The notes beneath the pieces are model-generated. The model saw only the letters and a list, made by a program, of their open reading frames with translations, ran no database searches and was not told where the DNA came from. Of a stretch of 64,000 bases of DNA, positions 1 through 64,000 are shown in pieces (positions within the stretch are counted from its first letter, which is position 1; each line of letters starts with the position of its first letter). The position numbers and the translations under genes are program-made. The DNA comes from a virus (Duplodnaviria; Caudoviricetes): the IMG/VR virus record IMGVR_UViG_2747842453_000003, positions 32,001 through 96,000 of that record, one strand, 5' to 3'.

Positions 1-180
1 CATATCAAGCATTTCGCTCCATTGTTCAACAACTTCATCAATTTGTTCACGTTCCAATTCATCGGGCGAATCTACACCAAAGTGTTCCTGAATTAATCCA
101 AATGCCCATTCAGTAACTTCACCTTCTAACCAATCAAGCATTTTGTGTGGTCGATGAATTTCAAATTTATCTTCACTCAT
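1..180 (-). CDS. hypothetical protein, runs off the window edge (MSEDKFEIHRPHKMLDWLEG...)
   Basis: Open frame read manually from ATG at 180 to position 1; start overlaps the stop of the upstream gene. Confidence 0.6.
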   Translation of the reverse strand, partial: MSEDKFEIHRPHKMLDWLEGEVTEWAFGLIQEHFGVDSPDELEREQIDEVVEQWSEMLDM

Positions 181-535
181 GTTCGCCTCCATTTCCACGT
201 CCGGTATACTTACGACCAGACTGTAATAATTTGTTTAGTGATCCAGGATTTTTTTCTGCTTGTCGAAAAGTAACTGCAGTAATTGTAATCCCACTAATTA
301 GAAGAATATGAAACGCTGCACTAATACCAAAAGCAAACATACTACCTACCATTACTGCGAAGATGCCACTCCAAATAAAGAATAGGCATTGAAATACCAT
401 ATGTCCTACCATTGGATCTAAATTGCGTAGTGGTGATTTTTCAACTGTCATTACACTATCCCACATTTCTTTAGGTAGTGTAAAAAGAGTTGTCAGAGTG
501 TTTGCCCAGCCAATGGGCTTATTAGAGGGTTTCAT
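173..535 (-). CDS. hypothetical membrane protein
   Basis: 120 aa, two hydrophobic segments, AGGAG SD upstream. Confidence 0.75.
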   Translation of the reverse strand: MKPSNKPIGWANTLTTLFTLPKEMWDSVMTVEKSPLRNLDPMVGHMVFQCLFFIWSGIFAVMVGSMFAFGISAAFHILLISGITITAVTFRQAEKNPGSLNKLLQSGRKYTGRGNGGEHE

Positions 536-555
536 TTTCTTCTCCTTATTTAATT

Positions 556-632
556 TGGCGGTCCCTATAGGATTCGAACCTATGACCTACTGCTTAGAAG
601 GCAGTTGCTCTATCCAGCTGAGCTAAGGAACC
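556..632 (-). tRNA. tRNA-Arg(UCU)
   Basis: Minus strand GGTTCCTTAGCTCAGCTGGATAGAGCAACTGCC-TTCTAA-GCAGTAGGTCATAGGTTCGAATCCTATAGGGACCGCCA: cloverleaf, GTTCGAA T-loop, TCT anticodon, encoded CCA. Confidence 0.97.
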
Positions 633-638
633 ACACTA

Positions 639-878
639 TTAATCTTCTTGCCAATCCCAAAAGGGATCATAAATTTCCATTCCTGTAAAACCTTCTTGTG
701 TCCAACCACGTGATTCTGCATATGCATGAATAATATCTTTAAGTGTGGTTCCCTTAGGCCAGGATGTATTCGCTTTCCAAGCCAACATATCCATTTCAAC
801 CATACGTGATTGTTGGCCTTGAGCAGTTCCAGCATTAACCTTGTTTGATTCGTCCCAAACCATTTTTGCATCTGACAT
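639..878 (-). CDS. hypothetical protein
   Basis: 79 aa with AAGGA SD, downstream of the promoter at 907-935. Confidence 0.7.
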   Translation of the reverse strand: MSDAKMVWDESNKVNAGTAQGQQSRMVEMDMLAWKANTSWPKGTTLKDIIHAYAESRGWTQEGFTGMEIYDPFWDWQED

Positions 879-906
879 CGTGTGTTCCTTTTTATCTTAT
901 ATACAA

Positions 907-935
907 GTTATAGCATATTGATTCTAGATTGTCAA
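907..935 (-). promoter_or_regulatory. sigma70-type promoter with GANTC in the spacer (shifted register)
   Basis: TTGACA-17nt-TATAAC on minus strand. Confidence 0.75.
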
Positions 936-1062
936 CCTTTAATTTCCAAAATAGTTAATTAAATTCCACCATGTATATTCGGTTCCCTGACCAAAGTCCA
1001 TCCAGCCCAATGCAAATACACCGACCATAGCATAGCAAATAAATTCATCAAGTTTTTCACGC

Positions 1063-1230
1063 TTACTCATTTGGCGCATACTCTGCTTCAAAGTCAGATA
1101 CGATATCTTTCTTGGCAATCAACATTTGTTCAAGACTACACATTGCAGCAAACTTTTCGTCACTCGCACCTTCGGTAAATGCAATAATTGCATTTTCTAG
1201 AACTTGTATATCGTTTAGAACATCATTCAT
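1063..1230 (-). CDS. hypothetical protein, 55 aa (MNDVLNDIQVLENAIIAF...)
   Basis: Read manually; GAGG SD; directly after the promoter at 1259-1287. Confidence 0.7.
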   Translation of the reverse strand: MNDVLNDIQVLENAIIAFTEGASDEKFAAMCSLEQMLIAKKDIVSDFEAEYAPNE

Positions 1231-1258
1231 AATAGACCTCTTTTGTTATTACTATTAT

Positions 1259-1287
1259 GTTATACAGTGATTCGTTCTAAATGTCAA
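1259..1287 (-). promoter_or_regulatory. sigma70 promoter, CGAATCAC class (copy 1)
   Basis: TTGACA TTTAGAACGAATCACTG TATAAC. Confidence 0.85.
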
Positions 1288-1984
1288 GATATATTTCGTT
1301 TAACCAATCAAAATCATTTATTTTTTGTAAGGCTTCTGGCGAATTACGATAGAATTCACCAAAGTCTTCTCCCATCGTTGCACCAACAGAAATTAATTCC
1401 CAGTGTTCAATGGGTAATGGTGATTTCCAGCGTTCAAGTCTTGATTGTATATCATCAGATGCCACTCCACTTGCTAGTTTAACGCATTCTCTAAACGCAC
1501 CTTTCCATGCATTAAATGGAGTCGTTGCAAATCTAGTTTCATTTGAAGGTTTGTCTATACGATAATATGGATAGCCAAGTTTTGCAACACCAGTTGTTAC
1601 ATCAACTAATTTTGTGGAAGTTTTAACAAAGAATGAATTTCGATTAAATAATTTAACACCACCATATCCTGTAAGTTCACCTGTTGCTGGGTTTAATGCT
1701 CTCCAAACGTGAGTACACTGCGTCTGTGGCACAGTAGGATATACATCTATGCTATCTGATGGTATATATGAAAAATCAAAATCATCAATTATCCAAGCAT
1801 CACCATCAACTACATAAAAGTTTTCAGTAGCACTTTGTTCTGCACACGTTAGATGCGCCTCATATACTCCATCGATATCAGCAGTATTAATAACTCGCTG
1901 ATTCTTTGCAACCTTAGATAATATTCTGTTTAAATTGTTATCTGAATAATCATCATGGTAAGTAAGATAGAATACATCTATCAC
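1277..1984 (-). CDS. glycosyltransferase-like phage protein
   Basis: YVVDGDAWI DxD-type motif, GYGGVKLF, AWKGAFRECVKL. Confidence 0.55.
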   Translation of the reverse strand: MIDVFYLTYHDDYSDNNLNRILSKVAKNQRVINTADIDGVYEAHLTCAEQSATENFYVVDGDAWIIDDFDFSYIPSDSIDVYPTVPQTQCTHVWRALNPATGELTGYGGVKLFNRNSFFVKTSTKLVDVTTGVAKLGYPYYRIDKPSNETRFATTPFNAWKGAFRECVKLASGVASDDIQSRLERWKSPLPIEHWELISVGATMGEDFGEFYRNSPEALQKINDFDWLNEIYLDI

Positions 1985-2316
1985 GCCACTTGTATCTCTG
2001 GTGGTTTGCCATTATCGCTGACGCCTAAAATGCCTTCTGGATCGCCTAGCCAAAAACGAATTGATTCTGTTTCTGATAATCGGAGGTCTTGCCCTTGTGA
2101 CCATCTACCGTGTTGCATAAGAACCCAATCGCCAACTGCAACATCAGTTTGCTCTGGTCCTACTGCATATACTTCTGCCCAGCGTGGTCTAATGCCTCTG
2201 TCACCTGCTTCTGCTGTACTATCATCCAAATGAATAATTCCATTTAGTTTTTTAAATCCTGTATCCATATTAGTAAGAATAATTTTATTTCCAACTGGAG
2301 ATAACGTTTTCATCAT
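1981..2316 (-). CDS. GroES/Cpn10-like co-chaperonin
   Basis: LSPVGNKII...GII...AEVYAVGP...VAVGDWVL...ILGV pattern. Confidence 0.7.
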   Translation of the reverse strand: MMKTLSPVGNKIILTNMDTGFKKLNGIIHLDDSTAEAGDRGIRPRWAEVYAVGPEQTDVAVGDWVLMQHGRWSQGQDLRLSETESIRFWLGDPEGILGVSDNGKPPEIQVA

Positions 2317-2323
2317 TGTTTCC

Positions 2324-2803
2324 TTATTTTGATTTTTTAGATTTATTTTTCTTTAGTTCTTCTGCTTTTACAAAATTGCCATCTGCATCTTCTACCCATT
2401 CATCATCATTATTATATTCTTCGGGTATTGGACCAGGGCTAACATTTTCAAATACTGGTTCTACTTTTGTTTCTTTTTGAGCAGGTGGTGCTGGCTCAGG
2501 TGCTGGCTCAGGTGCTGGCTCAGGTGCTGGCTCTTGCCAATCATCTTCCATTGGAACTTCTTGGTTCTTTGGTTTAGGAGTATCATCTAATTTAATAGAT
2601 GCCTGTTTAACTGCATTTGGATTATTTTGATTATAATGTTCTCTTGCAATTTCATCTGCGGCTTTCATAACCCTACCACCACGGCCTAGTTTGTCACCTC
2701 TTGCATTCGATGATGTATTGCCAACGGTAATATTTTTTTCTTGTTTTGATAGTAATTTTCCAAGGTCTAGTTCCACCCCTCGCATACTTCTATATTTTTT
2801 CAT
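2324..2803 (-). CDS. hypothetical protein with (PEPA)n linker
   Basis: 159 aa; 12-bp tandem repeat encodes EPAP. Confidence 0.8.
   Translation of the reverse strand: MKKYRSMRGVELDLGKLLSKQEKNITVGNTSSNARGDKLGRGGRVMKAADEIAREHYNQNNPNAVKQASIKLDDTPKPKNQEVPMEDDWQEPAPEPAPEPAPEPAPPAQKETKVEPVFENVSPGPIPEEYNNDDEWVEDADGNFVKAEELKKNKSKKSK
2487..2533. repeat. 12-bp tandem repeat GGTGCTGGCTCA, about 4 copies
   Basis: Directly visible; coding (PEPA linker). Confidence 0.9.
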
Positions 2804-2815
2804 TTCTTTGCCTTT

Positions 2816-3382
2816 CTATCTAAGGAATTCTTGCCAATCTAACTCATAGTAAACACTATTTATTCGATGTATACCGATTATGTATAACACATAACTTGCG
2901 ACACTACTGCCACGCCCTACACCCCATACAATGTTATTTTCACGCATAAAATCTACCAGATAAACCATATATTGTAGTAATGGTAGCATATCACGTTTAT
3001 TAAATTCATCAAGTTCTTCTATACATCTATTCTGATTTTCTGTAGGAGTTAATTCTAGTACATAATCAATTATATTTAAGTTCTTATATTTTTCTGGAAT
3101 AAACCAATCTGTTTGAAGTCTACGATCAAAATCTTCAATATCTCCTGTTAATTCTTCTATGGCTGTTATTTCTGGTATGTTAATATAATTACTTGTATTT
3201 GCCTTATTATATTTTTCGAAATCTTCATGCCAGTCAACATATTTTATCTGACTAATATCTTCGCCATTGTATAACATCTCATATAGGTCATGTCTATTAT
3301 ATATAACACGTCCGTATTGATCTTTTAATGAATCAATCTTCAACGATTTTTGGCTGCCAATCATGTATCTTAATAACCTCAC
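2816..3382 (-). CDS. stand-alone DNA polymerase III alpha (DnaE) fragment; true start possibly TTG at 3343
   Basis: EEL...YLVDFMRENNIVWGVGRGSSVASYVLYIIGIHRIN matches the DnaE GxGRGS region; stops before the catalytic PDxDxD. Confidence 0.75.
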   Translation of the reverse strand: MRLLRYMIGSQKSLKIDSLKDQYGRVIYNRHDLYEMLYNGEDISQIKYVDWHEDFEKYNKANTSNYINIPEITAIEELTGDIEDFDRRLQTDWFIPEKYKNLNIIDYVLELTPTENQNRCIEELDEFNKRDMLPLLQYMVYLVDFMRENNIVWGVGRGSSVASYVLYIIGIHRINSVYYELDWQEFLR

Positions 3383-3998
3383 CTGGGTGATCTACCAATT
3401 CTAACTCACCCAGTATTACTTGTTGTATTTCATCTAATACATTATCATATTCCGGCGGCGTTGTCAAGTCTGTTTCTTCATCAACATCATAATCATGTGT
3501 TTCTGGTGTATTACGGAACCACCACGGTGTTTTATAATAATATTCTTTTTGTCCTACCCAAGTTTCAAGACTCGGCATAGCAGGATAATCTTCATCTGCA
3601 TATGTATAACTCATTACCGGATTTTCAAATTTACTTGTTATCTTTACACTTACAATATCAATGTTACCTTCCGCAATTGCATTTAATTTAGCACTTATTG
3701 TCATCGCAATAATATCACTTGTTGGTAAATATGGAAACATTACGATGTTATTAGATAAATTATCCATATTAATAAGTGCTGATTTATGTGTAAAAACACT
3801 TTGATGTAATATCTCTTCTAAAAAGAATTTTATTTTTAAAAATGCAGCATTGCCCATAGCGAGATCAGATGTGCACCATACAAAATCTATTTCAGCATCA
3901 AAAATTTCTGAATATAGTGATGCTTCTGCTCCTATAAGTGTTGCACTAAATGTTGCTTTAAATGTGGTATAACTATTTACAGTAAAATTATCTGTCAT
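3333..3998 (-). CDS. hypothetical protein
   Basis: 221 aa in an operon-like run. Confidence 0.75.
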   Translation of the reverse strand: MTDNFTVNSYTTFKATFSATLIGAEASLYSEIFDAEIDFVWCTSDLAMGNAAFLKIKFFLEEILHQSVFTHKSALINMDNLSNNIVMFPYLPTSDIIAMTISAKLNAIAEGNIDIVSVKITSKFENPVMSYTYADEDYPAMPSLETWVGQKEYYYKTPWWFRNTPETHDYDVDEETDLTTPPEYDNVLDEIQQVILGELELVDHPGEVIKIHDWQPKIVED

Positions 3999-4380
3999 TT
4001 TTATAATCTCTATTTAAATTATCTTTTTTCATATTAATGTTGCCATCATACATCCAATATATATTATCCTCATTATTTTTAGATTTATTATCTAATGCAT
4101 GTTCATATGTAAAAAACGACTCAGGTAACATTATAGTTATTTCTTTTAATTTTTCAACTAAATTTATATGACTACTAAAAGTTTCAAAACTTAAAACATT
4201 ATTTCCATTGTCCCACCGAATGTTTTTAAAATTTAATAATGATTCATTATTATTAATCCATTTGTTTTTCATAAATTCGTAAAATCTGGTGACTTCAACA
4301 TCTGACCCATCAATAATAATAGTATGAAATACTTTGATTGGAATATTAGTCGGTGTCGGAATCGTCTGCGTGTTCATCAT
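3988..4380 (-). CDS. hypothetical protein
   Basis: 130 aa, GGAG SD. Confidence 0.65.
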   Translation of the reverse strand: MMNTQTIPTPTNIPIKVFHTIIIDGSDVEVTRFYEFMKNKWINNNESLLNFKNIRWDNGNNVLSFETFSSHINLVEKLKEITIMLPESFFTYEHALDNKSKNNEDNIYWMYDGNINMKKDNLNRDYKNDR

Positions 4381-4603
4381 CTTCTCCTACAATTAAAGAT
4401 TCTGGTGTGCGGTCATTAATAATATCAAATCGTTGTCGATCTAATCTGGCAGTTAATTCCATATGCAAATTTTCTAATATACTTTGCAGTTGTTCAACTA
4501 CTCCGTCTAACCCCATTGAGTTTGCCATATTAATCTTTTTGCTGACATCACCCATCTTAGTGTCCAGTTCCTCTTCGGAGAGATTCTTATACTCTTGAAA
4601 CAT
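4346..4603 (-). CDS. hypothetical protein
   Basis: 85 aa, AAGGA SD. Confidence 0.7.
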   Translation of the reverse strand: MFQEYKNLSEEELDTKMGDVSKKINMANSMGLDGVVEQLQSILENLHMELTARLDRQRFDIINDRTPESLIVGEDDEHADDSDTD

Positions 4604-4652
4604 TATATTATATTCCTTATGTCTCTTTCTTATAGTTATTTAGTATAAGAAT

Positions 4653-5009
4653 TTATTTAATGAATTGTTTTAATTCTGGTGCTTTCCATCCTTCTGGCTT
4701 TAATACCTTACCATCTTCTCTTTTAATAACTTTGCCAGTTGTAGGATTAATTTTGGCAAAGTTAGTATTCATTACTTCATTCCATGCTGCTTCTGCATCC
4801 CAGCCAGCAGCACGAATAGCACCGATAGTAACAACCAGAATATCAACTAATGCATCAAGTTGTTCAACATGATCATTCGCTACCACTGCATCTATTAATT
4901 CACCATACTCTTCATCAATTAACCCCAGGTACATTTTGTAATTTTCTGGTGATGATGGTTGGTCACATGCTTCCGCAAATTTATTAATGTCTTCAAATAC
5001 GTTTGTCAT
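4653..5009 (-). CDS. MazG/PRA-PH-like nucleotide pyrophosphohydrolase
   Basis: LIDEEYGEL...LDALVDIL...WNEVMNTNFAK...REDGKVLKPEGW. Confidence 0.85.
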   Translation of the reverse strand: MTNVFEDINKFAEACDQPSSPENYKMYLGLIDEEYGELIDAVVANDHVEQLDALVDILVVTIGAIRAAGWDAEAAWNEVMNTNFAKINPTTGKVIKREDGKVLKPEGWKAPELKQFIK

Positions 5010-5235
5010 ATTCTGCTACTTTCTTTTCTAATTCAATTATGTATTCAGCAGCCTTCCAAGCATAATGCTCAGTGCATCTTGTTTTCCACTCGTTACCTGC
5101 TTGATTTTTTAATGCTACTACCCATTTACTTTGTTTAATTCGTGGCTTGATATTAGGGTAATCTTTATCAATTACATCGTGTTCGTTTTCTTCTAATTCA
5201 AAACTCTGAGTATTCTGTTCTGATGAATCTACCAT
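4993..5235 (-). CDS. hypothetical protein
   Basis: 80 aa, GAGG SD. Confidence 0.65.
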   Translation of the reverse strand: MVDSSEQNTQSFELEENEHDVIDKDYPNIKPRIKQSKWVVALKNQAGNEWKTRCTEHYAWKAAEYIIELEKKVAEYDKRI

Positions 5236-5454
5236 TTGTCCTCATATATTTCTAAATTTAATATAATCATTATACAGTATTTCAAATGATTATGCAACAC
5301 CTATTTTTGTTTTTTTAAAAAGGCTCTTGCTATTATTCCACTTTTTGTTATTATAATTATACGATCATTTTCATCAAGTACTACATAATATAATACTCTA
5401 TGTCCTGTCTTATTTCTATGTTCTTCTATTCTTGTAGTCATATTATCTTCACTC

Positions 5455-8298
5455 TCATTTTGATAATAATACAGTATTGCCTCCAATTGCAGTAGTATTA
5501 ATACTCACATGCTTCTCCCAAACATATGATTTTAAATAATCTGGTCCACCTGCTTTGGGCCCAGTACCTGACAATCCAATACCACCAAATGGCTGTGTTT
5601 CTACTATTGCTCCAATTTGATCACGATTGATGTAAATATTACCAACATTAACATTATTAGTAATTTCATCATAAAAAGATGCTATTCTGGAATGAATACT
5701 CATGGTTAAACCAAATTTGGTTTCATTAATATCTGATATAATGCCATCTAGTTCATCAACATCATATTCATATACATGTAACAGAGGTCCGAATATTTCC
5801 TTATCAAAATATTTTTTATAATCTGATACTAGATAAGCACTTGGTGGAATTGTTAAAGCAGGTAATTCAACACCATTTCTTGATCTTGTCGCTATCAGTA
5901 TTTCATTTTCTTCAAGTACTGCAATACGTTTTTGTATACTTGCAAAAGCGGCACCATCAATGACACGTGTAACATCAGTATTCAAATCATCACTGAACCC
6001 CATCTGTACAACTTTAATAGCATTTCCCAACATCTTTAAAATAGTATTAGCATTATCTTTTTGTACAAATAAAAATCTTGTTGCACTACAACGCTGTCCT
6101 GCACTATCAAATGCACCGTGTATTACATCTTTAACTAATTGTTCTGGTAAACACGTACTATCAGCAATCATACAATTAATGCCTCCAGTCTCTGCAATAA
6201 ACGGTATAATAGGTCCGTCACGGTCTGCTAACACACGTTGAATACGCTTTGCAGTTTTATGTGAACCAGTAAATGTTATACCGTTAATTCTTTCATCTGA
6301 TACTGCAAGTTCTGCATCCTTAGGATCAGTGGGACATAATCTAATAGCATAATCTGGTATACCGCATTCAAGCATACAACTAACTGCAGTCTCAGCAACC
6401 TTAATTGTTTGTGGCGCAGATTTTGCTAATACAGTATTACCTGTTAGCAATGCTGCTATAATTGGTCCTACAAAAATAGCAAGTGGAAAATTCCATGGTG
6501 CTATAACCATCCACACACCGTGTGCCTGATATGTAGTTGTATTAATTTCGCCTGTATAACTTAACGTATCGCCTTGATTATATAATTTTTCTGCTTGTTC
6601 AGCATAGTATCTAATAAAATCTATGGCTTCCCGAACTTCGCCAATAGCGTTAGGATATGTTTTATTTGCATGTGTAACTAAATTACTTGCTGCTTGTTCC
6701 ATATGTGTTTCCAAATGATCAGCATATTCAAGAACTACTTTCTTTCGTTCATTAAATGTAGTTTTACTCCATTCTTTGCGACCTTTCTCTAGCACTACAA
6801 TACTATCGGTTACTGATAATTGTTCAGGTACAATAAATTCATAACTTGGTCTTCCCACTAGATTTACAATAGATGCAGGATCAGTTAAATCATATCCACG
6901 ACTATTCTTTCGGTTGGGATATAAATCTTTGTATGTTGGTAATTTTTCTTTGTCTTTTTTTGCTTCTATAAATGGATCCACCAGTTGTTGATTAAAAACA
7001 AAACTAGTGTTTGCTCCATTTTCTAATAATCTACGGACAAGATATGCAAGTAAATCTTTGTATTCACCTACAGGCGCATATACTCTAATACTTGTGTTGT
7101 ATGTATTCTGTAGATGGTCAAATAATCCATCACCCATACCATATAACTTTTGAAACTCAAATTCACCTCCTAGGGTTTCGTGGTAAAAGTATATGGCTGC
7201 CACAGTGAATGGATTGTGCGTGGCATAGGCAGGCTTGATATACTCTGATAACATAATCTTTCTTGCACATGCTAGATAACTTATGTCGGTATATTCCTTT
7301 CGTGAGAATACAGGATAGTGTAAGCCTTCTTGTTGTGCTATCTTTATTTCTGTATCCCAATATGCCCCTTTAACTAAACGGACACATATTGATGTATTGG
7401 ATTCTTCTGCAATATGTTCTAATGTTTCTATTGCCCAGAACGCACGTTTTTGATATGCTTGAACTGCGAACCCAATCGTATTTTTTTTAAATTTATGTGT
7501 TAATAATAATTCTTCCAATACCATTATACTTAGATCTAAACGTGATGCTTCCTCAGCATCAATAAACATTGTGGTATTTTTCTCTTCGCATAGCCTGGCA
7601 ATTGCTGCCAATTTTGGTACTAAATGAAGTAATACATCAGCATGATTTTTCAACTCATATCTTGGGTGAATGGCACTTAGTTTAATACTAATGCTATCTT
7701 CAAACCACGCAGCCGCTTGTATATACTTTTCATAATAATCATTTGCATCTGGCCAATTTGTTGCTGCTTCGCCCAACATATCAACTGAATATGTGTATGA
7801 CTCATTTATTGCTTTTTTTGCCTCTTCAATAGTCTCGCCCATTACAAATATGTTGCCCATCCGTTTAACAGATTCTTTAACAATCTTACGAACAGTGGGC
7901 CATCCCAATCTACTAATTAAATTATTATATGCTGCAAAACTCTGGGCTTGAGTTAATACTTTACCACTTAAAGTTGCATAGAAACTATTTTGTGATAGAA
8001 GGTTCCAATCAGCATTTGTTAGTTTTTCTTTAATTAATTTATCTTGTGTTTTTTTATCCGGTGTTCTTAGTAAACATTCGCATAGTGTCATTAACGCAAT
8101 TCCTTCATTGCCTGATAATTCATATGCAGTCATAAGTTGATGTATCATACTAGATTCATTAAATGCAGAATTAATTACATTCGATGTTTCTAATATTTCG
8201 GTTCGGTCATCTTTATTTAATCTGGCTGCCAATATTAACTTAGGCATGATTTCGTTTTCATCAATGCGATAATACATATTATGTTGATATACTTTCAT
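5455..8298 (-). CDS. putA: bifunctional proline dehydrogenase / P5C dehydrogenase
   Basis: PRODH motifs DAEE, VRLVKGAYWDTEIK, ATHN, FQKLYGMG, LAYLVRRLLENGANTSF; ALDH motifs PWNFPLAIF, FTGS, AETGG, SAGQRCSA, EIFGP, QPFGG-GLSGTGPKAGG. Confidence 0.95.
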   Translation of the reverse strand: MKVYQHNMYYRIDENEIMPKLILAARLNKDDRTEILETSNVINSAFNESSMIHQLMTAYELSGNEGIALMTLCECLLRTPDKKTQDKLIKEKLTNADWNLLSQNSFYATLSGKVLTQAQSFAAYNNLISRLGWPTVRKIVKESVKRMGNIFVMGETIEEAKKAINESYTYSVDMLGEAATNWPDANDYYEKYIQAAAWFEDSISIKLSAIHPRYELKNHADVLLHLVPKLAAIARLCEEKNTTMFIDAEEASRLDLSIMVLEELLLTHKFKKNTIGFAVQAYQKRAFWAIETLEHIAEESNTSICVRLVKGAYWDTEIKIAQQEGLHYPVFSRKEYTDISYLACARKIMLSEYIKPAYATHNPFTVAAIYFYHETLGGEFEFQKLYGMGDGLFDHLQNTYNTSIRVYAPVGEYKDLLAYLVRRLLENGANTSFVFNQQLVDPFIEAKKDKEKLPTYKDLYPNRKNSRGYDLTDPASIVNLVGRPSYEFIVPEQLSVTDSIVVLEKGRKEWSKTTFNERKKVVLEYADHLETHMEQAASNLVTHANKTYPNAIGEVREAIDFIRYYAEQAEKLYNQGDTLSYTGEINTTTYQAHGVWMVIAPWNFPLAIFVGPIIAALLTGNTVLAKSAPQTIKVAETAVSCMLECGIPDYAIRLCPTDPKDAELAVSDERINGITFTGSHKTAKRIQRVLADRDGPIIPFIAETGGINCMIADSTCLPEQLVKDVIHGAFDSAGQRCSATRFLFVQKDNANTILKMLGNAIKVVQMGFSDDLNTDVTRVIDGAAFASIQKRIAVLEENEILIATRSRNGVELPALTIPPSAYLVSDYKKYFDKEIFGPLLHVYEYDVDELDGIISDINETKFGLTMSIHSRIASFYDEITNNVNVGNIYINRDQIGAIVETQPFGGIGLSGTGPKAGGPDYLKSYVWEKHVSINTTAIGGNTVLLSK

Positions 8299-8834
8299 AG
8301 CCTTTTACTCGCCTTGCTTTTAAAAATATTTCTTTCAATATATCTGATATGGCGAAGTATATCTAAGTTTATATCAAATTTGGCCCTAATCTCTCCCAGT
8401 GTTTGGTTCTTATATGAGTCAAAGTTAATTTTATGTATATTTTTAGTACGACGAGTCTTGCCGTAAACAATCCCCATATCAAATGCTATTAATTCTCTTT
8501 CGCCAAAACGATATATCTTTGGAAATATATGTGATGCATAGTATTTATACATTGATATTTGCCAATTCTTTAGTGTGATTGCATTTCCCATAGTATAGCC
8601 TATTACAAATGCTTCGTCTTGATTTAGTAGTCCTCTTCCTAATAATACATGTATACAATCGTGGGACTCTAAACATATAGAACCAGGAAGACTCAATGGT
8701 GACCGAGGATTTTCTATTATCTTTACTTTCCAACTAATATTTACACTATCACTACCCGGCAATGTGTCTAACACAGAATTAAGTGTGTCATTGCCATTGT
8801 CAATGCCTGGATTCCAATCACCATAGTTTATCAT
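8295..8834 (-). CDS. Coq4-like HDxxH metal-binding protein
   Basis: HDCIHVLLG...DEAFVIG motif; stop overlaps the putA start. Confidence 0.55.
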   Translation of the reverse strand: MINYGDWNPGIDNGNDTLNSVLDTLPGSDSVNISWKVKIIENPRSPLSLPGSICLESHDCIHVLLGRGLLNQDEAFVIGYTMGNAITLKNWQISMYKYYASHIFPKIYRFGERELIAFDMGIVYGKTRRTKNIHKINFDSYKNQTLGEIRAKFDINLDILRHIRYIERNIFKSKASKRL

Positions 8835-8855
8835 AATTATATTTATTCATTAAAC

Positions 8856-8886
8856 AAAAGAACCCGACTACCTAAGTAGCCGGGCC
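8856..8886 (-). terminator. intrinsic terminator
   Basis: GGCCCGGCTAC-TTAG-GTAGTCGGGTT followed by CTTTTGTTT. Confidence 0.8.
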
Positions 8887-8888
8887 AA

Positions 8889-8969
8889 GTTTGCGAAGAG
8901 GACTATAGGGCGAATTATTCACCCTAAAGTACAGAGAAATGAATCTCTGCACCAGTATTTAAAGCAAAC
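8889..8969 (-). ncRNA. candidate structured RNA (multibranch) preceding a terminator
   Basis: GTTTGC/GCAAAC closes two hairpins, GTGCAGAGA/TCTCTGTAC and TAGGGTGAA/TTCGCCCTA. Confidence 0.5.
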
Positions 8970-8987
8970 CGATAAAAAGATAACTAT

Positions 8988-9320
8988 CTATAAAACTTTT
9001 TCTTGTAATAATGAATATACACACTCAATTACTTGTGTTGAGAACCCACCAATGTGCCAGTCATATTCGTCCATTGGGGTTGAAGGCCGTTTCCAATCAT
9101 AAATTGTCGCAACAACAACTTCTTCTATAAAACTGCCAGGCGCATCTTGTAATTGAATTACAAATTCCAAGTTCCACTCAACATTGGTCTTGTCACCATG
9201 AGTATAAGTAGGCTCACCAAAAGCAGCAACAATGTCAGCATATGTGGTATTAACATATCCTTGCAGCCCAGTACCATTGACGTTAACACTTTCATCATTT
9301 GTAATATTAATAATTTTCAT
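8988..9320 (-). CDS. phage hypothetical protein
   Basis: 110 aa, ATIYDWK...WHIGG, AGGAG SD. Confidence 0.75.
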   Translation of the reverse strand: MKIINITNDESVNVNGTGLQGYVNTTYADIVAAFGEPTYTHGDKTNVEWNLEFVIQLQDAPGSFIEEVVVATIYDWKRPSTPMDEYDWHIGGFSTQVIECVYSLLQEKVL

Positions 9321-9463
9321 TACACATCTCCTACTGTGAGATTTACTCGTTTTACACCATTACGCTTTCCAATATAAAAGAAGAACTTCTTTGCGCTTTC
9401 ATATGTTTTGAATTCTTTTGTCTTTTTAGGATAGTTGTAGTAGCCATATTCAACAGTAAACAT
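9320..9463 (-). CDS. hypothetical protein, 47 aa
   Basis: Read manually (MFTVEYGYYNYPKK...); GAGGG SD after the promoter at 9491-9519. Confidence 0.65.
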   Translation of the reverse strand: MFTVEYGYYNYPKKTKEFKTYESAKKFFFYIGKRNGVKRVNLTVGDV

Positions 9464-9490
9464 AATTATTCCCTCTCAACTTATACACTC

Positions 9491-9519
9491 TTTATATAGT
9501 GATTCGTTTAAGATGTCAA
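9491..9519 (-). promoter_or_regulatory. sigma70 promoter, CGAATCAC class (copy 2)
   Basis: TTGACA TCTTAAACGAATCACTA TATAAA. Confidence 0.85.
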
Positions 9520-9644
9520 GTATTAATTATGTAATTATCATTAAAACGGTAATCGTGGGCATCAATACGAAAATTATAGATGCCATAATAACATGAATAC
9601 AATGCCAAACTGTCTTTTCCATAGTATTATCATTCCTCTGGTTA

Positions 9645-10304
9645 TTAGAAATAATTCGCAGTATATTTCATTAACTGTTTAATTTGTTTTGATTCGATTG
9701 CAAAGTATTCCCGATAACGTTTATATACTGGGAGTTCTTCTAAGAACCTTTCTGGACCTCTCAGTGCGTCTAGTGGTACATCAGTATCTCGTATCTCTGC
9801 TGCTAAATCATGACCATACGCCATCAATTCATGCGGATCACGTAAGTAACTACGCATCAAATCACGTTCGGTGCCACCAGCCTTCTTTAACTCAACACCC
9901 TTCATATAACCTGATTTGTATGTAACCAACACCGTTGGATCAAATTTGTCATACTGTTTCCAATGAATAGTTTCATGAGCCAACATACGCATGATTACCT
10001 TTTTAAATGTTTTTGGTCCCCATACTTTTACTAAGTTAGTAGCGTGTAAAAATACTCTTACACTTTTACCTTCAATGGGATCCCAATCGGCTGCAGCACT
10101 AACCCATTCATCTGGGTCTTTACGAACTGAATGGTCAGTAATAAATTCAATAGGCAAATCATCGAAATTGTTAGCATTTAAAATCTCCTCAAGTTCATCA
10201 ATATCATCAACATCATTATGATCAGAAAGATATTCAGAATATTCTGAACATCCTTCATCAATCATTATTTCTACTTGGTCAAGGAAATCTAAATCAGGTT
10301 GCAT
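9645..10304 (-). CDS. HEXXH-motif protein (putative metallopeptidase)
   Basis: LAHETIHWKQ plus downstream PHELMAY. Confidence 0.6.
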   Translation of the reverse strand: MQPDLDFLDQVEIMIDEGCSEYSEYLSDHNDVDDIDELEEILNANNFDDLPIEFITDHSVRKDPDEWVSAAADWDPIEGKSVRVFLHATNLVKVWGPKTFKKVIMRMLAHETIHWKQYDKFDPTVLVTYKSGYMKGVELKKAGGTERDLMRSYLRDPHELMAYGHDLAAEIRDTDVPLDALRGPERFLEELPVYKRYREYFAIESKQIKQLMKYTANYF

Positions 10305-10313
10305 ATTTTATCC

Positions 10314-10652
10314 TTAGCGTAAGTAGTTAGGACCAGTCCACTGAACTGTATAATCATTTGAAAGAATATTGCCACGGGCAGAATTTCGTGCAGGAGCATT
10401 GAAGCCTGCTGCTTTTAGAATATCGCCGCGCTTGAATTTCTTATCGTTGTCAGTGTTGACAATAAAACCCCAAACACCATTATTAATAATTTTAATGTAT
10501 TTGCTACCAGTCTTAACAGTAAGACGATTGTTAAACTCATTAATCATATTCTGAACGTGTGTTTCAGCATCGGCAAAAGACTTACCACGAAGTAACCATT
10601 TGGCATAGTCTGCTTTGATTGTAGCGATAAGAGTGTCAATTTGATTTTGCAT
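10314..10652 (-). CDS. phage hypothetical protein
   Basis: 112 aa, GSKYIKI...GDILKAAGFNAPARNSARGNI. Confidence 0.8.
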   Translation of the reverse strand: MQNQIDTLIATIKADYAKWLLRGKSFADAETHVQNMINEFNNRLTVKTGSKYIKIINNGVWGFIVNTDNDKKFKRGDILKAAGFNAPARNSARGNILSNDYTVQWTGPNYLR

Positions 10653-10683
10653 TGTGAGATCCTTTGTTTCAATCTATACTTAC

Positions 10684-10712
10684 TTTATATAGTGATTCGT
10701 TTAGAATGTCAA
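10684..10712 (-). promoter_or_regulatory. sigma70 promoter, CGAATCAC class (copy 3)
   Basis: TTGACA TTCTAAACGAATCACTA TATAAA. Confidence 0.85.
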
Positions 10713-10903
10713 GTGTTTAATCATAAAAATTGCCCAATACCCAAATAAATTTTGTTTCGCTTACTTGATTCCATATCCCATCTTGCCAATTAGACCATAA
10801 TAATGCACGATTGGCATCTTCCATTATATCAATTCCATTTTCTGCATCAGCAGTAAATGTTTTGCCCATGGCTTCAAACGTAAATTTTTTCATAATCGCA
10901 ACC

Positions 10904-11395
10904 TTAATCCCATAAGTTTTCATAGTATTTGCCGAACAATGCAAATGCATTTGTAAGGCGTTCTTGTGTTTCTTTCATGCAAGCCTTGCATACTGGATCA
11001 CCAAAGTTTGCACATTTGTCTGCACAAATGTCGCCAGCATCCATTTCTTTTGACTTGTGTTCAAATGCCCAAATCATTTCACCTAGGATCCAATCCCAAC
11101 GTTCAAAGTGTTTAGGATCGGTATCGCCGCCTTTGCCGTATGCGTCTAGTTGTTTTTTAGTAGCACGTAGTTCTTTTGGAACGTCTTTCATGTCAACCAT
11201 CGGAGCACCGTGTTTGGTCTCTTTCAACTGTACAAGCATAGGCAAAATGATAGGAGCAAGGGTATGATCCATACTCCACGTGTCCCATTTGTGAATCTTT
11301 ATACTTGTTTTTTGTTTAGGAGAATATCCAAACCAATTATATAACCAGTTGTGATAGAACCTATGATTAGGATAGTTTCCAATTTTTACTCGCAT
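10904..11395 (-). CDS. phage hypothetical protein
   Basis: 163 aa, WDTWSMDHTLA...LFGKYYENLWD. Confidence 0.8.
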   Translation of the reverse strand: MRVKIGNYPNHRFYHNWLYNWFGYSPKQKTSIKIHKWDTWSMDHTLAPIILPMLVQLKETKHGAPMVDMKDVPKELRATKKQLDAYGKGGDTDPKHFERWDWILGEMIWAFEHKSKEMDAGDICADKCANFGDPVCKACMKETQERLTNAFALFGKYYENLWD

Positions 11396-11407
11396 AGTTT
11401 ATACTTT

Positions 11408-11608
11408 CTAATTTATTAGTTTTGGACCAGAAGAAGTAAATTCCATGCCATGGGCATTTCCAACATATACTTTGCCATTCCAAAACATTCTAATTTTATT
11501 AGATGCAATATAAGCATCAAATGATTTACCTGGACGCATTTGGTCTGCGTCTACTTCAACACTGATGTTATTCATTGTGTTGGTAAGAATTGCGATATTA
11601 TCATACAT
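11408..11608 (-). CDS. hypothetical protein
   Basis: 66 aa, AAGGA SD. Confidence 0.65.
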   Translation of the reverse strand: MYDNIAILTNTMNNISVEVDADQMRPGKSFDAYIASNKIRMFWNGKVYVGNAHGMEFTSSGPKLIN

Positions 11609-11979
11609 TAATTATTCCTTATTAAAGTTACCTTGTATCCAATAAAATTATAACAATTTTTGTAGATAATAATATTCATCAACTGCAAAATAACATTTTT
11701 TATTAGTTCTTCCTCGAATAGGATTTATTGTATTTCGAGTGTATGCCGTTATTTCATAATAATAGTCTAGCCAAACTATACGATTTGTTCTTATGAATAC
11801 TCTATAATCATCTGGTATCATTGAATGAATTACCGATGTGCTATCTTCGTACTCCCATAGAACATGTGGTATCTTTGCAAATCTTTTTATAATTTTCCAT
11901 TCATGCATAGGTTCATAGTACGATATGTCATATGGAGTTGTTGCTATTCTAGCCACAGCATTTTTTGGTATATTTAATA

Positions 11980-12273
11980 TCATCGTGGATGAAACTTTTT
12001 GTATAGTTGTAGTAAATTAACAGGCTCAGGTTTTTTATCTGTAGATTGTGATTTGCGTATATACACTCGCCATGCCCCGGTGTTAGGATCGAGTCGTTCA
12101 CATTTTATTGAATATGGATCTGCACTTACCCAGCCTATAAATTCTCTTGCCATAATACCATGTCCAGTTATTACTACTGTTTTTTTTACTTTGTTAAAAT
12201 AACACAGTTGTGTATGACTTCTATACTTTTGCCATGCATTGTGTACCGTTAGTCCATGTAAATCTAAAGCCAT
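11980..12273 (-). CDS. Smr/MutS2-domain protein
   Basis: LDLHGLTV...VVITGHG...NTGAWRV. Confidence 0.85.
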   Translation of the reverse strand: MALDLHGLTVHNAWQKYRSHTQLCYFNKVKKTVVITGHGIMAREFIGWVSADPYSIKCERLDPNTGAWRVYIRKSQSTDKKPEPVNLLQLYKKFHPR

Positions 12274-12282
12274 CGGTGTTCA

Positions 12283-12732
12283 TTAATCTGCGTGTTTATT
12301 AACATTCCAGTTAAACATACCAGACATAAGCATTGTTTTTGAATCATTAGTCACAGAGATTGTGTAGGGATATCTATGATTAACGAATATAATACGATTT
12401 TTAACTATAGGATATGTTCTGCCGTCAATGGTTATTTCAGGATCAGATATAGGAGATACGTTTATAATAAATCTAGAGTTAGTATCTAATATTTTTTGTG
12501 TATCATGATAATCATTATTAAAGGCTACTTCATGGTATTCTATTTTAATATCCGAAATTATTTCTTGTAATACTTTCTCAATATTATCTTTAATTGAATT
12601 AATATTGCCCGTACCATTATTAAGAATATATTTTTTAATATCTATTTCTGTCTTAGACGAAATACTTCCCATTACTTTATACATAGGCATACGAAATTCT
12701 AATGCCTCAATTTTGTCAACAATTCTACTCAT
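12283..12732 (-). CDS. hypothetical protein
   Basis: 149 aa in an operon. Confidence 0.65.
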   Translation of the reverse strand: MSRIVDKIEALEFRMPMYKVMGSISSKTEIDIKKYILNNGTGNINSIKDNIEKVLQEIISDIKIEYHEVAFNNDYHDTQKILDTNSRFIINVSPISDPEITIDGRTYPIVKNRIIFVNHRYPYTISVTNDSKTMLMSGMFNWNVNKHAD

Positions 12733-13051
12733 TATTATTGCCTTTCATAACAAGGCCTTCATCCTTGCATTCTTTTAAAAAATCGTTATAATGTTTTGGA
12801 TATGCAAGTATTACATGTTGCATAATATCTTTATAATCACGTGTTTCACTGCGATTGGTTTCTATTTTACCAGCAGTAATATTAATTATTGTGGTTGCCT
12901 CTTGCCACCAACGCTTACGAATTCGTGTTACGAAAAATACTTCTTCAAACATTTCCCAATTGCCTTCATTCAGAAAATTTTTCATTGATGTGTTTTCGCC
13001 TGCAGCTGGTCTAAATTTATGAACCAGAACAATATATGCATTTTTTGCCAT
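12725..13051 (-). CDS. hypothetical protein
   Basis: 108 aa in an operon. Confidence 0.7.
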   Translation of the reverse strand: MAKNAYIVLVHKFRPAAGENTSMKNFLNEGNWEMFEEVFFVTRIRKRWWQEATTIINITAGKIETNRSETRDYKDIMQHVILAYPKHYNDFLKECKDEGLVMKGNNNE

Positions 13052-13052
13052 A

Positions 13053-13472
13053 TTAAATTACTACCAACTTATTATTTTCTATAATTAATTTATTTCTATC
13101 TTTTATATTTATCGTACATATAATCCAATCTTTTGTTTGAATTAATTTAGTATAATATTTAATATCTTTGCACATATGCTGCAGCGACTCATATTTATAA
13201 CCAATTGAGTTAGGATCTCCAATTATAACATATTCGTGTTTTTTTAGGTCTATTTGTTTTTCAAAATACTTTAATGCATAATGTAAATCATTTGTATCAT
13301 TTACCACTGTTTTAACATTGTCTTCTACAATTTTTTCACGAAACGGATTTGGAGAATCTCGATCTTCTGCTATACAACTTGCAACAATTTCACGATGTAA
13401 TTGTAAAAGATATGAATCATAATAGGCATCATCAATAATTATTCTTGGTTCATATTCATTTGTATATTCCAT
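13053..13472 (-). CDS. hypothetical protein
   Basis: 139 aa in an operon. Confidence 0.65.
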   Translation of the reverse strand: MEYTNEYEPRIIIDDAYYDSYLLQLHREIVASCIAEDRDSPNPFREKIVEDNVKTVVNDTNDLHYALKYFEKQIDLKKHEYVIIGDPNSIGYKYESLQHMCKDIKYYTKLIQTKDWIICTINIKDRNKLIIENNKLVVI

Positions 13473-13475
13473 TTT

Positions 13476-14429
13476 TTAATTATTACCAATATGCTGAAGT
13501 TCAAGTAGTGTTGCACTAAGATTAATTTCAGGATCTGCCACTAATGCATGATTTACTAGTCCATCACGGATACAAATGAGCGCGCGTCCTTGCGTAATAT
13601 CATCTTCGCCGAACCATGTTAGATTTTCATATAACTTTCTATATACACCTTCATACTCTTGTGCTTGTGCTTTAGAAACAATTAGTTTACGTGCCTCTGC
13701 AATCTTACCAATCTGAAATAAGGCAACATATTCTAGTACCCAATCGCTTTCGCCACTCTCACCTTGTCCTGGCTGCTGTAGTTTATTATCAACGATTGAT
13801 TGCTGTACCATATTAATACATTTACGTAAATCTGGATAGGCTGATTTAACATAAACATCAAGTGTATCAATATCTAAATCAATGCCTTCGCTAATAAGAA
13901 TAGTTGCAACTCTTGCTGCAAATTCTTGTTCGTCTAATTTCTCAATATGATATCCCTGGCATCGTGAATGAATTGCAGGAATTACTTTGTTGGGATAATT
14001 ACATGTAAGAATAAATCTACAAGTCATAGAAAATGCTTCCATCATATTACGCAAGATTGCTTGTGCACTTGGTGATAGATAGTCGGCTTCATCTAATAGT
14101 ACATACTTGAAGTCACCACCAAATGGTAGACTACTTGCAAAGCCATTAATCTTGTTTCTCATTGTATCTACATTATTTTCATTTGATGCATTAATAATCA
14201 TGATATCGCCGCCATCAACGTCCAATTCATTTAATAGAACTTTTGCGAGTGTGGTTTTTCCTGTGCCGGCAGCACCACTGAATAATAAATGTGGAATTGC
14301 TCCACTATCTACCCATGATTTAACTTGACGTTTTTGTTTCTCGTCCCGAAATACGTAATCTTTTGTCGTGTTCGGCCGATACTTTTCTACCCATAATTCT
14401 TTCAAGTTCTTCTCCGTATTGCTCTTCAA
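13476..14429 (-). CDS. sliding-clamp loader AAA+ subunit (T4 gp44 / RFC-small-like)
   Basis: LWVEKYRP, PHLLFSGAAGTGKTT, INAS, LLDEADYL, FILTCNY, IHSRC, PDLRK. Confidence 0.92.
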   Translation of the reverse strand: MKSNTEKNLKELWVEKYRPNTTKDYVFRDEKQKRQVKSWVDSGAIPHLLFSGAAGTGKTTLAKVLLNELDVDGGDIMIINASNENNVDTMRNKINGFASSLPFGGDFKYVLLDEADYLSPSAQAILRNMMEAFSMTCRFILTCNYPNKVIPAIHSRCQGYHIEKLDEQEFAARVATILISEGIDLDIDTLDVYVKSAYPDLRKCINMVQQSIVDNKLQQPGQGESGESDWVLEYVALFQIGKIAEARKLIVSKAQAQEYEGVYRKLYENLTWFGEDDITQGRALICIRDGLVNHALVADPEINLSATLLELQHIGNN

Positions 14430-14521
14430 ATTTTTGTTCTAATTGATTCATGTATTGACTATTATCGTCTAACATTTCACTTAGTTTAACACATTTTATT
14501 TTCATTGTCAAGTTTCTTTCT

Positions 14522-14878
14522 TTATAACGCACTTTGAACTAAGTTCATCATTACCGCAGTACCACTAATACTACTACCAATCATAATTGCACGGTCACTC
14601 CACGCCATACCCACATACACCCATCCTATTGAACTAATTACATATGAAACTTGTCCTAAAAATGCCATATTTGCACTAATAAGAAATACACCGGTAACTG
14701 CTAAAATCATACTAAGCCATTTAACATACCAATCGATAGTACCAGTTGGTGTCGTTGGTGTGAGGTCCTCGACTTCTGTTTGTAGTTCTGATAGTTCTTG
14801 CTTTAATCTCTTGCGTTCTTGTGCATATTCAATCGCAAGTTTTTTAGCGTTACTTTCTTTTAATTCTGTATCTACCAT
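14522..14878 (-). CDS. small membrane protein
   Basis: Coiled-coil N-terminus, three hydrophobic segments, DWYVKW...WSDRA. Confidence 0.7.
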   Translation of the reverse strand: MVDTELKESNAKKLAIEYAQERKRLKQELSELQTEVEDLTPTTPTGTIDWYVKWLSMILAVTGVFLISANMAFLGQVSYVISSIGWVYVGMAWSDRAIMIGSSISGTAVMMNLVQSAL

Positions 14879-14887
14879 TTTAATCTC

Positions 14888-15202
14888 TTATGTTATTCTT
14901 TTTCTCACGGTGCCTGACTTGGTATAGTATGTCTGTCTGACACTCTGTAGTCCGCCTAGTACTCTACCTGGATAATCGCCCAAGTATGTACCTGCACGTA
15001 AATCATCGGGATTAATTAATTCTTTATGAAAATGATCGATATCATCCCACACACTTAGCATTGTTTTTCCCATTTCATCAAAAAAACTGTCACTAAAAAT
15101 AGGGTTATCATCTTTGTAATATGCATATGCCGCCATTAAATACCACGGTATCATCATATTAACATTGTTAGCAAATATTTTTGCTGCGTGAGTATCTAGC
15201 AT
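14888..15202 (-). CDS. stand-alone LigA N-terminal (domain Ia)-like protein
   Basis: AAYAYYKDDNPIFSDSFFD resembles LigA YYxxDxPxxSDxxYD. Confidence 0.55.
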   Translation of the reverse strand: MLDTHAAKIFANNVNMMIPWYLMAAYAYYKDDNPIFSDSFFDEMGKTMLSVWDDIDHFHKELINPDDLRAGTYLGDYPGRVLGGLQSVRQTYYTKSGTVRKRIT

Positions 15203-15323
15203 TACTTTACCTGTTTGAAGGTTAATGGGATATAGTGTGCATCCAAATCATCACGGTATTCCATGGCGTCAAGCACACAATCAAATGTGCGACTTATAGT
15301 TTTACCATTTATTGTTCCGATTA

Positions 15324-15554
15324 TTACATACATTTTACACCAATATCTGTGAGCATTATTTTTGCTAGAGAGGTTTTATCTAATGTTTGACCTTCTAGTG
15401 TATCTTCTAGTAGCATTTGAAAAAGAGTTTCAAACATTAATTGTTCACTATATAATAGTTTATCTTTGAAATCTCTCATTTGTTCAGGTGTTTCTAATTG
15501 CCAGATAGCATCCATCATTAGACATTGTTCTTGTGTTAAATTATAAAGAGTCAT
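15324..15554 (-). CDS. hypothetical protein
   Basis: 76 aa. Confidence 0.6.
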   Translation of the reverse strand: MTLYNLTQEQCLMMDAIWQLETPEQMRDFKDKLLYSEQLMFETLFQMLLEDTLEGQTLDKTSLAKIMLTDIGVKCM

Positions 15555-15565
15555 CTTATTACCTA

Positions 15566-15820
15566 TTAGAGTAATGATTTAAATAAATCAATAGAATTAT
15601 TCCATAGTGCGACCAACATATTAAATAGATCGGTTGAAATCCATGTGATAATATCGATTGATAGTGTCGCTAAAAGATTTGCAGCGAGTAAAATTATGAT
15701 AAGATTTAACTTGAATTTGAGACCTCGCCACATGTTTTTACGAATCGTCAACGCTTTTTCTAATTCTAGAGGACTTGCATCATCTAGTCCATATACTACT
15801 GCTTGTGTTTTTTTATCCAT
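15566..15820 (-). CDS. hypothetical membrane protein
   Basis: 84 aa with a TM segment. Confidence 0.6.
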   Translation of the reverse strand: MDKKTQAVVYGLDDASPLELEKALTIRKNMWRGLKFKLNLIIILLAANLLATLSIDIITWISTDLFNMLVALWNNSIDLFKSLL

Positions 15821-16023
15821 AATATGTTTAGTCCATTCTATCTATGCCACTGTCTTGGCAGGGCCACGTATCTTCATCTTTGGGAAATAAATCATTTAGT
15901 ATATCATTTACTTCATATATAGTAATCATATTCTGTTCTTCAACTGACAAATAATTGTTTCTGTGATTTCTTATCATTTTCATCAAATGATTTGGAACCT
16001 CACTTAAACATTTATAATTAAAA

Positions 16024-16239
16024 TTATTCATCGAACTTCATATATTCTACTTGTTGGTCACCGTTCTCTAATGTTCTACGACTTTTAACACGAATAAATT
16101 TTAACTCTTCTAGTTCTGTTAATATAAAATCAGTAGCACTAATTGCACCAATTTTACGACCATGGTGCCTTCCCATAAGAAAGATAACTCCTGCAATTAA
16201 TACGGCCCACCAGCCCGACGGTTCTGTAAACATTTCCAT
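16024..16239 (-). CDS. hypothetical membrane protein
   Basis: AGGAG SD; downstream of the promoter at 16261-16289. Confidence 0.65.
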   Translation of the reverse strand: MEMFTEPSGWWAVLIAGVIFLMGRHHGRKIGAISATDFILTELEELKFIRVKSRRTLENGDQQVEYMKFDE

Positions 16240-16260
16240 TTTTATCTCCTATACATTAGT

Positions 16261-16289
16261 AATATATATTGATTCTATTACAATGTCAA
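16261..16289 (-). promoter_or_regulatory. sigma70 promoter with GAATC in the same register as the CGAATCAC class
   Basis: TTGACA TTGTAATAGAATCAATA TATATT. Confidence 0.7.
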
Positions 16290-16293
16290 GTAG

Positions 16294-16722
16294 TTATTTT
16301 TTTAATCTATTAATTTCTTCTGCATTCTTTGCAATATTATCATCCTGTGTCTGATCAATAATGGTTTTTAGTTTTTGTGCTTTCTCTTCTTCACTATCAA
16401 TGTGTAGGTCTTTCTTTATAACCTTTTCTAATTTTAGCATAGGAATACGCTCATTAGGAACATATCTCCATGTATATCCTCGGTCTGAGTAGACACCGAA
16501 TACAGTTTCAGTCATTCCTATTTTAACTATCATGGCTAATTCGCCATCTAGTAATACCTCGTGACCTTCTTGAAATGCTGGATTAGTTTTGAACTTTAGA
16601 CCTTTAGCAAGTCCGGTTGCGAAGTCTTTAAACCATATTGCAACTACCAATGAAATTAGTACACCAACCCACGGTAGTAATAAATCACTAAATTCCATAC
16701 TCAAAGTATCCAAACTTGCCAT
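16294..16722 (-). CDS. minimal MscS-family mechanosensitive channel domain protein
   Basis: TM, then FQEGHEVLLDG...IVKIGMTETVF...YVPNERI. Confidence 0.7.
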   Translation of the reverse strand: MASLDTLSMEFSDLLLPWVGVLISLVVAIWFKDFATGLAKGLKFKTNPAFQEGHEVLLDGELAMIVKIGMTETVFGVYSDRGYTWRYVPNERIPMLKLEKVIKKDLHIDSEEEKAQKLKTIIDQTQDDNIAKNAEEINRLKK

Positions 16723-16744
16723 ACTTATCCCCTATAATATAAGG

Positions 16745-16752
16745 TATTTATA
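16745..16752 (-). promoter_or_regulatory. T4-type late promoter element TATAAATA; also at 20142-20149, 44731-44738, 58511-58518, 59846-59853 (-) and 63255-63262 (+)
   Basis: Exact TATAAATA in intergenic positions upstream of genes; no gp55-like sigma in the window, so function is inferred. Confidence 0.6.
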
Positions 16753-16764
16753 TAAATTGACAAT

Positions 16765-16805
16765 AAAAAAGCGCCCAGAAGGACGCTTTTTAGTTTTTAT
16801 AGAAC
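16765..16805 (-). terminator. intrinsic terminator, near-identical to 20162-20202
   Basis: AAAAAGCGTCC-loop-GGGCGCTTTTTT. Confidence 0.85.
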
Positions 16806-16818
16806 TTTAATCTTGTTG

Positions 16819-19800
16819 TTATGCCTGCTTTCTTGCTGGCGGAGTAAAGCCTGGTGGTGTTTCAAGAAGATCTGGATTATGAATTCCACCACCCGTATAA
16901 ACTTCTATATCGGTCATCCATGAGTTTACGCTTGCAAAATGGACGTTCGCCTTGTTTGTAAGACCGGATATATCACTTGCATCTTCGTTTACAACTACTT
17001 CACCATTTATATAATGAACTATACGCCCATTTGATTGAAGTTCAATTGCAAAATGAAGCCATCCCTGAGTATCCAATCTTGTAGTACCATTAGCACTATG
17101 CGTATAATAGTCAAACTGTCCATTGGAAAGCCATGCAAGCGTATGAGGATAGTTGCTGTCAGAAGTGAGATATTGAGCATAGGAATATAGCGCGCTACTG
17201 CCCGAAGTAATCGTAGTCATATCTTCCCACATTGTGGGTTGAGCGGTTCCAAACTTTATGTAATATTGGTAGGTCATTCCTTCACTAAGATCATCAGTTG
17301 ACCAAATGTGAACTGATTTGCCGGGCGCAGGGTCATTCAATACGTTTGGATTGTTGCGCATGGCATATGAGCCGTCTTCAAGACCCCAACTATTTCCCCA
17401 ACCTGTAGGATGGTGTAATGCAACATAATCTGTAGCATTTGTATCTAATTTAGAGTCACTGACGGCTGCAAATGACTCACTATCTCCACTCAATGACCAC
17501 ATCGGAGTTGGGACTGTATTAACTGATTCTTCTTCAGCAACTTCATTCGAGCCTAAAGATTTAGTTGGTGGTGTGAAATCTGCAGTGTATAACACGGAGC
17601 CACTAGTAATTCTAAAATCTTGTATATATCCACTGAACTTTTCGTAATCGCCCGCTCTTGCACCTATTCCTAAATCTCTTGTGGTTGTCATTGGACTGCC
17701 AGTTTTGGCTATGACATGTCGAAGTACTCCATCAACATAGAATGTGTAATTACTGCCGTCCCATGTATATGCTATATGATACCAGGTATTTGGTAATAAT
17801 GTATCAATCCCACTAGAACCAATGTCTGAACGAGTATCTAAAGTATAACTTGAGCCGCTGTGCGATGCAAGTGCATGTAATTTATCACCTAACAATGAAA
17901 GGTATATTGGTCCATATACGCCTGATGTGCCTTGATTACAAATTGTTCTCCATGTACTACCTGAAAGATCAGTTGCATTTATCCATGTTTCTAGTGTATA
18001 TGATTCCCCATTACTAAAATCTATCAAATTCAATGGGTCTTCAACAAGTAAACGATCATCGGAACCGTCAAAATACATTGAATATGAATTAGCAAATTTT
18101 GATTCTGTATTTGATCCTGTCGCACCGCCTATTAATTGTATTCTATTCCCTGATTGTGATTTATCTATAATAGAAGCATTGGTACCTGTAATATGTAACT
18201 CGGCAGCAGATGAAGATAATGAAGCAGTGAGGGGTGTAAAATCTCCATCATATACATATGATCCAGTGACTAATCTTATGGATGAAACCTGAGATTTGAC
18301 TCCATTAAAAAATGTTCTAGAAGTTGAAGAGCCTGTCAAATCTGCACCATCACTAAAAGTTGAATTTTCGTTATAAGTAGTAAGTGTTTGATTCACACCA
18401 TTTACATAAATTTCAACAGTGCCATTTCTTCGTTGGGCTACAACATGTGTCCATTGTTTTTGTGGTAACCAATAGTTATTAACAAATTTTCCTACAGTGT
18501 AACTACCGTATAGACCATAAGCAAAAGTTAAACCATTATATCCAGCGTAAGTTGATTGAGTTAAACTCCACCCCACACCACTGCCATTGTATTCGGTACT
18601 TATAAAAATTCGAGCAGTATTCGTAAAATCTTCCTCGGGATAAATCCAGAATTCAAATGTAAAATCATCAGTGCCTAAATTAAGAGCATCCGATACTACC
18701 AAATTATCACCACTGCCATCAAAATATACAGACCCGCCGTGGTCTGTTGAAACATATTCTGTATAGTCATATGGTGCAAATGGCAATGTGGAAACGATGC
18801 CATTTACTGTAATTGAGTGATCATTCGTTGATCCATCTGAAATGTATGGAAGATGACAAGTAAGTAGAGAGGTGTTTGTTACAGCAGTCAGGCGTTCAGT
18901 TGGTGGAGTAAAGTCATCGGTATAAATTGCAGAACCTTTTACAATTCTAAAATCTGAAATATATCCATTATACCCAGTAGTCGGACCATTTACACCCTGG
19001 CCTATTAATACAGACTTGGTACTGCCCAAATCGCCAATACTGGTTCTTGAAGCTGCAAGGGTTCCATTAATAAATATTCTCCATACTCCGCTCTCTCTAG
19101 TAAGGGCAATGTGTGTCCATTCTCTAGTTATAGTAACTCCAGAACTAACCACCACATTGTGAGGCCCATCATAGAACTGAATTACACCGGATGTATCCAA
19201 GTATATGCCAGTTCCCTCTGCCGCAACGGCATCCCGAATGTCTATAATAGCGCCACCAGATAATGAACTTAATGTACCACCCCAATAAGTCCATAATTCT
19301 ATTGTAAAATCACCAGTACCAAAGCCAAATGCAGGGTCGCTTGCAATACTTAAATTTTCAGTCGGATCAAAATATGTACTATACCCGCCGCTTCTATAAG
19401 GACTAAATGTACCAGAAACAGCATCACCATTTGTTGTCACTGTGTGGTTATTAGTAGATGAATCTATTATACTATTATCAGATGCTCCTGTTGCTGTTAC
19501 AAGTAATACTGTATTACTTGAATTTAAAGAAGGAAGATCTGGTGCTGCAGCAGCAACAGAACCCATTCCACTATGTATTTCACAGTAATAGTATAGCGTA
19601 GGTGCACCAACTTCTACTGTAATTTCTGTGTATGCGTCTGCTTGCCCAGGCACCCCATTATAAGTAACACCGGTTGTATATTCACTTCCGCTATCATGTG
19701 CACCGTTTGCAGTTGTGCTAAACTTTAATGGATGTCCGGTATTAGTACTGTCACTTTGATCAAATCTATAGGTTTCACCTTCAGTTAATGTAACTGTTGG

Positions 19801-20115
19801 ACTAGCGCCTGTCAAATCAGTAATATAATATTTGTTACCAGTACTATATGCGTTTGTTCCACTAGCAACTGTGACTACATAGGTTGTTCCGCTAAATGCT
19901 GTTCCTTCACCAACCAAATTTCCATCAACATCAGTTAGATCGGTTAAATCAACTGGCACATCACTTAATTTTGCCATTGGAATACCACCTGCAGTAGTAC
20001 CATCATGTAATATTATTGTATTGTTTGTTGTATCAAATGTTACTTCTGCCATTTCGCCTGTAAAGGCCTCATGTTCAGTATCAGTTCCTTGACGTAGTTT
20101 TACCGATCTTGCCAT
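16819..20115 (-). CDS. tail fibre / receptor-binding-like virion protein (Mtd_N-like N-terminus, cupredoxin-like domain, multiple LamG domains)
   Basis: VKLRQGT...GEMAEVTFDTT...HDGTTAGG; TLYYYCEIHSGMG; repeated DFTIELW...WTHIA...GYISDFRI LamG units. Confidence 0.8.
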   Translation of the reverse strand: MARSVKLRQGTDTEHEAFTGEMAEVTFDTTNNTIILHDGTTAGGIPMAKLSDVPVDLTDLTDVDGNLVGEGTAFSGTTYVVTVASGTNAYSTGNKYYITDLTGASPTVTLTEGETYRFDQSDSTNTGHPLKFSTTANGAHDSGSEYTTGVTYNGVPGQADAYTEITVEVGAPTLYYYCEIHSGMGSVAAAAPDLPSLNSSNTVLLVTATGASDNSIIDSSTNNHTVTTNGDAVSGTFSPYRSGGYSTYFDPTENLSIASDPAFGFGTGDFTIELWTYWGGTLSSLSGGAIIDIRDAVAAEGTGIYLDTSGVIQFYDGPHNVVVSSGVTITREWTHIALTRESGVWRIFINGTLAASRTSIGDLGSTKSVLIGQGVNGPTTGYNGYISDFRIVKGSAIYTDDFTPPTERLTAVTNTSLLTCHLPYISDGSTNDHSITVNGIVSTLPFAPYDYTEYVSTDHGGSVYFDGSGDNLVVSDALNLGTDDFTFEFWIYPEEDFTNTARIFISTEYNGSGVGWSLTQSTYAGYNGLTFAYGLYGSYTVGKFVNNYWLPQKQWTHVVAQRRNGTVEIYVNGVNQTLTTYNENSTFSDGADLTGSSTSRTFFNGVKSQVSSIRLVTGSYVYDGDFTPLTASLSSSAAELHITGTNASIIDKSQSGNRIQLIGGATGSNTESKFANSYSMYFDGSDDRLLVEDPLNLIDFSNGESYTLETWINATDLSGSTWRTICNQGTSGVYGPIYLSLLGDKLHALASHSGSSYTLDTRSDIGSSGIDTLLPNTWYHIAYTWDGSNYTFYVDGVLRHVIAKTGSPMTTTRDLGIGARAGDYEKFSGYIQDFRITSGSVLYTADFTPPTKSLGSNEVAEEESVNTVPTPMWSLSGDSESFAAVSDSKLDTNATDYVALHHPTGWGNSWGLEDGSYAMRNNPNVLNDPAPGKSVHIWSTDDLSEGMTYQYYIKFGTAQPTMWEDMTTITSGSSALYSYAQYLTSDSNYPHTLAWLSNGQFDYYTHSANGTTRLDTQGWLHFAIELQSNGRIVHYINGEVVVNEDASDISGLTNKANVHFASVNSWMTDIEVYTGGGIHNPDLLETPPGFTPPARKQA
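19916..20103. repeat. 188-bp exact direct repeat, copy 1 (copy 2 at 22107-22294)
   Basis: Base-by-base identity; encodes the shared N-terminal domain. Confidence 0.95.
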
Positions 20116-20161
20116 ATACTTTGCTCCTAAATTGTTACATGTATTTATATTTTTAAGAATT

Positions 20162-20202
20162 AAAAAAAGCGCCCATTGGACGCTTTTTAGTTTTTATAGA
20201 AC
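20162..20202 (-). terminator. intrinsic terminator, duplicate of 16765-16805
   Basis: Same stem and flank GTTCTATAAAAACTAAAAAGCGTCC. Confidence 0.85.
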
Positions 20203-20221
20203 ATTATTTTAAATAATGGTC

Positions 20222-22306
20222 TTAGGTACCTATGTCATATGATATAATTTCACTAGTTCCTGATGAATACACGATTAGTGTTCTACCATCAGTTGATATT
20301 GTTATTTTACGTAAAGGATCATCAATTCCCGGAGCCATGAAATTCGTTAAAACAGGTGCGGGATTGAAGTCGATACCGCCTCCACCGGGATTTGCATCCC
20401 ACGGCGATAAATCCCACGGACCTGGATTGGTTTTTCTTTTAAAATTCGTTCCAGACCAATTTCTAAACTCATACATTCCATCTGCAGACATACCATTAGC
20501 AGTGTTAGTGCCTTCATTTCGCTCCCAACCAGTATAATATGCAGTTGACATTTCCCATGGTGTTGCTAATTTATATTTCCTCATATGCCGAACACTGCCT
20601 CCCTTTAGAAACATTATTTTACCATCATATGATATATTAAAATTGCATTCATCACCTCCAAATATATCTGAATATAAATACTGTCCCTCTGTACGTGAGA
20701 AAGATGAGATATCATATGGAGTTACTAGATTATATTGTACTATTGAATTAGTATCCCTATCAAATGAATAAAATTTGGTTCCATCAGTTGATATTGAAAT
20801 ATCATGATGCTCTATGCCACTCCATGCAGGACCACCGTTGGGCGGTGTTGCATTTAAATCTTGATATCTAACGTGTGACATTGTACTAATATCCCATGCA
20901 GTGGTCAAAGCAAGCTGTCTTACAGTTTTAATATCCCTCGCACTTGAACCAGATGTATAATAGCAATGCATTCCATCCGCCGAAAACGTAAGTCCGTATA
21001 CATCATTTGCACTAAAGACAGTCTTGCCAGGTAAATTCGCTCTTGATGCCCAAACACTGGAAAATTTAGTTTCATCCATATAACTTGCAGGTGCACCCAT
21101 ATCGTCTTCAACCAATAATCCTTGCGAAGTCAAATTATGTGCAAACGTACCCGAAACATCATATTGGAATATTGTTTGACCGCCAATATACAACTTTTTC
21201 CCATCAGGAGAGAAGTTTATACTGGAAATACCAGCGCCATTTCTTTCGCCAGTGTTTTGATCTAGATGTGGATCATATGCTGGGTTTCCTGGGGTCAAGG
21301 GCGCTAGATCAATTAATTCAGATGGTGTCTCAGTTGCAGTGCTAAGATCCCAAGCAGATGTCATTGTCCATTTTGCAATTATTGGGCCACTCGGTGCACT
21401 TAGTGCAGACACATATATATGTAATCCATCATTCGTTACGAAAATTTCCCAGTAATGTGGGCCACCTGTGACTCTGAGATAATCATACTCAGCATCAAGT
21501 TGCGCGGAGTCCTTCGTTGCTACACTGTTTCCAGTTGGAGACATTGTAGTTACGTCTCCTGGAGTTGACATAGAATATTCTCTAATCTGGTGGTTGTATC
21601 TACCTATTAAAAACATTTTCGTTTCATCTTGTGATACCGCCATAGATGTCCAGCGAAAATCTTTATTGGCTGTATCAGCTATAGTCCATGTATTAAATGT
21701 ACCTGTAGCGGTTAATGATGCAGTTGTGATATCATACGGAGTTGATAATTCATGTGTTTCTACAGTTTCAACTGTTATGAGATATAATCTTGTACCATCA
21801 CTGTTAATATGCAAATCAATCATTTTAGTAGGAGTTGCTCCACCCCATTGGGTACTAGTTGCTACAAGCTGTGTAGTTGAAATATCCCATGCGGTACCAA
21901 CATCAAATTGATCCACTCTTGCTTCTGGAAACTGGTGATTCATTCCAAAACCTTCGTGGGTTAAAGTATATAATTTAGTTCCATCATTTGACCAACAACT
22001 ATGTTTCGAGTATGGATAACTCAAATCTCGGAGACTTTTGAATTCATGTACGATATTACTAGGAACAATTGGTACCCATTCAAATGGCGCAGCAGATTGG
22101 CCAAGTAAATTTCCATCAACATCAGTTAGATCGGTTAAATCAACTGGCACATCACTTAATTTTGCCATTGGAATACCACCTGCAGTAGTACCATCATGTA
22201 ATATTATTGTATTGTTTGTTGTATCAAATGTTACTTCTGCCATTTCGCCTGTAAAGGCCTCATGTTCAGTATCAGTTCCTTGACGTAGTTTTACTGACTT
22301 TGCCAT
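20222..22306 (-). CDS. tail fibre-like virion protein (Mtd_N-like N-terminus plus beta-propeller repeats)
   Basis: Same N-terminus as 16819-20115; repeated DGTKLY...(A/P)WDIST blades. Confidence 0.8.
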   Translation of the reverse strand: MAKSVKLRQGTDTEHEAFTGEMAEVTFDTTNNTIILHDGTTAGGIPMAKLSDVPVDLTDLTDVDGNLLGQSAAPFEWVPIVPSNIVHEFKSLRDLSYPYSKHSCWSNDGTKLYTLTHEGFGMNHQFPEARVDQFDVGTAWDISTTQLVATSTQWGGATPTKMIDLHINSDGTRLYLITVETVETHELSTPYDITTASLTATGTFNTWTIADTANKDFRWTSMAVSQDETKMFLIGRYNHQIREYSMSTPGDVTTMSPTGNSVATKDSAQLDAEYDYLRVTGGPHYWEIFVTNDGLHIYVSALSAPSGPIIAKWTMTSAWDLSTATETPSELIDLAPLTPGNPAYDPHLDQNTGERNGAGISSINFSPDGKKLYIGGQTIFQYDVSGTFAHNLTSQGLLVEDDMGAPASYMDETKFSSVWASRANLPGKTVFSANDVYGLTFSADGMHCYYTSGSSARDIKTVRQLALTTAWDISTMSHVRYQDLNATPPNGGPAWSGIEHHDISISTDGTKFYSFDRDTNSIVQYNLVTPYDISSFSRTEGQYLYSDIFGGDECNFNISYDGKIMFLKGGSVRHMRKYKLATPWEMSTAYYTGWERNEGTNTANGMSADGMYEFRNWSGTNFKRKTNPGPWDLSPWDANPGGGGIDFNPAPVLTNFMAPGIDDPLRKITISTDGRTLIVYSSGTSEIISYDIGT
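22107..22294. repeat. 188-bp exact direct repeat, copy 2
   Basis: Identical to 19916-20103. Confidence 0.95.
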
Positions 22307-22354
22307 CTATTATTCTCCAAATAAAATATATGTAAATTGGTTATTTACATCTAT

Positions 22355-22603
22355 TTATCTATCACTTTCGGAAAAAAATAGCGCAAGTTTATCATATCCT
22401 CCGATATACTTGTTATTAAGCCATATTTGTGGCACAGTACGAGGAACTATATTTTCAAGTGCTGCTGCTTCCAATAACTCAGTTTTTTTATCAGGTTGGC
22501 TAGACATATTGTATTCAACATAACTAATGCCTTTTTGGTCTAATAGATTTTTTGCTGCTACACAAAACCCACACCCATCTTTACTATATATTACTGCATT
22601 CAT
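22355..22603 (-). CDS. glutaredoxin
   Basis: CGFC, RTVPQIW, YIGGY. Confidence 0.92.
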   Translation of the reverse strand: MNAVIYSKDGCGFCVAAKNLLDQKGISYVEYNMSSQPDKKTELLEAAALENIVPRTVPQIWLNNKYIGGYDKLALFFSESDR

Positions 22604-22623
22604 GTAATTCTCCTTTTATTTTA

Positions 22624-23703
22624 TTACCATCCAATACGTTCCCAAGGAACATCTTTGTTGCCAAAATGTCCATAAGTACAGTTCTCACTATAATTATTAA
22701 AGTTAAACAAATCGAACCTATCAATGATTCCTTTGGGAGTCATATCAATACTACTCTCAATAAACTTTTGAATTGAGCGATTATGTCCGTTTGAATCTAT
22801 ATAGATACTTGTGGGTTGTTTAACACCAATAGCATATGATAATTGTATTTGGCACCAATCAGCCATTTCATCTGCTACAACATTTTTAGCAAGCCAACGA
22901 GCCATATAGGCTGCAGAGCGGTCGACTTTAGTAGGATCCTTGCCACTAAAAGCACCGCCACCATGAGGAGCGAAACCGCCATAAGTGTCCACGATAATCT
23001 TTCTTCCTGTGACACCAGCATCACCGTCAGGACCACCGATAACAAAATTACCTGTAGGATTAAGATGCCATATAGTGTTGTCATCTACTAAATCTCCTAA
23101 TACACTCATTGTCGCAACTTTACTTATATTTCTTGCTTGCTCAATTTGACCTTCGTCATGCTGTGTACTTATCACAACTTGGTCAATACGCTTAACTTTG
23201 CCACCTTCATATTCGACACTTACTTGTGACTTTGCATCCGGTCCCAATATGTTCTGGCGTTGTAGTTTAAGTGTTTTAAGTATTTCATGACTGTAGTAAA
23301 TAGGTGCAGGCAAATATGCATCATTATTGTTACATGCATAACCAAACATAATACCCTGATCTCCTGCGCCGAAGTTATCAGTTCCCAATGCAATGTCTGC
23401 ACTTTGTGCATGAATTTCATTATAAATTTTTAATTTGTCCCAATGAAATCCATCCTGTTCATATCCAATTTCACGAACTTTATTTCTAACAATTTCTTTA
23501 ACTTGATCTTCAGTTACATTAAAGTTTTTTACTTCGCCTGCTAATGTTACCATGTTGGTAGTTACAAGTGTTTCAATGGCAACACGGGTTGTTTCATCGC
23601 CTGCTCTTAATCCTGCATCAACTAATGCATCTGATATTTGGTCTGCTACTTTATCAGGATGACCATCACTCACACTTTCACTCGTAAAAATATAGTTGTT
23701 CAT
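22624..23703 (-). CDS. metK: S-adenosylmethionine synthetase
   Basis: FTSESVSDGHPDK, GAGDQG, GRKIIVDTYGG, GGGAFSGKDPTKVDRSAAY. Confidence 0.97.
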   Translation of the reverse strand: MNNYIFTSESVSDGHPDKVADQISDALVDAGLRAGDETTRVAIETLVTTNMVTLAGEVKNFNVTEDQVKEIVRNKVREIGYEQDGFHWDKLKIYNEIHAQSADIALGTDNFGAGDQGIMFGYACNNNDAYLPAPIYYSHEILKTLKLQRQNILGPDAKSQVSVEYEGGKVKRIDQVVISTQHDEGQIEQARNISKVATMSVLGDLVDDNTIWHLNPTGNFVIGGPDGDAGVTGRKIIVDTYGGFAPHGGGAFSGKDPTKVDRSAAYMARWLAKNVVADEMADWCQIQLSYAIGVKQPTSIYIDSNGHNRSIQKFIESSIDMTPKGIIDRFDLFNFNNYSENCTYGHFGNKDVPWERIGW

Positions 23704-23835
23704 TTAGTTTCTCTTTTCTTTTATTTTATTTTATGAATATACATATATATTTTTACATAATATGCAAATGTTTTTGGATATGTTTCTGGATCGGGTAGTA
23801 GACCTTCGAAATATTCTATGAAATCTTTTATTTGT

Positions 23836-24252
23836 TCATCTGTCATTTTTTGCATTACATACAATTTTTCTTAATTCACTCGAACTAAATCTATGGTCTC
23901 GTTCATTAAAATATATTTCAATATCTCTTTTTTTGCAAATATCTCTACCAGTGAAATCTTTATCACGATATTCTACCCCTAGAATGCGAATATCAATATG
24001 CATTCCACTCAAAATGTCTTCCAAATCTTGTTCAGTAGCATATGGAATAATTTCATCCACATATTTACATGCCCGTAATTGTAGATATCTTTCTACTATA
24101 GTTTGTACCGGTTTATTTTTTGTGTCGCGGTCTATTGTTGGATCTATTTGTAGTCCCACAATTAAATGGTCACAATGTGATTTTGCCTCTTCTAACATAA
24201 GAGTATGACCTGCGTGTAGCAAGTCAAATGTGGATGCGGTGAAACCTATCAT
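23836..24252 (-). CDS. cytidylyltransferase (TagD/RfaE-like)
   Basis: FDLLHAGH, VDEII, FSSSELR. Confidence 0.88.
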   Translation of the reverse strand: MIGFTASTFDLLHAGHTLMLEEAKSHCDHLIVGLQIDPTIDRDTKNKPVQTIVERYLQLRACKYVDEIIPYATEQDLEDILSGMHIDIRILGVEYRDKDFTGRDICKKRDIEIYFNERDHRFSSSELRKIVCNAKNDR

Positions 24253-24503
24253 TAATTATAACCTCATTAAAAAATCTGCTGCATCAATTTCATTTCTGAA
24301 ATTAATAGTAGCAGTACTAATATATTTGTCTATATGACAAGAAAAGTCTCTCGATTCATACCGAGAGACTAATTCGTTTCTTAGAATCATATCACTTGTG
24401 CCATCGTAAATAACAACTACTGTATACGGTAGTTTTACATTTTTAATAGTTAGTGATTTTACCAGTTTTATTCTAGGCATATTGTTTCTAATCTAAGTTT
24501 ATC

Positions 24504-25619
24504 TTAATTGCTGTTAGCATATACTGTATTAAATTGATTATTAACTTTAACAAATGTAGTGCACTTTGTCAACTGTTTTATTTTTTCAGCACCGGCATAG
24601 GTGCACGTTGAACGAATACCGCCTAGAATGTTCTGAATTGTAGATAATACTTCTCCACGGAATGGTACTAGAACTTCACGTCCTTCACTGCTACGATAAT
24701 CTTTAAGTCCACCAAAATGCTTTGTATTTGCTGCATCACTACTCATACCATAAAATTGTACAAACTTTTTTTCTTTGTATACAGTTTCATAAAAATCATC
24801 ATCTGTTCTTGTTACTTCTGATGTTTCATACATTTTGGTGATAACATTACCACCACCTTCAATGTGTCCAGCAAGCATACCACCAAGCATTACAAAGTCA
24901 GCGCCAGCGGCAAAGGCTTTGGCTACATCGCCAGGACAAGTGCAGCCACCATCCGCAATGATATGGCCGCCAAGACCATGAGCAGCATCAGCGCACTCAA
25001 TAACAGCGGAAAGCTGAGGGTAACCAACACCAGTTTGGATCCGTGTTGTACAAACACTTCCAGGGCCGATGCCCACTTTAACAATATCTGCGCCATTTAG
25101 TATCAACTCCTGTGTTTGATCTGCGGTAACAACATTACCGGCAATGATTACTAATTGAGGAAATTCTGTGCGCACTTTGTAAATGTGTTCAACGAAATGT
25201 TCACTATATCCATTTGCAATATCCATACATACGTATTTTAATCCATCACCAACGTCATGGATCACTTCAACTAATTTTTTAAAATCATCATCGCTTGTGC
25301 CAATACTCATAGCAACATTTTCTGTACGCTCTTCTCTATTGCTATTAAAATGATCAAAATATTCTATAAGTTGTTCTGCCGAGTATGTTTTTACAAGACA
25401 TGTAAAAATATTCTGACTGGCTAAAGTATCTGCCATTTCAAATGTACCAACCCCATCCATATTGGCTGCCATAATAGGTAACCCACTATACTCAATGGTG
25501 CTATTTCTAAATGTAAACTGTCTATTCAAGTCTACATCTTTACGAGATCCTAATGTACTGCGTTTAGGACGAATTAGGACATCACTATAATCTAGTAATA
25601 CTTCATTCTCAATGCGCAT
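24504..25619 (-). CDS. guaC: GMP reductase
   Basis: [55 protein letters not shown]. Confidence 0.95.
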
Positions 25620-26224
25620 TAAACAATTGCCTCTACGTCTTGGACTTGACCATGTTCATCACACTCAACAACAGTAACATTACAATGAATTTCAAACTGA
25701 TTATCAAGGAATTCCCAACCTAGTTCTTCAACACCTTCTTCATATTCTTCATTGTATGCTTCTTCGATTTCTTCCATCATCTCGTCAACGTCTGATAGTA
25801 CTGGTCCATTTGTTTTGATATTCCAATCTTCCCAGCAACCATCCCAGCAGTCTAACATTTCTGCATTTGGATGGTCTTCTGTTAAATCAATCCATTCATC
25901 ATTGGTTGATGGAAGTAGAACGTCTGCCATAGAAAAGTTTTCTTGTAAAATAACTTTATCATCTACACAAATGGTGCAACCATGTGCATCAGCAAATTCG
26001 AATACACTATCATATCCTTCTTCTTCGATATATTCATCGATTTCTTCTTGTGTATCTGGAACGGAAATCATAAACGATCCCCATCGCCATCCTAACTCTT
26101 TATGAAGAAACGCAAACTTACCTTTATCTTCATCATTATTAGTTAATTCTTCAAGAGGTCTACGGAAGTATGTAAACTCTACTACTGATTTTTTATATGT
26201 TGGTTCAATTCGAAAATATTTCAT
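25619..26224 (-). CDS. acidic hypothetical protein
   Basis: 201 aa. Confidence 0.75.
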
Positions 26225-26252
26225 TATACACCTATTTTATTATAAAAGCCTT

Positions 26253-26290
26253 CCCAGGCGAAGTCTAACCGGTTAGGATCTCCGCCTGGG
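26253..26290 (-). other. GC-rich intergenic stem-loop
   Basis: CCCAGGCGGAG...CTTCGCCTGGG enclosing the palindrome CTAACCGGTTAG. Confidence 0.6.
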
Positions 26291-26303
26291 GTCATGAGAT
26301 TTA

Positions 26304-26579
26304 TTATTGAGAGTTTGATCCCATGATTTCTTTAAACTCAGTGATGATTTCACTATCTACAAGTTCAGAACGATATAGCGCATATCGTTTTGTATTACCG
26401 TTATATACGCCGATTTCGGTTACATCACCTCGATCATTTGTAGACATCATTCCGTAAAGTTTATTACGGCCTTTCAAATTTTTAACTAACCGCGTTGCTT
26501 CTTCCATAGTGGGAGACATTCTACGATTGTAACGTTTACTCTTGGAACTATTTCCTTGAGTGGTAGGTTGATTTGTCAT
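26304..26579 (-). CDS. hypothetical protein
   Basis: 91 aa, GAGG SD. Confidence 0.7.
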   Translation of the reverse strand: MTNQPTTQGNSSKSKRYNRRMSPTMEEATRLVKNLKGRNKLYGMMSTNDRGDVTEIGVYNGNTKRYALYRSELVDSEIITEFKEIMGSNSQ

Positions 26580-26662
26580 TTATACATTCCTCTTATGACA
26601 AGTTTCATTTAAGTTTAACAATATAATTATTGCATATATTGTAGGTTAAGTCAAGAACTTTT

Positions 26663-27292
26663 TTAGTTCCAACGATAAAAAATATGTGATCCAATACGTC
26701 CAATCAAATCCATACCACGATCACTTCGCCATGCAGGGTTAACATAGGTAGCGTGATAATGTGTGGCACCTTCTGTGATACCACGAAAACGTTCATCGTG
26801 AATCATTTCCCAAGCAACCATTTGTGCACGAACCCAGTTCTCGGAACCTTCTGGTACTTTATCTGATTTACCATCACAATACCAAGAGAATTGGCATCTA
26901 TTTCGACGCATATTACCATTACTATCTTTTTGCCCATCGTAGACCACTTCACATACCGTATTAGGATAATGAGAATGTAACACACGATTCAAAACCACAT
27001 CAGCAACCGCTGCCATGCCAGCATGATTATCTATGCCACTTTCAAAGAAAATATTCTGTGCCATACAAAACTCTTGCTTATATTTTTCAGGAGAATATAG
27101 AAAAAATTCCTTATCTTTACGTGATTTATAATTGGATAATGCAGCCAATACTACAGTGTTTTCTATTGTTTGTTCAATAGTTTGTGTAATAGGAGTTTCG
27201 TTTTTTACACTTGCCTGTGGGGTTGTTACACTTACAAGTGTTGCTATAATTGCTGCGTTGACTGAGTATGCTATTACATTTTTCAGTTTCAT
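26663..27292 (-). CDS. SleB-like cell wall hydrolase (Hydrolase_2)
   Basis: CMAQNIFFES, AVADVVLNRV, YPNTVCEVV, CQFSWYCDG, GATHYHA, IGSHIFY. Confidence 0.92.
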   Translation of the reverse strand: MKLKNVIAYSVNAAIIATLVSVTTPQASVKNETPITQTIEQTIENTVVLAALSNYKSRKDKEFFLYSPEKYKQEFCMAQNIFFESGIDNHAGMAAVADVVLNRVLHSHYPNTVCEVVYDGQKDSNGNMRRNRCQFSWYCDGKSDKVPEGSENWVRAQMVAWEMIHDERFRGITEGATHYHATYVNPAWRSDRGMDLIGRIGSHIFYRWN

Positions 27293-27326
27293 TTTATACC
27301 TGCTCGGTTGTTTCTGCTATATAAGT

Positions 27327-27355
27327 TTTATACAGTGATTCGTTTTAAATGTCAA
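27327..27355 (-). promoter_or_regulatory. sigma70 promoter, CGAATCAC class (copy 4)
   Basis: TTGACA TTTAAAACGAATCACTG TATAAA. Confidence 0.85.
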
Positions 27356-27642
27356 CCATTATTATACCATTCTGCCTTATATTCTTCAACAATAGAAATT
27401 TCAACAATACTATCACACCGAAAACTGCGCCAACCTGCTGCATCTGTATCCCAAACTACTTGTATATTTTTATTTGGTTCACGATTTCTATTAACTTCAC
27501 TATTAGTTGCAGCTGGTGTTGGTATAATATCTGTTCTCAACGTGCAATTCATGGTTCTTTTGTCTCCATTGACTTTTATGAAATCAACTGTCAATACATT
27601 CTGTTCTAGACGTTGTTGAATATTTGTAACATCTACACTCAT
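27352..27642 (-). CDS. WYL_2 / SH3-like phage protein
   Basis: VDFIKVNGDKRTMNCTL...VWDTDAAGWRSFR. Confidence 0.75.
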   Translation of the reverse strand: MSVDVTNIQQRLEQNVLTVDFIKVNGDKRTMNCTLRTDIIPTPAATNSEVNRNREPNKNIQVVWDTDAAGWRSFRCDSIVEISIVEEYKAEWYNNG

Positions 27643-28115
27643 GACATATCCTTTGCGTATATTTCTAAAACTTCATATTCAATAACATCATCGCCGCGAA
27701 TTAACTCGGCAACATCACCAACACAAAGACCTAAAAGTTCACGACCAAGTGGTGATTTAAAACTAATGCTACCTTCGCTTGGATTACTTTCACTTTCGCC
27801 AAGTATCGTATATGTTACGATTTTATCAACAAAAAAGTTTTCTAATTTTACTGTTAATCCTGGTGCAACTTTATCATAGTTTCCTGGAGATGGAATTACA
27901 AGAAGTGTACTATTCTGAACAATTGTTTGTAATCTGCTGATTTCGATTTCAACACGATTCATTTCATCAAGTGACATATGTAATTCTTCGTTTTCTTCTA
28001 TCCCGCCATTTTCTCTTGCCGCTGCGATCTGTTCTGCTATCAACGGACGTTTTTTATTTAAAATAGAAATCTTTTTTTCTAGATCAGTCAGACCCAATTT
28101 TGTTATTAAATCCAT
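27639..28115 (-). CDS. greA: GreA/GreB-family factor with a divergent coiled-coil tip
   Basis: KRPLIAEQIAAARENGGIEENEELH; YTILGESES...ISFKSPLGRELLG; start reassigned to ATG 28115. Confidence 0.85.
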   Translation of the reverse strand: MDLITKLGLTDLEKKISILNKKRPLIAEQIAAARENGGIEENEELHMSLDEMNRVEIEISRLQTIVQNSTLLVIPSPGNYDKVAPGLTVKLENFFVDKIVTYTILGESESNPSEGSISFKSPLGRELLGLCVGDVAELIRGDDVIEYEVLEIYAKDMS

Positions 28116-28189
28116 ATTTGTATTATATTCCTGATCGTTTTTATTATCGGTATATTTATCATTGTCGTTGATTTTAAATGCAGTTGAAA

Positions 28190-28633
28190 TCATTGTGTAC
28201 TATCTTTCGTTTTATTTAATTCTTTTCTAATTTTTACAAACCAACGGTAAAATTCATTTTCTTTGCCATCACTTGTTTCCCAAGCAGACGATATATGTTC
28301 AATAACTGCGGAATGATATAGCATTGTTAAAATAACCATATCATCTGAGATTTTATTTTCTGCGGGATTAAGTCCAACTGTACGTAAATCTTTAATTACA
28401 AATCGTGACATAGACTCCATTGGCGAAGATGATGTAATATCATCTGATATGTATTCATCCCAGAAAAAATCAGGCCATAAAATATCGGTATTATTTTCAC
28501 TGCCTATGAAAATATCTCCGGCATCATCTTGTATAAGATCAGCGATATTTTGCCAAAAATCATCTTCTTTTTTTATTTTTTCATCACGAATTTTTTTAAT
28601 ATCACTAAAATTAATAATCTTAACATCAGACAT
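28190..28633 (-). CDS. hypothetical protein
   Basis: Start reassigned to MSDVK (AGGAG SD). Confidence 0.65.
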   Translation of the reverse strand: MSDVKIINFSDIKKIRDEKIKKEDDFWQNIADLIQDDAGDIFIGSENNTDILWPDFFWDEYISDDITSSSPMESMSRFVIKDLRTVGLNPAENKISDDMVILTMLYHSAVIEHISSAWETSDGKENEFYRWFVKIRKELNKTKDSTQ

Positions 28634-28978
28634 TATCGTTTCAACTCCTGTTTTACTCGGAATGAAGTATAGGTAGTATTCCATAGATTCATTATCAAGT
28701 ATATACCAGCCGCACCCATGAGTGACATAATAAGATTGCCGCTTAGGGCTAATTTTAAATTCACAATAATGAAATCTGCGGCAATAAATGCCAACGGATA
28801 ATCATACCATCTAATCATTTAAACTTCCTATCTATCCATTTCTTTCCAATATATAATATCGCAATTACAAAGACAATAACACCGAGTAAAATACTTTCTA
28901 ATATTATATCACCCTGGCTACTATCAATTTCAATACCATCTGTTGTTACGGCAATACGACAATCATCACATGTATTAT

Positions 28979-29371
28979 TCATCGGCGCATACTTGCAATA
29001 TCTTTTGCATCTTCTTTTTTATCGGCAAAAATGGGAACCATATTTGATTTATGCATTGTAGCAATACCGAGCAGTTGACGTTCACCGCTATATGTATGTG
29101 ATTCTTTTGCCGGTCCATGTGATGAAATTTTATTACTTAGGTTAACATTCGGCTTATTCTCTGTATAATCAGGAATATTATTTACATGCTTACGCTTGCC
29201 ATATTTGTCATATAGTTTGCCATCAAGTTGGTCTTGACTTACACCCATCTTACGCATAAACTTTTCATGTTCTGCTTCTGCCGCTATAAGTTTTTTTGAT
29301 TTTTTATTGGGTTTGCGCTTACGTGTGTTTGTAGTATTGTAAGCATGTCCCATTAAATGCATACCTGACAT
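28979..29371 (-). CDS. phage hypothetical protein
   Basis: GIATMHKSNMVPIF...IASMRR; GAGG SD; TTGACA promoter upstream. Confidence 0.8.
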   Translation of the reverse strand: MSGMHLMGHAYNTTNTRKRKPNKKSKKLIAAEAEHEKFMRKMGVSQDQLDGKLYDKYGKRKHVNNIPDYTENKPNVNLSNKISSHGPAKESHTYSGERQLLGIATMHKSNMVPIFADKKEDAKDIASMRR

Positions 29372-29444
29372 ATAATATACCTCTCATTTATATATGCCAT
29401 AAATATAGCATATATGATTTAGATTGTCAAGAATTAATTTGAAG

Positions 29445-29837
29445 TTACTTACAAAGTCCTGCAATCATTTGATAATGATTCCATGCTTGCTTTACTGATG
29501 GCAAGTTTTCTAGATCATCAACCGGAACTGCACAATCTAACCAAACATACGGAACTATTGGAAAACTATCGATTGATCCTGATGCACGTGGCATATGCAA
29601 CTTTCCCAAATCATCTAATGTTATAACTAATTTTCTAAATTCATTTGGTAATGTATCGTATAGACTACGTGATTCCTTGATACCATCTAAAAAAGAATGC
29701 CATGCACGATTCCATTCACTAGTCTTTCTGGGATCAAATCTATATATTCTAACCATAATAACTAATACTTCGTCTGGTGTAACACGACCCTCATATAAAT
29801 CAATCAGACATTGACTAAAATTCATCCCTATTTTCAT
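29445..29837 (-). CDS. hypothetical protein, paralog of 29834-30241
   Basis: Shared C-terminus VKxAWxHYQxxAGLCK. Confidence 0.75.
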   Translation of the reverse strand: MKIGMNFSQCLIDLYEGRVTPDEVLVIMVRIYRFDPRKTSEWNRAWHSFLDGIKESRSLYDTLPNEFRKLVITLDDLGKLHMPRASGSIDSFPIVPYVWLDCAVPVDDLENLPSVKQAWNHYQMIAGLCK

Positions 29838-30241
29838 TTACATAATCCTGCCAACAACTGATAATGATCCCACGCTAGTTTAACTGCAGGTTCCATATCT
29901 TTTTCTCTTAAATTTATCTGATACCAGTGATCGGATGATGCCATAGTCTGAATTTCTATCGCTCTACTAGGATTAATTTTATCTCTTGTAACAATAGTTC
30001 CGTTATCTTTTAACTCAATAATTAAATTATACACAGTATCATAATCGAACAAGTGCAATAAATTTTTACCTTGACTCCAATGTACTGTCATTGGATCTAA
30101 CTGATTATTCCACCAATTTTCTGCCATACTTGAGTTAGAGAAATTAATATTATAAGTTATAATTGAAAACACTTCGGAGATATCTACTTTTTCACAAAGT
30201 AAATCACTCACGCAAAATTCAAGATTTGTACCCAATATCAT
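29834..30241 (-). CDS. hypothetical protein, paralog of 29445-29837
   Basis: Shared N- and C-terminal motifs. Confidence 0.75.
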   Translation of the reverse strand: MILGTNLEFCVSDLLCEKVDISEVFSIITYNINFSNSSMAENWWNNQLDPMTVHWSQGKNLLHLFDYDTVYNLIIELKDNGTIVTRDKINPSRAIEIQTMASSDHWYQINLREKDMEPAVKLAWDHYQLLAGLCK

Positions 30242-30250
30242 TATGTAAGT

Positions 30251-30994
30251 CTACCTTTTTGATTTTGCACCTCGAAGTCTATTATTTGTCTCAATTACCT
30301 GTTTAATAATTTCGCTATTAGAAAAATTAAGAAACGCCTCAGTATCTTTTGGAAAACAATGTCCACTATATCCTAATCCACCTTCATCATTCGGTGCAGA
30401 CATATGCGATGGTCCAATGTTTTCAAACTTACTTAATATATTAATCATGGTTTCGTGATTGTATTCATTACCCATATTATAATACATTTCGTGAAAGAAT
30501 GCAACCTTTAATGCTAACCAATTGTTATGTACATATTTTGTCATACTCGCGGTAGTTCGGTCAGTATAGATAAACTCTACATGTGGAAGATAATTAAATA
30601 ATTGTTCCCATTTATAACATTGTATTTGTTGTCCGCCAAGAATAAAGACAGTTTGATTGTTAAAATCTTCTTTAGCAGTTTTTGCTCTTAAAAATTCGGG
30701 ACTATAAGTTACTGTATTTGCATATGATTCTAGCATTGTGAATGGCACTGTACTCTTTAGTAGTACAGGTAGTTCTCCTAGTTGCTCTAGTACACTTCTA
30801 ACAATGCTATCATCACATTTACCATCAACAGAAGGTGTAGGAACACAAACGATAGCACTAGTAGCCTTGTCCAAATAATCTTCTATTTTATTGTTGTTGT
30901 ACTTGGGATCAATTCGCACTACATTTGTATTATTACCTTCTAAACTTTGTGCTACTGCTTCACCTACATAACCACAACCAATAATGAGTATCAT
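30251..30994 (-). CDS. UDP-glucose/GDP-mannose dehydrogenase-like protein (short)
   Basis: IGCGYVG, VCVPTP, LKSTV, SPEFLR, GYSGHCFPKD. Confidence 0.85.
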   Translation of the reverse strand: MILIIGCGYVGEAVAQSLEGNNTNVVRIDPKYNNNKIEDYLDKATSAIVCVPTPSVDGKCDDSIVRSVLEQLGELPVLLKSTVPFTMLESYANTVTYSPEFLRAKTAKEDFNNQTVFILGGQQIQCYKWEQLFNYLPHVEFIYTDRTTASMTKYVHNNWLALKVAFFHEMYYNMGNEYNHETMINILSKFENIGPSHMSAPNDEGGLGYSGHCFPKDTEAFLNFSNSEIIKQVIETNNRLRGAKSKR

Positions 30995-31183
30995 TTATCA
31001 TCCTCTTTACGTTCTTGTTCAACGATGTAATCTTTTAGTTTCATAATTTCATTGCAATAGTAAGTGTATTTTCGTAACGATTCAATACTTCCAGTTTCAA
31101 TAAACTCCCGACTATACTTATCTGCCTGTTTGGTTAATTCAACTATTTTTGGTTCAAATCTCCTTCTGAAGGAGAGACTGTTA

Positions 31184-31471
31184 CTACTCATTGTCCTTTT
31201 CATTTTTCAATTCTTGCAATGTTTTCTTTTCTCTAATTGCATCCTGCAAGTCTAAGATTTGTTCATTCTCTATCATTTTAATAATAGTATTTGTTGTACC
31301 AATCTCTTGTTGAACCATGCCCAACTTGAACATTAATTTTTCTAATTCTATCTGATAAAATTCAAGTTCTTTTTCTTTTAGTGCACGTTTTTCATAAATG
31401 TCTGCCAAATTAATTATTAATTTTGGTGTGGGTATTTCTATTTCTGTTTCAGGTTGTATTATTTTCTTCAT
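31184..31471 (-). CDS. hypothetical coiled-coil protein
   Basis: 95 aa, AGGAG SD. Confidence 0.65.
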   Translation of the reverse strand: MKKIIQPETEIEIPTPKLIINLADIYEKRALKEKELEFYQIELEKLMFKLGMVQQEIGTTNTIIKMIENEQILDLQDAIREKKTLQELKNEKDNE

Positions 31472-31729
31472 AATGAATTACTCCTATTACTATTAGTAAT
31501 TATCATTTTTTTAAAATAGACCACATCTCTTCGATTTTATGATTTTTAATATATTCATCTTCATTGGCATATGTGCCTGTTCGTTTTAGTTTTTCTTCAA
31601 CATACCATAAAATTTGATATAATTCTTTTTTGGCATGCCAACAGTTGTATCCATCCATAGCGTGGTTACTTTCTTGAAATGAAATCTTATCTATTTCATT
31701 CTTAATATTTTGTAAGTTCCAATCTTTAA

Positions 31730-32209
31730 TCACATTCTAGACCATACATCAACATACACACCATCTTTGTGTCCACTGTCAGTCAATGTGAAATTCTCTT
31801 CAATCAACGTGCTGGGCAAAAAGGTATCACACTCATATGAACCACTAATGCGGCTCAAATGAAATTCATCAATAATTGAAAATAATCCCATAACTAATTT
31901 TGCACCACCAATGATCCAAACATCCTGCAGTTTATTCATGTTGGTAAGTTCAGTTATAGCCTTGTCAAACTTAATATAATGATATCCACCCTTATCTTTA
32001 TCCTGTTCACTACTGGTAACGACAATATTATTGCGGTTGGGCAATGGCTTTGTGGGCAAACTATCCCATGTACTTTTCCCCATCACTACAACGCAACCAG
32101 TCGTAGTATCTTTAAACCACTTCATATCAGCAGAATTATGTGGCCACGGAAGGCCACCATCTTTGCCGATGCCCCAATTTTCGTCACATGCTAGTATTAC
32201 TCTAATCAA
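31730..32209 (-). CDS. folA: dihydrofolate reductase
   Basis: IGKDGGLPW, DMKWFK, VVMGKSTWDSL, PLPNRNNIV, IIGGA, CDTF. Confidence 0.95.
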   Translation of the reverse strand: MIRVILACDENWGIGKDGGLPWPHNSADMKWFKDTTTGCVVVMGKSTWDSLPTKPLPNRNNIVVTSSEQDKDKGGYHYIKFDKAITELTNMNKLQDVWIIGGAKLVMGLFSIIDEFHLSRISGSYECDTFLPSTLIEENFTLTDSGHKDGVYVDVWSRM

Positions 32210-32440
32210 TGGTATGTCCTTCCCTTTATACTTTTTAATTGATTAAGTCTAAACTCTGTTATCAATTTAAGTACTGAATCTATTTGTAATGGCAATTCTT
32301 CATTGTCTGATAAATGATATGGAAGTTGTATACAGCGAATATCACCATCGATGTCAAATATAAATGCAAAATCGCTATCATCTAAATTACTATCTTCCGC
32401 TAAACGTGTCACAGTGTATTCTTTTAATGTTTCATCATTT

Positions 32441-32722
32441 TTACTCATTGATTAAACTACTCCAGAGTTTTAATTTATTTCGCTTAACTTCTATTCTATC
32501 ACGTAAATCAGTATCTGTAAATAGTCCATGTTCTACCATTAATTCAATCATACATAAAACATCGCCTGCCTCTTCTATAAGTTTATGATCCCATTTTTCA
32601 TTAACTTCTTTTTTGTCACTGTACTTACGAATGTGCTTCATACACACTTGTGTTAGTTCTCCACATTCTTCTGCGGTAATAGCCATTAACTGTTGATATG
32701 TATTTATCGGTGTATTATTCAT
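32441..32722 (-). CDS. MazG-like pyrophosphatase
   Basis: EECGELTQ...LIEEAGDVL; start reassigned to ATG 32722. Confidence 0.8.
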   Translation of the reverse strand: MNNTPINTYQQLMAITAEECGELTQVCMKHIRKYSDKKEVNEKWDHKLIEEAGDVLCMIELMVEHGLFTDTDLRDRIEVKRNKLKLWSSLINE

Positions 32723-32880
32723 CCGAATATTGCCAGAATTATAATAATTAATAAAATCCATCCTAACCAATTAGACCCACCACCAACAAGACCTTTATTT
32801 TTAGCACAATCATAACAGTATCTATATTTCTTTGGTGTTTTATTACTGCAAAAAAATGCATCACACGTTTTTTTACTCAT
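32719..32880 (-). CDS. 53-aa Cys-rich protein with C-terminal TM (not in ORF track)
   Basis: MSKKTCDAFFC...YCYDC...WLGWILLIIIILAIFG; overlaps both neighbours. Confidence 0.6.
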   Translation of the reverse strand: MSKKTCDAFFCSNKTPKKYRYCYDCAKNKGLVGGGSNWLGWILLIIIILAIFG

Positions 32881-33332
32881 TTATATGCCTTTCCAAATCC
32901 TTCTACATATAGTCTATGGGTTTCAATAAACTTCCATACATTGAAATCATTGAATTTGCCATACATTCTAGCACCACGATCTCTACGTTCAAATGCAGAT
33001 AATATATCATCTGATTTGTTGTCGTATAGTTCTAATTTACCAGATAGGGTAACACGTGCATTATTCATTTCAGTTTTATGTCTATTTTCTCCAGCGAAAT
33101 AAAGTGAAACATTCTCACTGATAGTTTTAATATTAGTGGTATGTTGACTCAAATCACTTAGCAACAAATATATATTATCATCATCTAGTAATACTGGCGT
33201 AACTTTTGATATCTCTGGAAACTTTTTACCAGTTGTGGCCATGGCGGCTTGTTGATAGTATACTAGTAAGTTCGCCACCTCGTCCTTAACTGTTTCAATA
33301 TCATGATACATCAGTTTGTCTTCGTTTTCCAT
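32877..33332 (-). CDS. HugZ / pyridoxamine 5'-phosphate oxidase-like split-barrel protein
   Basis: YLLLSDLSQHTTNI...RVTLSG...DFNVW...YVEGFGKAY. Confidence 0.75.
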   Translation of the reverse strand: MENEDKLMYHDIETVKDEVANLLVYYQQAAMATTGKKFPEISKVTPVLLDDDNIYLLLSDLSQHTTNIKTISENVSLYFAGENRHKTEMNNARVTLSGKLELYDNKSDDILSAFERRDRGARMYGKFNDFNVWKFIETHRLYVEGFGKAYK

Positions 33333-33470
33333 CGCTTACACCAGTTCCTACTACCTTTTTACTTCCACAATTCTTACAATAACTTATATTAACAACAAAA
33401 TTTAACCCATCAGCATTGATTATCTGGCAGGTTTTGCTTAATTCTAAATTCATACAACAATGCATAATAC

Positions 33471-33692
33471 TCATTTTGTTATGAACATTCCTTCGCTTTT
33501 ATTTAAAGCAAGTAAAAATTCACTGAACATTTTTTGATTTATGCAAATAGTCCAATGTCTATTTTCAGATTCGACCCATTGAGAAAAGTATATACCATCA
33601 CTTGCAAATCTAATAATAAAATCATCGACATTATTATTTTCATCCATGATTGTTACTTTTGATAGATCAAATTCGTGTTCTACGGTAAACAT
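33471..33692 (-). CDS. hypothetical protein
   Basis: 73 aa, coupled to uvsE. Confidence 0.65.
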   Translation of the reverse strand: MFTVEHEFDLSKVTIMDENNNVDDFIIRFASDGIYFSQWVESENRHWTICINQKMFSEFLLALNKSEGMFITK

Positions 33693-34706
33693 TTAACGTG
33701 TTGCCTCTTCAAATGGAATGCTTGCTAGATTTTTTGCTTTTGCTTCTACCATGATATCAAAGTCATTACGAAAACTACCAGCCCAATCAGTTACCGCTGA
33801 ATTCCATATGTAGTCACTGTGTGCACGAAGTTTGCCTTTTTTGTGACCAGTTTCTAGTAACTGATTAAAATCTGGTAGTACATCAGTTCTATGTCCATGA
33901 ATATAATCTTCTCGGCTCATACTAAGATGCATAGCAGGACGAACACCGCGCCAACTATCGATTACACGTTTAACACGATCATCATTGGCTTCAATGTATT
34001 CACCTTCACGGCACCAGTGATGATGAACATCTAGTACAAGTGCTACATCATCTGCTAGTTCTAGGCTATCACTGATACCCCAGCGATTTTCGTCATTTTC
34101 GATGGTAATACAGTTCCTTGCTTCTTTTGATAATCGTGGCAAGACGGCTTTGATACCGGCTGGACCTTGTCGCCCGGAGATGTGGATGTTGATTTTGAAA
34201 TCCTGAAACTGCTGACCATAGCCCATGTACCGTACGATATCTGCATGATACTCAAACTCCTCAATTGAACTTTCAACAATGTCAGGATTGTCACTTGCAA
34301 GGACAGTAAATTGACCTGGATGCATTGACAACCTGACATCATTCTTTCGTGCTTTATCACCAATAGTACTTAGTCTACTTGCAATACGATCGGTGATATA
34401 GTTTGTTTTGGTAAGATGCCCAAAGTTTTTTTCTGTATAAGCAGGTAACATGTCACTACCCATTCGAAGCATACGCTGTGGTAGTGGAAGTGTTGATACA
34501 TAATCAATCAAACGCTCAGTTGCATTTAGATTATGTTCAACAATATCATACACACGTTCTTGTGCTTCATCAAGGTGTTCACGCATCCATCGAATGGTTG
34601 TCCCACGAAAGTTCAACGGCCCTTCGATTTCTTTGAGCATCTTGGGTTTAAGGGTTCTATCATAATGCATAAATTTACATGCAAAACCAACTCGTTTGTT
34701 TATCAT
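33693..34706 (-). CDS. uvsE: UV DNA damage endonuclease
   Basis: RVGFAC, RLSMHPGQF, INIH, ITIEND, VLDVHHH, RAHSDY, DIMVEAKAKN. Confidence 0.93.
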   Translation of the reverse strand: MINKRVGFACKFMHYDRTLKPKMLKEIEGPLNFRGTTIRWMREHLDEAQERVYDIVEHNLNATERLIDYVSTLPLPQRMLRMGSDMLPAYTEKNFGHLTKTNYITDRIASRLSTIGDKARKNDVRLSMHPGQFTVLASDNPDIVESSIEEFEYHADIVRYMGYGQQFQDFKINIHISGRQGPAGIKAVLPRLSKEARNCITIENDENRWGISDSLELADDVALVLDVHHHWCREGEYIEANDDRVKRVIDSWRGVRPAMHLSMSREDYIHGHRTDVLPDFNQLLETGHKKGKLRAHSDYIWNSAVTDWAGSFRNDFDIMVEAKAKNLASIPFEEATR

Positions 34707-34966
34707 CCTGTTGCCTTTTCATCTGTGTGAATAAATCGAATCATAGCTTCAACATACATCATTTCTGTTGGGACTACAACCATTTTTTTTATAGGCGGAT
34801 TAAACCAATGAGTATGATAAGATTGAAATCTTTCATTACGTTTTAACCCTCTAAGAACTTTACCACGAATGGTCCAGTTTCGTTTGCCACATTCTTGATT
34901 TAATAGTTTAACAATTCCATAAAATTGCTCACGACTTGTAAAACCAAATTCAAATTCATATGCCAT
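34703..34966 (-). CDS. hypothetical protein
   Basis: 87 aa; TTGACT-17-TATAAT promoter upstream. Confidence 0.65.
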   Translation of the reverse strand: MAYEFEFGFTSREQFYGIVKLLNQECGKRNWTIRGKVLRGLKRNERFQSYHTHWFNPPIKKMVVVPTEMMYVEAMIRFIHTDEKATG

Positions 34967-35047
34967 ACTACACCTTTAAGTTCTATATAAGTATTATAAA
35001 TGATAAATACTTTAAAGTCAATAGTAAACTTACAAGGAATTACAGTA

Positions 35048-36424
35048 ATGTCAGATATTAAAAATTGGAAAAAACTCATTGAAAATATTCAAATGAATGA
35101 AACAGATGAAGAAGATGCAAATTATACAGATCATGAAGTTTCTATGGCAAAATCTCAATTGTTGAGTAGTGTAAAAAGTTCAACACGAATTGCTAAACAT
35201 TTATCTGGCAAATCTGAAGACGAAGGTATTCCAGGATGGGTTGCAAGTAAACTAACAGTAGCAGAAGATTATTTGCAAGCAGTTGCAGATTATATGGATG
35301 GTGAAGAATTACAAGAAGGTTATAAAGTTATGCCTCCTATGGATCCTAAGTATGTAGCACGTAGTGGACTTGAAGGTCCATTCACTACATTAAGTGGTAA
35401 AGTTGTTTATTATGATCCAAAAGAAGGTAAGTACTACGATCCAGATACTGACATTTATCTATCGTATGATGAATTCCAAAACTATGACAAAGATTATTCT
35501 GACATGAAAGATGAACGTGATGAAACTCGCGAATCAGAAGAAGAAAATAAAGAATCATCTAATTTGAAAAGCATTGTACATAAACATCTTAGCCAATCTT
35601 TTAGTGATGCATCGGATAGTGGTGCAAATAAAGAGCAATTTGCGGATTATATGATGAATTCAATTAATGAATTAATAGAAGATCAAGTTGATGCTACTTT
35701 TGAAAATAATTTACAGAAAACAAATGATCCATTAACTTTAGCAATTCGTAACGAAATAGACGCCATTATTGAGTTTTCTAATTTAAATAAAGGTGATGCT
35801 GAATCAGTTATGACATATATATCAGATATGGTCAGTGATATTGCAGAAGAATGGGAAGCCATGCAAAAAGAAGGCAATGAATTTAGTGGCGCACTAGCAA
35901 ATGCTAAAAAGTTTGGCAAAAAAGAATTTAGCGTCGATGGAAAAACATATAAAGTAAAAGAAGTAGTTGAAGAAGAAACTGACGATGTAACCGAAACCAA
36001 GTACGGAATTGTACGCTATCCAGATACAGCAATCTCATATATCAAAAATGATGGCAATGGTTGGGAACATATCTTTGATAAGTCATACGGCTTTGAAGGT
36101 CCTGTTGACAAGGCAGACTTACAATATGCAAAGAAGATTAATAAAGAAAAGATTCCATCACGTATGTTCGAAGCAAAAGATACATGTGATTGCGGATGCA
36201 ACTGTGGCAAGGACGTATGTGAATCATGTGGCAAGAAACACAAGGTAATCGAGTCTAAAGAAATGATGACAGAAGCACAGTTTGACGAAGCGGCTGGCGA
36301 GAAAGATGCTTGCTATCGTAAAGTTAAATCACGTTACAAAGTATGGCCTTCAGCATACGCATCAGGTGCATTAGTTAAGTGTCGTAAAGTTGGTGCAAAG
36401 AACTGGGGTAATTCAAAGAAATGA
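35048..36424 (+). CDS. mosaic acidic/basic phage protein, probable internal head protein
   Basis: Start reassigned to ATG 35048 (AAGGA SD); C-terminal EKDACYRKVKSRYKVWPSAYASGALVKCRK module recognisable from T4-like marine phages. Confidence 0.7.
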   Translation: MSDIKNWKKLIENIQMNETDEEDANYTDHEVSMAKSQLLSSVKSSTRIAKHLSGKSEDEGIPGWVASKLTVAEDYLQAVADYMDGEELQEGYKVMPPMDPKYVARSGLEGPFTTLSGKVVYYDPKEGKYYDPDTDIYLSYDEFQNYDKDYSDMKDERDETRESEEENKESSNLKSIVHKHLSQSFSDASDSGANKEQFADYMMNSINELIEDQVDATFENNLQKTNDPLTLAIRNEIDAIIEFSNLNKGDAESVMTYISDMVSDIAEEWEAMQKEGNEFSGALANAKKFGKKEFSVDGKTYKVKEVVEEETDDVTETKYGIVRYPDTAISYIKNDGNGWEHIFDKSYGFEGPVDKADLQYAKKINKEKIPSRMFEAKDTCDCGCNCGKDVCESCGKKHKVIESKEMMTEAQFDEAAGEKDACYRKVKSRYKVWPSAYASGALVKCRKVGAKNWGNSKK

Positions 36425-36747
36425 AGATAACCGAAATCATAAACGAAGATTTACGTGCATGGTTTGGCAAAGGTAAAAAGGGCGGCGCAGGCGGTGGCGG
36501 CTGGGACCGTTACAATACCAAAGGCGACCGTATTGGCAAATGTGGCGATAGTAAGCCAGGAGAAGGTAAGCCCAAATGTCTTAGCAAAAGTGCTGCAGCA
36601 AAACTTCGCAATTCAGATAACGATAAAGACGGCAAAAAGGATGGCAAGAAAGCAATCGCTAATGCTGTGAAACGTAAAAAAGCAAATGATCCAAATCGTA
36701 ACCGTAAAGGCAAAGCAACACACGTAAATAATAGTCCAAAGAAATAA
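36421..36747 (+). CDS. basic phage protein, probable internal head protein
   Basis: MKITEIINE leader, then Lys/Gly-rich domain. Confidence 0.7.
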   Translation: MKITEIINEDLRAWFGKGKKGGAGGGGWDRYNTKGDRIGKCGDSKPGEGKPKCLSKSAAAKLRNSDNDKDGKKDGKKAIANAVKRKKANDPNRNRKGKATHVNNSPKK

Positions 36748-36756
36748 AGATGTAAA

Positions 36757-36954
36757 ATGGCGCACTTGATAGTAACAACCGATTATTCAGTTACATACTG
36801 TAACAACTGTGGTGCTGGCTCACATTGTGGTACTAGCAAGTATACACAGTTTAAAGATTATAAGTGCGATGGCGGAGAATTAAGAGAAGTAATTACATGT
36901 AGTCATTGTAATTGTAAAAAATGCAAAGGCAACCATATACGAAAAAAGGTATAA
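36757..36954 (+). CDS. small Cys-rich protein
   Basis: CNNC...HC...CSHCNCKKC. Confidence 0.6.
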   Translation: MAHLIVTTDYSVTYCNNCGAGSHCGTSKYTQFKDYKCDGGELREVITCSHCNCKKCKGNHIRKKV

Positions 36955-37076
36955 AATTATGTATGATTCAAAGTTTGTAAACGATTATGTTTTTTATTTA
37001 AAATTACACGAACAATTACGAATGTCAACTAATGACAGAAATAAATTTTGGTCAACATATATGAAGGATAACGAAA

Positions 37077-37475
37077 ATGAAAATAAATGATATTTTGAAT
37101 GAGCAACTAAGTGACATTATTGAAGAAATTACACTTGAAGAAACACAAGATTTTCATGAAGAATTTGGATATCTTGGCTATAGTGAAGACGATAGTGATT
37201 TATTTGAAGCGGAATATCAAGGACGTACTGTCAAACTAAACAAACCTATGCGTGGGGATGTTAAAAAGTTCAAAGTATATGTAAAGAATGATAAAGGCAA
37301 TGTAATCAAAGTCAACTTTGGACATGGTGGTACAAGTGCTAAGTCTAAAGGTGAAAAGACTATGAAAATTCGTAAGTCAAATCCTAAAGCACGTGCTAGT
37401 TTCCGTGCAAGACACAATTGTGATAATCCTGGTCCAAAGACCAAAGCACGTTATTGGTCATGTCGTAAATGGTAA
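37077..37475 (+). CDS. basic phage protein, probable internal head protein
   Basis: MKINDILNE leader; EAEYQGR...KVNFG...RASFRARHNC...ARYWSC. Confidence 0.75.
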   Translation: MKINDILNEQLSDIIEEITLEETQDFHEEFGYLGYSEDDSDLFEAEYQGRTVKLNKPMRGDVKKFKVYVKNDKGNVIKVNFGHGGTSAKSKGEKTMKIRKSNPKARASFRARHNCDNPGPKTKARYWSCRKW

Positions 37476-37498
37476 ATGGTAATATACGGAGATAAAAA

Positions 37499-38353
37499 AT
37501 GAATGATTATCAACATCCAAATTTAGATAGAAACCTAATGGGAGTTCAAAATGCAATGGAATACAACGTTGCAGGCGAACCTGCTCTAAGAGTAATTGGA
37601 AATAATTTCAGTTGGGGTATCCATCTAGCTGATGGAAATATCGAGGGCGTAAGTCACATTGAAAAGTTTGGTATGAATATCGATGTAGACAGCGACAAAG
37701 AAACAATTTGGGACGGCGGCGATATTTACGAATATATCGATACAGCACAAGCAGTCACATTGTCTAGTTCACGATCACAAGATAACCCCACCGGCAGTGG
37801 AGCAAGAACAGTAGAAGTACAAGGACTAAATGCAGCAGGTGAAGTTGTAGTAGAATCTATCGACATGGGCGCAACAAGCACTACAGAGTTCAAACGTGTG
37901 TTTCGTGCAAAGGTTTTAACATCAGGCGCAAGCGGAGTTAATGAAGGTATTATTGACATTACTAGTGTGGCATCTGCAACAGTAGTTGCTCAAATTGGAG
38001 TTGATGGTACTGGTAGTCATGCTGCAGGACGTGGACAAACATTCATGGCGTTGTATACAATACCCGCTGGTAAAACAGGTTATATCACACAATGGACTGT
38101 TGGGTGTGGTAAGCAAAATACAGATGCAGTTGCTACATTAATGACACGTGATCCTAATGCACCAGGCGATGGTGCTTGGAACGCACGTGATATTATTACA
38201 GTGAGTGCAACTACATATGCAAAGAACTATAACGTCCCTATTAAAGTAAATGCAGGTGATGATATTGAAATTCGTGCTTATAGTAGTGTAAACAATTCAC
38301 TAGTAAGTAGTACATTTTGTGTAATACTAATTGACATTCCAGAAATAGAATGA
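37499..38353 (+). CDS. putative virion structural protein
   Basis: 284 aa, beta-rich, KFGMN...ETIWDGG...YTIPAGKTGY. Confidence 0.6.
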   Translation: MNDYQHPNLDRNLMGVQNAMEYNVAGEPALRVIGNNFSWGIHLADGNIEGVSHIEKFGMNIDVDSDKETIWDGGDIYEYIDTAQAVTLSSSRSQDNPTGSGARTVEVQGLNAAGEVVVESIDMGATSTTEFKRVFRAKVLTSGASGVNEGIIDITSVASATVVAQIGVDGTGSHAAGRGQTFMALYTIPAGKTGYITQWTVGCGKQNTDAVATLMTRDPNAPGDGAWNARDIITVSATTYAKNYNVPIKVNAGDDIEIRAYSSVNNSLVSSTFCVILIDIPEIE

Positions 38354-38357
38354 CACT

Positions 38358-38882
38358 ATGTTTTCATTTGATATAGAAAATATAACCAAAGGTATAGGCA
38401 TAGTGAGTGCATCATTAGCAATGCTAGGCGGTGGCTATACATTTTGGGATAAAGTGTCTAACAAAGATATTCTTACTTGGGAACCTGAATATTTTGTGAT
38501 ATCTGATGCGCCAGTCAATGGCGAATTTAAAGTAATTGTTGCTAGAGAAAAGCATAGAGATGATTGCACAGTTAAAGACTTTACATTAGAAGTACGAGAT
38601 GTAGACTACATAGTACATCCTGCAAAACCAAGTGTAACAAAATTCTCTGGCCCAGCAAGTGATAAAGTTGATAAGTTTGGATTTTCTTTTGTAATAGAAA
38701 GTAATCATTTAGAGCATATTACAACAGGCAATGCAACGTTGTTGGCACAAATACATTATCTATGTCCCGAAGGAGACGTTTTTATACATTATCCTGACCA
38801 TGATAATTTAATATTTGAAATTGAAGAATTTGATAATAGTATAGAGGATCCTAGAAAAGCAAAACATCATATGGGTCACTGA
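38358..38882 (+). CDS. hypothetical protein with N-terminal TM anchor
   Basis: 174 aa. Confidence 0.7.
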   Translation: MFSFDIENITKGIGIVSASLAMLGGGYTFWDKVSNKDILTWEPEYFVISDAPVNGEFKVIVAREKHRDDCTVKDFTLEVRDVDYIVHPAKPSVTKFSGPASDKVDKFGFSFVIESNHLEHITTGNATLLAQIHYLCPEGDVFIHYPDHDNLIFEIEEFDNSIEDPRKAKHHMGH

Positions 38883-38905
38883 TAAGATAATAGAGGGAAA
38901 ATAAT

Positions 38906-39094
38906 ATGTGGATTTTATTATGGATAGCATTGGTACCAAATGTACAAAAAATGGAAACATATCATATTGGCACATTCGCTACTAAAAGCGAATGCGCAGA
39001 GGCATTTAAACCTGCAATTGTATTAGTATCAGATAAGAATCAGACACTAGATTGTATTTGGATAGATCCTAATATTAAACCACAAGAGAACTAA
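38906..39094 (+). CDS. small hypothetical protein
   Basis: 62 aa, GAGGG SD. Confidence 0.6.
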   Translation: MWILLWIALVPNVQKMETYHIGTFATKSECAEAFKPAIVLVSDKNQTLDCIWIDPNIKPQEN

Positions 39095-39915
39095 AGACCC
39101 ATTGCTTTCTGTGTGTTTACACCAACAATGCCATCAGCAACTAAACCGTTATTGCGTTGCCAATCCATAACTGTACGTTCAGTTCCTGATCCAAAAATAC
39201 CGTCAGCACTTTCTCCCAATACCTTTTGCATTGCAGCAACATCGTTTCCACGGTCACCTTTACGCAATGTTCGTTTCTTGGGTGTATAATGCCCACCTAG
39301 AACTTCCAATGCGTGTTCCCAATGTTTAGTTCTATCTTCTAGCCCAATAGTTCCACCATTAATACGCTTGGTCATTGTAAGAATATCTTGATCATCACAA
39401 TATCGATTAATTTTATTAGTATCCCAGAACCAACACGCACTTGCTAAAGCACCAATTGGAGTACGAACAAAGTCAGTTGCATCTTCTGCGCTCATATCCT
39501 CTGCCTTGCCAAATTGTGTATAGTTGTGACGACCAGTAAGTTGTAGAATACCACCACCCCTAAATCGCCAGCCATCACCGCTGTTAGTGTCGCCATTATC
39601 CATACGATTAGCATAGATTACATTCGCAATCTTTTCTGGTTGCCGATGATAATCATCAGCATTTCTGCCAGCACGTTCAAAATACTTTGGAAAGATTGAA
39701 TTTAATGCTTTAGCACTATAGTTTAGATTTTCAGTTAACACTGTATAACCTGCACTTTCGTGTCCAGTTTGTGCAATAAATCCTGCTACTCTATTTTCGG
39801 TATCAATATCCCATCTGGGCAATACTCTCTCCATTGCATCAAACCATTCACTAGCATCAATGCGTGGTAACAATTCTGCGACATGTTCTACTTTGAAATC
39901 AAATTTAAATCCCAT
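39091..39915 (-). CDS. GH19 endolysin with C-terminal peptidoglycan-binding domain
   Basis: FIAQTGHES, ENLNYS, GDGWRFRGGGILQLTGRHNY, TKRINGG; LRKGDRG...DGIFG...DGIVG. Confidence 0.92.
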   Translation of the reverse strand: MGFKFDFKVEHVAELLPRIDASEWFDAMERVLPRWDIDTENRVAGFIAQTGHESAGYTVLTENLNYSAKALNSIFPKYFERAGRNADDYHRQPEKIANVIYANRMDNGDTNSGDGWRFRGGGILQLTGRHNYTQFGKAEDMSAEDATDFVRTPIGALASACWFWDTNKINRYCDDQDILTMTKRINGGTIGLEDRTKHWEHALEVLGGHYTPKKRTLRKGDRGNDVAAMQKVLGESADGIFGSGTERTVMDWQRNNGLVADGIVGVNTQKAMGL

Positions 39916-39916
39916 T

Positions 39917-40342
39917 TTATATCTCCTTCAATACAATAGATTTATTCTCTATTAGAATTTCTCTGTTGTGTAAATGTTCTTTTTCAACATCATCTTTGGA
40001 CTGACCGTGATATCGAACAGCCAAGTTTTTTTCAATCATTATTTCAGTAAATAGTTTATCATCAATACTAAAATCTCCAAGTATGCGGCCAAACTTTCCA
40101 GTTTTATCTTTGGTTGTCATAATGGTCTGCGATGATCCTACTGGCATTAGTTCTTTTACAAATTCTTTTGCTAATAGACCAAACTGTTTTTCTACCAAAT
40201 CCCTGGTGCGAGTTTCTGGAGTATCAATCCCCATAATTCGAATACGTTCTTTATGTAACCATACTCCAAATCCTAAGTCAATGTCTACGTCAACTGTATC
40301 TCCATCAACTACTCTGAGTATTTTGCACCTGTACTTATACAT
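39917..40342 (-). CDS. thermonuclease (SNase) family nuclease
   Basis: RVVDGDTVD, RIRIMGIDTPE, GKFGRILG. Confidence 0.9.
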   Translation of the reverse strand: MYKYRCKILRVVDGDTVDVDIDLGFGVWLHKERIRIMGIDTPETRTRDLVEKQFGLLAKEFVKELMPVGSSQTIMTTKDKTGKFGRILGDFSIDDKLFTEIMIEKNLAVRYHGQSKDDVEKEHLHNREILIENKSIVLKEI

Positions 40343-40642
40343 TTACCAAAACTTCAGTGATTTTGTTGCTTTCTTAGCAGCATTATAAGCAGCATCAGCA
40401 GATTTTTCAATCGCACCGGTAGTTGCTTTTTTCGCTGTTTTTGCGACTGCGGTGGCTTGCTTCTTAGCATCTTTGACACCTGCATCTGCTGCTGCTTTCG
40501 CCGCGGCGGCTGCTTCTACTGCTAATTGCTCATTTTTTTGTGCTGCTTTAGTTGCTGCCGCTGCTGCTTCTGCTGCCGCTTTTTCAGCAGCCTTAATTGC
40601 AGCATTCATTTTTTTATCCCAATCTTTTGGCATTTGTGACAT
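40343..40642 (-). CDS. Ala/Lys-rich helical protein
   Basis: 99 aa, AGGAG SD. Confidence 0.7.
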   Translation of the reverse strand: MSQMPKDWDKKMNAAIKAAEKAAAEAAAAATKAAQKNEQLAVEAAAAAKAAADAGVKDAKKQATAVAKTAKKATTGAIEKSADAAYNAAKKATKSLKFW

Positions 40643-40643
40643 T

Positions 40644-41228
40644 TTATTTCTCCTTAGTTTCTTTAATTTTAAAATTCATACTAATAACAATTCGTTTGTC
40701 ATTGGTATGGTTCTTTGTAACAAAGTGACTTATTGTACTATCAAACATTACAAATTTGTTTGGCTCCGCTTTAATAGTTGTTTGATCAGTTATATACGGA
40801 TTTTGTTTGTATTGAAATACCAAGTCTCCACTTCTTGGAGGAACTTGTACATAATATGCTGCACTAACGTGTGCGCCTTCTGCATAATTTTCTTCTGATT
40901 CATGAGTATGTAAATTAGTAGATTCATTCTTGCCATGCACTACTGACCAAAAAGCAGTGTTTGGATCTTCTGTACTACTAGTATTCCAACATAATTCAAT
41001 TTCTGTACCAAATGCATCAAACCATTCTTTTTCTAAACTTGATGCAATCCGTTGTATTTGAGTGTTAAACTCAATTCTAACATCTTCTTTTCGTATATGG
41101 TCATCATCTTCTGCCATGAAGTTATTATTATAATAACTATTCATTATCATAGCAGAAAGCCCTAGTAGGTCTTCATTAAGAAATCCTACTAGGTACTCTT
41201 GCTTGAAAAGTGTAATCTTTTCAGCCAT
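40644..41228 (-). CDS. putative 2OG-Fe(II) oxygenase
   Basis: HTH, SAAYYV, GDLVF, FDSTISHFV, RIVISMN. Confidence 0.8.
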   Translation of the reverse strand: MAEKITLFKQEYLVGFLNEDLLGLSAMIMNSYYNNNFMAEDDDHIRKEDVRIEFNTQIQRIASSLEKEWFDAFGTEIELCWNTSSTEDPNTAFWSVVHGKNESTNLHTHESEENYAEGAHVSAAYYVQVPPRSGDLVFQYKQNPYITDQTTIKAEPNKFVMFDSTISHFVTKNHTNDKRIVISMNFKIKETKEK

Positions 41229-41233
41229 ATATA

Positions 41234-42991
41234 TTATCTAGTACCGTTGGGTAATAGAGAATAGTCAACTTGATAGAAACCATTTTCATGTAATGTAACT
41301 GCATTGGCATACTTTGTTTCAAGTAATTCTTGTGCCATTACACCTTTTTGTTCTACACTATCACCAACATAGTTATAAGTATAAACACTAAGACCATCAA
41401 CTGTGTTGACTAGTTTTACATTTTCTTTAAGGCGGGTATCACTAAATAATTTCTTAAATGATTTACCTACAGATTTTGCTGCATCCTTGGCTGCTTTTGC
41501 TGCTGCATTCGCTGCATCTTCTGCGGCTTTTGCTGCGGCATTTGCTGCATCAGTGATTGCCCTTGATGCATCATTGATTGCATTATTACAACTATTGATG
41601 GCATCATTACAACCTTTAATTGCTGTATTCGCACCATTCAGCATATTTTGTGCGCTGAATGTTTTTTCTGTCCAGTTAGCAACATCATTTGCTGCATTTG
41701 TTATTGCCTTGCCTGCATCCTCAATTGCCTGACCGGTATCATCTACCGCTTTTTGTGCACCTTTATAAGTTTGTTCTGCTTGTTTCGCCACATCGTTTGC
41801 AACTTTTTCAGCATCTTTTGCTGCTTTAATTGCTTCATCTTGTGCCTTATCAATTCCATCAGTTACGTGATCCATGGCATCTTCAATTGTTCCGCCAGCA
41901 TCAAGGATTGCTTGTGCCCCATCTACTAGTGGACCAATATCAATATCAACATCAACATCAATGTCTAACCCAACAAGTAATGCAGCCTTACCATCAATAC
42001 CGAAACTGATTGTGTCATCCTCATATGTAGCGTGTGCAGAACCTTGTACACCAACTTGTGCGCCAATACTTACTTCAGTACTACCTGATACTTCTGCGCC
42101 GCCCAAATGTGCGGAACCACTTGCTTCTGCACCTACACTTGCACCTGCAATCGCACCCGCTTCTACTGATGCACCGTGTTCACCGATACTTGCACTTGCA
42201 CCCGCTTCAGCATATGCTTCAGCATGTACATTTGCTTCGCCGTCTGCGCCTGCATCTACTGAAATATCACCTAATGGTGTATCTAGGCCTACGCTTGCAT
42301 CTACTGAACCACTTGCCCCTGCTTCTGCACGTGCACTTGCGCCAACTGATGCAGAGGCCGTTGCATCACTACCATCCCAGCCTCCACTTGCATTAGCGTG
42401 TGCTTCTGCTTCTGCACTTGCATGTGCTTCTGCTTCACCTTCTGCACCAGCGTGTGCTGTTCCTAATGGACCTAAATCTTGCTCTGCATGTGCTTCACCA
42501 CTTGCGCTTGCACTTGCTTCTGCACTTGCATGTGCTTCTGCACCTGCTGCAAAGGAACTACCATCTGATTGAAATCCTGCACTTGCGCCTGCCTCAGCAC
42601 TAGCACTTGCTTGCGCACTACCGCTTGCGCCAGCCTGATCGTTTCCCACTGACCCACCAGTTTCAACTGATGCACCGGCAGCAACACTAACAGTATATTG
42701 TGGTTTGGAAACTTTTACAACATTCGCTTGTGCATTAGTAACAGCAGCAGCCGCAGCATTATAATCTGCCTCTGCTTGTTTTTCCGCTGCCTCAGCGGCA
42801 GCATGATCTGCCTCTGCTTTATCATGTGCTGCTTGTGCATCACGTTGCTGTTGTTCTGCCGTTGCTTTTTTGGCTTCTGCTTCTGCTTTGTCTTTTTGCG
42901 CTTGTGTCTTATCTGCTTGCGCTTTATTTTTTTTGGCTTGTTCTTGGGCTTTTTGTTGTTCTGCCCGTTTCTTGTCGTCCTCTGCGCTCAT
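41234..42991 (-). CDS. Ala/Gly-rich protein with C-terminal peptidase S74 intramolecular chaperone
   Basis: FSDTRLKENV...GVMAQEL...V...GFYQVDY. Confidence 0.8.
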   Translation of the reverse strand: MSAEDDKKRAEQQKAQEQAKKNKAQADKTQAQKDKAEAEAKKATAEQQQRDAQAAHDKAEADHAAAEAAEKQAEADYNAAAAAVTNAQANVVKVSKPQYTVSVAAGASVETGGSVGNDQAGASGSAQASASAEAGASAGFQSDGSSFAAGAEAHASAEASASASGEAHAEQDLGPLGTAHAGAEGEAEAHASAEAEAHANASGGWDGSDATASASVGASARAEAGASGSVDASVGLDTPLGDISVDAGADGEANVHAEAYAEAGASASIGEHGASVEAGAIAGASVGAEASGSAHLGGAEVSGSTEVSIGAQVGVQGSAHATYEDDTISFGIDGKAALLVGLDIDVDVDIDIGPLVDGAQAILDAGGTIEDAMDHVTDGIDKAQDEAIKAAKDAEKVANDVAKQAEQTYKGAQKAVDDTGQAIEDAGKAITNAANDVANWTEKTFSAQNMLNGANTAIKGCNDAINSCNNAINDASRAITDAANAAAKAAEDAANAAAKAAKDAAKSVGKSFKKLFSDTRLKENVKLVNTVDGLSVYTYNYVGDSVEQKGVMAQELLETKYANAVTLHENGFYQVDYSLLPNGTR

Positions 42992-43007
42992 ATTATTATT
43001 CCTTTTG

Positions 43008-43583
43008 TTATGATGTGTAATTATTAATATTTAAACTTTCTTTAAATTCATTTCGATTATCTTGTTCTGACAAATAACTTATTGTACGTTCTATATTAAT
43101 CATTTCAAAATCTAGTAAAAGTATTTTATTTTTTCTAATGCCCCAATTATAAAGTGGGGTCTTGCCGTCCTTGCCAATTGCTCTATTGCAAATAGTATCC
43201 CAATTATTATTAACTATTGGATTATTATTCAATAATTTAATTTTTGAATCCATTACATCTTGGTTATAATCCTCAGGATAAAAAACTACTTTAGAATAAT
43301 TTTCTATTATTCTTATTGGATTTGCAAACTGTGAAATAAGAACAAACTTATTTATGTACTTTGTTTTTGGAATGAAAAAATTCATATTCTTATCAGAGAG
43401 TATGCTATATCTACTTAATTCACCCAACAGCAAGTTTTTATTTTTAAATAATTTGAAAACAATGTCATTTTTATTATTATAATAAACTCTTTTGTTATCT
43501 CCACTTCCAATCAATACACACTGTGTTTCTAATTGATTGAAACTTTTTGTGTAGGTATCGTGTCCGAAACTATCTGCAATCAT
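43008..43583 (-). CDS. protein kinase-like fold protein
   Basis: IGSGDNKRVY, VFK, NWG...LLDF; catalytic loop degenerate. Confidence 0.45.
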   Translation of the reverse strand: MIADSFGHDTYTKSFNQLETQCVLIGSGDNKRVYYNNKNDIVFKLFKNKNLLLGELSRYSILSDKNMNFFIPKTKYINKFVLISQFANPIRIIENYSKVVFYPEDYNQDVMDSKIKLLNNNPIVNNNWDTICNRAIGKDGKTPLYNWGIRKNKILLLDFEMINIERTISYLSEQDNRNEFKESLNINNYTS

Positions 43584-43733
43584 ATTTCTTTATATTTCCC
43601 ATCAATGTCATAATATGCAGAATTATATATTGCCCAAGATATACTATTATGTATTTTGTGTTCTTGTTTTCTTAACTTTTTATACCATTGTGAGTAAAGT
43701 ATAACACGTTTTTTCATTCTTGTCAACAATTTT

Positions 43734-44708
43734 TTACTTTTTCCATTCGCCTAATAAACCTTCATCTTTTAAGTATTGTAATCTTTCAGACCATTTCACT
43801 TCTTCGCCTTGTTTGATAATATTGTCGATATTTTCAATATAAGAATCCATAAAGTGGTCTGGTAATTCTTTACCTATTTCATAAAATGAAAAACTTTCTC
43901 TTGCTGCAAATAACCAAAAACTATTTACACCGAAGTTCAAACTATCAGGCTCTTCAAGGTAACAATACTTTCCATCTTCTAATAGTTTGATTAGTTCACC
44001 AGTATGTGCATATCTATGCATATGTGTACCAGATGGTGGAACTAAAGGAACAACATCTGTTTCATTTACTACACGTGTAAGTTTAATCTTACCACGCATC
44101 TTTCGAATACCTTGTGATGATGTTACTTTGGGTTGACCAAAATTAATACATTCTGCAACATTATGACCTGAATAATCCAAGTACCAACTAACAATTAATG
44201 CTTCCGCTGCACCCAAACTATGACCAGTTACGTATGTTCTCCATGTTTTATCGAGTCTTGAAATCAAATCATCTGAAATCATTTCTGCGGTTTTATGAAA
44301 TCCTTTATGCAGTTCTATACCAAGTCTAAAACTTTTGCTACGTAAGAAATTTATGTCTTGCATAGCATTATGTGAATTACAAGTACCACGAATAGAAATG
44401 TATTGTTTTTTATTCAATTCATCAAGTAATACTACATATTTAATGTCATTGATTTCATTTATATACAGTTCATATCCATCATATAAGTTTCTTATAATAT
44501 CATTATCTTTTTTATATGATGCTCTGGCAAAATTAGCAAACCATTTTATATTTTCCCAATCAACTTCGTGTGATTTTGTAAAACTTTGTTTGAATTTATT
44601 CTCAAGTGAATAACGTTTAATCATCCACTTCCGAACTATTTTTGCAATTTTAGATATTATCCATCCTTGCACAACCCATCTAATCATATATGATATTATA
44701 AAACTCAT
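43734..44708 (-). CDS. lipase class 3 family protein
   Basis: ISIRGT, HKGF, VTGHSLGAA, FGQPKV, RVVNETDVVP. Confidence 0.9.
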   Translation of the reverse strand: MSFIISYMIRWVVQGWIISKIAKIVRKWMIKRYSLENKFKQSFTKSHEVDWENIKWFANFARASYKKDNDIIRNLYDGYELYINEINDIKYVVLLDELNKKQYISIRGTCNSHNAMQDINFLRSKSFRLGIELHKGFHKTAEMISDDLISRLDKTWRTYVTGHSLGAAEALIVSWYLDYSGHNVAECINFGQPKVTSSQGIRKMRGKIKLTRVVNETDVVPLVPPSGTHMHRYAHTGELIKLLEDGKYCYLEEPDSLNFGVNSFWLFAARESFSFYEIGKELPDHFMDSYIENIDNIIKQGEEVKWSERLQYLKDEGLLGEWKK

Positions 44709-44742
44709 TATAGTACTCCTACACTAAGTCTATTTATAACAT

Positions 44743-46149
44743 TTAGTATTTCATATTATCATCAATAGGATGTACATCATTAGATATTAGAACGGCATTA
44801 ACTAATGTTCTTACACCAAATCCTACTGCCCCACCAGGAACAACATCATTGCCATCTTCTTTCCATGCCATACCAGCAATATCTAAGTGTGCCCAATTAC
44901 GATCATTATCTACAAAACGGTATAAAAACTCTGCTGCTGTAGTTGACCCACCACCTTTGCCGCCAATATTTTTCATATCTGCAATCTTTGAATCAATCAT
45001 TTTGTTCCAGTTTTTGCCCATTGGCATCCGCCAATACAATTCTCCTGCTAACTCGCCACTTTCGATAATCTCATTTCCGAACTCTGTAGAATTTGTAAAG
45101 AGTCCAGCCATTTCATTGCCCAATGATACAATAATAGCACCAGTTAGAGTTGCAAGATCGATAATACGATCTGGATCATATTCTCTTTGTACATATGTTA
45201 AAATATCTGCTAATACTAATCTACCTTCGGCATCTGTATTCAAGTTTTCAACTGTTTTGCCACTCAGTGATGTGACTACATCACCTGGCTTAATAGCATT
45301 GCCATCTGGCATATTTTCTACCAATCCAACAATTCCAACTACATTGGCTTGAATATTTTGAGAGGCAATTGCATGTAATGCTCCTACTACCGCAGCACTA
45401 CCACCCATATCAAATTTCATATCACCCATACCTGCACTTGGTTTAATAGAAATACCACCAGTATCAAATGTAACACCTTTGCCTACCAACGCAATTGGTC
45501 GTTCATCATCACCGCCATTCCATTCCATTACAACAACATATGAATCTTTTCGTGATCCCTGTCCTACACTTAGCAGCAAATCAAATCCCATTGTTTTTAA
45601 TTGTGCTTCATGGTATACTTTAACTGTTACACCCAATGGCATAAGCTCTGTACTAATGATATGTGCATAGGTTTCAGGATACAGAACATTACCCGGCTCT
45701 GATACAAGATCACGTGCAAATGAAACACTTTTATGTAGCGATACTTCTGTCACGGCATCGATATGAATCGCTAGTGTTTCTGTGTCTTTTTTAGATTTAT
45801 ATTTGTCAAACTTATACAATGCCAGTTGTGCACCTTCGTATATTGACTCATTAAAATCATTATTAATTTCAAAGTAAAGGTTATTAACTCGGCTTTTCCA
45901 TTGTTTCGTTAAACTACCACCAAAGTTACGCCAATCGTTTGTAGTCATTGCATCTGTTTTGATAACAACAATAGCATCTATGTTGATCTTAGGTGGAAAA
46001 GATAGCACAACTTCGCCAGTATCTTTTGAATCAAGTTTTTTAAGATTGCACACACTTGATATTGTTCCATTTAATTTTTTATCAATTGCCTTATATTCTT
46101 TTGAATCATATAATACTACTACTGCAGAATTTGGTTCATATGTACTCAT
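44743..46149 (-). CDS. pepA: leucyl aminopeptidase (M17)
   Basis: VGKGVTFDTGG, MKFDMGG, NTDAEGRL, DLATLTGA, HLDIAG. Confidence 0.95.
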   Translation of the reverse strand: MSTYEPNSAVVVLYDSKEYKAIDKKLNGTISSVCNLKKLDSKDTGEVVLSFPPKINIDAIVVIKTDAMTTNDWRNFGGSLTKQWKSRVNNLYFEINNDFNESIYEGAQLALYKFDKYKSKKDTETLAIHIDAVTEVSLHKSVSFARDLVSEPGNVLYPETYAHIISTELMPLGVTVKVYHEAQLKTMGFDLLLSVGQGSRKDSYVVVMEWNGGDDERPIALVGKGVTFDTGGISIKPSAGMGDMKFDMGGSAAVVGALHAIASQNIQANVVGIVGLVENMPDGNAIKPGDVVTSLSGKTVENLNTDAEGRLVLADILTYVQREYDPDRIIDLATLTGAIIVSLGNEMAGLFTNSTEFGNEIIESGELAGELYWRMPMGKNWNKMIDSKIADMKNIGGKGGGSTTAAEFLYRFVDNDRNWAHLDIAGMAWKEDGNDVVPGGAVGFGVRTLVNAVLISNDVHPIDDNMKY

Positions 46150-46589
46150 TAAATTAATCCTTTTTTATTTTTTAATTCTAGATGTGCTTGTGTATATTCT
46201 TCTTTAAAGTCAGGATGTTCAAAGTAATAACTCGCATTTTTACCATGCCTACATGCAAGTCTTACACTACCAGGGAATCCTTCAATATCATCTTTATGTC
46301 GTGGCATGAAATGTATATGAGGCCACATAACTGTTTGTCCTGCTGCTTCACCCATATTCATACCAAAATGATATCCATCAATCTTACCTTCATTTCTTAG
46401 ATTATCACCATATTCAACAGTTGCCTCTAATGCAAGTGTTATAAATTTAATATTATTTTGTCGAGGAACAAAAAGTAAATGTCCATCACATACTGGCCAT
46501 TTGTCTTCATATATAGTATAATAATATTCTTCATGTACTTTTAAGTGTTGTGATTTTTCAAATGGAGTATCTTCAAAGCGTTCAATCAT
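46149..46589 (-). CDS. HIT family hydrolase
   Basis: PVCDGHLLFVP, NMGEAAGQTVMWPHIH. Confidence 0.85.
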   Translation of the reverse strand: MIERFEDTPFEKSQHLKVHEEYYYTIYEDKWPVCDGHLLFVPRQNNIKFITLALEATVEYGDNLRNEGKIDGYHFGMNMGEAAGQTVMWPHIHFMPRHKDDIEGFPGSVRLACRHGKNASYYFEHPDFKEEYTQAHLELKNKKGLI

Positions 46590-47299
46590 GCCCAGACATC
46601 CAATATTGGCAATAAGTGTGAAACAACCACTGCTGATTTTTTTGAACTGTCATCAACAAAAGTATCAAAATCAGTGTGTGAGTTTTCTCCTGCAAGATCA
46701 CTTAATACTCGTACTACAATAAATGGTACATTGCATTGACAACAAGTTTGTGCAATCGCAGCACCTTCCATTTCTACCGCATCTGCATCAAACTGTTTGT
46801 GAAACATTTCTCTTGTTTGTGAACAACTAAGATATGTATCGCCAGTAATTATTGTTCCAAATTGTACATCTTTTCCCAAGTGTGATTTTATATAATCTCG
46901 CATTGGATCACTCATTTCAAATGATATGGAATCCGTTGTATCTTCAAGTGATGGGAAACTTCCTGGTAAACTAGAATACACTTCACCATCAACTATTGCA
47001 CCATAATCATGTTGAATCAGTTTGTCTGCAATTATGACATCCCCTATATTAAATTTGGGATTTAAGCCACCAGCGACTCCACTAAATATGATACTTTTAC
47101 AATCAAAATGTGATATTAGTATTGTTGATGTTATTGCCGCATTTACTTTTCCAATTCCACATTCAGCCGCAATAACATCAATATCATTAATTTTGCCTAT
47201 ATGAAATTCTTTTTTCATAACTGTTACAGTTGTGGGTGAATTGTCCCATTTAATTTTTGAATACTCTTCTGGAATAGCGGAAATCATTCCGACTGTCAT
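46586..47299 (-). CDS. mtnN: 5'-methylthioadenosine / S-adenosylhomocysteine nucleosidase
   Basis: GIGKVNAA, FSGVAGG, GDVII, QHD, AVEMEGAAIAQ, RVLSD. Confidence 0.92.
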   Translation of the reverse strand: MTVGMISAIPEEYSKIKWDNSPTTVTVMKKEFHIGKINDIDVIAAECGIGKVNAAITSTILISHFDCKSIIFSGVAGGLNPKFNIGDVIIADKLIQHDYGAIVDGEVYSSLPGSFPSLEDTTDSISFEMSDPMRDYIKSHLGKDVQFGTIITGDTYLSCSQTREMFHKQFDADAVEMEGAAIAQTCCQCNVPFIVVRVLSDLAGENSHTDFDTFVDDSSKKSAVVVSHLLPILDVWA

Positions 47300-47302
47300 T
47301 AA

Positions 47303-48037
47303 TTAATCCTCTTCAACATTATATTCTAGCATATAACTTATTGCCAGATGTCCTTGTATACTTCTATCTATGTTTTTATTATATACTATTACATCAGAAA
47401 TGTCAACATCTATATTACTTACTAACTTATCCAAATTTGATGGTGATTTGTCTGGTGCAAACCAAGTATTATATTCATCTAAATGCGATTCATAATTATA
47501 CTTTTGTAGAATAAATGAAGTAGTTTCATCTTGTGGTGATCCAGGAATAGTATGAAAGTCACCAGCAATAATAGTAGGTCTATCTTTATATAGATTTAAT
47601 AAAAACTCAATATCAGTCTTTCTATCTAAATCATTTATAAGTGTTGAATTAACGTCACTAGTATCTTGTGGATAACAAGGTAAAAACGTAATAATATTTA
47701 CACCGTCAAGTTGCGCTCTTAATGCAGTGCACCCTTGAGACTTATGATTTTCACCAATTTTTATCACCTTTTCATAAGATGGTAATGTAATACTTTTCAT
47801 CTTTGAAAATGGATGACCTGAATGATTTTTTCCCATTGCAACACATAAATTACCTACGCCAGGTGTAGATTCCAAAAAGAACAATCTGCAACCTATTATG
47901 GATTCTATCTCTTTTTTTGCTTCCATTGGTACACGTTGTAGTAGGAATACATCTACATCTTTGGCTGCATTGCGTAAATATTCTATTCCCCACTTCATGC
48001 CATCCATATTATATTGTAATACTCTAATACTAGGCAT
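47303..48037 (-). CDS. endonuclease/exonuclease/phosphatase-fold protein (divergent)
   Basis: VLQYN, DVFLLQ, IIAGDF, LDK, GHLAI. Confidence 0.65.
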   Translation of the reverse strand: MPSIRVLQYNMDGMKWGIEYLRNAAKDVDVFLLQRVPMEAKKEIESIIGCRLFFLESTPGVGNLCVAMGKNHSGHPFSKMKSITLPSYEKVIKIGENHKSQGCTALRAQLDGVNIITFLPCYPQDTSDVNSTLINDLDRKTDIEFLLNLYKDRPTIIAGDFHTIPGSPQDETTSFILQKYNYESHLDEYNTWFAPDKSPSNLDKLVSNIDVDISDVIVYNKNIDRSIQGHLAISYMLEYNVEED

Positions 48038-48041
48038 TAAA

Positions 48042-48356
48042 TTATTCCGCAGGTTCTATAGTGGTTACTAATGCAAGTCCATTGTTTCTAGATATACGGG
48101 TTGTTTCTTCTACTTTTTGTTCTGCAATTTCCATATAGTACATACCAACAATAGCATTTCCTTCTTGATGAATTTTAGATGCTATATCACTTGCAGTTTC
48201 TATTTCATGGTGAAATAACTTAACTAATACTTCAATTACAAAATCAAACGGTGTAGTATCATCATTATGCATCATAACGTAATATCTTTTAGGAGATTCT
48301 AATTCCAGTTCAGTATCTAACTTCTCTGAAATGATAATTTTTTCATCTGCTATCAT
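48042..48356 (-). CDS. clpS: Clp protease adaptor ClpS
   Basis: YYVMMHNDDTTPFDFVIEVL...IHQEG...EIAEQKV. Confidence 0.93.
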   Translation of the reverse strand: MIADEKIIISEKLDTELELESPKRYYVMMHNDDTTPFDFVIEVLVKLFHHEIETASDIASKIHQEGNAIVGMYYMEIAEQKVEETTRISRNNGLALVTTIEPAE

Positions 48357-48391
48357 TTGTTTGTTGATCCTATATTTTTAGTATATTTATT

Positions 48392-48422
48392 AAAAAGAGA
48401 GAAATATTTCTATTTCTCTCTT
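48392..48422 (-). terminator. intrinsic terminator after hsp20
   Basis: AAGAGAGAAATA/TATTTCTCTCTT followed by a T run. Confidence 0.7.
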
Positions 48423-48440
48423 AATATAATATCACAATTA

Positions 48441-48857
48441 TTATCTAATTGCAATAGTTTTCGGTTGTTTTTCTTCAGGAACTTTTCGTTCAAGAGATAC
48501 AAATAATAGTCCATCTTCCATGGTCGCATCAATTACTTCAACATAATCAGCAAGTTTCCATTCTCTGGTGAATGCACGATTTGCAATTCCACGATGAATA
48601 TATTCACGGCCTTCTTGTTCAATTTCAGGTTTTGAACCGGAAATAGTTAGTAGACCTTCTTTAACCGTGATTGCAATATCATCACGACTAAAACCTGCTA
48701 GTGCCAATGTAATTTGATATTTGTCTTCATCAATAGACTCTACATTATATGGTGGATAACCAGTGTTATCCAAACGATTAAAATCATTTAGTAGTCTATC
48801 AAAACCCAATACTGAGCGATGAAAATCTGGTAAGTTTAATGTTGTTACTCTTGTCAT
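48441..48857 (-). CDS. small heat-shock protein (IbpA/Hsp20)
   Basis: GFDRL, YPPYNV, LAGF, YIHRGIANRAF, DGLL; start reassigned to ATG 48857. Confidence 0.93.
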   Translation of the reverse strand: MTRVTTLNLPDFHRSVLGFDRLLNDFNRLDNTGYPPYNVESIDEDKYQITLALAGFSRDDIAITVKEGLLTISGSKPEIEQEGREYIHRGIANRAFTREWKLADYVEVIDATMEDGLLFVSLERKVPEEKQPKTIAIR

Positions 48858-48935
48858 TTTGTTTCTCCTTTTAATAAGCAAGATATGTTGGGTCCCTTAT
48901 GGCGACCCAAGTAAGGTAAACTTTTTACCCTACAG
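48855..48935 (-). promoter_or_regulatory. ROSE-like RNA thermometer in the hsp20 5' UTR
   Basis: Two upstream hairpins plus an SD hairpin UCUUGCUU/AAGGAGA with the UUGCU bulged-G motif. Confidence 0.75.
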
Positions 48936-48969
48936 TTATATTTAGTGATTTTTTTCCAAATGTCAAGTG

Positions 48970-49206
48970 TTATACACTTATTTTTTCAGAAAAAAGTATG
49001 ATATCTTTTGCTGGACCAACGTCACACGGTAATCCACCGTGTTCATTAATATAATATTTCAACACCGCCTTATACCATAGTTGGCTATTGTGGTGTGCTT
49101 GTTTGTTGAATTTTGCAATGCCACCAGAAGAACCATCCATTGTAAGTAACGCTCTGGATGATTCTTTCTGTAATGTTCTCAAATCTAGTGTATCTAAATC
49201 TATCAT
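48970..49206 (-). CDS. hypothetical protein
   Basis: 78 aa, coupled to rpsU. Confidence 0.65.
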   Translation of the reverse strand: MIDLDTLDLRTLQKESSRALLTMDGSSGGIAKFNKQAHHNSQLWYKAVLKYYINEHGGLPCDVGPAKDIILFSEKISV

Positions 49207-49457
49207 ATATTATCTTGTTGGCGTTTCATTTTTTGCCAACGCTTACGTCCTGCATCTTTTGCTTTACGTTTGATTTCACTTGGCTTTACGAATTCTTTTC
49301 GTGTTCTAATTTCTTGTACTAGTCCTTCTTCGGTGCATTTCTTTTTAAATCTACGAAACGCTTTTTCAAAGTTTCCATTTTTTACTTCAACTGTCATTCC
49401 AGACTTCGCATATCTGTCAGAGTCGTTTCCTTTTACATAGTGATTATTTTTAGTCAT
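49203..49457 (-). CDS. rpsU: ribosomal protein bS21
   Basis: VEVKNGNFEKAFRRFKKK...EIRTRKEFVKPSEIKRK. Confidence 0.9.
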   Translation of the reverse strand: MTKNNHYVKGNDSDRYAKSGMTVEVKNGNFEKAFRRFKKKCTEEGLVQEIRTRKEFVKPSEIKRKAKDAGRKRWQKMKRQQDNI

Positions 49458-49974
49458 TTTTTTGTATTAAACCTGTAATTCTATTGCCATTCAATTTTAG
49501 TGGCTGTTCATATTTCCAGTTGGCTAAACCATTAGAAATTGCTTCTACAAAAAATGTCAGAACATCGTGTGCTTTGGCATTTTCTCGGCCTTTCATTTGT
49601 ATAGTTATTTTAACTTTAGAACCATTATCAATAAACTTTTGTGCTTTACGCATTTTTATTTGTAAGTCATGAATACCGATTCCTGGTCTGAATTTAACTT
49701 CTTTAATTTCAACAGCATTTGCCCTAGCAGATTTCTCTTGAAATTTCTGACGTTTTTTCAGTTCGTAATTATATTTATTAAGACTAATTATTTTCGCTAC
49801 CGGCGGCATTGCATCTGGTACTATTAGTACCAAATCCAAGTTTGCAACACTAGCCATGTTCTGTGCAGCCTCATTAGACATTACACCCAGTGCTTCGCCA
49901 TCACTTCCTATAATTCGTAACTCAGTAACTGTTATTTGCTCATTATACTTAATTGCGGATTTGTTTCTATCCAT
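49450..49974 (-). CDS. infC: translation initiation factor IF-3
   Basis: NEQI, LDLVLI, PPVAKI, KEVKFRPGIGIHDL, KVKITI..KGRE. Confidence 0.92.
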   Translation of the reverse strand: MDRNKSAIKYNEQITVTELRIIGSDGEALGVMSNEAAQNMASVANLDLVLIVPDAMPPVAKIISLNKYNYELKKRQKFQEKSARANAVEIKEVKFRPGIGIHDLQIKMRKAQKFIDNGSKVKITIQMKGRENAKAHDVLTFFVEAISNGLANWKYEQPLKLNGNRITGLIQKND

Positions 49975-51231
49975 TTATGATTTTTGTTTAACCTTCGCTT
50001 CTTCATCGAACACTAATATAGGTTCTTCATTTCCCAAAATAAATGCATCTGTAATATGTACAGATGAAAGTCCTTGTTCAGTTGCCAATCTAGGTAACGT
50101 AAACTGCAATTTCAAAAGTGATTTCTCAATAACACTTCTTAAACCACGAGCACCAGTATCATCAGTTTTTGCTTTTTTTGCAATCTGCTCAAGTGCAGAT
50201 TCAGCAATATTTAACTCTACGCCATCCAACATGAAAAGTTTCTTAAACTGTGCGATAATACTATTCTTTGGCTCAGTTAACACTTGTATTAGTTGGCTCT
50301 CAGTAAGTGAATCTAGTCCAACAATAATAGGAAACCTACCCATAAACTCTGGAATAACACCGTACTTGATTAAATCTTTTGATTCAACTTGCTCACGTAT
50401 ATTTATCTTATTCAATGTTTTATCATATACTTTGGCACCAAAACCAATACCAGAGTTACTAGTAATTCTTCGTTCAATAACTTTGTCGATTCCTACAAAT
50501 GCACCACCAACAACAAACAAAATTTTACTTGTGTCAACTTCAATCATTTCACTACCAGGATGCTTTCTACCACCACTAGGCTGAACACGGACTTTTGTAC
50601 CTTCTACGATTTTAAGCAATGCTTGTTGAACACCTTCACCACTCACATCTTTTGTGATCGAAACATTTTCGCCTTTTTTGGCTTTTTTATCTATTTCATC
50701 AATATAGACAATACCGTATTCTGCTTTTTGCACATCAAAATCTGCTGCTATAAGCAATTTTTGTACTACATTCTCGACATCATCTCCGACATATCCGCTT
50801 TCAGTTAATGAAGTTGCATCAACTTGTGCAAATGGAACATCAAGAAATCGTGCGATTGTTTGAGCAAGCAATGTTTTGCCAGTGCCTGAGGGACCTAAAA
50901 TCATTACATTTGATTTATCCAACTCTACGCCATCTGAATCGTCAGAATTAATACGCTTATAATGATTATATACCGCAACACTTAATACTTCTTTGGCTTC
51001 GTCTTGGCCAATAACGTAAGAATCAAGATATTCTTTAATATCCTCAGGACAGGGAAGTGAACTAGTACCTTCAGTTATTTCTGCAAAATTTTCTTTTGAG
51101 TCATGGATTATTTCATAACACAAATCAATACATTCATTACAAATGAATTGATTCGGTCCAGCAATTAGTGTCTTAACAACATCTTTTTCTTTATTGCAAA
51201 ATGAACAAGTATAATCTTTAGTATCAGTCAA
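49975..51231 (-). CDS. clpX: ATP-dependent Clp protease ATPase ClpX
   Basis: CSFC/CNEC zinc domain, [32 protein letters not shown] loop, TGARGLR. Confidence 0.97.
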
Positions 51232-51244
51232 GTAATCACCTATA

Positions 51245-52600
51245 TTATTTCTTGTCTAGCCAGCCATGTCGCTTTACTAAACTTGTATTTAATTTTCTAG
51301 TTATATCTTCTTTAGTTTCTTCTACACCAGTATCGTCTATATTAGAGGCAATGTCAAGTTTTTTTTTATCTTTTTTTGCAAAAAGTGCATCAAAAATTTC
51401 TTCTTGACTACTATCATTATCATTACGATTTTTAAAACTGTAGTTGGCAGCAATTAATAATAATACTGCTAAGGGATCAAAAACAAAAATGAATACAATT
51501 ATCAGCCAACGTACTGCATCATCGATTGTATTTCTTTCTGTATTACCATATACTAATTCAGCAATATACTTTATAGGTCCAACTTCTGCCTCTAAGACTC
51601 TAACTTCGGTTTCTAATTGAAACTTGTTATCCAATGAAGTGGAAATATTAGTTTCAGTTTCTTGTACAATATTACGCAATTCTAAAATTTTAGTTGTATT
51701 ATCTATTTCTGCAACACGGTCTAATTGTGAACGTAATCTAGTAATAGTTGTTTGTGACTTCTGCACATCACGATCCGCAATAGTACGAAGTCTTTTTATT
51801 TCAACTCTTGCCTGTTCAACTATTGATGTATCAATACTAGTACGAATATTTTCTACAATATTAACAAGTTTCTTTTTTTCTGCTTGTTGTGATATACGAA
51901 ACTGGTCTACTTTTTTTGCAGTTTGTGGTCCGTAGTTGCCATCCGTTTTTACTCCAACCAAGGCTTGTAATTTTTTTATTTCATCATTTACAACAAAAGA
52001 TTGTAAATTATCAAGTGTAGTATCTATATTGGCTATTTGTACCAAATATGATTTAACTTGATTATCTGTGCCATTCTGTTCATTTGAAATAATATCAAGT
52101 TGTTCATCTATTGCTGGTTGAACTCTAGCATATGCTTGATCCATACGATTTTGTTCTGCATCTATTTGTGATTGTATTTCATCTGTATTATTTGTATTTT
52201 GTGTTTCTAATTTTGAAATCTTAATCTCAGACCGTTTTATTGTATCTTCATAACGAATTATATCATTCTCTATACGTTCAATACGTGCTTGTGATTGTAA
52301 GCCTTCACTTGCCTGTTCTAAATGGGCACGTGATAGAAAGCCAAAAATGCCCATCGATGTGATGAACATTAGCACAACTACTGCAAATGTAAGATAAGAT
52401 TTTAATAGAAAGGGCGCTTTTCGCCAATTTCTGTAGACCCAAGATGCAGCAACTAACTTGCCTATTTCTAAAGATCCAGCCATTAATGCAACTGGTAGTG
52501 CAGATGCGGCAAATATTGCCATCAATCCAGCAACTGAAAACCATGCAGCAACCGCTGCAATAATTAGGGCTACTGAGAACACCAAAAGTGAAAAAACCAT
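51245..52600 (-). CDS. membrane protein with long coiled coil and PG-binding-like motif
   Basis: N-terminal TMs, coiled coil, [18 protein letters not shown]-terminal [11 protein letters not shown]. Confidence 0.7.
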
Positions 52601-52664
52601 TTTACTCTCCTATGGATAATTACAGCCCTCTTCATCTGTATTTATCATTTTAGGAGAGTAAAAT
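52599..52664 (-). promoter_or_regulatory. RBS-sequestering hairpin containing a late-type promoter element
   Basis: 14-bp perfect inverted repeat 52599-52612 / 52651-52664 covering SD and AU of AUG; GATAAATAC at 52638-52646. Confidence 0.7.
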
Positions 52665-52676
52665 TATATTTATATA

Positions 52677-53180
52677 TTACATATTGACATTGAGTGTTAC
52701 GGTACTGCCTATTTTGTACCAATTCTGAGTGTATAGTTGAATAACTTGTCCACTCACATCAAGTGTAACCATATTTGCACCACGAACTTTAATTACTTTA
52801 TCCGTATATACTGAACGGCATTTTTCTTCTTGACGATAACCTACAATGACTGTTTGTTGTTTGCCGTTTTTATTAACCTTGTCAGCACCAACAATAGCAC
52901 CTAGAACCGTCATTGCATCTTTGCCTTTGCCACCACCGAATTGATTACCAATTACACCGCCAATGATTGCACCCACAAGGGCGTCACCAGAACTTGCTTC
53001 ACCTGTCCGGCGAGTTTCATAGATTGGTACATCTACTACACCACATGTACGTACTGGAACAGATTGAACACTGTCTCGGTATGTTTCTTTCATGCCAACA
53101 ACTGTTCCTTTAATTTGGTCAGCATATGAAGCCGATGCAGTCATTAGTAGTGCCGCGGTAATTGCGATTATATTTTTCAT
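52677..53180 (-). CDS. glycine-zipper 2TM exported protein
   Basis: Signal peptide; GAIIGGVIGNQFGGGKGKDAMTVLGAIVG. Confidence 0.85.
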   Translation of the reverse strand: MKNIIAITAALLMTASASYADQIKGTVVGMKETYRDSVQSVPVRTCGVVDVPIYETRRTGEASSGDALVGAIIGGVIGNQFGGGKGKDAMTVLGAIVGADKVNKNGKQQTVIVGYRQEEKCRSVYTDKVIKVRGANMVTLDVSGQVIQLYTQNWYKIGSTVTLNVNM

Positions 53181-53272
53181 TGAGTAAGTCCTTTTATAAT
53201 ATTTTCAAGTTTTTCTACTCGTTCTTCAAGTAGAATAATTTTTCTTTCTAGTGATTGAGAATTATTCATCAA

Positions 53273-53659
53273 TTAAGATCCTGTAACAAGTTCAAGTGTG
53301 CCGTCTTCACCAAACTCAAAATCTTCGATATAAGAATGATGTGTGCCACTTTGTTTAATGCATGATTCTGCTGCAGCCCACAATGCCTTGATTGAGCCAT
53401 TTACGGCAAGAGAACTAACTTGCATCATTGTGTTGTTAGTACCGTTACGCAAATCTGCGTTAATTTCTTCAACAGTTGCATCAGGACGAACAGACTCATA
53501 AGTTACTTTACGAACTTTATTAGAGAACAATTCAAACTCAGGACCCTTTGTGCCGAATTCATACATACTCCAAACAGTTGACATACCCAACTCTTGCTGC
53601 ATTTCATCAAAGTGGTTCATTGAAACTGTGAATTCATCGTATTGCGCTTGATTTGTCAT
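53273..53659 (-). CDS. phage hypothetical protein
   Basis: 128 aa, GAGG SD. Confidence 0.75.
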   Translation of the reverse strand: MTNQAQYDEFTVSMNHFDEMQQELGMSTVWSMYEFGTKGPEFELFSNKVRKVTYESVRPDATVEEINADLRNGTNNTMMQVSSLAVNGSIKALWAAAESCIKQSGTHHSYIEDFEFGEDGTLELVTGS

Positions 53660-53690
53660 ACTATATTTCCTCTTTACTGTCTATACTTAC

Positions 53691-53719
53691 TTTATATAGT
53701 GATTCGTTCAGAATGTCAA
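53691..53719 (-). promoter_or_regulatory. sigma70 promoter, CGAATCAC class (copy 5)
   Basis: TTGACA TTCTGAACGAATCACTA TATAAA. Confidence 0.85.
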
Positions 53720-53727
53720 CCTTTTTA

Positions 53728-54006
53728 TTATGCTGCCGATAACATTTCTGCAGGAACTTTCCAGTTCATATGTCCTACTTGTACGTGAATATAACGACGG
53801 TTTACTTTACTGATAACACCAGTTTCAACCATCTTACTACGACTAGTGAATTTAACACTATCACCGACAACGAATGACCGAACTTTTTGATTAGCCAAGA
53901 ACGTGCGCTGTAGTTGAACACGACTAGCGATTTCGTTCAATTGATCATAGTCGGCTTTTCCTACTAGTGCAAGAATTGTTTCCATTTCAGTTATTGACAG
54001 TTTCAT
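53728..54006 (-). CDS. phage hypothetical protein (SH3-like C-terminus)
   Basis: FVVGDSVKF...GVISKVNR...WKVP. Confidence 0.75.
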   Translation of the reverse strand: MKLSITEMETILALVGKADYDQLNEIASRVQLQRTFLANQKVRSFVVGDSVKFTSRSKMVETGVISKVNRRYIHVQVGHMNWKVPAEMLSAA

Positions 54007-54039
54007 AATAAATCCTCTTTCTCTCTAACTTATACACTC

Positions 54040-54068
54040 TTTATATAGTGATTCGTTTAGAATGTCAA
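54040..54068 (-). promoter_or_regulatory. sigma70 promoter, CGAATCAC class (copy 6)
   Basis: TTGACA TTCTAAACGAATCACTA TATAAA. Confidence 0.85.
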
Positions 54069-54129
54069 GAAAAAAAAGCAATAAAGAATTCTGCGTTTTC
54101 AATAAATTAGAAATTAATTGGTGCACATC

Positions 54130-54468
54130 CTAATCATACTGGTCCAATAAATGTGTTTTATCCTCAGTATATCCTTTGGCAGGATTACGTTCATCAGCGC
54201 CATCTAGTGGTTCTTTTTGGTCTACAATTACTTCCCATTGTTCAGACCATTTAGCATTAATATCATATAATCGTTGTGTGAATAGAGGATCGGTATCTGC
54301 TATAATTGCATCTGCTGGACATTCAGGTTCACAAACGCCACAATCTATACATTCATCTGGATTGATTACCAGCATTTCTTCACCTTCGTAGAAACAGTCC
54401 ACTGGACATACTTCTACACAATCAGTATATTTGCATTTAATACAATCCTGTGTTACTACATATGTCAT
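54130..54468 (-). CDS. fdxA: 7Fe/8Fe ferredoxin (FdxA type)
   Basis: [26 protein letters not shown]...[12 protein letters not shown]. Confidence 0.93.
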
Positions 54469-54737
54469 TTTTGTTCACCGTTAATAATATCGTCTAATGC
54501 ACTAAGTGTCACAGTGTAATGTAAGTTGCCATCGCCCCATATTTCACATTGTTCTTTTCCCGCTACATCAGCAAGTTCTTTACTACTATATACTCCAAGG
54601 AATTTATTAACACTAGAATTGTTATTTTTATTATATGTATGGACTACATAGATATTTGTGGTTGTATTCATTTCTTCTCTATCTTCTCTACTGCGGCGTA
54701 GTATGTAATTATGGTATCTCTCTTGTTGGTCAATCAT
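54465..54737 (-). CDS. hypothetical protein
   Basis: 90 aa. Confidence 0.55.
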
Positions 54738-54796
54738 TTTCTATTGCCTAATATAAATCACTTCACTTTCTATAGTAATCGAAAAAATACATATTG

Positions 54797-55021
54797 TCAA
54801 GTACTTTTATCAATCAGCCATAATTTGCTGCAATAATAACATACTGCCCATGGTTTACTATATGTTATATTGATAGAAAATAATGGATGGTCATTGTTAT
54901 CACAGTATCCACTCCATTCGTCTGTTAATAGTACTTTTTCTTTTTTTTCTATCAAATCTGCCTGTCTTATATTTTTCTGTTCTTGTTCTACTTGACTCAA
55001 ATTAAATCTTTTTTTTCGCAT
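54797..55021 (-). CDS. zf-CHCC-like zinc-finger protein
   Basis: CD...HP...CYYC spacing. Confidence 0.6.
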   Translation of the reverse strand: MRKKRFNLSQVEQEQKNIRQADLIEKKEKVLLTDEWSGYCDNNDHPLFSINITYSKPWAVCYYCSKLWLIDKST

Positions 55022-55022
55022 C

Positions 55023-55415
55023 TTACTCTAAACTTCCGTCTTCTCTCATTTGTTTTCTAATTTGGGTGGCACTAATATCATGTATATCTGTTCCTAAATC
55101 GTGTTCTGTAAATGTGTATCCCACCCCTCTGCCATAACTTATATCAATGATATTTGGTACTTTAGCAACTTCATAGTCATGATGTAATTTATATCCATAC
55201 TTCTCTAATGCAGATATGATATTAGTTCTTACATCATAGTAGTCCCACGGATTATCGTCTTGGCCTGGTCCAGAATTTTCACCTTGTACATCCCTACACA
55301 TAATAATAACTTGTCCAGTCAATTTAATTGATTGTTTGAATAATTCAGTATGCCCTTCGTGCCATGGTTGCCATCTACCCAGCATTTGTACAGTTGGTGA
55401 TTTAAAACTAAACAT
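55023..55415 (-). CDS. nucleotidyltransferase (HxGH) domain protein
   Basis: LGRWQPWHEGH, YGRGVGY, ISATQIR. Confidence 0.85.
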   Translation of the reverse strand: MFSFKSPTVQMLGRWQPWHEGHTELFKQSIKLTGQVIIMCRDVQGENSGPGQDDNPWDYYDVRTNIISALEKYGYKLHHDYEVAKVPNIIDISYGRGVGYTFTEHDLGTDIHDISATQIRKQMREDGSLE

Positions 55416-55423
55416 TATTATAA

Positions 55424-55482
55424 TTTCCTCTTTAGAATCTTTGAGTCCGCACTACTAACACAACTCTTACTTATACATGGCA
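55424..55482. repeat. 59-bp direct repeat copy (1 mismatch) of the radical SAM gene 3' end at 56136-56194
   Basis: TTTCCTCTTT(A/G)GAATCTTTGAGTCCGCACTACTAACACAACTCTTACTTATACATGGCA. Confidence 0.95.
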
Positions 55483-55495
55483 AACGCAATTTTAT

Positions 55496-56110
55496 TCATT
55501 TATAATATCTCACATCGATAACTTCTTTTGTAAATGATGCGTACACATCATCTTTGTTTACATGATGTATTTTTCTATCTAAATTTGGGTTGTTGTGTCC
55601 AACTCCTAGTAATACCGATATATTGTCTGAATTTAATATTTCACTTACTACATCACTACTAAAACATTGGCAATATCCTGTATAGTATCCTAACATATGT
55701 GCTGTTAAGTTTAAATATCCAGTAGCAATATTCATTGCTATATGCGAATCTCTAATTATCAGATCATTATTTTTATTTTCTCTTCTCTCATTATGAGATT
55801 TGCTGTTATCACTAGGATCTATAATTTCAAATGCAAATAAGACATTTGCTAGACACTGACTATTTGTTAACATTTTATCGTCTGCCGTCATATATCCACT
55901 TGTAGAATCATGTATGGCCTCGATAATCAAACGATCAGTAATAACATGAACACGATAATATGCAAAATTTTGCTTGCTTGGACACTGCGTTGCCGCATGG
56001 ATCATCAAATCTAAATCTTCTTGCGAGACAGATTTAGACAAATCCCAATTGCGTTGACAATGTTGGCTTGTATCTATGCTAGTTTTAATATGTTCATGTA
56101 GCAATGTCAT
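55496..56110 (-). CDS. nitroreductase family protein
   Basis: SQHCQRNWD, PSKQN, AHMLGYYTGYCQCF, LLGVG; start reassigned to ATG 56110. Confidence 0.75.
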   Translation of the reverse strand: MTLLHEHIKTSIDTSQHCQRNWDLSKSVSQEDLDLMIHAATQCPSKQNFAYYRVHVITDRLIIEAIHDSTSGYMTADDKMLTNSQCLANVLFAFEIIDPSDNSKSHNERRENKNNDLIIRDSHIAMNIATGYLNLTAHMLGYYTGYCQCFSSDVVSEILNSDNISVLLGVGHNNPNLDRKIHHVNKDDVYASFTKEVIDVRYYK

Positions 56111-56144
56111 AATACTTTCCTCTTTGTCATAATACTTTCCTCTT
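56105..56144. repeat. 20-bp perfect tandem duplication of RBS plus start codon
   Basis: TGTCATAATACTTTCCTCTT x2. Confidence 0.9.
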
Positions 56145-57254
56145 TGGAATCTTTGAGTCCGCACTACTAACACAACTCTTACTTATACATGGCATTGGTT
56201 TGTCAAATAGTTTAAATCCACTTTCGATATATCCCAATGGCTGGTCTGCACAACTATAACTACGTTTTATACTACCGTCTGGTTCACGTATTATTATACC
56301 TTGATACCCACTGTTACAACTCCAGCCTTCAAAGTTATTAAAATTAAACGCATTGAAACGCTCGGCCTGATCCATATACCATTTCTTACCGTTTGAGTCT
56401 GTAAACTCTACTTGCATATGCCAAGGTACACTTTTATCATTTTGACCAATTGCATACTCTGGAACTTGAAAGTTGGGTTTTGGTCTATCATTCCATTTAC
56501 GTTTTACCTCAGTATACGCAAGTTGTGGCATACCATTCCACAATCTTTTCATCTGTTCTTCTGTATACCCATCAACTACACGACTTGCAGTGGGATCCGA
56601 TTGTGGCTTCAATGTTACATTAATACCTTGTTCATGAAAAAATAATGCATTATCCCAATCACGTTCAAACCAGTCCGGGACCATAACCATGTTCACTGTA
56701 ATTTGTACATCATTTTCTTGACACAATATAAGTTTATCTGCAAACTCTTGCATCTTATCTCTTGTATTAAGATGCTCAGTATGTAAACTAGCAGTGATAC
56801 TTGCACGATGAAATGGTTTAACTCGCTCTACATAATCCTCATGCCATTTAACATTACGTGACATATTAGTTGTCATATGGACACTTGTGTAGTTAGTATT
56901 TGATACATCATCTGCAAGATGACTCAAAATGTCCAAGTAGCCAGGATGGAAAGTAGGTTCTCCACCAGATAACGAGAAGTGAAAACTATTAAATCCGTTT
57001 TCACGTGCCTGTCTCTTTATTTCATCTATTGTCCGTAAACATAATTCTGTAGGACGATGGTCTTTACGGTCACTACGGGCATAAGGCCAACAGTAGGAGC
57101 ATTTGTAATTACAGAATCTTCCGAGGAGCCAACTAACAGTGAATAGATCACGATACAGCAAGGTACGCTGACCGACACTAACAATGTCATCAAAGGGTAT
57201 TTTAGTAAAGTCATAATTACTCCATTTTAAATCTTCGCTCATACCATTTCCCAT
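56127..57254 (-). CDS. radical SAM protein with Cys-rich C-terminus
   Basis: CNYKCSYC, SGGEPT, TN; C-terminal C...SYSC...PCISKSC. Confidence 0.9.
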   Translation of the reverse strand: MGNGMSEDLKWSNYDFTKIPFDDIVSVGQRTLLYRDLFTVSWLLGRFCNYKCSYCWPYARSDRKDHRPTELCLRTIDEIKRQARENGFNSFHFSLSGGEPTFHPGYLDILSHLADDVSNTNYTSVHMTTNMSRNVKWHEDYVERVKPFHRASITASLHTEHLNTRDKMQEFADKLILCQENDVQITVNMVMVPDWFERDWDNALFFHEQGINVTLKPQSDPTASRVVDGYTEEQMKRLWNGMPQLAYTEVKRKWNDRPKPNFQVPEYAIGQNDKSVPWHMQVEFTDSNGKKWYMDQAERFNAFNFNNFEGWSCNSGYQGIIIREPDGSIKRSYSCADQPLGYIESGFKLFDKPMPCISKSCVSSADSKIPKRKVL

Positions 57255-57278
57255 TTTTTATATCTAACATTAATAATA

Positions 57279-57719
57279 CTATTCATTTACTCTTTGTTCT
57301 TCATGCCATTTACTGTATCTGTCTACTGCAAGCATAAGTGTATTATGGGTATCATCAAACCAATCTTGAACACGATAGTCTATATTAATTGGTGGTTGAA
57401 ATATTTGATTGGTATCATCATATATACTTTCTTTGATAGTATCCATCCATACTACAAAATCTGCATCAAAGGCTTTTCTATTTTCATTCATTGGACAGAT
57501 AAAGTCAGCAACAACAATTTTACCTGTCATTTCAATTCCATCTGCTAAATGGCGCATACGTTGTGCTTGTCGTGCCCGCCCTTGTATACTAAAGTCCCAA
57601 TCATCGTACTTTGTTCGTACAAAATCTGCATTCAGCCATACCCCATTAATTAGTCTCGTAAAGGGTTCAGCCAACGTTGATTTGCCACTTCCCGGCAATC
57701 CACAAATTAATATTTTCAT
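57279..57719 (-). CDS. adenylyl-sulfate kinase (CysC)-like P-loop kinase
   Basis: GLPGSGKSTLA, NADFVR, FSIQGRARQ, ADFICP. Confidence 0.8.
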   Translation of the reverse strand: MKILICGLPGSGKSTLAEPFTRLINGVWLNADFVRTKYDDWDFSIQGRARQAQRMRHLADGIEMTGKIVVADFICPMNENRKAFDADFVVWMDTIKESIYDDTNQIFQPPINIDYRVQDWFDDTHNTLMLAVDRYSKWHEEQRVNE

Positions 57720-57744
57720 ATGTTATTATATCCAAAAAAGTAAA

Positions 57745-57769
57745 ATGGTCTGAACAATGTTCAGACCAT
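57745..57769 (-). terminator. intrinsic terminator
   Basis: ATGGTCTGAACA/TGTTCAGACCAT inverted repeat followed by TTTACTTTTTT. Confidence 0.8.
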
Positions 57770-57775
57770 CATTTA

Positions 57776-58126
57776 TTATTTTCCTTTGTTTACGAAATTG
57801 TAAAATTGTTGCGCTGCTTCAAGAATTTGTTCTGTTCCTGGAACTTCTGGCATTTCTACCTTTGTCACAACTTCATCGTGCTCTTTTCGAACAGATGTTT
57901 CAAACATGCCATATTTTGCATAATAGTCTTGCCACATTTGTGATTGTGCCATTTCTAATACTTGAGTACGAATTTCATAACCATTTTTATTAAAAGTTAC
58001 TTTAGGAAGTGAAGGAGGTGTCATTTTCTGAAATGCTTCTGTAAATGCCTCTGGTTTCATTCCTGTGTTTTTGTATAAATCGCTGAATTTTTCAGCCATT
58101 TCTGTCATTTGTTTAATATCGAACAT
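57776..58126 (-). CDS. phage hypothetical protein downstream of tmRNA
   Basis: KNGYEIRTQVLEMA; CA-rich leader and AAGGA SD. Confidence 0.8.
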   Translation of the reverse strand: MFDIKQMTEMAEKFSDLYKNTGMKPEAFTEAFQKMTPPSLPKVTFNKNGYEIRTQVLEMAQSQMWQDYYAKYGMFETSVRKEHDEVVTKVEMPEVPGTEQILEAAQQFYNFVNKGK

Positions 58127-58160
58127 ATTGTTTTCCTTTGTGTTTATGTGTGTGTGTAGT

Positions 58161-58510
58161 GTAACTATTCTGTTGCTAGGTCAGTTACCAACCCCCACGT
58201 GCTTAAATTAAGCCGCTAATGCCATTTCTGGCGCATAATTTGCGTTTGCAATTATAAAGTTTGTTCGCGGTAACGGCGCTTACATCCCGGTAACTCCACT
58301 CTGCTATCCCGTCAGTCGATCCTTGTTCTACCCCATCAAAAACACTTCTAATAAACTGCCAAATAATATAATTACCAAACCATATTGCGCAAATCTTAAC
58401 AACAAATATGTAATTATATCACTCATTTCATTCTCCAAGTGTTTATGGTGGAGTAGCCCGGTACTGCCCCGGGGTCCTGTCCGTATTCACTTCACTTCAA
58501 CGTTACATTC
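58161..58510 (-). ncRNA. ssrA: circularly permuted (two-piece) tmRNA, alphaproteobacterial type; tag ANANYAPEMALAA at 58208-58249
   Basis: Acceptor piece ends CCCGG-GGCAGTA-CCGGG-CTACTCC-A-CCA at 58446; coding piece starts GGGGTAG at 58334 (G3-U wobble); outer ends approximate. Confidence 0.93.
58328..58426 (-). CDS. 32-aa hydrophobic peptide in the tmRNA intervening segment
   Basis: GGAG-6nt-ATG; MSDIITYLLLRFAQYGLVIILFGSLLEVFLMG*; TAG inside the acceptor stem. Confidence 0.55.
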   Translation of the reverse strand: MSDIITYLLLRFAQYGLVIILFGSLLEVFLMG

Positions 58511-58541
58511 TATTTATAACATATTTTAATGATAATGTCAA
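58511..58541 (-). promoter_or_regulatory. tmRNA promoter (sigma70 with overlapping late-type element)
   Basis: TTGACA-17nt-TATAAATA. Confidence 0.8.
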
Positions 58542-59110
58542 GTATTGAATTTATTATTAATAATTTCAATCACCCTGTCAGATAGAACTATCTCATAATG
58601 ATTCCTATCTACTTCTGCATATTCTATATCATCGCGGCAAGTCATACTTTTACGTGTGACAATACCATCGTTCTCACCTGATATCCATGGTACATCGCCT
58701 ACAGTTGTAACCACCTGCATCCAAGGACATTCAATATCAATCTTACGACTGTATCTTATAAACTCACTGTTTGGCGAAATGTCTTTGAACAATTGATAAT
58801 GTGGATTAAAGACTGTTCCCCATGATGCTATTTCGCTGCCATTAAAAGGTGTTGCTAAACTAACAACATTCTTTATTGTATCAAATTCACTTTGTAAATA
58901 AGTTGCATATACACCACCAAGACTATGTGCTATTACAAAAAAATCATCATCTATATCATTTAAAGTTTTCATCATTACAGCAAGATTATCAACTGCTGCG
59001 GTATGTTTACTATAATTTAAATATATAGGATCTTTACAATCCAACGATTTCTGAATGAAGGCGAAACTTCGTTCACTTGCAGTTGCCCCATGTATATACA
59101 CTATTCTCAT
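58538..59110 (-). CDS. alpha/beta hydrolase
   Basis: YIHGA, AHSLGG, LATPFNGS, NDGIV, NHYE. Confidence 0.88.
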   Translation of the reverse strand: MRIVYIHGATASERSFAFIQKSLDCKDPIYLNYSKHTAAVDNLAVMMKTLNDIDDDFFVIAHSLGGVYATYLQSEFDTIKNVVSLATPFNGSEIASWGTVFNPHYQLFKDISPNSEFIRYSRKIDIECPWMQVVTTVGDVPWISGENDGIVTRKSMTCRDDIEYAEVDRNHYEIVLSDRVIEIINNKFNT

Positions 59111-59114
59111 TCAT

Positions 59115-59810
59115 TTAAGTCCTGACGCTGTTATGCTTACGATCCATAAACATCTTTGCTGTTTCAACTGCTACAGCAGCATCTCTACAATAAGCATCTG
59201 CGCCAATTGCTTTTCCAAATTCTTCATTCAATGGTGCGCCACCTACTAGTATAGTATAATCATCACGTATACCTTTTTCAGTCATTACATCAATTACAAC
59301 CTTCATATATGGCATAGTTGTTGTCAGTAGTGCAGACATTCCTAAAATATCTGGATTATGTTCTTCAATCGCTTCTAGATATGCTTCTACTGAATTATTA
59401 ATACCAATATCGTGTACATCAAATCCAGCACCTTCCATCATCATACCAACTAGATTTTTACCAATATCATGTATGTCACCTTTTACTGTACCAATCACCA
59501 TCGTTCCAACTTGTGGTGCACCAGTCTCAGCAAGTAGTGGTTTGAGAATTGACATACCACCTTTCATTGCATTTGCTGCCAGTAATACTTCTGGCACAAA
59601 TAATATACCATCACGGAAGTCTATGCCCACAATGGTCATTCCAGCAACTAATGATTCTGTCAATACACGGTATGGTTCCCAACCACGTTCTAAAAGAATA
59701 TTAGTACCTTCTTCAACTTCCTCTTTGAGACCATCATACAAATCGTCTCCCATTTGAATTACAAGTTCATCATCAGATAACTCTGATAATACAATATCAT
59801 CATCTTCCAT
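59115..59810 (-). CDS. B12-binding corrinoid protein (cap plus Rossmann domains; MetH/MtbC-like)
   Basis: FVPEVLLAANAM, GTVKGDIHDIGKNLV, MSALLTTTM, VGGAP. Confidence 0.92.
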   Translation of the reverse strand: MEDDDIVLSELSDDELVIQMGDDLYDGLKEEVEEGTNILLERGWEPYRVLTESLVAGMTIVGIDFRDGILFVPEVLLAANAMKGGMSILKPLLAETGAPQVGTMVIGTVKGDIHDIGKNLVGMMMEGAGFDVHDIGINNSVEAYLEAIEEHNPDILGMSALLTTTMPYMKVVIDVMTEKGIRDDYTILVGGAPLNEEFGKAIGADAYCRDAAVAVETAKMFMDRKHNSVRT

Positions 59811-59859
59811 TTCTGTTTCTCACTTATATAAGATAGTATTATATCTATTTATAAGTAAT

Positions 59860-59892
59860 AAAAAAGGGGACTGTTAAAAACAATCCCCTTTT
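59860..59892 (-). terminator. intrinsic terminator after porin
   Basis: AAAAGGGGA...TCCCCTTTT. Confidence 0.75.
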
Positions 59893-59913
59893 ATAATTTA
59901 TAACTTTATTATA

Positions 59914-60687
59914 TTAGAATGCAAAACTTAGTGTAACTGATGGTGTTACTGTTTCATCATCCACATTATAGTTAACATCTGTTTCTACAGTTGCACCAGA
60001 AAAATCAAATTCATGTCCTACGCCGATGTTTTCTAGTAAATCATCTTCGTCACCATTGATATATGTTGTTAGACCGTATGTACTAACCGTAGAATCTAAT
60101 TCGTATGCTAATGTATCTGTTTCATATGATACAGTTGTACCAAGTGCAACACCTGTAACTTCTACCGTATCAACCCGTGCACCCCAGGTGTATTTTTCAG
60201 ATGTGCGATTATAATCCATAGATGCAGTTACATCTACCAATGCCAAATCAACATTATATGCAAGTTGTACATTTGACACTTCAGTAACATCAGTTGTGAT
60301 ATCAGTGAAACCAACTGCTACCGCGGCTGGACCGTATGATAATGTCAATGATTCATCAATAGTTGGTTCTGCGATTGATGAAAAATCGGATGTTGCTTCT
60401 ACAAAAACACCATCCTGGTCACCAAATGTTACGGTTGTATCTGCAACTTCTGTGCCAACATGCCATTTATCTAGTTTGATTGTGTCACCATCAACTGATT
60501 CAAACTCTAGTCCAACGTTTGCCACTCCTTCGCCTGCATCAACATCAATACCGATTGTGGTTGTCGCTTCATACTTATCGGTTGCTTCATTTTCAGCAAC
60601 TTTCATTTTAGCAGAAACACCAATGTCTGCTGCAAATGAAGTCGTAGCCAATACCATAGCGGCTACTGTTGTTAGTAATAGTTTCAT
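59914..60687 (-). CDS. outer-membrane porin-like beta-barrel
   Basis: Signal peptide, acidic alternating beta strands, C-terminal TLSFAF. Confidence 0.75.
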   Translation of the reverse strand: MKLLLTTVAAMVLATTSFAADIGVSAKMKVAENEATDKYEATTTIGIDVDAGEGVANVGLEFESVDGDTIKLDKWHVGTEVADTTVTFGDQDGVFVEATSDFSSIAEPTIDESLTLSYGPAAVAVGFTDITTDVTEVSNVQLAYNVDLALVDVTASMDYNRTSEKYTWGARVDTVEVTGVALGTTVSYETDTLAYELDSTVSTYGLTTYINGDEDDLLENIGVGHEFDFSGATVETDVNYNVDDETVTPSVTLSFAF

Positions 60688-60833
60688 TATTATATTTCCT
60701 TTTAAACAAAAAAATATGAGCAGGTTACCTGCTCATACTACTCTACTTATACTAATATAATACATTTTTGCTTTATTATCAAGTAGGTACAAAGTTAATA
60801 TTAGTATATGTGTCATTTATATCACACTATTAA

Positions 60834-61085
60834 TTATGCTTTAGTATTTTTCTTTACATTCTTTTTTGTCTTAGTTTTAGGTTTAGACACTGGCTTTTTT
60901 GATTTGGTAGTTGGTATGATTTTCTTATCATACCAACCCCACCGTTTTAATAATGGTTCGACTGCATATTTAACCTGCGAATCATTCCAATTATATAACT
61001 TTTTAACATCAGTAAAAAGTTTATCTTTATCGTCATAGATAGCCATCATATTAATAATGTTTTTATCTATGTCTATCCAATTCAT
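60834..61085 (-). CDS. hypothetical protein with Lys-rich tail
   Basis: 83 aa. Confidence 0.6.
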   Translation of the reverse strand: MNWIDIDKNIINMMAIYDDKDKLFTDVKKLYNWNDSQVKYAVEPLLKRWGWYDKKIIPTTKSKKPVSKPKTKTKKNVKKNTKA

Positions 61086-61237
61086 TCAGATTTCCAGATA
61101 GTCCATATACCATATGCAATTGCCGCATATGCAATTAAATCAACTGGCACAATAAGCATTGCGATTCCAGTTGCAACTAGTGCGGCACCGTCGAGTGTTG
61201 TACGCTCCTTTAGTCTATTTTTAATCCAATTAATCAT
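61082..61237 (-). CDS. 51-aa two-TM membrane protein (not in ORF track)
   Basis: MINWIKNRLKERTTLDGAALVATG...YGIWTIWKSE; GAGGAG SD. Confidence 0.65.
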   Translation of the reverse strand: MINWIKNRLKERTTLDGAALVATGIAMLIVPVDLIAYAAIAYGIWTIWKSE

Positions 61238-62159
61238 TTTTTTTCTCCTCTAATAATTTATTATAAAACAGTTCTTCATCTGGACAATTATTATGTTCAA
61301 TTTGAATAGTTGTGTGTACTATTTTATAATTATCGATTAATAGTTTCTTGGTATTATATATTGTATCATCGCATTCGCCATCATCCAATATATTGATGTG
61401 CATAGCGGCTGAAATTTGTCCGCTTGCTAATTCCCATATATGTATATGGTGAACATTATTAACATGATCGATATTTGTTATAATATCTTTTACTATAACA
61501 TCAATATCAATATGTTCTGGTTTTCCAGTCATTAGTATTCTAAGACAATCTTTTAATAATTCCCAACCACTTTTTAATATTAAACTGGCAAGAAGTACAC
61601 TTATAATAGGATCAATATAATACCAATCAGTAAAATATATTACGATACCACCTATAATGGCACCAACACTGCCTAAAATATCAAGTAAGATATGAAGTAT
61701 CACTCCTCGCATATTAATATTATGACCATCATGGTGATGATGCACTACTTTAAATAATACCAAATTAACGATTAATCCAATAATCGCAATTGGTAACATC
61801 CAATATATATCAACATGCTCAGGATTTAGTATTCGATAGATTGCTTCGTATATAATATATGCAAAAAGTCCAATCCACATCAGTGCATTTAAAAATGCTG
61901 CAATAACTTCCGCTCTCATAAATCCATATGAGTATGTGGCAGTCGGTGGTTTTCTACCAATCCAAAATCCAAATACGGCAATAATCATTGCTAACGCATC
62001 GGTTGAAAGATGCAATGCATCACTTAATAATGCAAGTGAATTACTTATATGTGCACCAAATAACTCGATAACAACAAATAGTATTAAAATAAAAATACTT
62101 ATTTTTAATGCACGTTCTTCTTTGCCGGCTTTTCTGATATGATATTGATTATGCTTCAT
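61230..62159 (-). CDS. cation diffusion facilitator (ZitB/CzcD-like)
   Basis: SLALLSDALH, YGFMRAE, His-rich loop, NMRGVILHILLD, HIHIWEL, HTTIQIE. Confidence 0.93.
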   Translation of the reverse strand: MKHNQYHIRKAGKEERALKISIFILILFVVIELFGAHISNSLALLSDALHLSTDALAMIIAVFGFWIGRKPPTATYSYGFMRAEVIAAFLNALMWIGLFAYIIYEAIYRILNPEHVDIYWMLPIAIIGLIVNLVLFKVVHHHHDGHNINMRGVILHILLDILGSVGAIIGGIVIYFTDWYYIDPIISVLLASLILKSGWELLKDCLRILMTGKPEHIDIDVIVKDIITNIDHVNNVHHIHIWELASGQISAAMHINILDDGECDDTIYNTKKLLIDNYKIVHTTIQIEHNNCPDEELFYNKLLEEKKND

Positions 62160-63072
62160 CTATACTTTTCTTTAGATTATAAAGGTCTCTAATACCAGTT
62201 TCGGTATCTATTAAAGGTTGCCAGCCTAATAGTTTTTTTGCCTTAGATATATCGGCAAGAGTATCGGTTGCATATCCTTTAGGCTTATCTTGGTATTCTA
62301 TTTCCAAATCTGGAAAAAACTCACGTAATATATTTACTATCTGATTTACCGAATAACTTTTTCCTGTTCCCACATTAAAGACTTCACTTTTTACTTTGGA
62401 TTCCATACTCGCAATACATGCACTTGCTACATCGCTTACATGAATATAATCTCGTTTAAATTCACCATCGCCATGAACGGTTAATGGATGGCTATCATTT
62501 GCTAAACGATAAAACTTACTAATCATTAATCCGTTATCGTCGTCCGATGGTTGTTCTGTTCCATAGGTTGTAAAGAAACGTAATACATTATAGTTCAAGT
62601 CAAATACATTTTTATACTGTTTGCATAATTGCTCACCGAATAATTTAGTCATTGCATAATAATTCAATGGATCTGGTTTATGAAATGGTTTATGTGGCGG
62701 AGGATTATTACCATATATACTAGATGAACTAGCATAAACAAATTTCCGTATACCAACCGCATGTGCGGCAGTTAATACATTTCGTGTGCCAGTTACATTA
62801 TTATCAAAATAAGTATCAGGATCAATAAAACTTTGTGGTATTCTTGCTTTTGCTGCAAGATGAATAATATAATGTTGACCAACTGCTGCCATAACACATT
62901 TAGCAGCACTTTGTATGTCACCTTTAATATAACGTACATATTTAAAATCTTGTGGCTTTTCAGATTTATCTAACACCGTTACTTCATACCCTTTTGAAAG
63001 TAGTTGTCTGACAACTTCTCTGCCTATGAAGCCTGATCCGCCAGTGACAAGAACTTTACCTTTTACTAACAT
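62149..63072 (-). CDS. NAD-dependent epimerase/dehydratase
   Basis: VTGGSGFIG, HLAA, ASSSSIYG, YAMTK, RDYIHVSD. Confidence 0.93.
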   Translation of the reverse strand: MLVKGKVLVTGGSGFIGREVVRQLLSKGYEVTVLDKSEKPQDFKYVRYIKGDIQSAAKCVMAAVGQHYIIHLAAKARIPQSFIDPDTYFDNNVTGTRNVLTAAHAVGIRKFVYASSSSIYGNNPPPHKPFHKPDPLNYYAMTKLFGEQLCKQYKNVFDLNYNVLRFFTTYGTEQPSDDDNGLMISKFYRLANDSHPLTVHGDGEFKRDYIHVSDVASACIASMESKVKSEVFNVGTGKSYSVNQIVNILREFFPDLEIEYQDKPKGYATDTLADISKAKKLLGWQPLIDTETGIRDLYNLKKSIDEA

Positions 63073-63272
63073 ATTAATTCTTTCTTAATTTCTTGATTCA
63101 ACATATTTAGTCTATTATTGTTTGTATCATTATAACAAAATAATAACCAAATAGCAAGCATTATTTAACTTGATGAAGTGTCACAGTTGCACTACACGCA
63201 TACCGAGTCTTCGCAAAATGCAGTTGTTTTTAGTGTTTTTTAGTGTTATATTACTATAAATAAAAGTGTAAG

Positions 63273-63340
63273 ATAAGCGACCTCAGCTTATAAAAAATGA
63301 GTGGCACTGGGAAAGACTAGGGTATTGCTTCCCTCAAGCA
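63273..63340 (+). ncRNA. candidate structured leader RNA upstream of a small-protein cluster
   Basis: Hairpin ATAAGC/GCTTAT with possible CTCA/TGAG pseudoknot; CTGG/CTAG hairpin; TGCTT-CCCTC-AAGCA hairpin. Confidence 0.45.
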
Positions 63341-63362
63341 TCAAAAAATTTGGAGAAACTGA

Positions 63363-63557
63363 ATGACACTAAATCTATTTAGTGCCCTAGCAAATCTTTT
63401 TGGAGGATTTCCTAATAGGGCAACAAAACGCTCAGACTTAATGACTTGGGCAAAAACAGAGTATGCACGTGATTGGGAATTTGCTTACCAATACATGCTT
63501 GATAATCGTGGCAAAGCGCCATCACATAGATACACACAAGGAATAACACATGATTAA
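63363..63557 (+). CDS. small hypothetical protein
   Basis: GGAG SD; WAKTEY..DW.FAY motif. Confidence 0.75.
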   Translation: MTLNLFSALANLFGGFPNRATKRSDLMTWAKTEYARDWEFAYQYMLDNRGKAPSHRYTQGITHD

Positions 63558-63786
63558 TAAACTAGTAGTAGCATACAAAAATTTTAGAACCGAAATGGAT
63601 TATAGAAAGAAAGTTCGTACAACAATCAAAGAACTGTCTGCACTTTCAAACTATGAACTAAATGATATCGGAATTTCACGTGGTGAAATATATAATATTG
63701 CAATCACATCATATAATAAGCCAGAACGTCTAGTAGTTGAAGATGTTGAAATAACAGTAAATGAAAATCTAAGAGGGGCAGTATAA
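63550..63786 (+). CDS. DUF1127 (YjiS-like) protein
   Basis: RTTIKELSALSNYELNDIGISRGEI. Confidence 0.88.
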   Translation: MINKLVVAYKNFRTEMDYRKKVRTTIKELSALSNYELNDIGISRGEIYNIAITSYNKPERLVVEDVEITVNENLRGAV

Positions 63787-63959
63787 TGACTACATTAGTA
63801 ATGAACTACACGGTTAATCCTTTTTGGACTGCACTTAAATCTTTTGGTCGCGGAGTATGGGCTTTTGGTGAATCAGCAGGTAGAGCAAGAGCAGCCGCTG
63901 AACTACATCGTCAAGGCTACACCGAAGCTGCAAAAAACCTAATGTTGGAGAACAAATAA
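63786..63959 (+). CDS. 57-aa small protein (not in ORF track)
   Basis: MTTLVMNY...GRARAAAELHRQGY; coupled to neighbours by TAATG overlaps. Confidence 0.65.
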   Translation: MTTLVMNYTVNPFWTALKSFGRGVWAFGESAGRARAAAELHRQGYTEAAKNLMLENK

Positions 63960-64000
63960 TGTTTAAACGTTTTATCAAAGCAATGGAATACCGTTCATAC

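Follow-up and report, generated by a model that had tools for sequence, protein, structure and literature searches.

A GcrA-type recognition word at a fixed position in phage promoter spacers and its candidate reader

Several promoters of a contig from an uncultured giant marine phage share a 7-bp word placed between the -35 and -10 hexamers, and the question raised by this arrangement is what, if anything, reads the word. The contig is 146,030 bp long and the window analysed here is its bases 32001–96000 (64,000 nucleotides).

Anatomy of the box promoters

Six promoters in the window had been proposed to read TTGACA-N7-CGAATCAC-N2-TATAA(A/C). Pattern matching found this arrangement to be exact at all six, every one on the minus strand; in 100 dinucleotide-preserving shuffles the pattern did not occur once, and no copy is expected by chance. 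The sequence-only reading was also correct in placing a seventh site, 16261–16289, in the same register, where the word is AGAATCA (TGATTCT on the other strand), and in describing the promoters near 14.5, 43.7 and 58.5 kb as lacking it. The contig as a whole contains 14 copies in this register, matching TTGACA-N7-[C/A]GAATCA-N3-TATAA(A/C), seven of them outside the window at contig positions 28113, 96968, 97547, 118520, 132236, 133171 and 134202. All 14 have a sigma70-type core, TTGACA-N17-TATAA(A/C), are oriented with the coding strand and are followed by a ribosome-binding site and an ATG start codon, and several lie directly 3' of terminator-like hairpins. They make up about half of the phage's host-type promoters in the contig. 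The downstream open reading frames agree with the claim that this class drives small orphan genes together with a SleB-like hydrolase (Table 1).

The shared word, hereafter the box, is CGAATCA (TGATTCG on the other strand) and ends 3 bp upstream of the -10 hexamer. With seven nearly invariant base pairs, it has an information content close to that of the -35 hexamer. The expectation that GANTC would be concentrated at a set place in promoter spacers was upheld for position, since of 15 17-bp spacers with a GANTC 14 have it beginning at spacer position 9, and for intergenic DNA, where 35 copies were observed against about 18 expected (roughly twofold) and 16 of the 35 are promoter boxes. It did not extend to the genome as a whole, where 340 copies were observed and 392 expected (O/E 0.87); this is no enrichment, nor is it a depletion such as is found in CcrM hosts.

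Table 1. Promoters and the methyltransferase gene discussed in the text. Positions are those of the window except where the contig is named.
Position	Strand	Feature	Sequence	Associated gene or remark
907..935	-	Related promoter	GAATC at spacer positions 6-10, TGC extended -10	Upstream of 79-aa ORF 639-878
1259..1287	-	Box promoter	TTGACA-TTTAGAA-CGAATCA-CTG-TATAAC	Upstream of 55-aa orphan ORF 1063-1230
9491..9519	-	Box promoter	TTGACA-TCTTAAA-CGAATCA-CTA-TATAAA	Upstream of 47-aa orphan ORF 9320-9463
10684..10712	-	Box promoter	Consensus sequence	Upstream of 112-aa ORF 10314-10652, weak DUF7717 match only
16261..16289	-	Box promoter, same register	TTGACA-TTGTAAT-AGAATCA-ATA-TATATT	Upstream of 71-aa membrane-like ORF 16024-16239
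27327..27355	-	Box promoter		SleB-like cell-wall hydrolase gene 26663-27292 (Pfam Hydrolase_2, E 7e-23)
53691..53719	-	Box promoter		Upstream of 128-aa orphan ORF 53273-53659
54040..54068	-	Box promoter, directly after T-run	Consensus sequence	Upstream of 92-aa orphan ORF 53728-54006
58513..58541	-	tmRNA promoter without box	TTGACA-N17-TATAAA, TGT extended -10	Contrast case
Contig 116875-117741		Beta-class N6-adenine methyltransferase		288 aa, DPPY motif, Pfam PF01555 113 bits

Unbiased counts over 36 in-register boxes gave CGAATCA 31 times, CGAATCG three times and AGAATCA and CGAATCT once each. At orthologous promoters of the methyltransferase operon the sole change in the box is C to A, giving TGATTCT, and orthologous hydrolase promoters keep -35, box and -10 down to 66% protein identity while their remaining spacer bases differ. 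Chance, or hitch-hiking of the box through promoter duplication, was rejected because the flanking spacer bases vary and the box stays. These comparisons show that selection acts on the box itself. A 342-kb relative, G402, has 15 such promoters with 17-bp spacers and nine with 16-bp spacers, and across the two lengths the distance of the box is constant to the -10 and not to the -35.

The box promoters differ from their neighbours at the -10 as well. The extended -10 TGn is present in none of the 14 box promoters and in 8 of 11 box-free promoters of this genome (Fisher P 1.5e-4), the contig having about eight box-free TGn promoters in all. The promoter at 907..935, in which GAATC had been described as shifted, does have it three bases nearer the -35 and out of register; this promoter probably belongs to the box-independent class. 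This genome and G402 together have 29 box promoters whose spacer is 17 bp long, and 28 of them have no T at -7. Mutual exclusion of box and TGn was considered as a general rule and rejected, being true in this genome only; in G402 the two occur together in nine promoters. Given the missing TGn (in this genome) and the missing T at -7 (with 17-bp spacers), the box promoters look, from their sequences, activator-dependent.

GcrA as the candidate reader

The identification of TGATTCG as a site for GcrA holds good, since it is the top-ranked GcrA site under the consensus YGAKTCK, and GcrA prefers such sites methylated (PMC4647560; PMC5887438; PMC9976885). The variants CGAATCG and AGAATCA lie within this consensus and CGAATCT lies outside it. 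The DNA-binding domain of GcrA touches all seven bases and the protein binds domain 2 of sigma70, the reader of the -10 element; GcrA boxes cluster narrowly at about -20 (-20±1) within the -35/-10 spacer, other positions relative to the transcription start being -30±2 or +2 to +30, and in PcsM, the promoter solved by cryo-EM, GAATC occupies -22 to -18 (PMC4647560; PMC5887438; PMC9976885). The phage box has its centre 7 bp before the -10 hexamer, which puts it at about -19 if transcription starts where we infer that it does, some 7 nt after the hexamer. The fixed distance between box and -10 fits a reader tethered to sigma domain 2.

The best reading, in which we place moderate confidence, is that the box promoters recruit GcrA of the host. 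Since a GcrA word stands at a fixed spot in about half of the host-type promoters, the phage probably borrows host GcrA to start infection. The host RNA polymerase, of sigma70 type, would read the promoters of early, non-structural phage genes, in which a consensus -35 is paired with a deliberately imperfect -10 and with the 7-bp CGAATCA element near -19. Monomeric GcrA, riding on the polymerase through sigma70 domain 2, would dock its DNA-binding domain on the box in the spacer and so boost both polymerase binding and open-complex formation. The docking and stimulation would thus give strong, reader-dependent early promoters in an alphaproteobacterial host.

We infer that this host is an alphaproteobacterium possessing both GcrA and CcrM, with GcrA as the reader. 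The phage tmRNA matches the Rfam alpha_tmRNA family (115 bits), although an alpha-type tmRNA is also found in Melnitz, a phage of a betaproteobacterium. The cultured roseophage CRP-6, a siphophage unrelated to this phage whose RCA host belongs to the Rhodobacteraceae, has at its positions 918–946 TTGACG-N7-CGAATCA-N3-TATACA upstream of a homologous hydrolase gene, and 10 of its 13 YGATTCG sites fall within 2.6 kb (P 1e-10). The tmRNA type and the CRP-6 promoter point to an alphaproteobacterial host, as far as sequence can tell. AT-rich, small alphaproteobacterial genomes with a bona fide GcrA exist. Other routes to the host were tried and set aside. Short-query blastn for named phages with the motif gave no match. 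The phage ClpX has 52–59% identity to homologues across all Pseudomonadota and gives no host signal; nor does PutA, where identity is at least 64% within the phage clade and at most 44% to cellular proteins, and a PutA search of genome contigs returned only a distant Luteibacter aldehyde dehydrogenase. A Firmicute host, first suspected from the 35% GC and the SleB-like gene, was dropped because of the marine-myophage gene content and the alpha-type tmRNA. Several results weigh against GcrA as the reader: GANTC in the phage shows no depletion of the kind found in CcrM hosts, the promoter architecture is not overrepresented in alphaproteobacterial chromosomes, most cultured alphaproteobacterial phages have no such box, the phage methyltransferase is unlike CcrM, and the PcsM box stands 1 bp farther off the -10 than that of the phage.

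Other readers and the role of methylation

The box could instead be read by a protein of the phage, either a delayed-early or middle activator in a MotA-like role or a repressor that shuts off transcription from the spacer; it would be expressed from the TGn promoters that have no box, or brought in by the virion. The sequence-only reading had itself named binding by a phage activator as a refuting outcome. The coexistence of two classes, one with TGn and no box and the other with the box and a weak -10, is the layout of a two-step programme. The box is limited to one phage clade, more distant phages with the same hydrolase or methyltransferase genes use TGn promoters, and most cultured alphaproteobacterial phages have no box: six large ones (HTVC008M, Phosso, Atu_ph07, Cr30, phiM12 and PAU) have 0 or 1 site and eight of nine roseophages have none. 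Most genes of the contig, moreover, are orphans, and its completeness is only about 40%. Against a phage reader, searches with Pfam GcrA, by tblastn and with a custom HMM detected no GcrA gene either in the contig or in relatives of 92% and 100% completeness, and neither the MotA C-terminal domain nor AsiA scored above cut-off in G000, G402, G403 and G406. The -35 is retained, unlike in MotA-type promoters, an asymmetric 7-bp site would be unusual for a dimeric repressor, and the same design occurs in CRP-6. If a phage protein were the reader, the agreement with GcrA in the exact word, in nearly all the variants that GcrA tolerates, in position and in anchoring to the -10 would be mere coincidence. 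We regard such a reader as rather unlikely. Still less probable, and in our estimate very unlikely, is that the box is an intrinsic core-promoter element sensed by host RNA polymerase or sigma70 or acting through the DNA shape of the spacer, with no additional factor and no part for methylation. Spacer sequence is in general known to modulate sigma70 promoters, and in this genome the box statistically replaces the TGn extended -10. However, the seven near-invariant base pairs are hard to square with this, as we know of no polymerase-read element of such a 7-bp kind; so are the nine G402 promoters with both box and TGn. The architecture is also not enriched in 401 alphaproteobacterial chromosomes, where there were seven matches compared with about 14 for a reversed-pattern control.

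Whether the methylation state matters is a separate issue. It is speculative that the promoters need the GANTC adenine to be N6-methylated or that the methylation acts as a timer. The full model suggested by the sequence-only reading has the promoters fire only on incoming DNA carrying m6A and weaken as replication dilutes the methylation, which would make them an epigenetic timer or let them sense the host cell cycle. This model is a special case of the GcrA explanation, whose probability includes that of the model, and we consider it unlikely. The preference of GcrA for methylated sites speaks for it, as do the detection of m6A-GANTC in marine Caudovirales by SMRT sequencing, and in marine Alphaproteobacteria, and the presence of a beta-class adenine methyltransferase gene in an operon whose box promoter is at contig position 118520. 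The best solved-structure match of this enzyme is CcrM (6pbd, E 2.5e-20). However, it scores 96 bits against the NCBIfam CcrM equivalog, for which the cut-off is 830, and it aligns to the methyltransferase domain of CcrM only, without the C-terminal DNA-binding domain. The alignment also shows replacement of the CcrM recognition residues Arg44 by Asp, Pro45 by Thr, Lys118 by Tyr and Glu135 by Tyr. By its sequence, then, the phage methyltransferase is not of CcrM type. Phages without the box also have the enzyme, and G402, with its 24 boxes, has none, so that enzyme and box do not co-occur. A phage that writes its own mark was therefore rejected as a general model, and the search for phage gcrA and ccrM homologues came back with no gcrA and this single, uncoupled enzyme.

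Significance and relation to known systems

GcrA with CcrM is the best-understood bacterial epigenetic transcription module and is known only from cellular cell-cycle genes; no report of GcrA boxes in phage promoters was found in the literature searched. It is doubtful, on the sequences considered here, whether early promoters that would work only with GcrA, coupling the start of infection to host replication or the cell cycle through m6A-GANTC, have evolved in a widespread clade of uncultured marine giant and T4-like phages and in one or more unrelated roseophages. If they have, a virus would for the first time be seen to exploit a bacterial epigenetic reader for cis-regulation. Should the GcrA reading hold, abundant ocean phages would link their earliest transcription to a host cofactor characteristic of replicating cells, with consequences for the times at which marine alphaproteobacteria can be infected. 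Alphaproteobacterial hosts of uncultured phages would become predictable from sequence only, and biochemists would gain natural, near-identical and very strong GcrA-dependent promoters.

The closest likeness is to the GcrA promoters of Caulobacter crescentus such as PcsM. These share with the phage promoters the 7-bp word, its place in the -35/-10 spacer (near -20 if transcription starts as assumed above), a single monomer-sized site, a layout fixed relative to the -10 and sigma domain 2 and an apparent need for help in opening. The comparison is one of sequences, and in these the phage differs in its AT-rich DNA and E. coli-like TTGACA/TATAAA core, in having a box far more uniform than in the cellular regulon and in placing it 1 bp nearer the -10 than in PcsM. 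Wiring of phage promoters to a host cell-cycle regulator, as proposed here, is seen in the CtrA sites of alphaproteobacterial phage promoters, where both the regulator and the site, TTAA-N7-TTAA, are different (PMC9437464); in the same study a scan of cultured phages for the GcrA motif gave no positional signal (Mascolo 2022, PMC9437464). The phiCbK-like phages and Atu_ph08 engage the host GcrA module by encoding GcrA homologues and thus a factor acting in trans, whereas the present phage has an element in cis and no detected gcrA gene (PMC7987155, PMC6630229).

The middle promoters of T4, to which this phage is related, likewise have an extra fixed element that marks a temporal class. The T4 MotA box replaces the -35, lies at about -30 and requires the phage proteins MotA and AsiA. 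In the phage box promoters, by contrast, the -35 is kept and the box lies at about -19. In T4-like cyanophages such as Synechococcus phage S-H34, early promoters have the same backbone, with the -35 TTGAC(A/T), a TGC extended -10 and the leader AATAGAGTAGTCAA, which is also present in the G402 promoters with 16-bp spacers; unlike the phage box promoters, those of S-H34 have no GANTC in the spacer register. By this comparison, one sub-lineage alone has added the box to that backbone.

Architecture and conservation of the box promoters

An unbiased scan of the contig for TTGACA-N16-18-TATAAT-like promoters returned 14 with GANTC at positions 9-13 of a 17-bp spacer. Every one of the 14 was on the coding strand, with a ribosome-binding site and start codon 20-30 nt further on, and terminator-like hairpins directly preceded several of them. 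The box was CGAATCA in 13 and AGAATCA in one. The six promoters singled out in the sequence-only reading all matched the pattern exactly, with none expected by chance, and the GAATC that it had described as shifted at a further site was indeed 3 bases out of register. Its description of the downstream genes as mostly small orphans plus a SleB-like hydrolase agreed with the downstream-gene survey, where the non-orphan exceptions were the hydrolase, an AAA ATPase, a possible nucleotidase and a DNA methyltransferase operon. As a phage promoter design, with the box in register and exact at six sites, the observation is solid; a literature search found no publication describing it in phages.

Of the 39 CGAATC words in the contig, 13 lay in box promoters and 4 in tRNA T-arms; the remaining 22 compare with about 36 expected. 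GANTC content was near expectation (O/E 0.96 for GAWTC, 0.67 for GASTC). Contig-wide, GACTC plus GAGTC were depleted (80 observed, 120 expected) and GAATC plus GATTC were not (260 observed, 272 expected), the reverse of the SAR11 pattern in PMC8919816.

The strict pattern was present in at least 113 stretches in IMG/VR. Copies numbered 15 in G402, a 342-kb relative, and 17, 6 and 2 in the further relatives G406, G404 and G403, on a single strand in each; a reversed-pattern control gave zero matches in these four. The seven spacer bases 5' of the box vary freely in G402 (CACTCTG, GTTTGTA and TCCGTTG, for example) while CGAATC(A/G) is constant. At hydrolase loci, fetched by protein similarity and not by motif, the -35, box and -10 were all kept at 66% protein identity, and loci at 60% identity or below had TGn (extended -10) promoters without the box. 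Loci retrieved with the methyltransferase kept the box in 13 of 13 complete close relatives, the sole substitution being C to A. Across the contig and G402, 26 of 45 TTGACA-N17-TATA promoters carried the box in register. The box is a modular element under selection.

Of the box promoters in G402, 15 have a 17-bp spacer and 9 a 16-bp spacer. The end of GANTC lies 4 bp from the -10 hexamer in both classes, and thus the box is set by the -10 element and not by the -35. A conserved GTA(T)A start region follows 5-9 nt 3' of the hexamer in the box promoters, and likewise at loci L122-L139, as GTATA(A/G) in the contig and as TGTAA or AGTAGTCAAGAGAG in G402; the form AGTAGTCAAGAGAG is shared with early promoters of the T4-like cyanophage S-H34 (AATAGAGTAGTCAAAG).

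Gene content and host signals

The contig (IMG/VR; 146,030 bp, GC 35.6%) is about 40% complete as estimated by CheckV, and no close relative was found among cultured phages. G402 (92% complete) belongs to the same clade, the SleB-like hydrolases being 66% identical. Encoded are baseplate-wedge proteins, a ClpA/ClpB-type AAA+ Clp ATPase, ClpX, PutA, MetK, an M17 aminopeptidase, ribonucleotide reductase, an IMPDH/GMP-reductase-like enzyme and tRNAs. The closest phage homologues of the Clp ATPase (747 aa) are in Phosso, PA5oct and Atu_ph07, at 43-47% identity. In Caulobacter, the cell-cycle regulator CtrA is degraded by ClpXP; that the phage Clp genes have anything to do with the box promoters is pure speculation. 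PutA sits in a clade made up of phage proteins only (64% identity or more, on contigs up to 472 kb), with cellular PutA sharply lower (44% at most), and is an old, widespread auxiliary gene in this phage lineage.

Positions of features (window, bases 32001-96000 of the contig)
Feature	Position	Strand	Remarks
GAATC out of register	window 907-935		
PutA	window 5455-8298	-	947 aa
Clp ATPase and ClpX	contig 20-32 kb and window 49975-51231		
Start region, example	window 54026-54034		
Two-piece tmRNA	window 58158-58545	-	Rfam alpha_tmRNA 115 bits, tmRNA_permuted 102 bits
Beta-class adenine methyltransferase	contig 116875-117741 = L001:1339-2205		288 aa
GAGAATCA(C/A)	contig 30934, 97237, 132236 (minus strand)		3-4 nt 5' of ATG
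CRP-6 box promoter	CRP-6 918-946		
CRP-6 YGATTCG cluster	CRP-6 (L235) 42300-44927		10 sites

ClpX and PutA gave no host signal. An alphaproteobacterial host is pointed to by the alpha-type tmRNA and by the cultured roseophage CRP-6 (host Rhodobacteraceae FZCC0042). The tmRNA promoter has a TGT extended -10 and no box, and the sole named-phage match of the tmRNA was a 59-nt stretch in the SsrA gene of Melnitz (OM43 phage). CRP-6 carries TTGACG-N7-CGAATCA-N3-TATACA about 350 nt 5' of a hydrolase 41% identical to that of the window, and 10 of its 13 YGATTCG sites lie within the last 2.6 kb (P 1e-10). These ten, some in each orientation, surround divergent small genes. Other results count against such a host or limit the case for it: HTVC008M (SAR11 host), Phosso, Atu_ph07, Cr30, phiM12 and PAU had 0 or 1 box site each, and eight other roseophages, Melnitz and S-H34 had none. 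In 401 alphaproteobacterial genomes the pattern likewise matched just 7 times, and the control about 14 times. The unpublished genome G384 enters solely as one of 401 genomes sampled, and no claim depends on it. Bona fide GcrA is present in AT-rich genomes of 0.9-1.5 Mb, some of which have TGATTCG or CGATTCG 5' of gcrA, and such genomes represent plausible host types.

Candidate readers of the box and a possible methylation mark

Given its likeness to known GcrA sites, we think that the box probably serves to recruit host GcrA. That a phage-encoded protein reads it is possible, if unlikely: Pfam, tblastn and custom HMM searches detected no GcrA in the contig, G402 or G403 (100% complete), and the MotA C-terminal domain and AsiA were also not found. 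An intrinsic promoter element is the least probable explanation. On the contig, TGn occurred in 0 of 14 box promoters versus 8 of 11 box-free ones (Fisher P 1.5e-4); the G402 16-bp-spacer set combines box, TGC and TATATT, so this exclusivity is not universal. All but one of the 29 box promoters with a 17-bp spacer had TATAA(A/C) or TATACA as the -10 and thus lack the usually critical T at -7. Judged by sequence, the box promoters look designed to require help in opening.

Gating by methylation, or a timer, as the sequence-only reading had proposed, would be a subset of recruitment of host GcrA and is rather doubtful. The phage gcrA and ccrM homologues that it suggested seeking did not turn up in the searches of the contig, the sole methyltransferase not being CcrM-type. 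[quoted passage not shown] Very many contigs from uncultured marine phages, up to 352 kb long, carry it at 75-97% identity, and no homologue turned up in named phages at E 1e-20. Homologues at 73-79% identity occur in phages without box promoters, and G402 has 24 boxes and no PF01555 gene. Self-methylation is thus no general part of the box system, and any mark would need the host as its source. Published work describes an active CcrM-type enzyme in SAR11 and m6A-GANTC in marine Caudovirales; one older survey reports that CcrM and GcrA are both missing from the genome cluster to which Pelagibacter belongs.

Comparison with GcrA sites

GcrA regulon sites form a tight cluster at -20 and a looser one from +2 to +30. 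Three promoter-proximal genes of the contig carry GAGAATCA(C/A) just before ATG, at about +25 to +30, which matches YGAKTCK and lies within the GcrA downstream window. It may be a GcrA-type downstream site and may equally be a common ribosome-binding-site leader.

The word found by MEME at GcrA-bound sites is TGATTCG, with YGAKTCK as the broader consensus. The phage box is this word on the template strand; its variants CGAATCG and AGAATCA are the Y and K alternatives of the consensus, and one CGAATCT falls outside. The centres of GcrA boxes 5' of the start lie at -20±1 or -30±2, and that of the phage box lies 7 bp 5' of the -10 hexamer, at about -19 with the start position assumed. In the GcrA cryo-EM complex the DNA-binding domain, as a monomer, occupies GAATC within the spacer (-22 to -18); the domain contacts 7 of 7 bases of the word, and GcrA, bound to sigma70 domain 2, aids open-complex formation. 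Anchoring of the phage box to the -10 is consistent with a reader that, like GcrA, is bound to sigma domain 2. At the sequence level, five independent features (word, degeneracy, orientation, position and anchoring) make the likeness to GcrA boxes a specific one.

Follow-up and report, generated by a model that had tools for sequence, protein, structure and literature searches.

The intervening segment (IVS) excised from a permuted tmRNA of an uncultured marine jumbo phage probably doubles as mRNA for a real 32-residue, single-pass membrane peptide, and the position of its stop codon past G1, where the coding piece of the tmRNA starts, would be a by-product of this arrangement. The DNA under study, a stretch of 64,000 nucleotides referred to here as the window, belongs to an IMG/VR record of 146 kb with a CheckV completeness of about 40%. 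A record of this length and completeness indicates a jumbo phage, and the related contigs were all marine. Genes for ClpX (with zinc finger), ClpS, IF3, Hsp20 and a PepA-type aminopeptidase are located 7-13 kb away on the same strand.

The permuted tmRNA locus

ARAGORN detected a permuted tmRNA with the tag ANANYAPEMALAA at 58538-58117 on the minus strand, on which all features described below are located. The Rfam models RF01849 and RF04321 matched the locus with 115.3 bits (cut-off 50) and 101.8 bits (cut-off 47), respectively. These scores, the tag found by ARAGORN and compensatory changes relative to related loci indicate that the tmRNA is intact. Judged from its sequence, the locus is a complete and functional alpha-type permuted (two-piece) tmRNA. 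Its elements are ordered as acceptor piece with encoded CCA, IVS and coding piece from G1 onwards.

The acceptor piece (58506-58446; start of RF04321 at 58506, ARAGORN) provides the 3' half of the tRNA-like domain including the T arm. It ends with the acceptor-stem 3' strand CTACTCC (58456-58450), the discriminator A (58449) and CCA (58448-58446). The coding piece was delimited by ARAGORN and Rfam to 58334-58158. According to the sequence and Rfam, it begins at G1 (58334) with the acceptor-stem 5' strand GGGGTAG (58334-58328), which pairs with CTACTCC to a stem of 7 bp containing a G3-U pair (G58332-U58452). Both the T stem and the acceptor stem showed compensatory changes in comparison to the nearest relative, the locus L002. 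The tag frame extends from GCA (58249) to TAA (58210-58208) and encodes an ALAA-type hydrophobic degron followed by the stop.

A promoter was read from the sequence at 58541-58513. It consists of a -35 hexamer TTGACA (58541-58536), a 17-nt spacer and a -10 hexamer TATAAA (58518-58513), and overlaps the 3' end of an upstream gene of 190 aa. The arrangement TTGACA-N17-TATAAA was common to all related tmRNA loci compared. A consensus promoter scan missed this site because it demands a T as the last base of the -10 hexamer.

Cleavage by RNase P 5' of G1 is accepted for tmRNA, and by analogy with the tmRNA family we infer the same cut at G1 in the present precursor. Precursors of two-piece tmRNAs are cleaved by tRNA-processing enzymes (PMC11915505). 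PF01668 (SmpB) had no match in the 146-kb record, itself about 40% complete; the SmpB partner is presumably that of the host.

The intervening segment and its open reading frame

The IVS, which is taken out on maturation, comprises the 111 nt between the CCA end and G1 (58445-58335). It is closed by an 8-bp stem with the 5' strand AAACACTT (58444-58437) and the 3' strand AAGTGTTT (58347-58340), as indicated by sequence, predicted fold and covariation. Directly after the 5' strand follows a Shine-Dalgarno motif, GGAG (58436-58433), unpaired in the predicted fold and located 6 nt ahead of an ATG (58426). The ORF starting there (58426-58328) has 32 codons and terminates with TAG (58330-58328). 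Its sequence is shared with both stems: AAGTGTTT doubles as codons for residues 27-30, and the last 7 nt, GGGGTAG, are identical with the acceptor-stem 5' strand and hold the last Gly codon and the stop. The original prediction had described this architecture, a permuted tmRNA with a 111-nt IVS, an 8-bp closing stem and a GGAG-led 32-codon ORF that terminates within the acceptor stem, and its coordinates all hold.

Considered alone, the ORF was only marginally above chance and at most suggestive (p ~0.04). The 32-codon gene is part of a maximal ORF of 36 codons, and 4.4% of dinucleotide-shuffled versions of the IVS contained an ORF of that length or longer; about 1% also showed a Shine-Dalgarno-like motif. 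The encoded peptide is hydrophobic, with a GRAVY value of 1.55 and a best 19-residue window of 1.94. This property in itself is weak evidence, since T-rich sequence yields a hydrophobic peptide by default. At the same time the IVS folds far better than its shuffled versions (z = -5.1), and an inner hairpin (58424-58361) with arms at 58424-58410 and 58375-58361 is predicted within the ORF. Given the shuffle p-value, the T-richness and the strong fold, the window alone left a serious rival explanation: the IVS could be a structured processing spacer with an ORF that is never translated, and any conservation would reflect RNA structure or recent descent.

Exchange of intervening segments among phage tmRNAs

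About 170 related loci were collected via flanking proteins and the conserved pseudoknot pattern. They contained 69 distinct IVSs of 25-264 nt with interiors unrelated to each other. Conservation was limited to the two ends, which covary and pair with each other, prolonging the acceptor stem. For 60 distinct end pairs, cognate ends paired with -12.9 kcal/mol in comparison to -6.6 kcal/mol for non-cognate ends (Mann-Whitney p = 1e-25). Many IVSs were ORF-less structured RNAs, some of them with tRNA-like T arms. The covariation of the closing stem and the abundance of ORF-less segments are both consistent with a spacer that acts as RNA only.

The nearest relative, L002, has an IVS of 30 nt without an ORF, which indicates that the peptide gene is dispensable for tmRNA maturation. 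Its sequence is 100% identical to the window over the 3' 127 nt of the tmRNA (58284-58158) and a further 382 nt downstream. Another locus, L117, agrees with the coding piece at 49 of its first 50 positions. The IVS itself is closest to that of a third locus, L292, with 103 of 111 positions identical, while the tmRNA body of the latter is just about 35-70% alike. These alignments establish the tmRNA of the window as a mosaic of L002, L117 and L292 and the IVS as an exchangeable cassette. The acceptor stem with GGGGTAG was also found in combination with unrelated, ORF-less IVSs (L101, L117 and L232), showing that a stem with TAG occurs independently of the peptide ORF.

The insert of the window was present in none of the approximately 170 loci fetched by flanking proteins or pseudoknot pattern. 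A blastn search with the locus against 50,697 GenBank phage records gave no matches, and an exact 26-mer from the insert was found in IMG/VR only in the window's own record. Homologues surfaced via protein searches only.

A conserved family of hydrophobic peptides

The 32-residue peptide was used as phmmer query against 1.84 billion representatives, which yielded four matches (E 8e-8 to 1e-5). A profile search of 5.8 billion proteins, performed with an alignment headed by a 56-aa family member, added four further homologues. The family has nine members, the window peptide and eight homologues sharing 66-84% amino-acid identity with it. For six homologues (L280, L283, L284, L292, L294 and L295), the available DNA places the gene within the IVS of a permuted tmRNA. 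The gene of one more homologue, P0084, is probably located in an IVS as well, as suggested by an N-terminal extension that corresponds to tmRNA read-through. Four homologues (P0080, P0082, P0085 and P0086) were annotated with N-terminal extensions that are the acceptor piece read in frame. The tmRNAs that carry the homologues differ in acceptor stem, body and tag, with tags including ANDNYAPEMALAA and ANENFALAA.

A codon alignment was prepared from the eight copies with DNA, i.e. the window, the six IVS homologues and a further copy, L287. The ATG was kept and the frame was open in all eight. There were no indels in 31 codons, while the short leader has one. A Shine-Dalgarno-like GGAG, GAGG or GGGA was present at the same place in each of the seven IVS copies. 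The start can be assigned to the ATG because, in L294, a TAA separates it from an upstream TTG. Nei-Gojobori counts over four phylogenetically independent pairs (Sd 30.2/S 75.9; Nd 24.8/N 248) resulted in a pN/pS of 0.25 (Fisher p = 2.8e-8). The +1 frame used as control was also low, with 0.45 versus 0.38 in the gene's frame over all pairs, so the case for a gene rests on a combination of observations rather than on dN/dS alone: the open frame, the conserved start and Shine-Dalgarno motif, the lack of indels and the existence of a free-standing copy. Amino-acid replacements in the family were conservative (I/V, L/F/M, S/A). With substitutions distributed randomly in their observed numbers, the frame stayed open with a probability of 0.12-0.46 per homologue; the product of 1.6e-5 is a lower bound on p, as the lineages are not independent. 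The distribution of variable columns over the three codon positions (17, 9, 20) was not significant on its own.

The free-standing copy is encoded at L287:1501-1596. It overlaps the preceding gene by TAATG and has its own TAG, which is followed after 24 nt by a tmRNA promoter; the IVS of this tmRNA contains a different, unrelated ORF of 41 codons. A resemblance to the junction of closing stem and G1 persists in the last codons of the L287 copy, and pairwise differences group it with the IVS copies L294, L284 and L283. Both features suggest that this gene most likely descends from an IVS copy.

These comparisons bear directly on the possibility that the IVS functions merely as RNA. Across the homologues the inner hairpin was only loosely kept, with broken pairs and no double compensations, and true covariation in the peptide-family alignment was confined to the acceptor stem. 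The frame, in contrast, remained intact in eight of eight copies at dS values up to above 1, together with the ATG and the Shine-Dalgarno motif. Moreover, the L287 copy keeps the frame outside of any tmRNA, where it appears translationally coupled to the upstream gene. Despite the strong fold of the IVS, an untranslated spacer is therefore highly improbable, and this explanation was rejected on account of the intact frames, the pN/pS of 0.25 and the free-standing copy. The latter we regard as decisive. The comparative data support the IVS ORF as a genuine, conserved peptide gene under purifying selection, as the original prediction had proposed on the basis of a single sequence.

All members of the family are hydrophobic (GRAVY 1.3-1.7; best 19-residue window 1.9-2.4). 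The product is predicted to be a small single-pass membrane peptide. Neither Pfam nor PHROG contained a match to it at E <= 0.1, including ArfA and other rescue-factor families, and none of the matches in the ESM Atlas was informative.

Other open reading frames in the same slot

Several related loci carry other ORFs led by a Shine-Dalgarno motif in the position of the peptide gene. These encode a 31-aa membrane peptide (L134), a 36-aa basic CxxC peptide (L100 and L251), a 41-aa soluble protein (L167 and L168), a basic protein with a core of about 45 aa (L182) and a 77-aa membrane protein (L116 and L192; shuffle p <= 0.001). Including that of the window, the six families showed no resemblance among them. 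A relationship of the window peptide with the 31-aa peptide of L134 was considered and rejected (shuffle p = 0.18).

At least two of the other ORFs were independently confirmed by homology as real families. Homologues of the 77-aa protein of L192, the most distant with about 48% identity, are encoded by ordinary genes in phage operons with no tmRNA nearby. The basic protein of L182 has 51 relatives, matches phrog_16066 and is also encoded in the IVS of a clearly dissimilar tmRNA, the tag of which is ANNNFAPTAYALAA. In the L182-type family, a stop before the RNase P site was absent in all seven sampled members, and six read past G1. One member, P0078 (L296), is located 5' of a tRNA-Gly gene and reads into the tRNA-Gly.

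Position of the stop codon relative to G1

Alignment of the seven IVS copies with DNA established that the frame of the window family runs past G1 in every one of them. In the window the stop is located at +5 to +7, and in the other IVS copies 6 nt further, at +13 to +15 (GGGGNNGAANTAG). A TAG inside the acceptor stem is thus unique to the window within the family. No residue follows Gly32 beyond G1 in the window; elsewhere the frame ends with LK, LN, AN or SK. Since the stop position and the residues past G1 vary with the sequence of the acceptor stem, the C-terminal residues follow the RNA and not the peptide. After the cut at G1, the spacer of the window would keep 30 whole codons and 2 nt, without a stop. 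The proposal that the excised piece is a non-stop message therefore stands for the seven IVS copies, all without a stop before the RNase P site, but not for the family as a whole, as the free-standing L287 gene has its own TAG.

Among the six slot families, the stop lies in the closing stem in two (L116, L167), 1 nt before G1 in two (L100, L134; TGA in both) and past G1 in two. This distribution is roughly what three reading frames predict, which points to tight packing with stops supplied by the tmRNA scaffold. In our view, the stop came to lie beyond G1 because a gene of about 31-34 codons had to fit into a stem-closed slot of about 111 nt, and not because it was selected as a sensor.

The original prediction had favored a selected function. 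In such a feedback or toxin-like switch, the excised non-stop spacer would be translated, and its product would be tagged by the same tmRNA and destroyed. Several findings are in line with this. The reading past G1 in the IVS copies and the 30 codons plus 2 nt left after the cut correspond to a textbook non-stop end. The unrelated L182-type family likewise never stops before G1, with one member extending into a tRNA-Gly. ClpX and ClpS are encoded nearby by the phage, and a precedent exists in arfA, where RNase cleavage renders the message non-stop (PMC3989581). These points are offset by the own stop of the free-standing L287 gene, the passage of G1 in just two of six slot families, the dependence of the stop and C-terminal residues on the acceptor stem, and the restriction of the TAG in the stem to the window, along with the occurrence of GGGGTAG next to ORF-less IVSs. 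Furthermore, the nearest relative L002 manages without the ORF, no match to an ArfA-like or toxin family was obtained with Pfam or PHROG, and the IVS gave no sign of an antisense promoter: a weak consensus scan of the plus strand revealed no promoter-like site within 58328-58446, its only matches being at 58529-58564. On balance we consider a selected switch unlikely. It is similarly doubtful that untagged peptide would build up only from unprocessed precursor or upon exhaustion of the trans-translation or ClpX capacity, which would be the output of such a switch. A self-referential circuit in which the peptide is removed by phage ClpX or host proteases, with the same logic applying to the L182-type family at RNase P sites, also seems improbable.

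Separately, it may be recorded that no IVS copy of either independent family, that of the window or the L182 type, contains a stop ahead of G1, and that one L182-type member reads into a tRNA-Gly; termination at an RNase P site could be selected after all.

Discussion

The data are best accommodated by a spacer that serves as messenger before it is discarded. In the proposed sequence of events, the IVS cassette would be swapped among phage tmRNA genes by recombination in conserved flanks, i.e. the end of the acceptor piece and the closing stem on one side, and the closing stem and the G1 region on the other. In other phages, this slot is empty or filled with structured RNA or unrelated small genes. 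The strong tmRNA promoter would give rise to a single precursor transcript. As the RNA emerges, ribosomes would load on the exposed GGAG and translate the unprocessed, probably nascent precursor, with the tmRNA scaffold providing the stop codon for termination. With a ribosome on the last codons, neither the closing stem nor the acceptor stem could form, so that translation of an individual molecule would preclude its processing by RNase P and vice versa. A terminating ribosome has to open both stems, in line with the earlier proposal for the acceptor stem. Where the cut at G1 releases a spacer without a stop, a ribosome on it would form a non-stop complex and could be subject to trans-translation. 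The peptide may have a role linked to the phage set of tmRNA, ClpX and ClpS.

The opening of the stems by ribosomes raises the question of whether the act of translation matters more than its product. A translating ribosome could delay closure of the stem and so time or chaperone the folding and processing of the two tmRNA pieces. The Shine-Dalgarno motif directly after the closing-stem 5' strand fits this idea, as do the occurrence of unrelated ORFs in the same position and the end of the ORF in or beyond the closing-stem 3' strand in six of six families, by which each translation event would open the stem. It is hardly compatible with the conservation at the amino-acid level, including the conservative replacements, or with the free-standing copy; in addition, most IVSs of this tmRNA family lack an ORF and are presumably processed normally. 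We regard this explanation as very unlikely and retain that of a spacer which also serves as messenger for a real peptide.

Intervening segments of tmRNAs have so far been regarded as throw-away spacers. A peptide gene that is led by a Shine-Dalgarno motif and overlaps the mature tmRNA would make a single transcript both messenger and precursor of a stable RNA. Annotation pipelines miss such genes or supply them with N-terminal extensions read from the tmRNA, as in P0080, P0082, P0085 and P0086. In abundant marine phages, the IVS would represent an exchangeable expression slot for small genes. At this locus, a message expected to become non-stop through RNase P cleavage is naturally placed beside the very machinery that handles such messages.

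Transcripts that combine a functional RNA with the messenger of a small peptide are known as dual-function RNAs, among them SgrS/SgrT, RNAIII/hld and SR1/SR1P. In these systems the mature RNA is translated, in contrast to the discarded spacer and the first 7-15 nt of the mature RNA in the present case. With type I toxin-antitoxin systems the locus shares the small hydrophobic peptide, but not the promoter of an antisense RNA as far as a weak scan can tell. An ORF within the excised spacer of a stable RNA or within a dual-function transcript is thus known in kind, while the present form is apparently unpublished: a full-text literature search gave no report of protein-coding genes within the IVS of a tmRNA.

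Two-piece tmRNAs have been reported for marine myophages, namely the OM43 phage Melnitz and pelagimyophages (PMC9004378). These tmRNAs resemble the present one in gene order, setting, the early-type sigma-70 promoter and the alpha-like tag with its ALAA end. A phage smpB was found in neither case, here in a record about 40% complete. That study covers the tmRNA and a glutamine riboswitch but no protein gene in the IVS, which in our phage would be the messenger of a conserved peptide. The expanded tmRNA database includes cargo in the non-mature part of tmRNA genes: one IVS contains an intact tRNA-Ala gene and a second one a repetitive element, and the group I introns of intron-form tmRNA genes harbor genes for homing endonucleases (PMC11915505). 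It reports no protein gene led by a Shine-Dalgarno motif in the IVS of a permuted tmRNA, and the cargo described here is a small peptide gene of cellular type, not a mobility gene.

In Escherichia coli, the stop of arfA is removed by RNase cleavage, and the product reports on trans-translation capacity (PMC3989581). The likeness, a message made non-stop by an RNase, would hold if a selected switch were the right interpretation. ArfA, however, is a rescue factor whose message is cut by RNase III within its own hairpin (PMC3989581), whereas the present family consists of unrelated membrane peptides, one of them with its own stop. In the present family, the truncated form would be at most a candidate for the active one.

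The closest published analogue that could be confirmed is the IVS in the 23S rRNA of Coxiella burnetii. It measures 428 nt, is located in helix 45 and carries an ORF for an S23p protein, which is reported to be apparently not made in vivo (PMC4990558). Both cases involve an ORF in a stem-closed spacer excised from the precursor of a stable RNA, and in both the insert behaves as optional and mobile. As described there, the Coxiella IVS is cut by a different route (PMC4990558); the ORF in the phage tmRNA is distinguished by its Shine-Dalgarno motif, the signature of purifying selection and its overlap with the mature RNA.

Mosaic structure and surroundings of the tmRNA gene

The permuted tmRNA gene of the window (58158-58545) is a mosaic of three parts when compared with the related phage loci L002, L117 and L292. 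Its 3' part is 100% identical to L002; where the coding piece begins, at its 5' end, 49 of 50 positions agree with L117, and the intervening segment matches L292 at 103 of 111. This patchwork of sequence matches implies recombination breakpoints within the tmRNA gene itself.

A host-like cluster of translation and proteolysis genes, confirmed by Pfam, occupies positions 44743-51231 on the minus strand. It comprises a PepA-type M17 aminopeptidase, HIT, ClpS, Hsp20, IF3 and ClpX, the last complete with zinc finger; no gene for ClpP or SmpB turned up in the 146-kb record. The tmRNA gene is flanked by a radical-SAM-like gene of 375 aa, an APS-kinase-like P-loop gene and a B12-binding protein with two domains (56127-57254 and 59115-59810, minus strand). 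Free-standing homologues of a 77-aa protein gene carried in other intervening segments likewise lie between radical SAM genes in L269.

Peptide genes inside and outside intervening segments

In contig L287 (1501-1596 and 1713-1862), the membrane-peptide gene found in the window's intervening segment occurs as a free-standing copy (1501-1596) closely upstream of a tmRNA promoter, and the intervening segment of that tmRNA holds an unrelated 41-codon ORF. A member of the basic-protein family known from tmRNA spacers was located in L296 (66-305, core ending in ...KRGYNKRLRK) immediately 5' of a tRNA-Gly gene (225-300). Since its frame runs into the tRNA without a stop codon of its own, there are two different contexts in which the family terminates at an RNase P site. 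Among the 36-aa basic CxxC peptides encoded in tmRNA spacers, a comparison of L251 (4625-4732) with L179 and L100 shows one variant that has TTG in place of the ATG start, the remaining intervening segment being identical.

tRNA-like elements

Directly upstream of a peptide-bearing tmRNA in L284, a tRNA-Ile(TAT) was called at 1341-1431. Its 91 nt are an unusual length for tRNA-Ile, so an insert or an extended variable region may be present. In several related phage tmRNAs with ORF-less intervening segments (L004, at about 2724-2804; L005/L006; L197; L263), tRNA T-arm-like motifs adjoin the closing stem. The motif reads GGTTCGATTCC or GGTTCAAATCC, with 4-5 bp on its flanks, and may represent a degenerate or tRNA-like insert. 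In one published case, an intact tRNA-Ala lies inside an intervening segment (PMC11915505).
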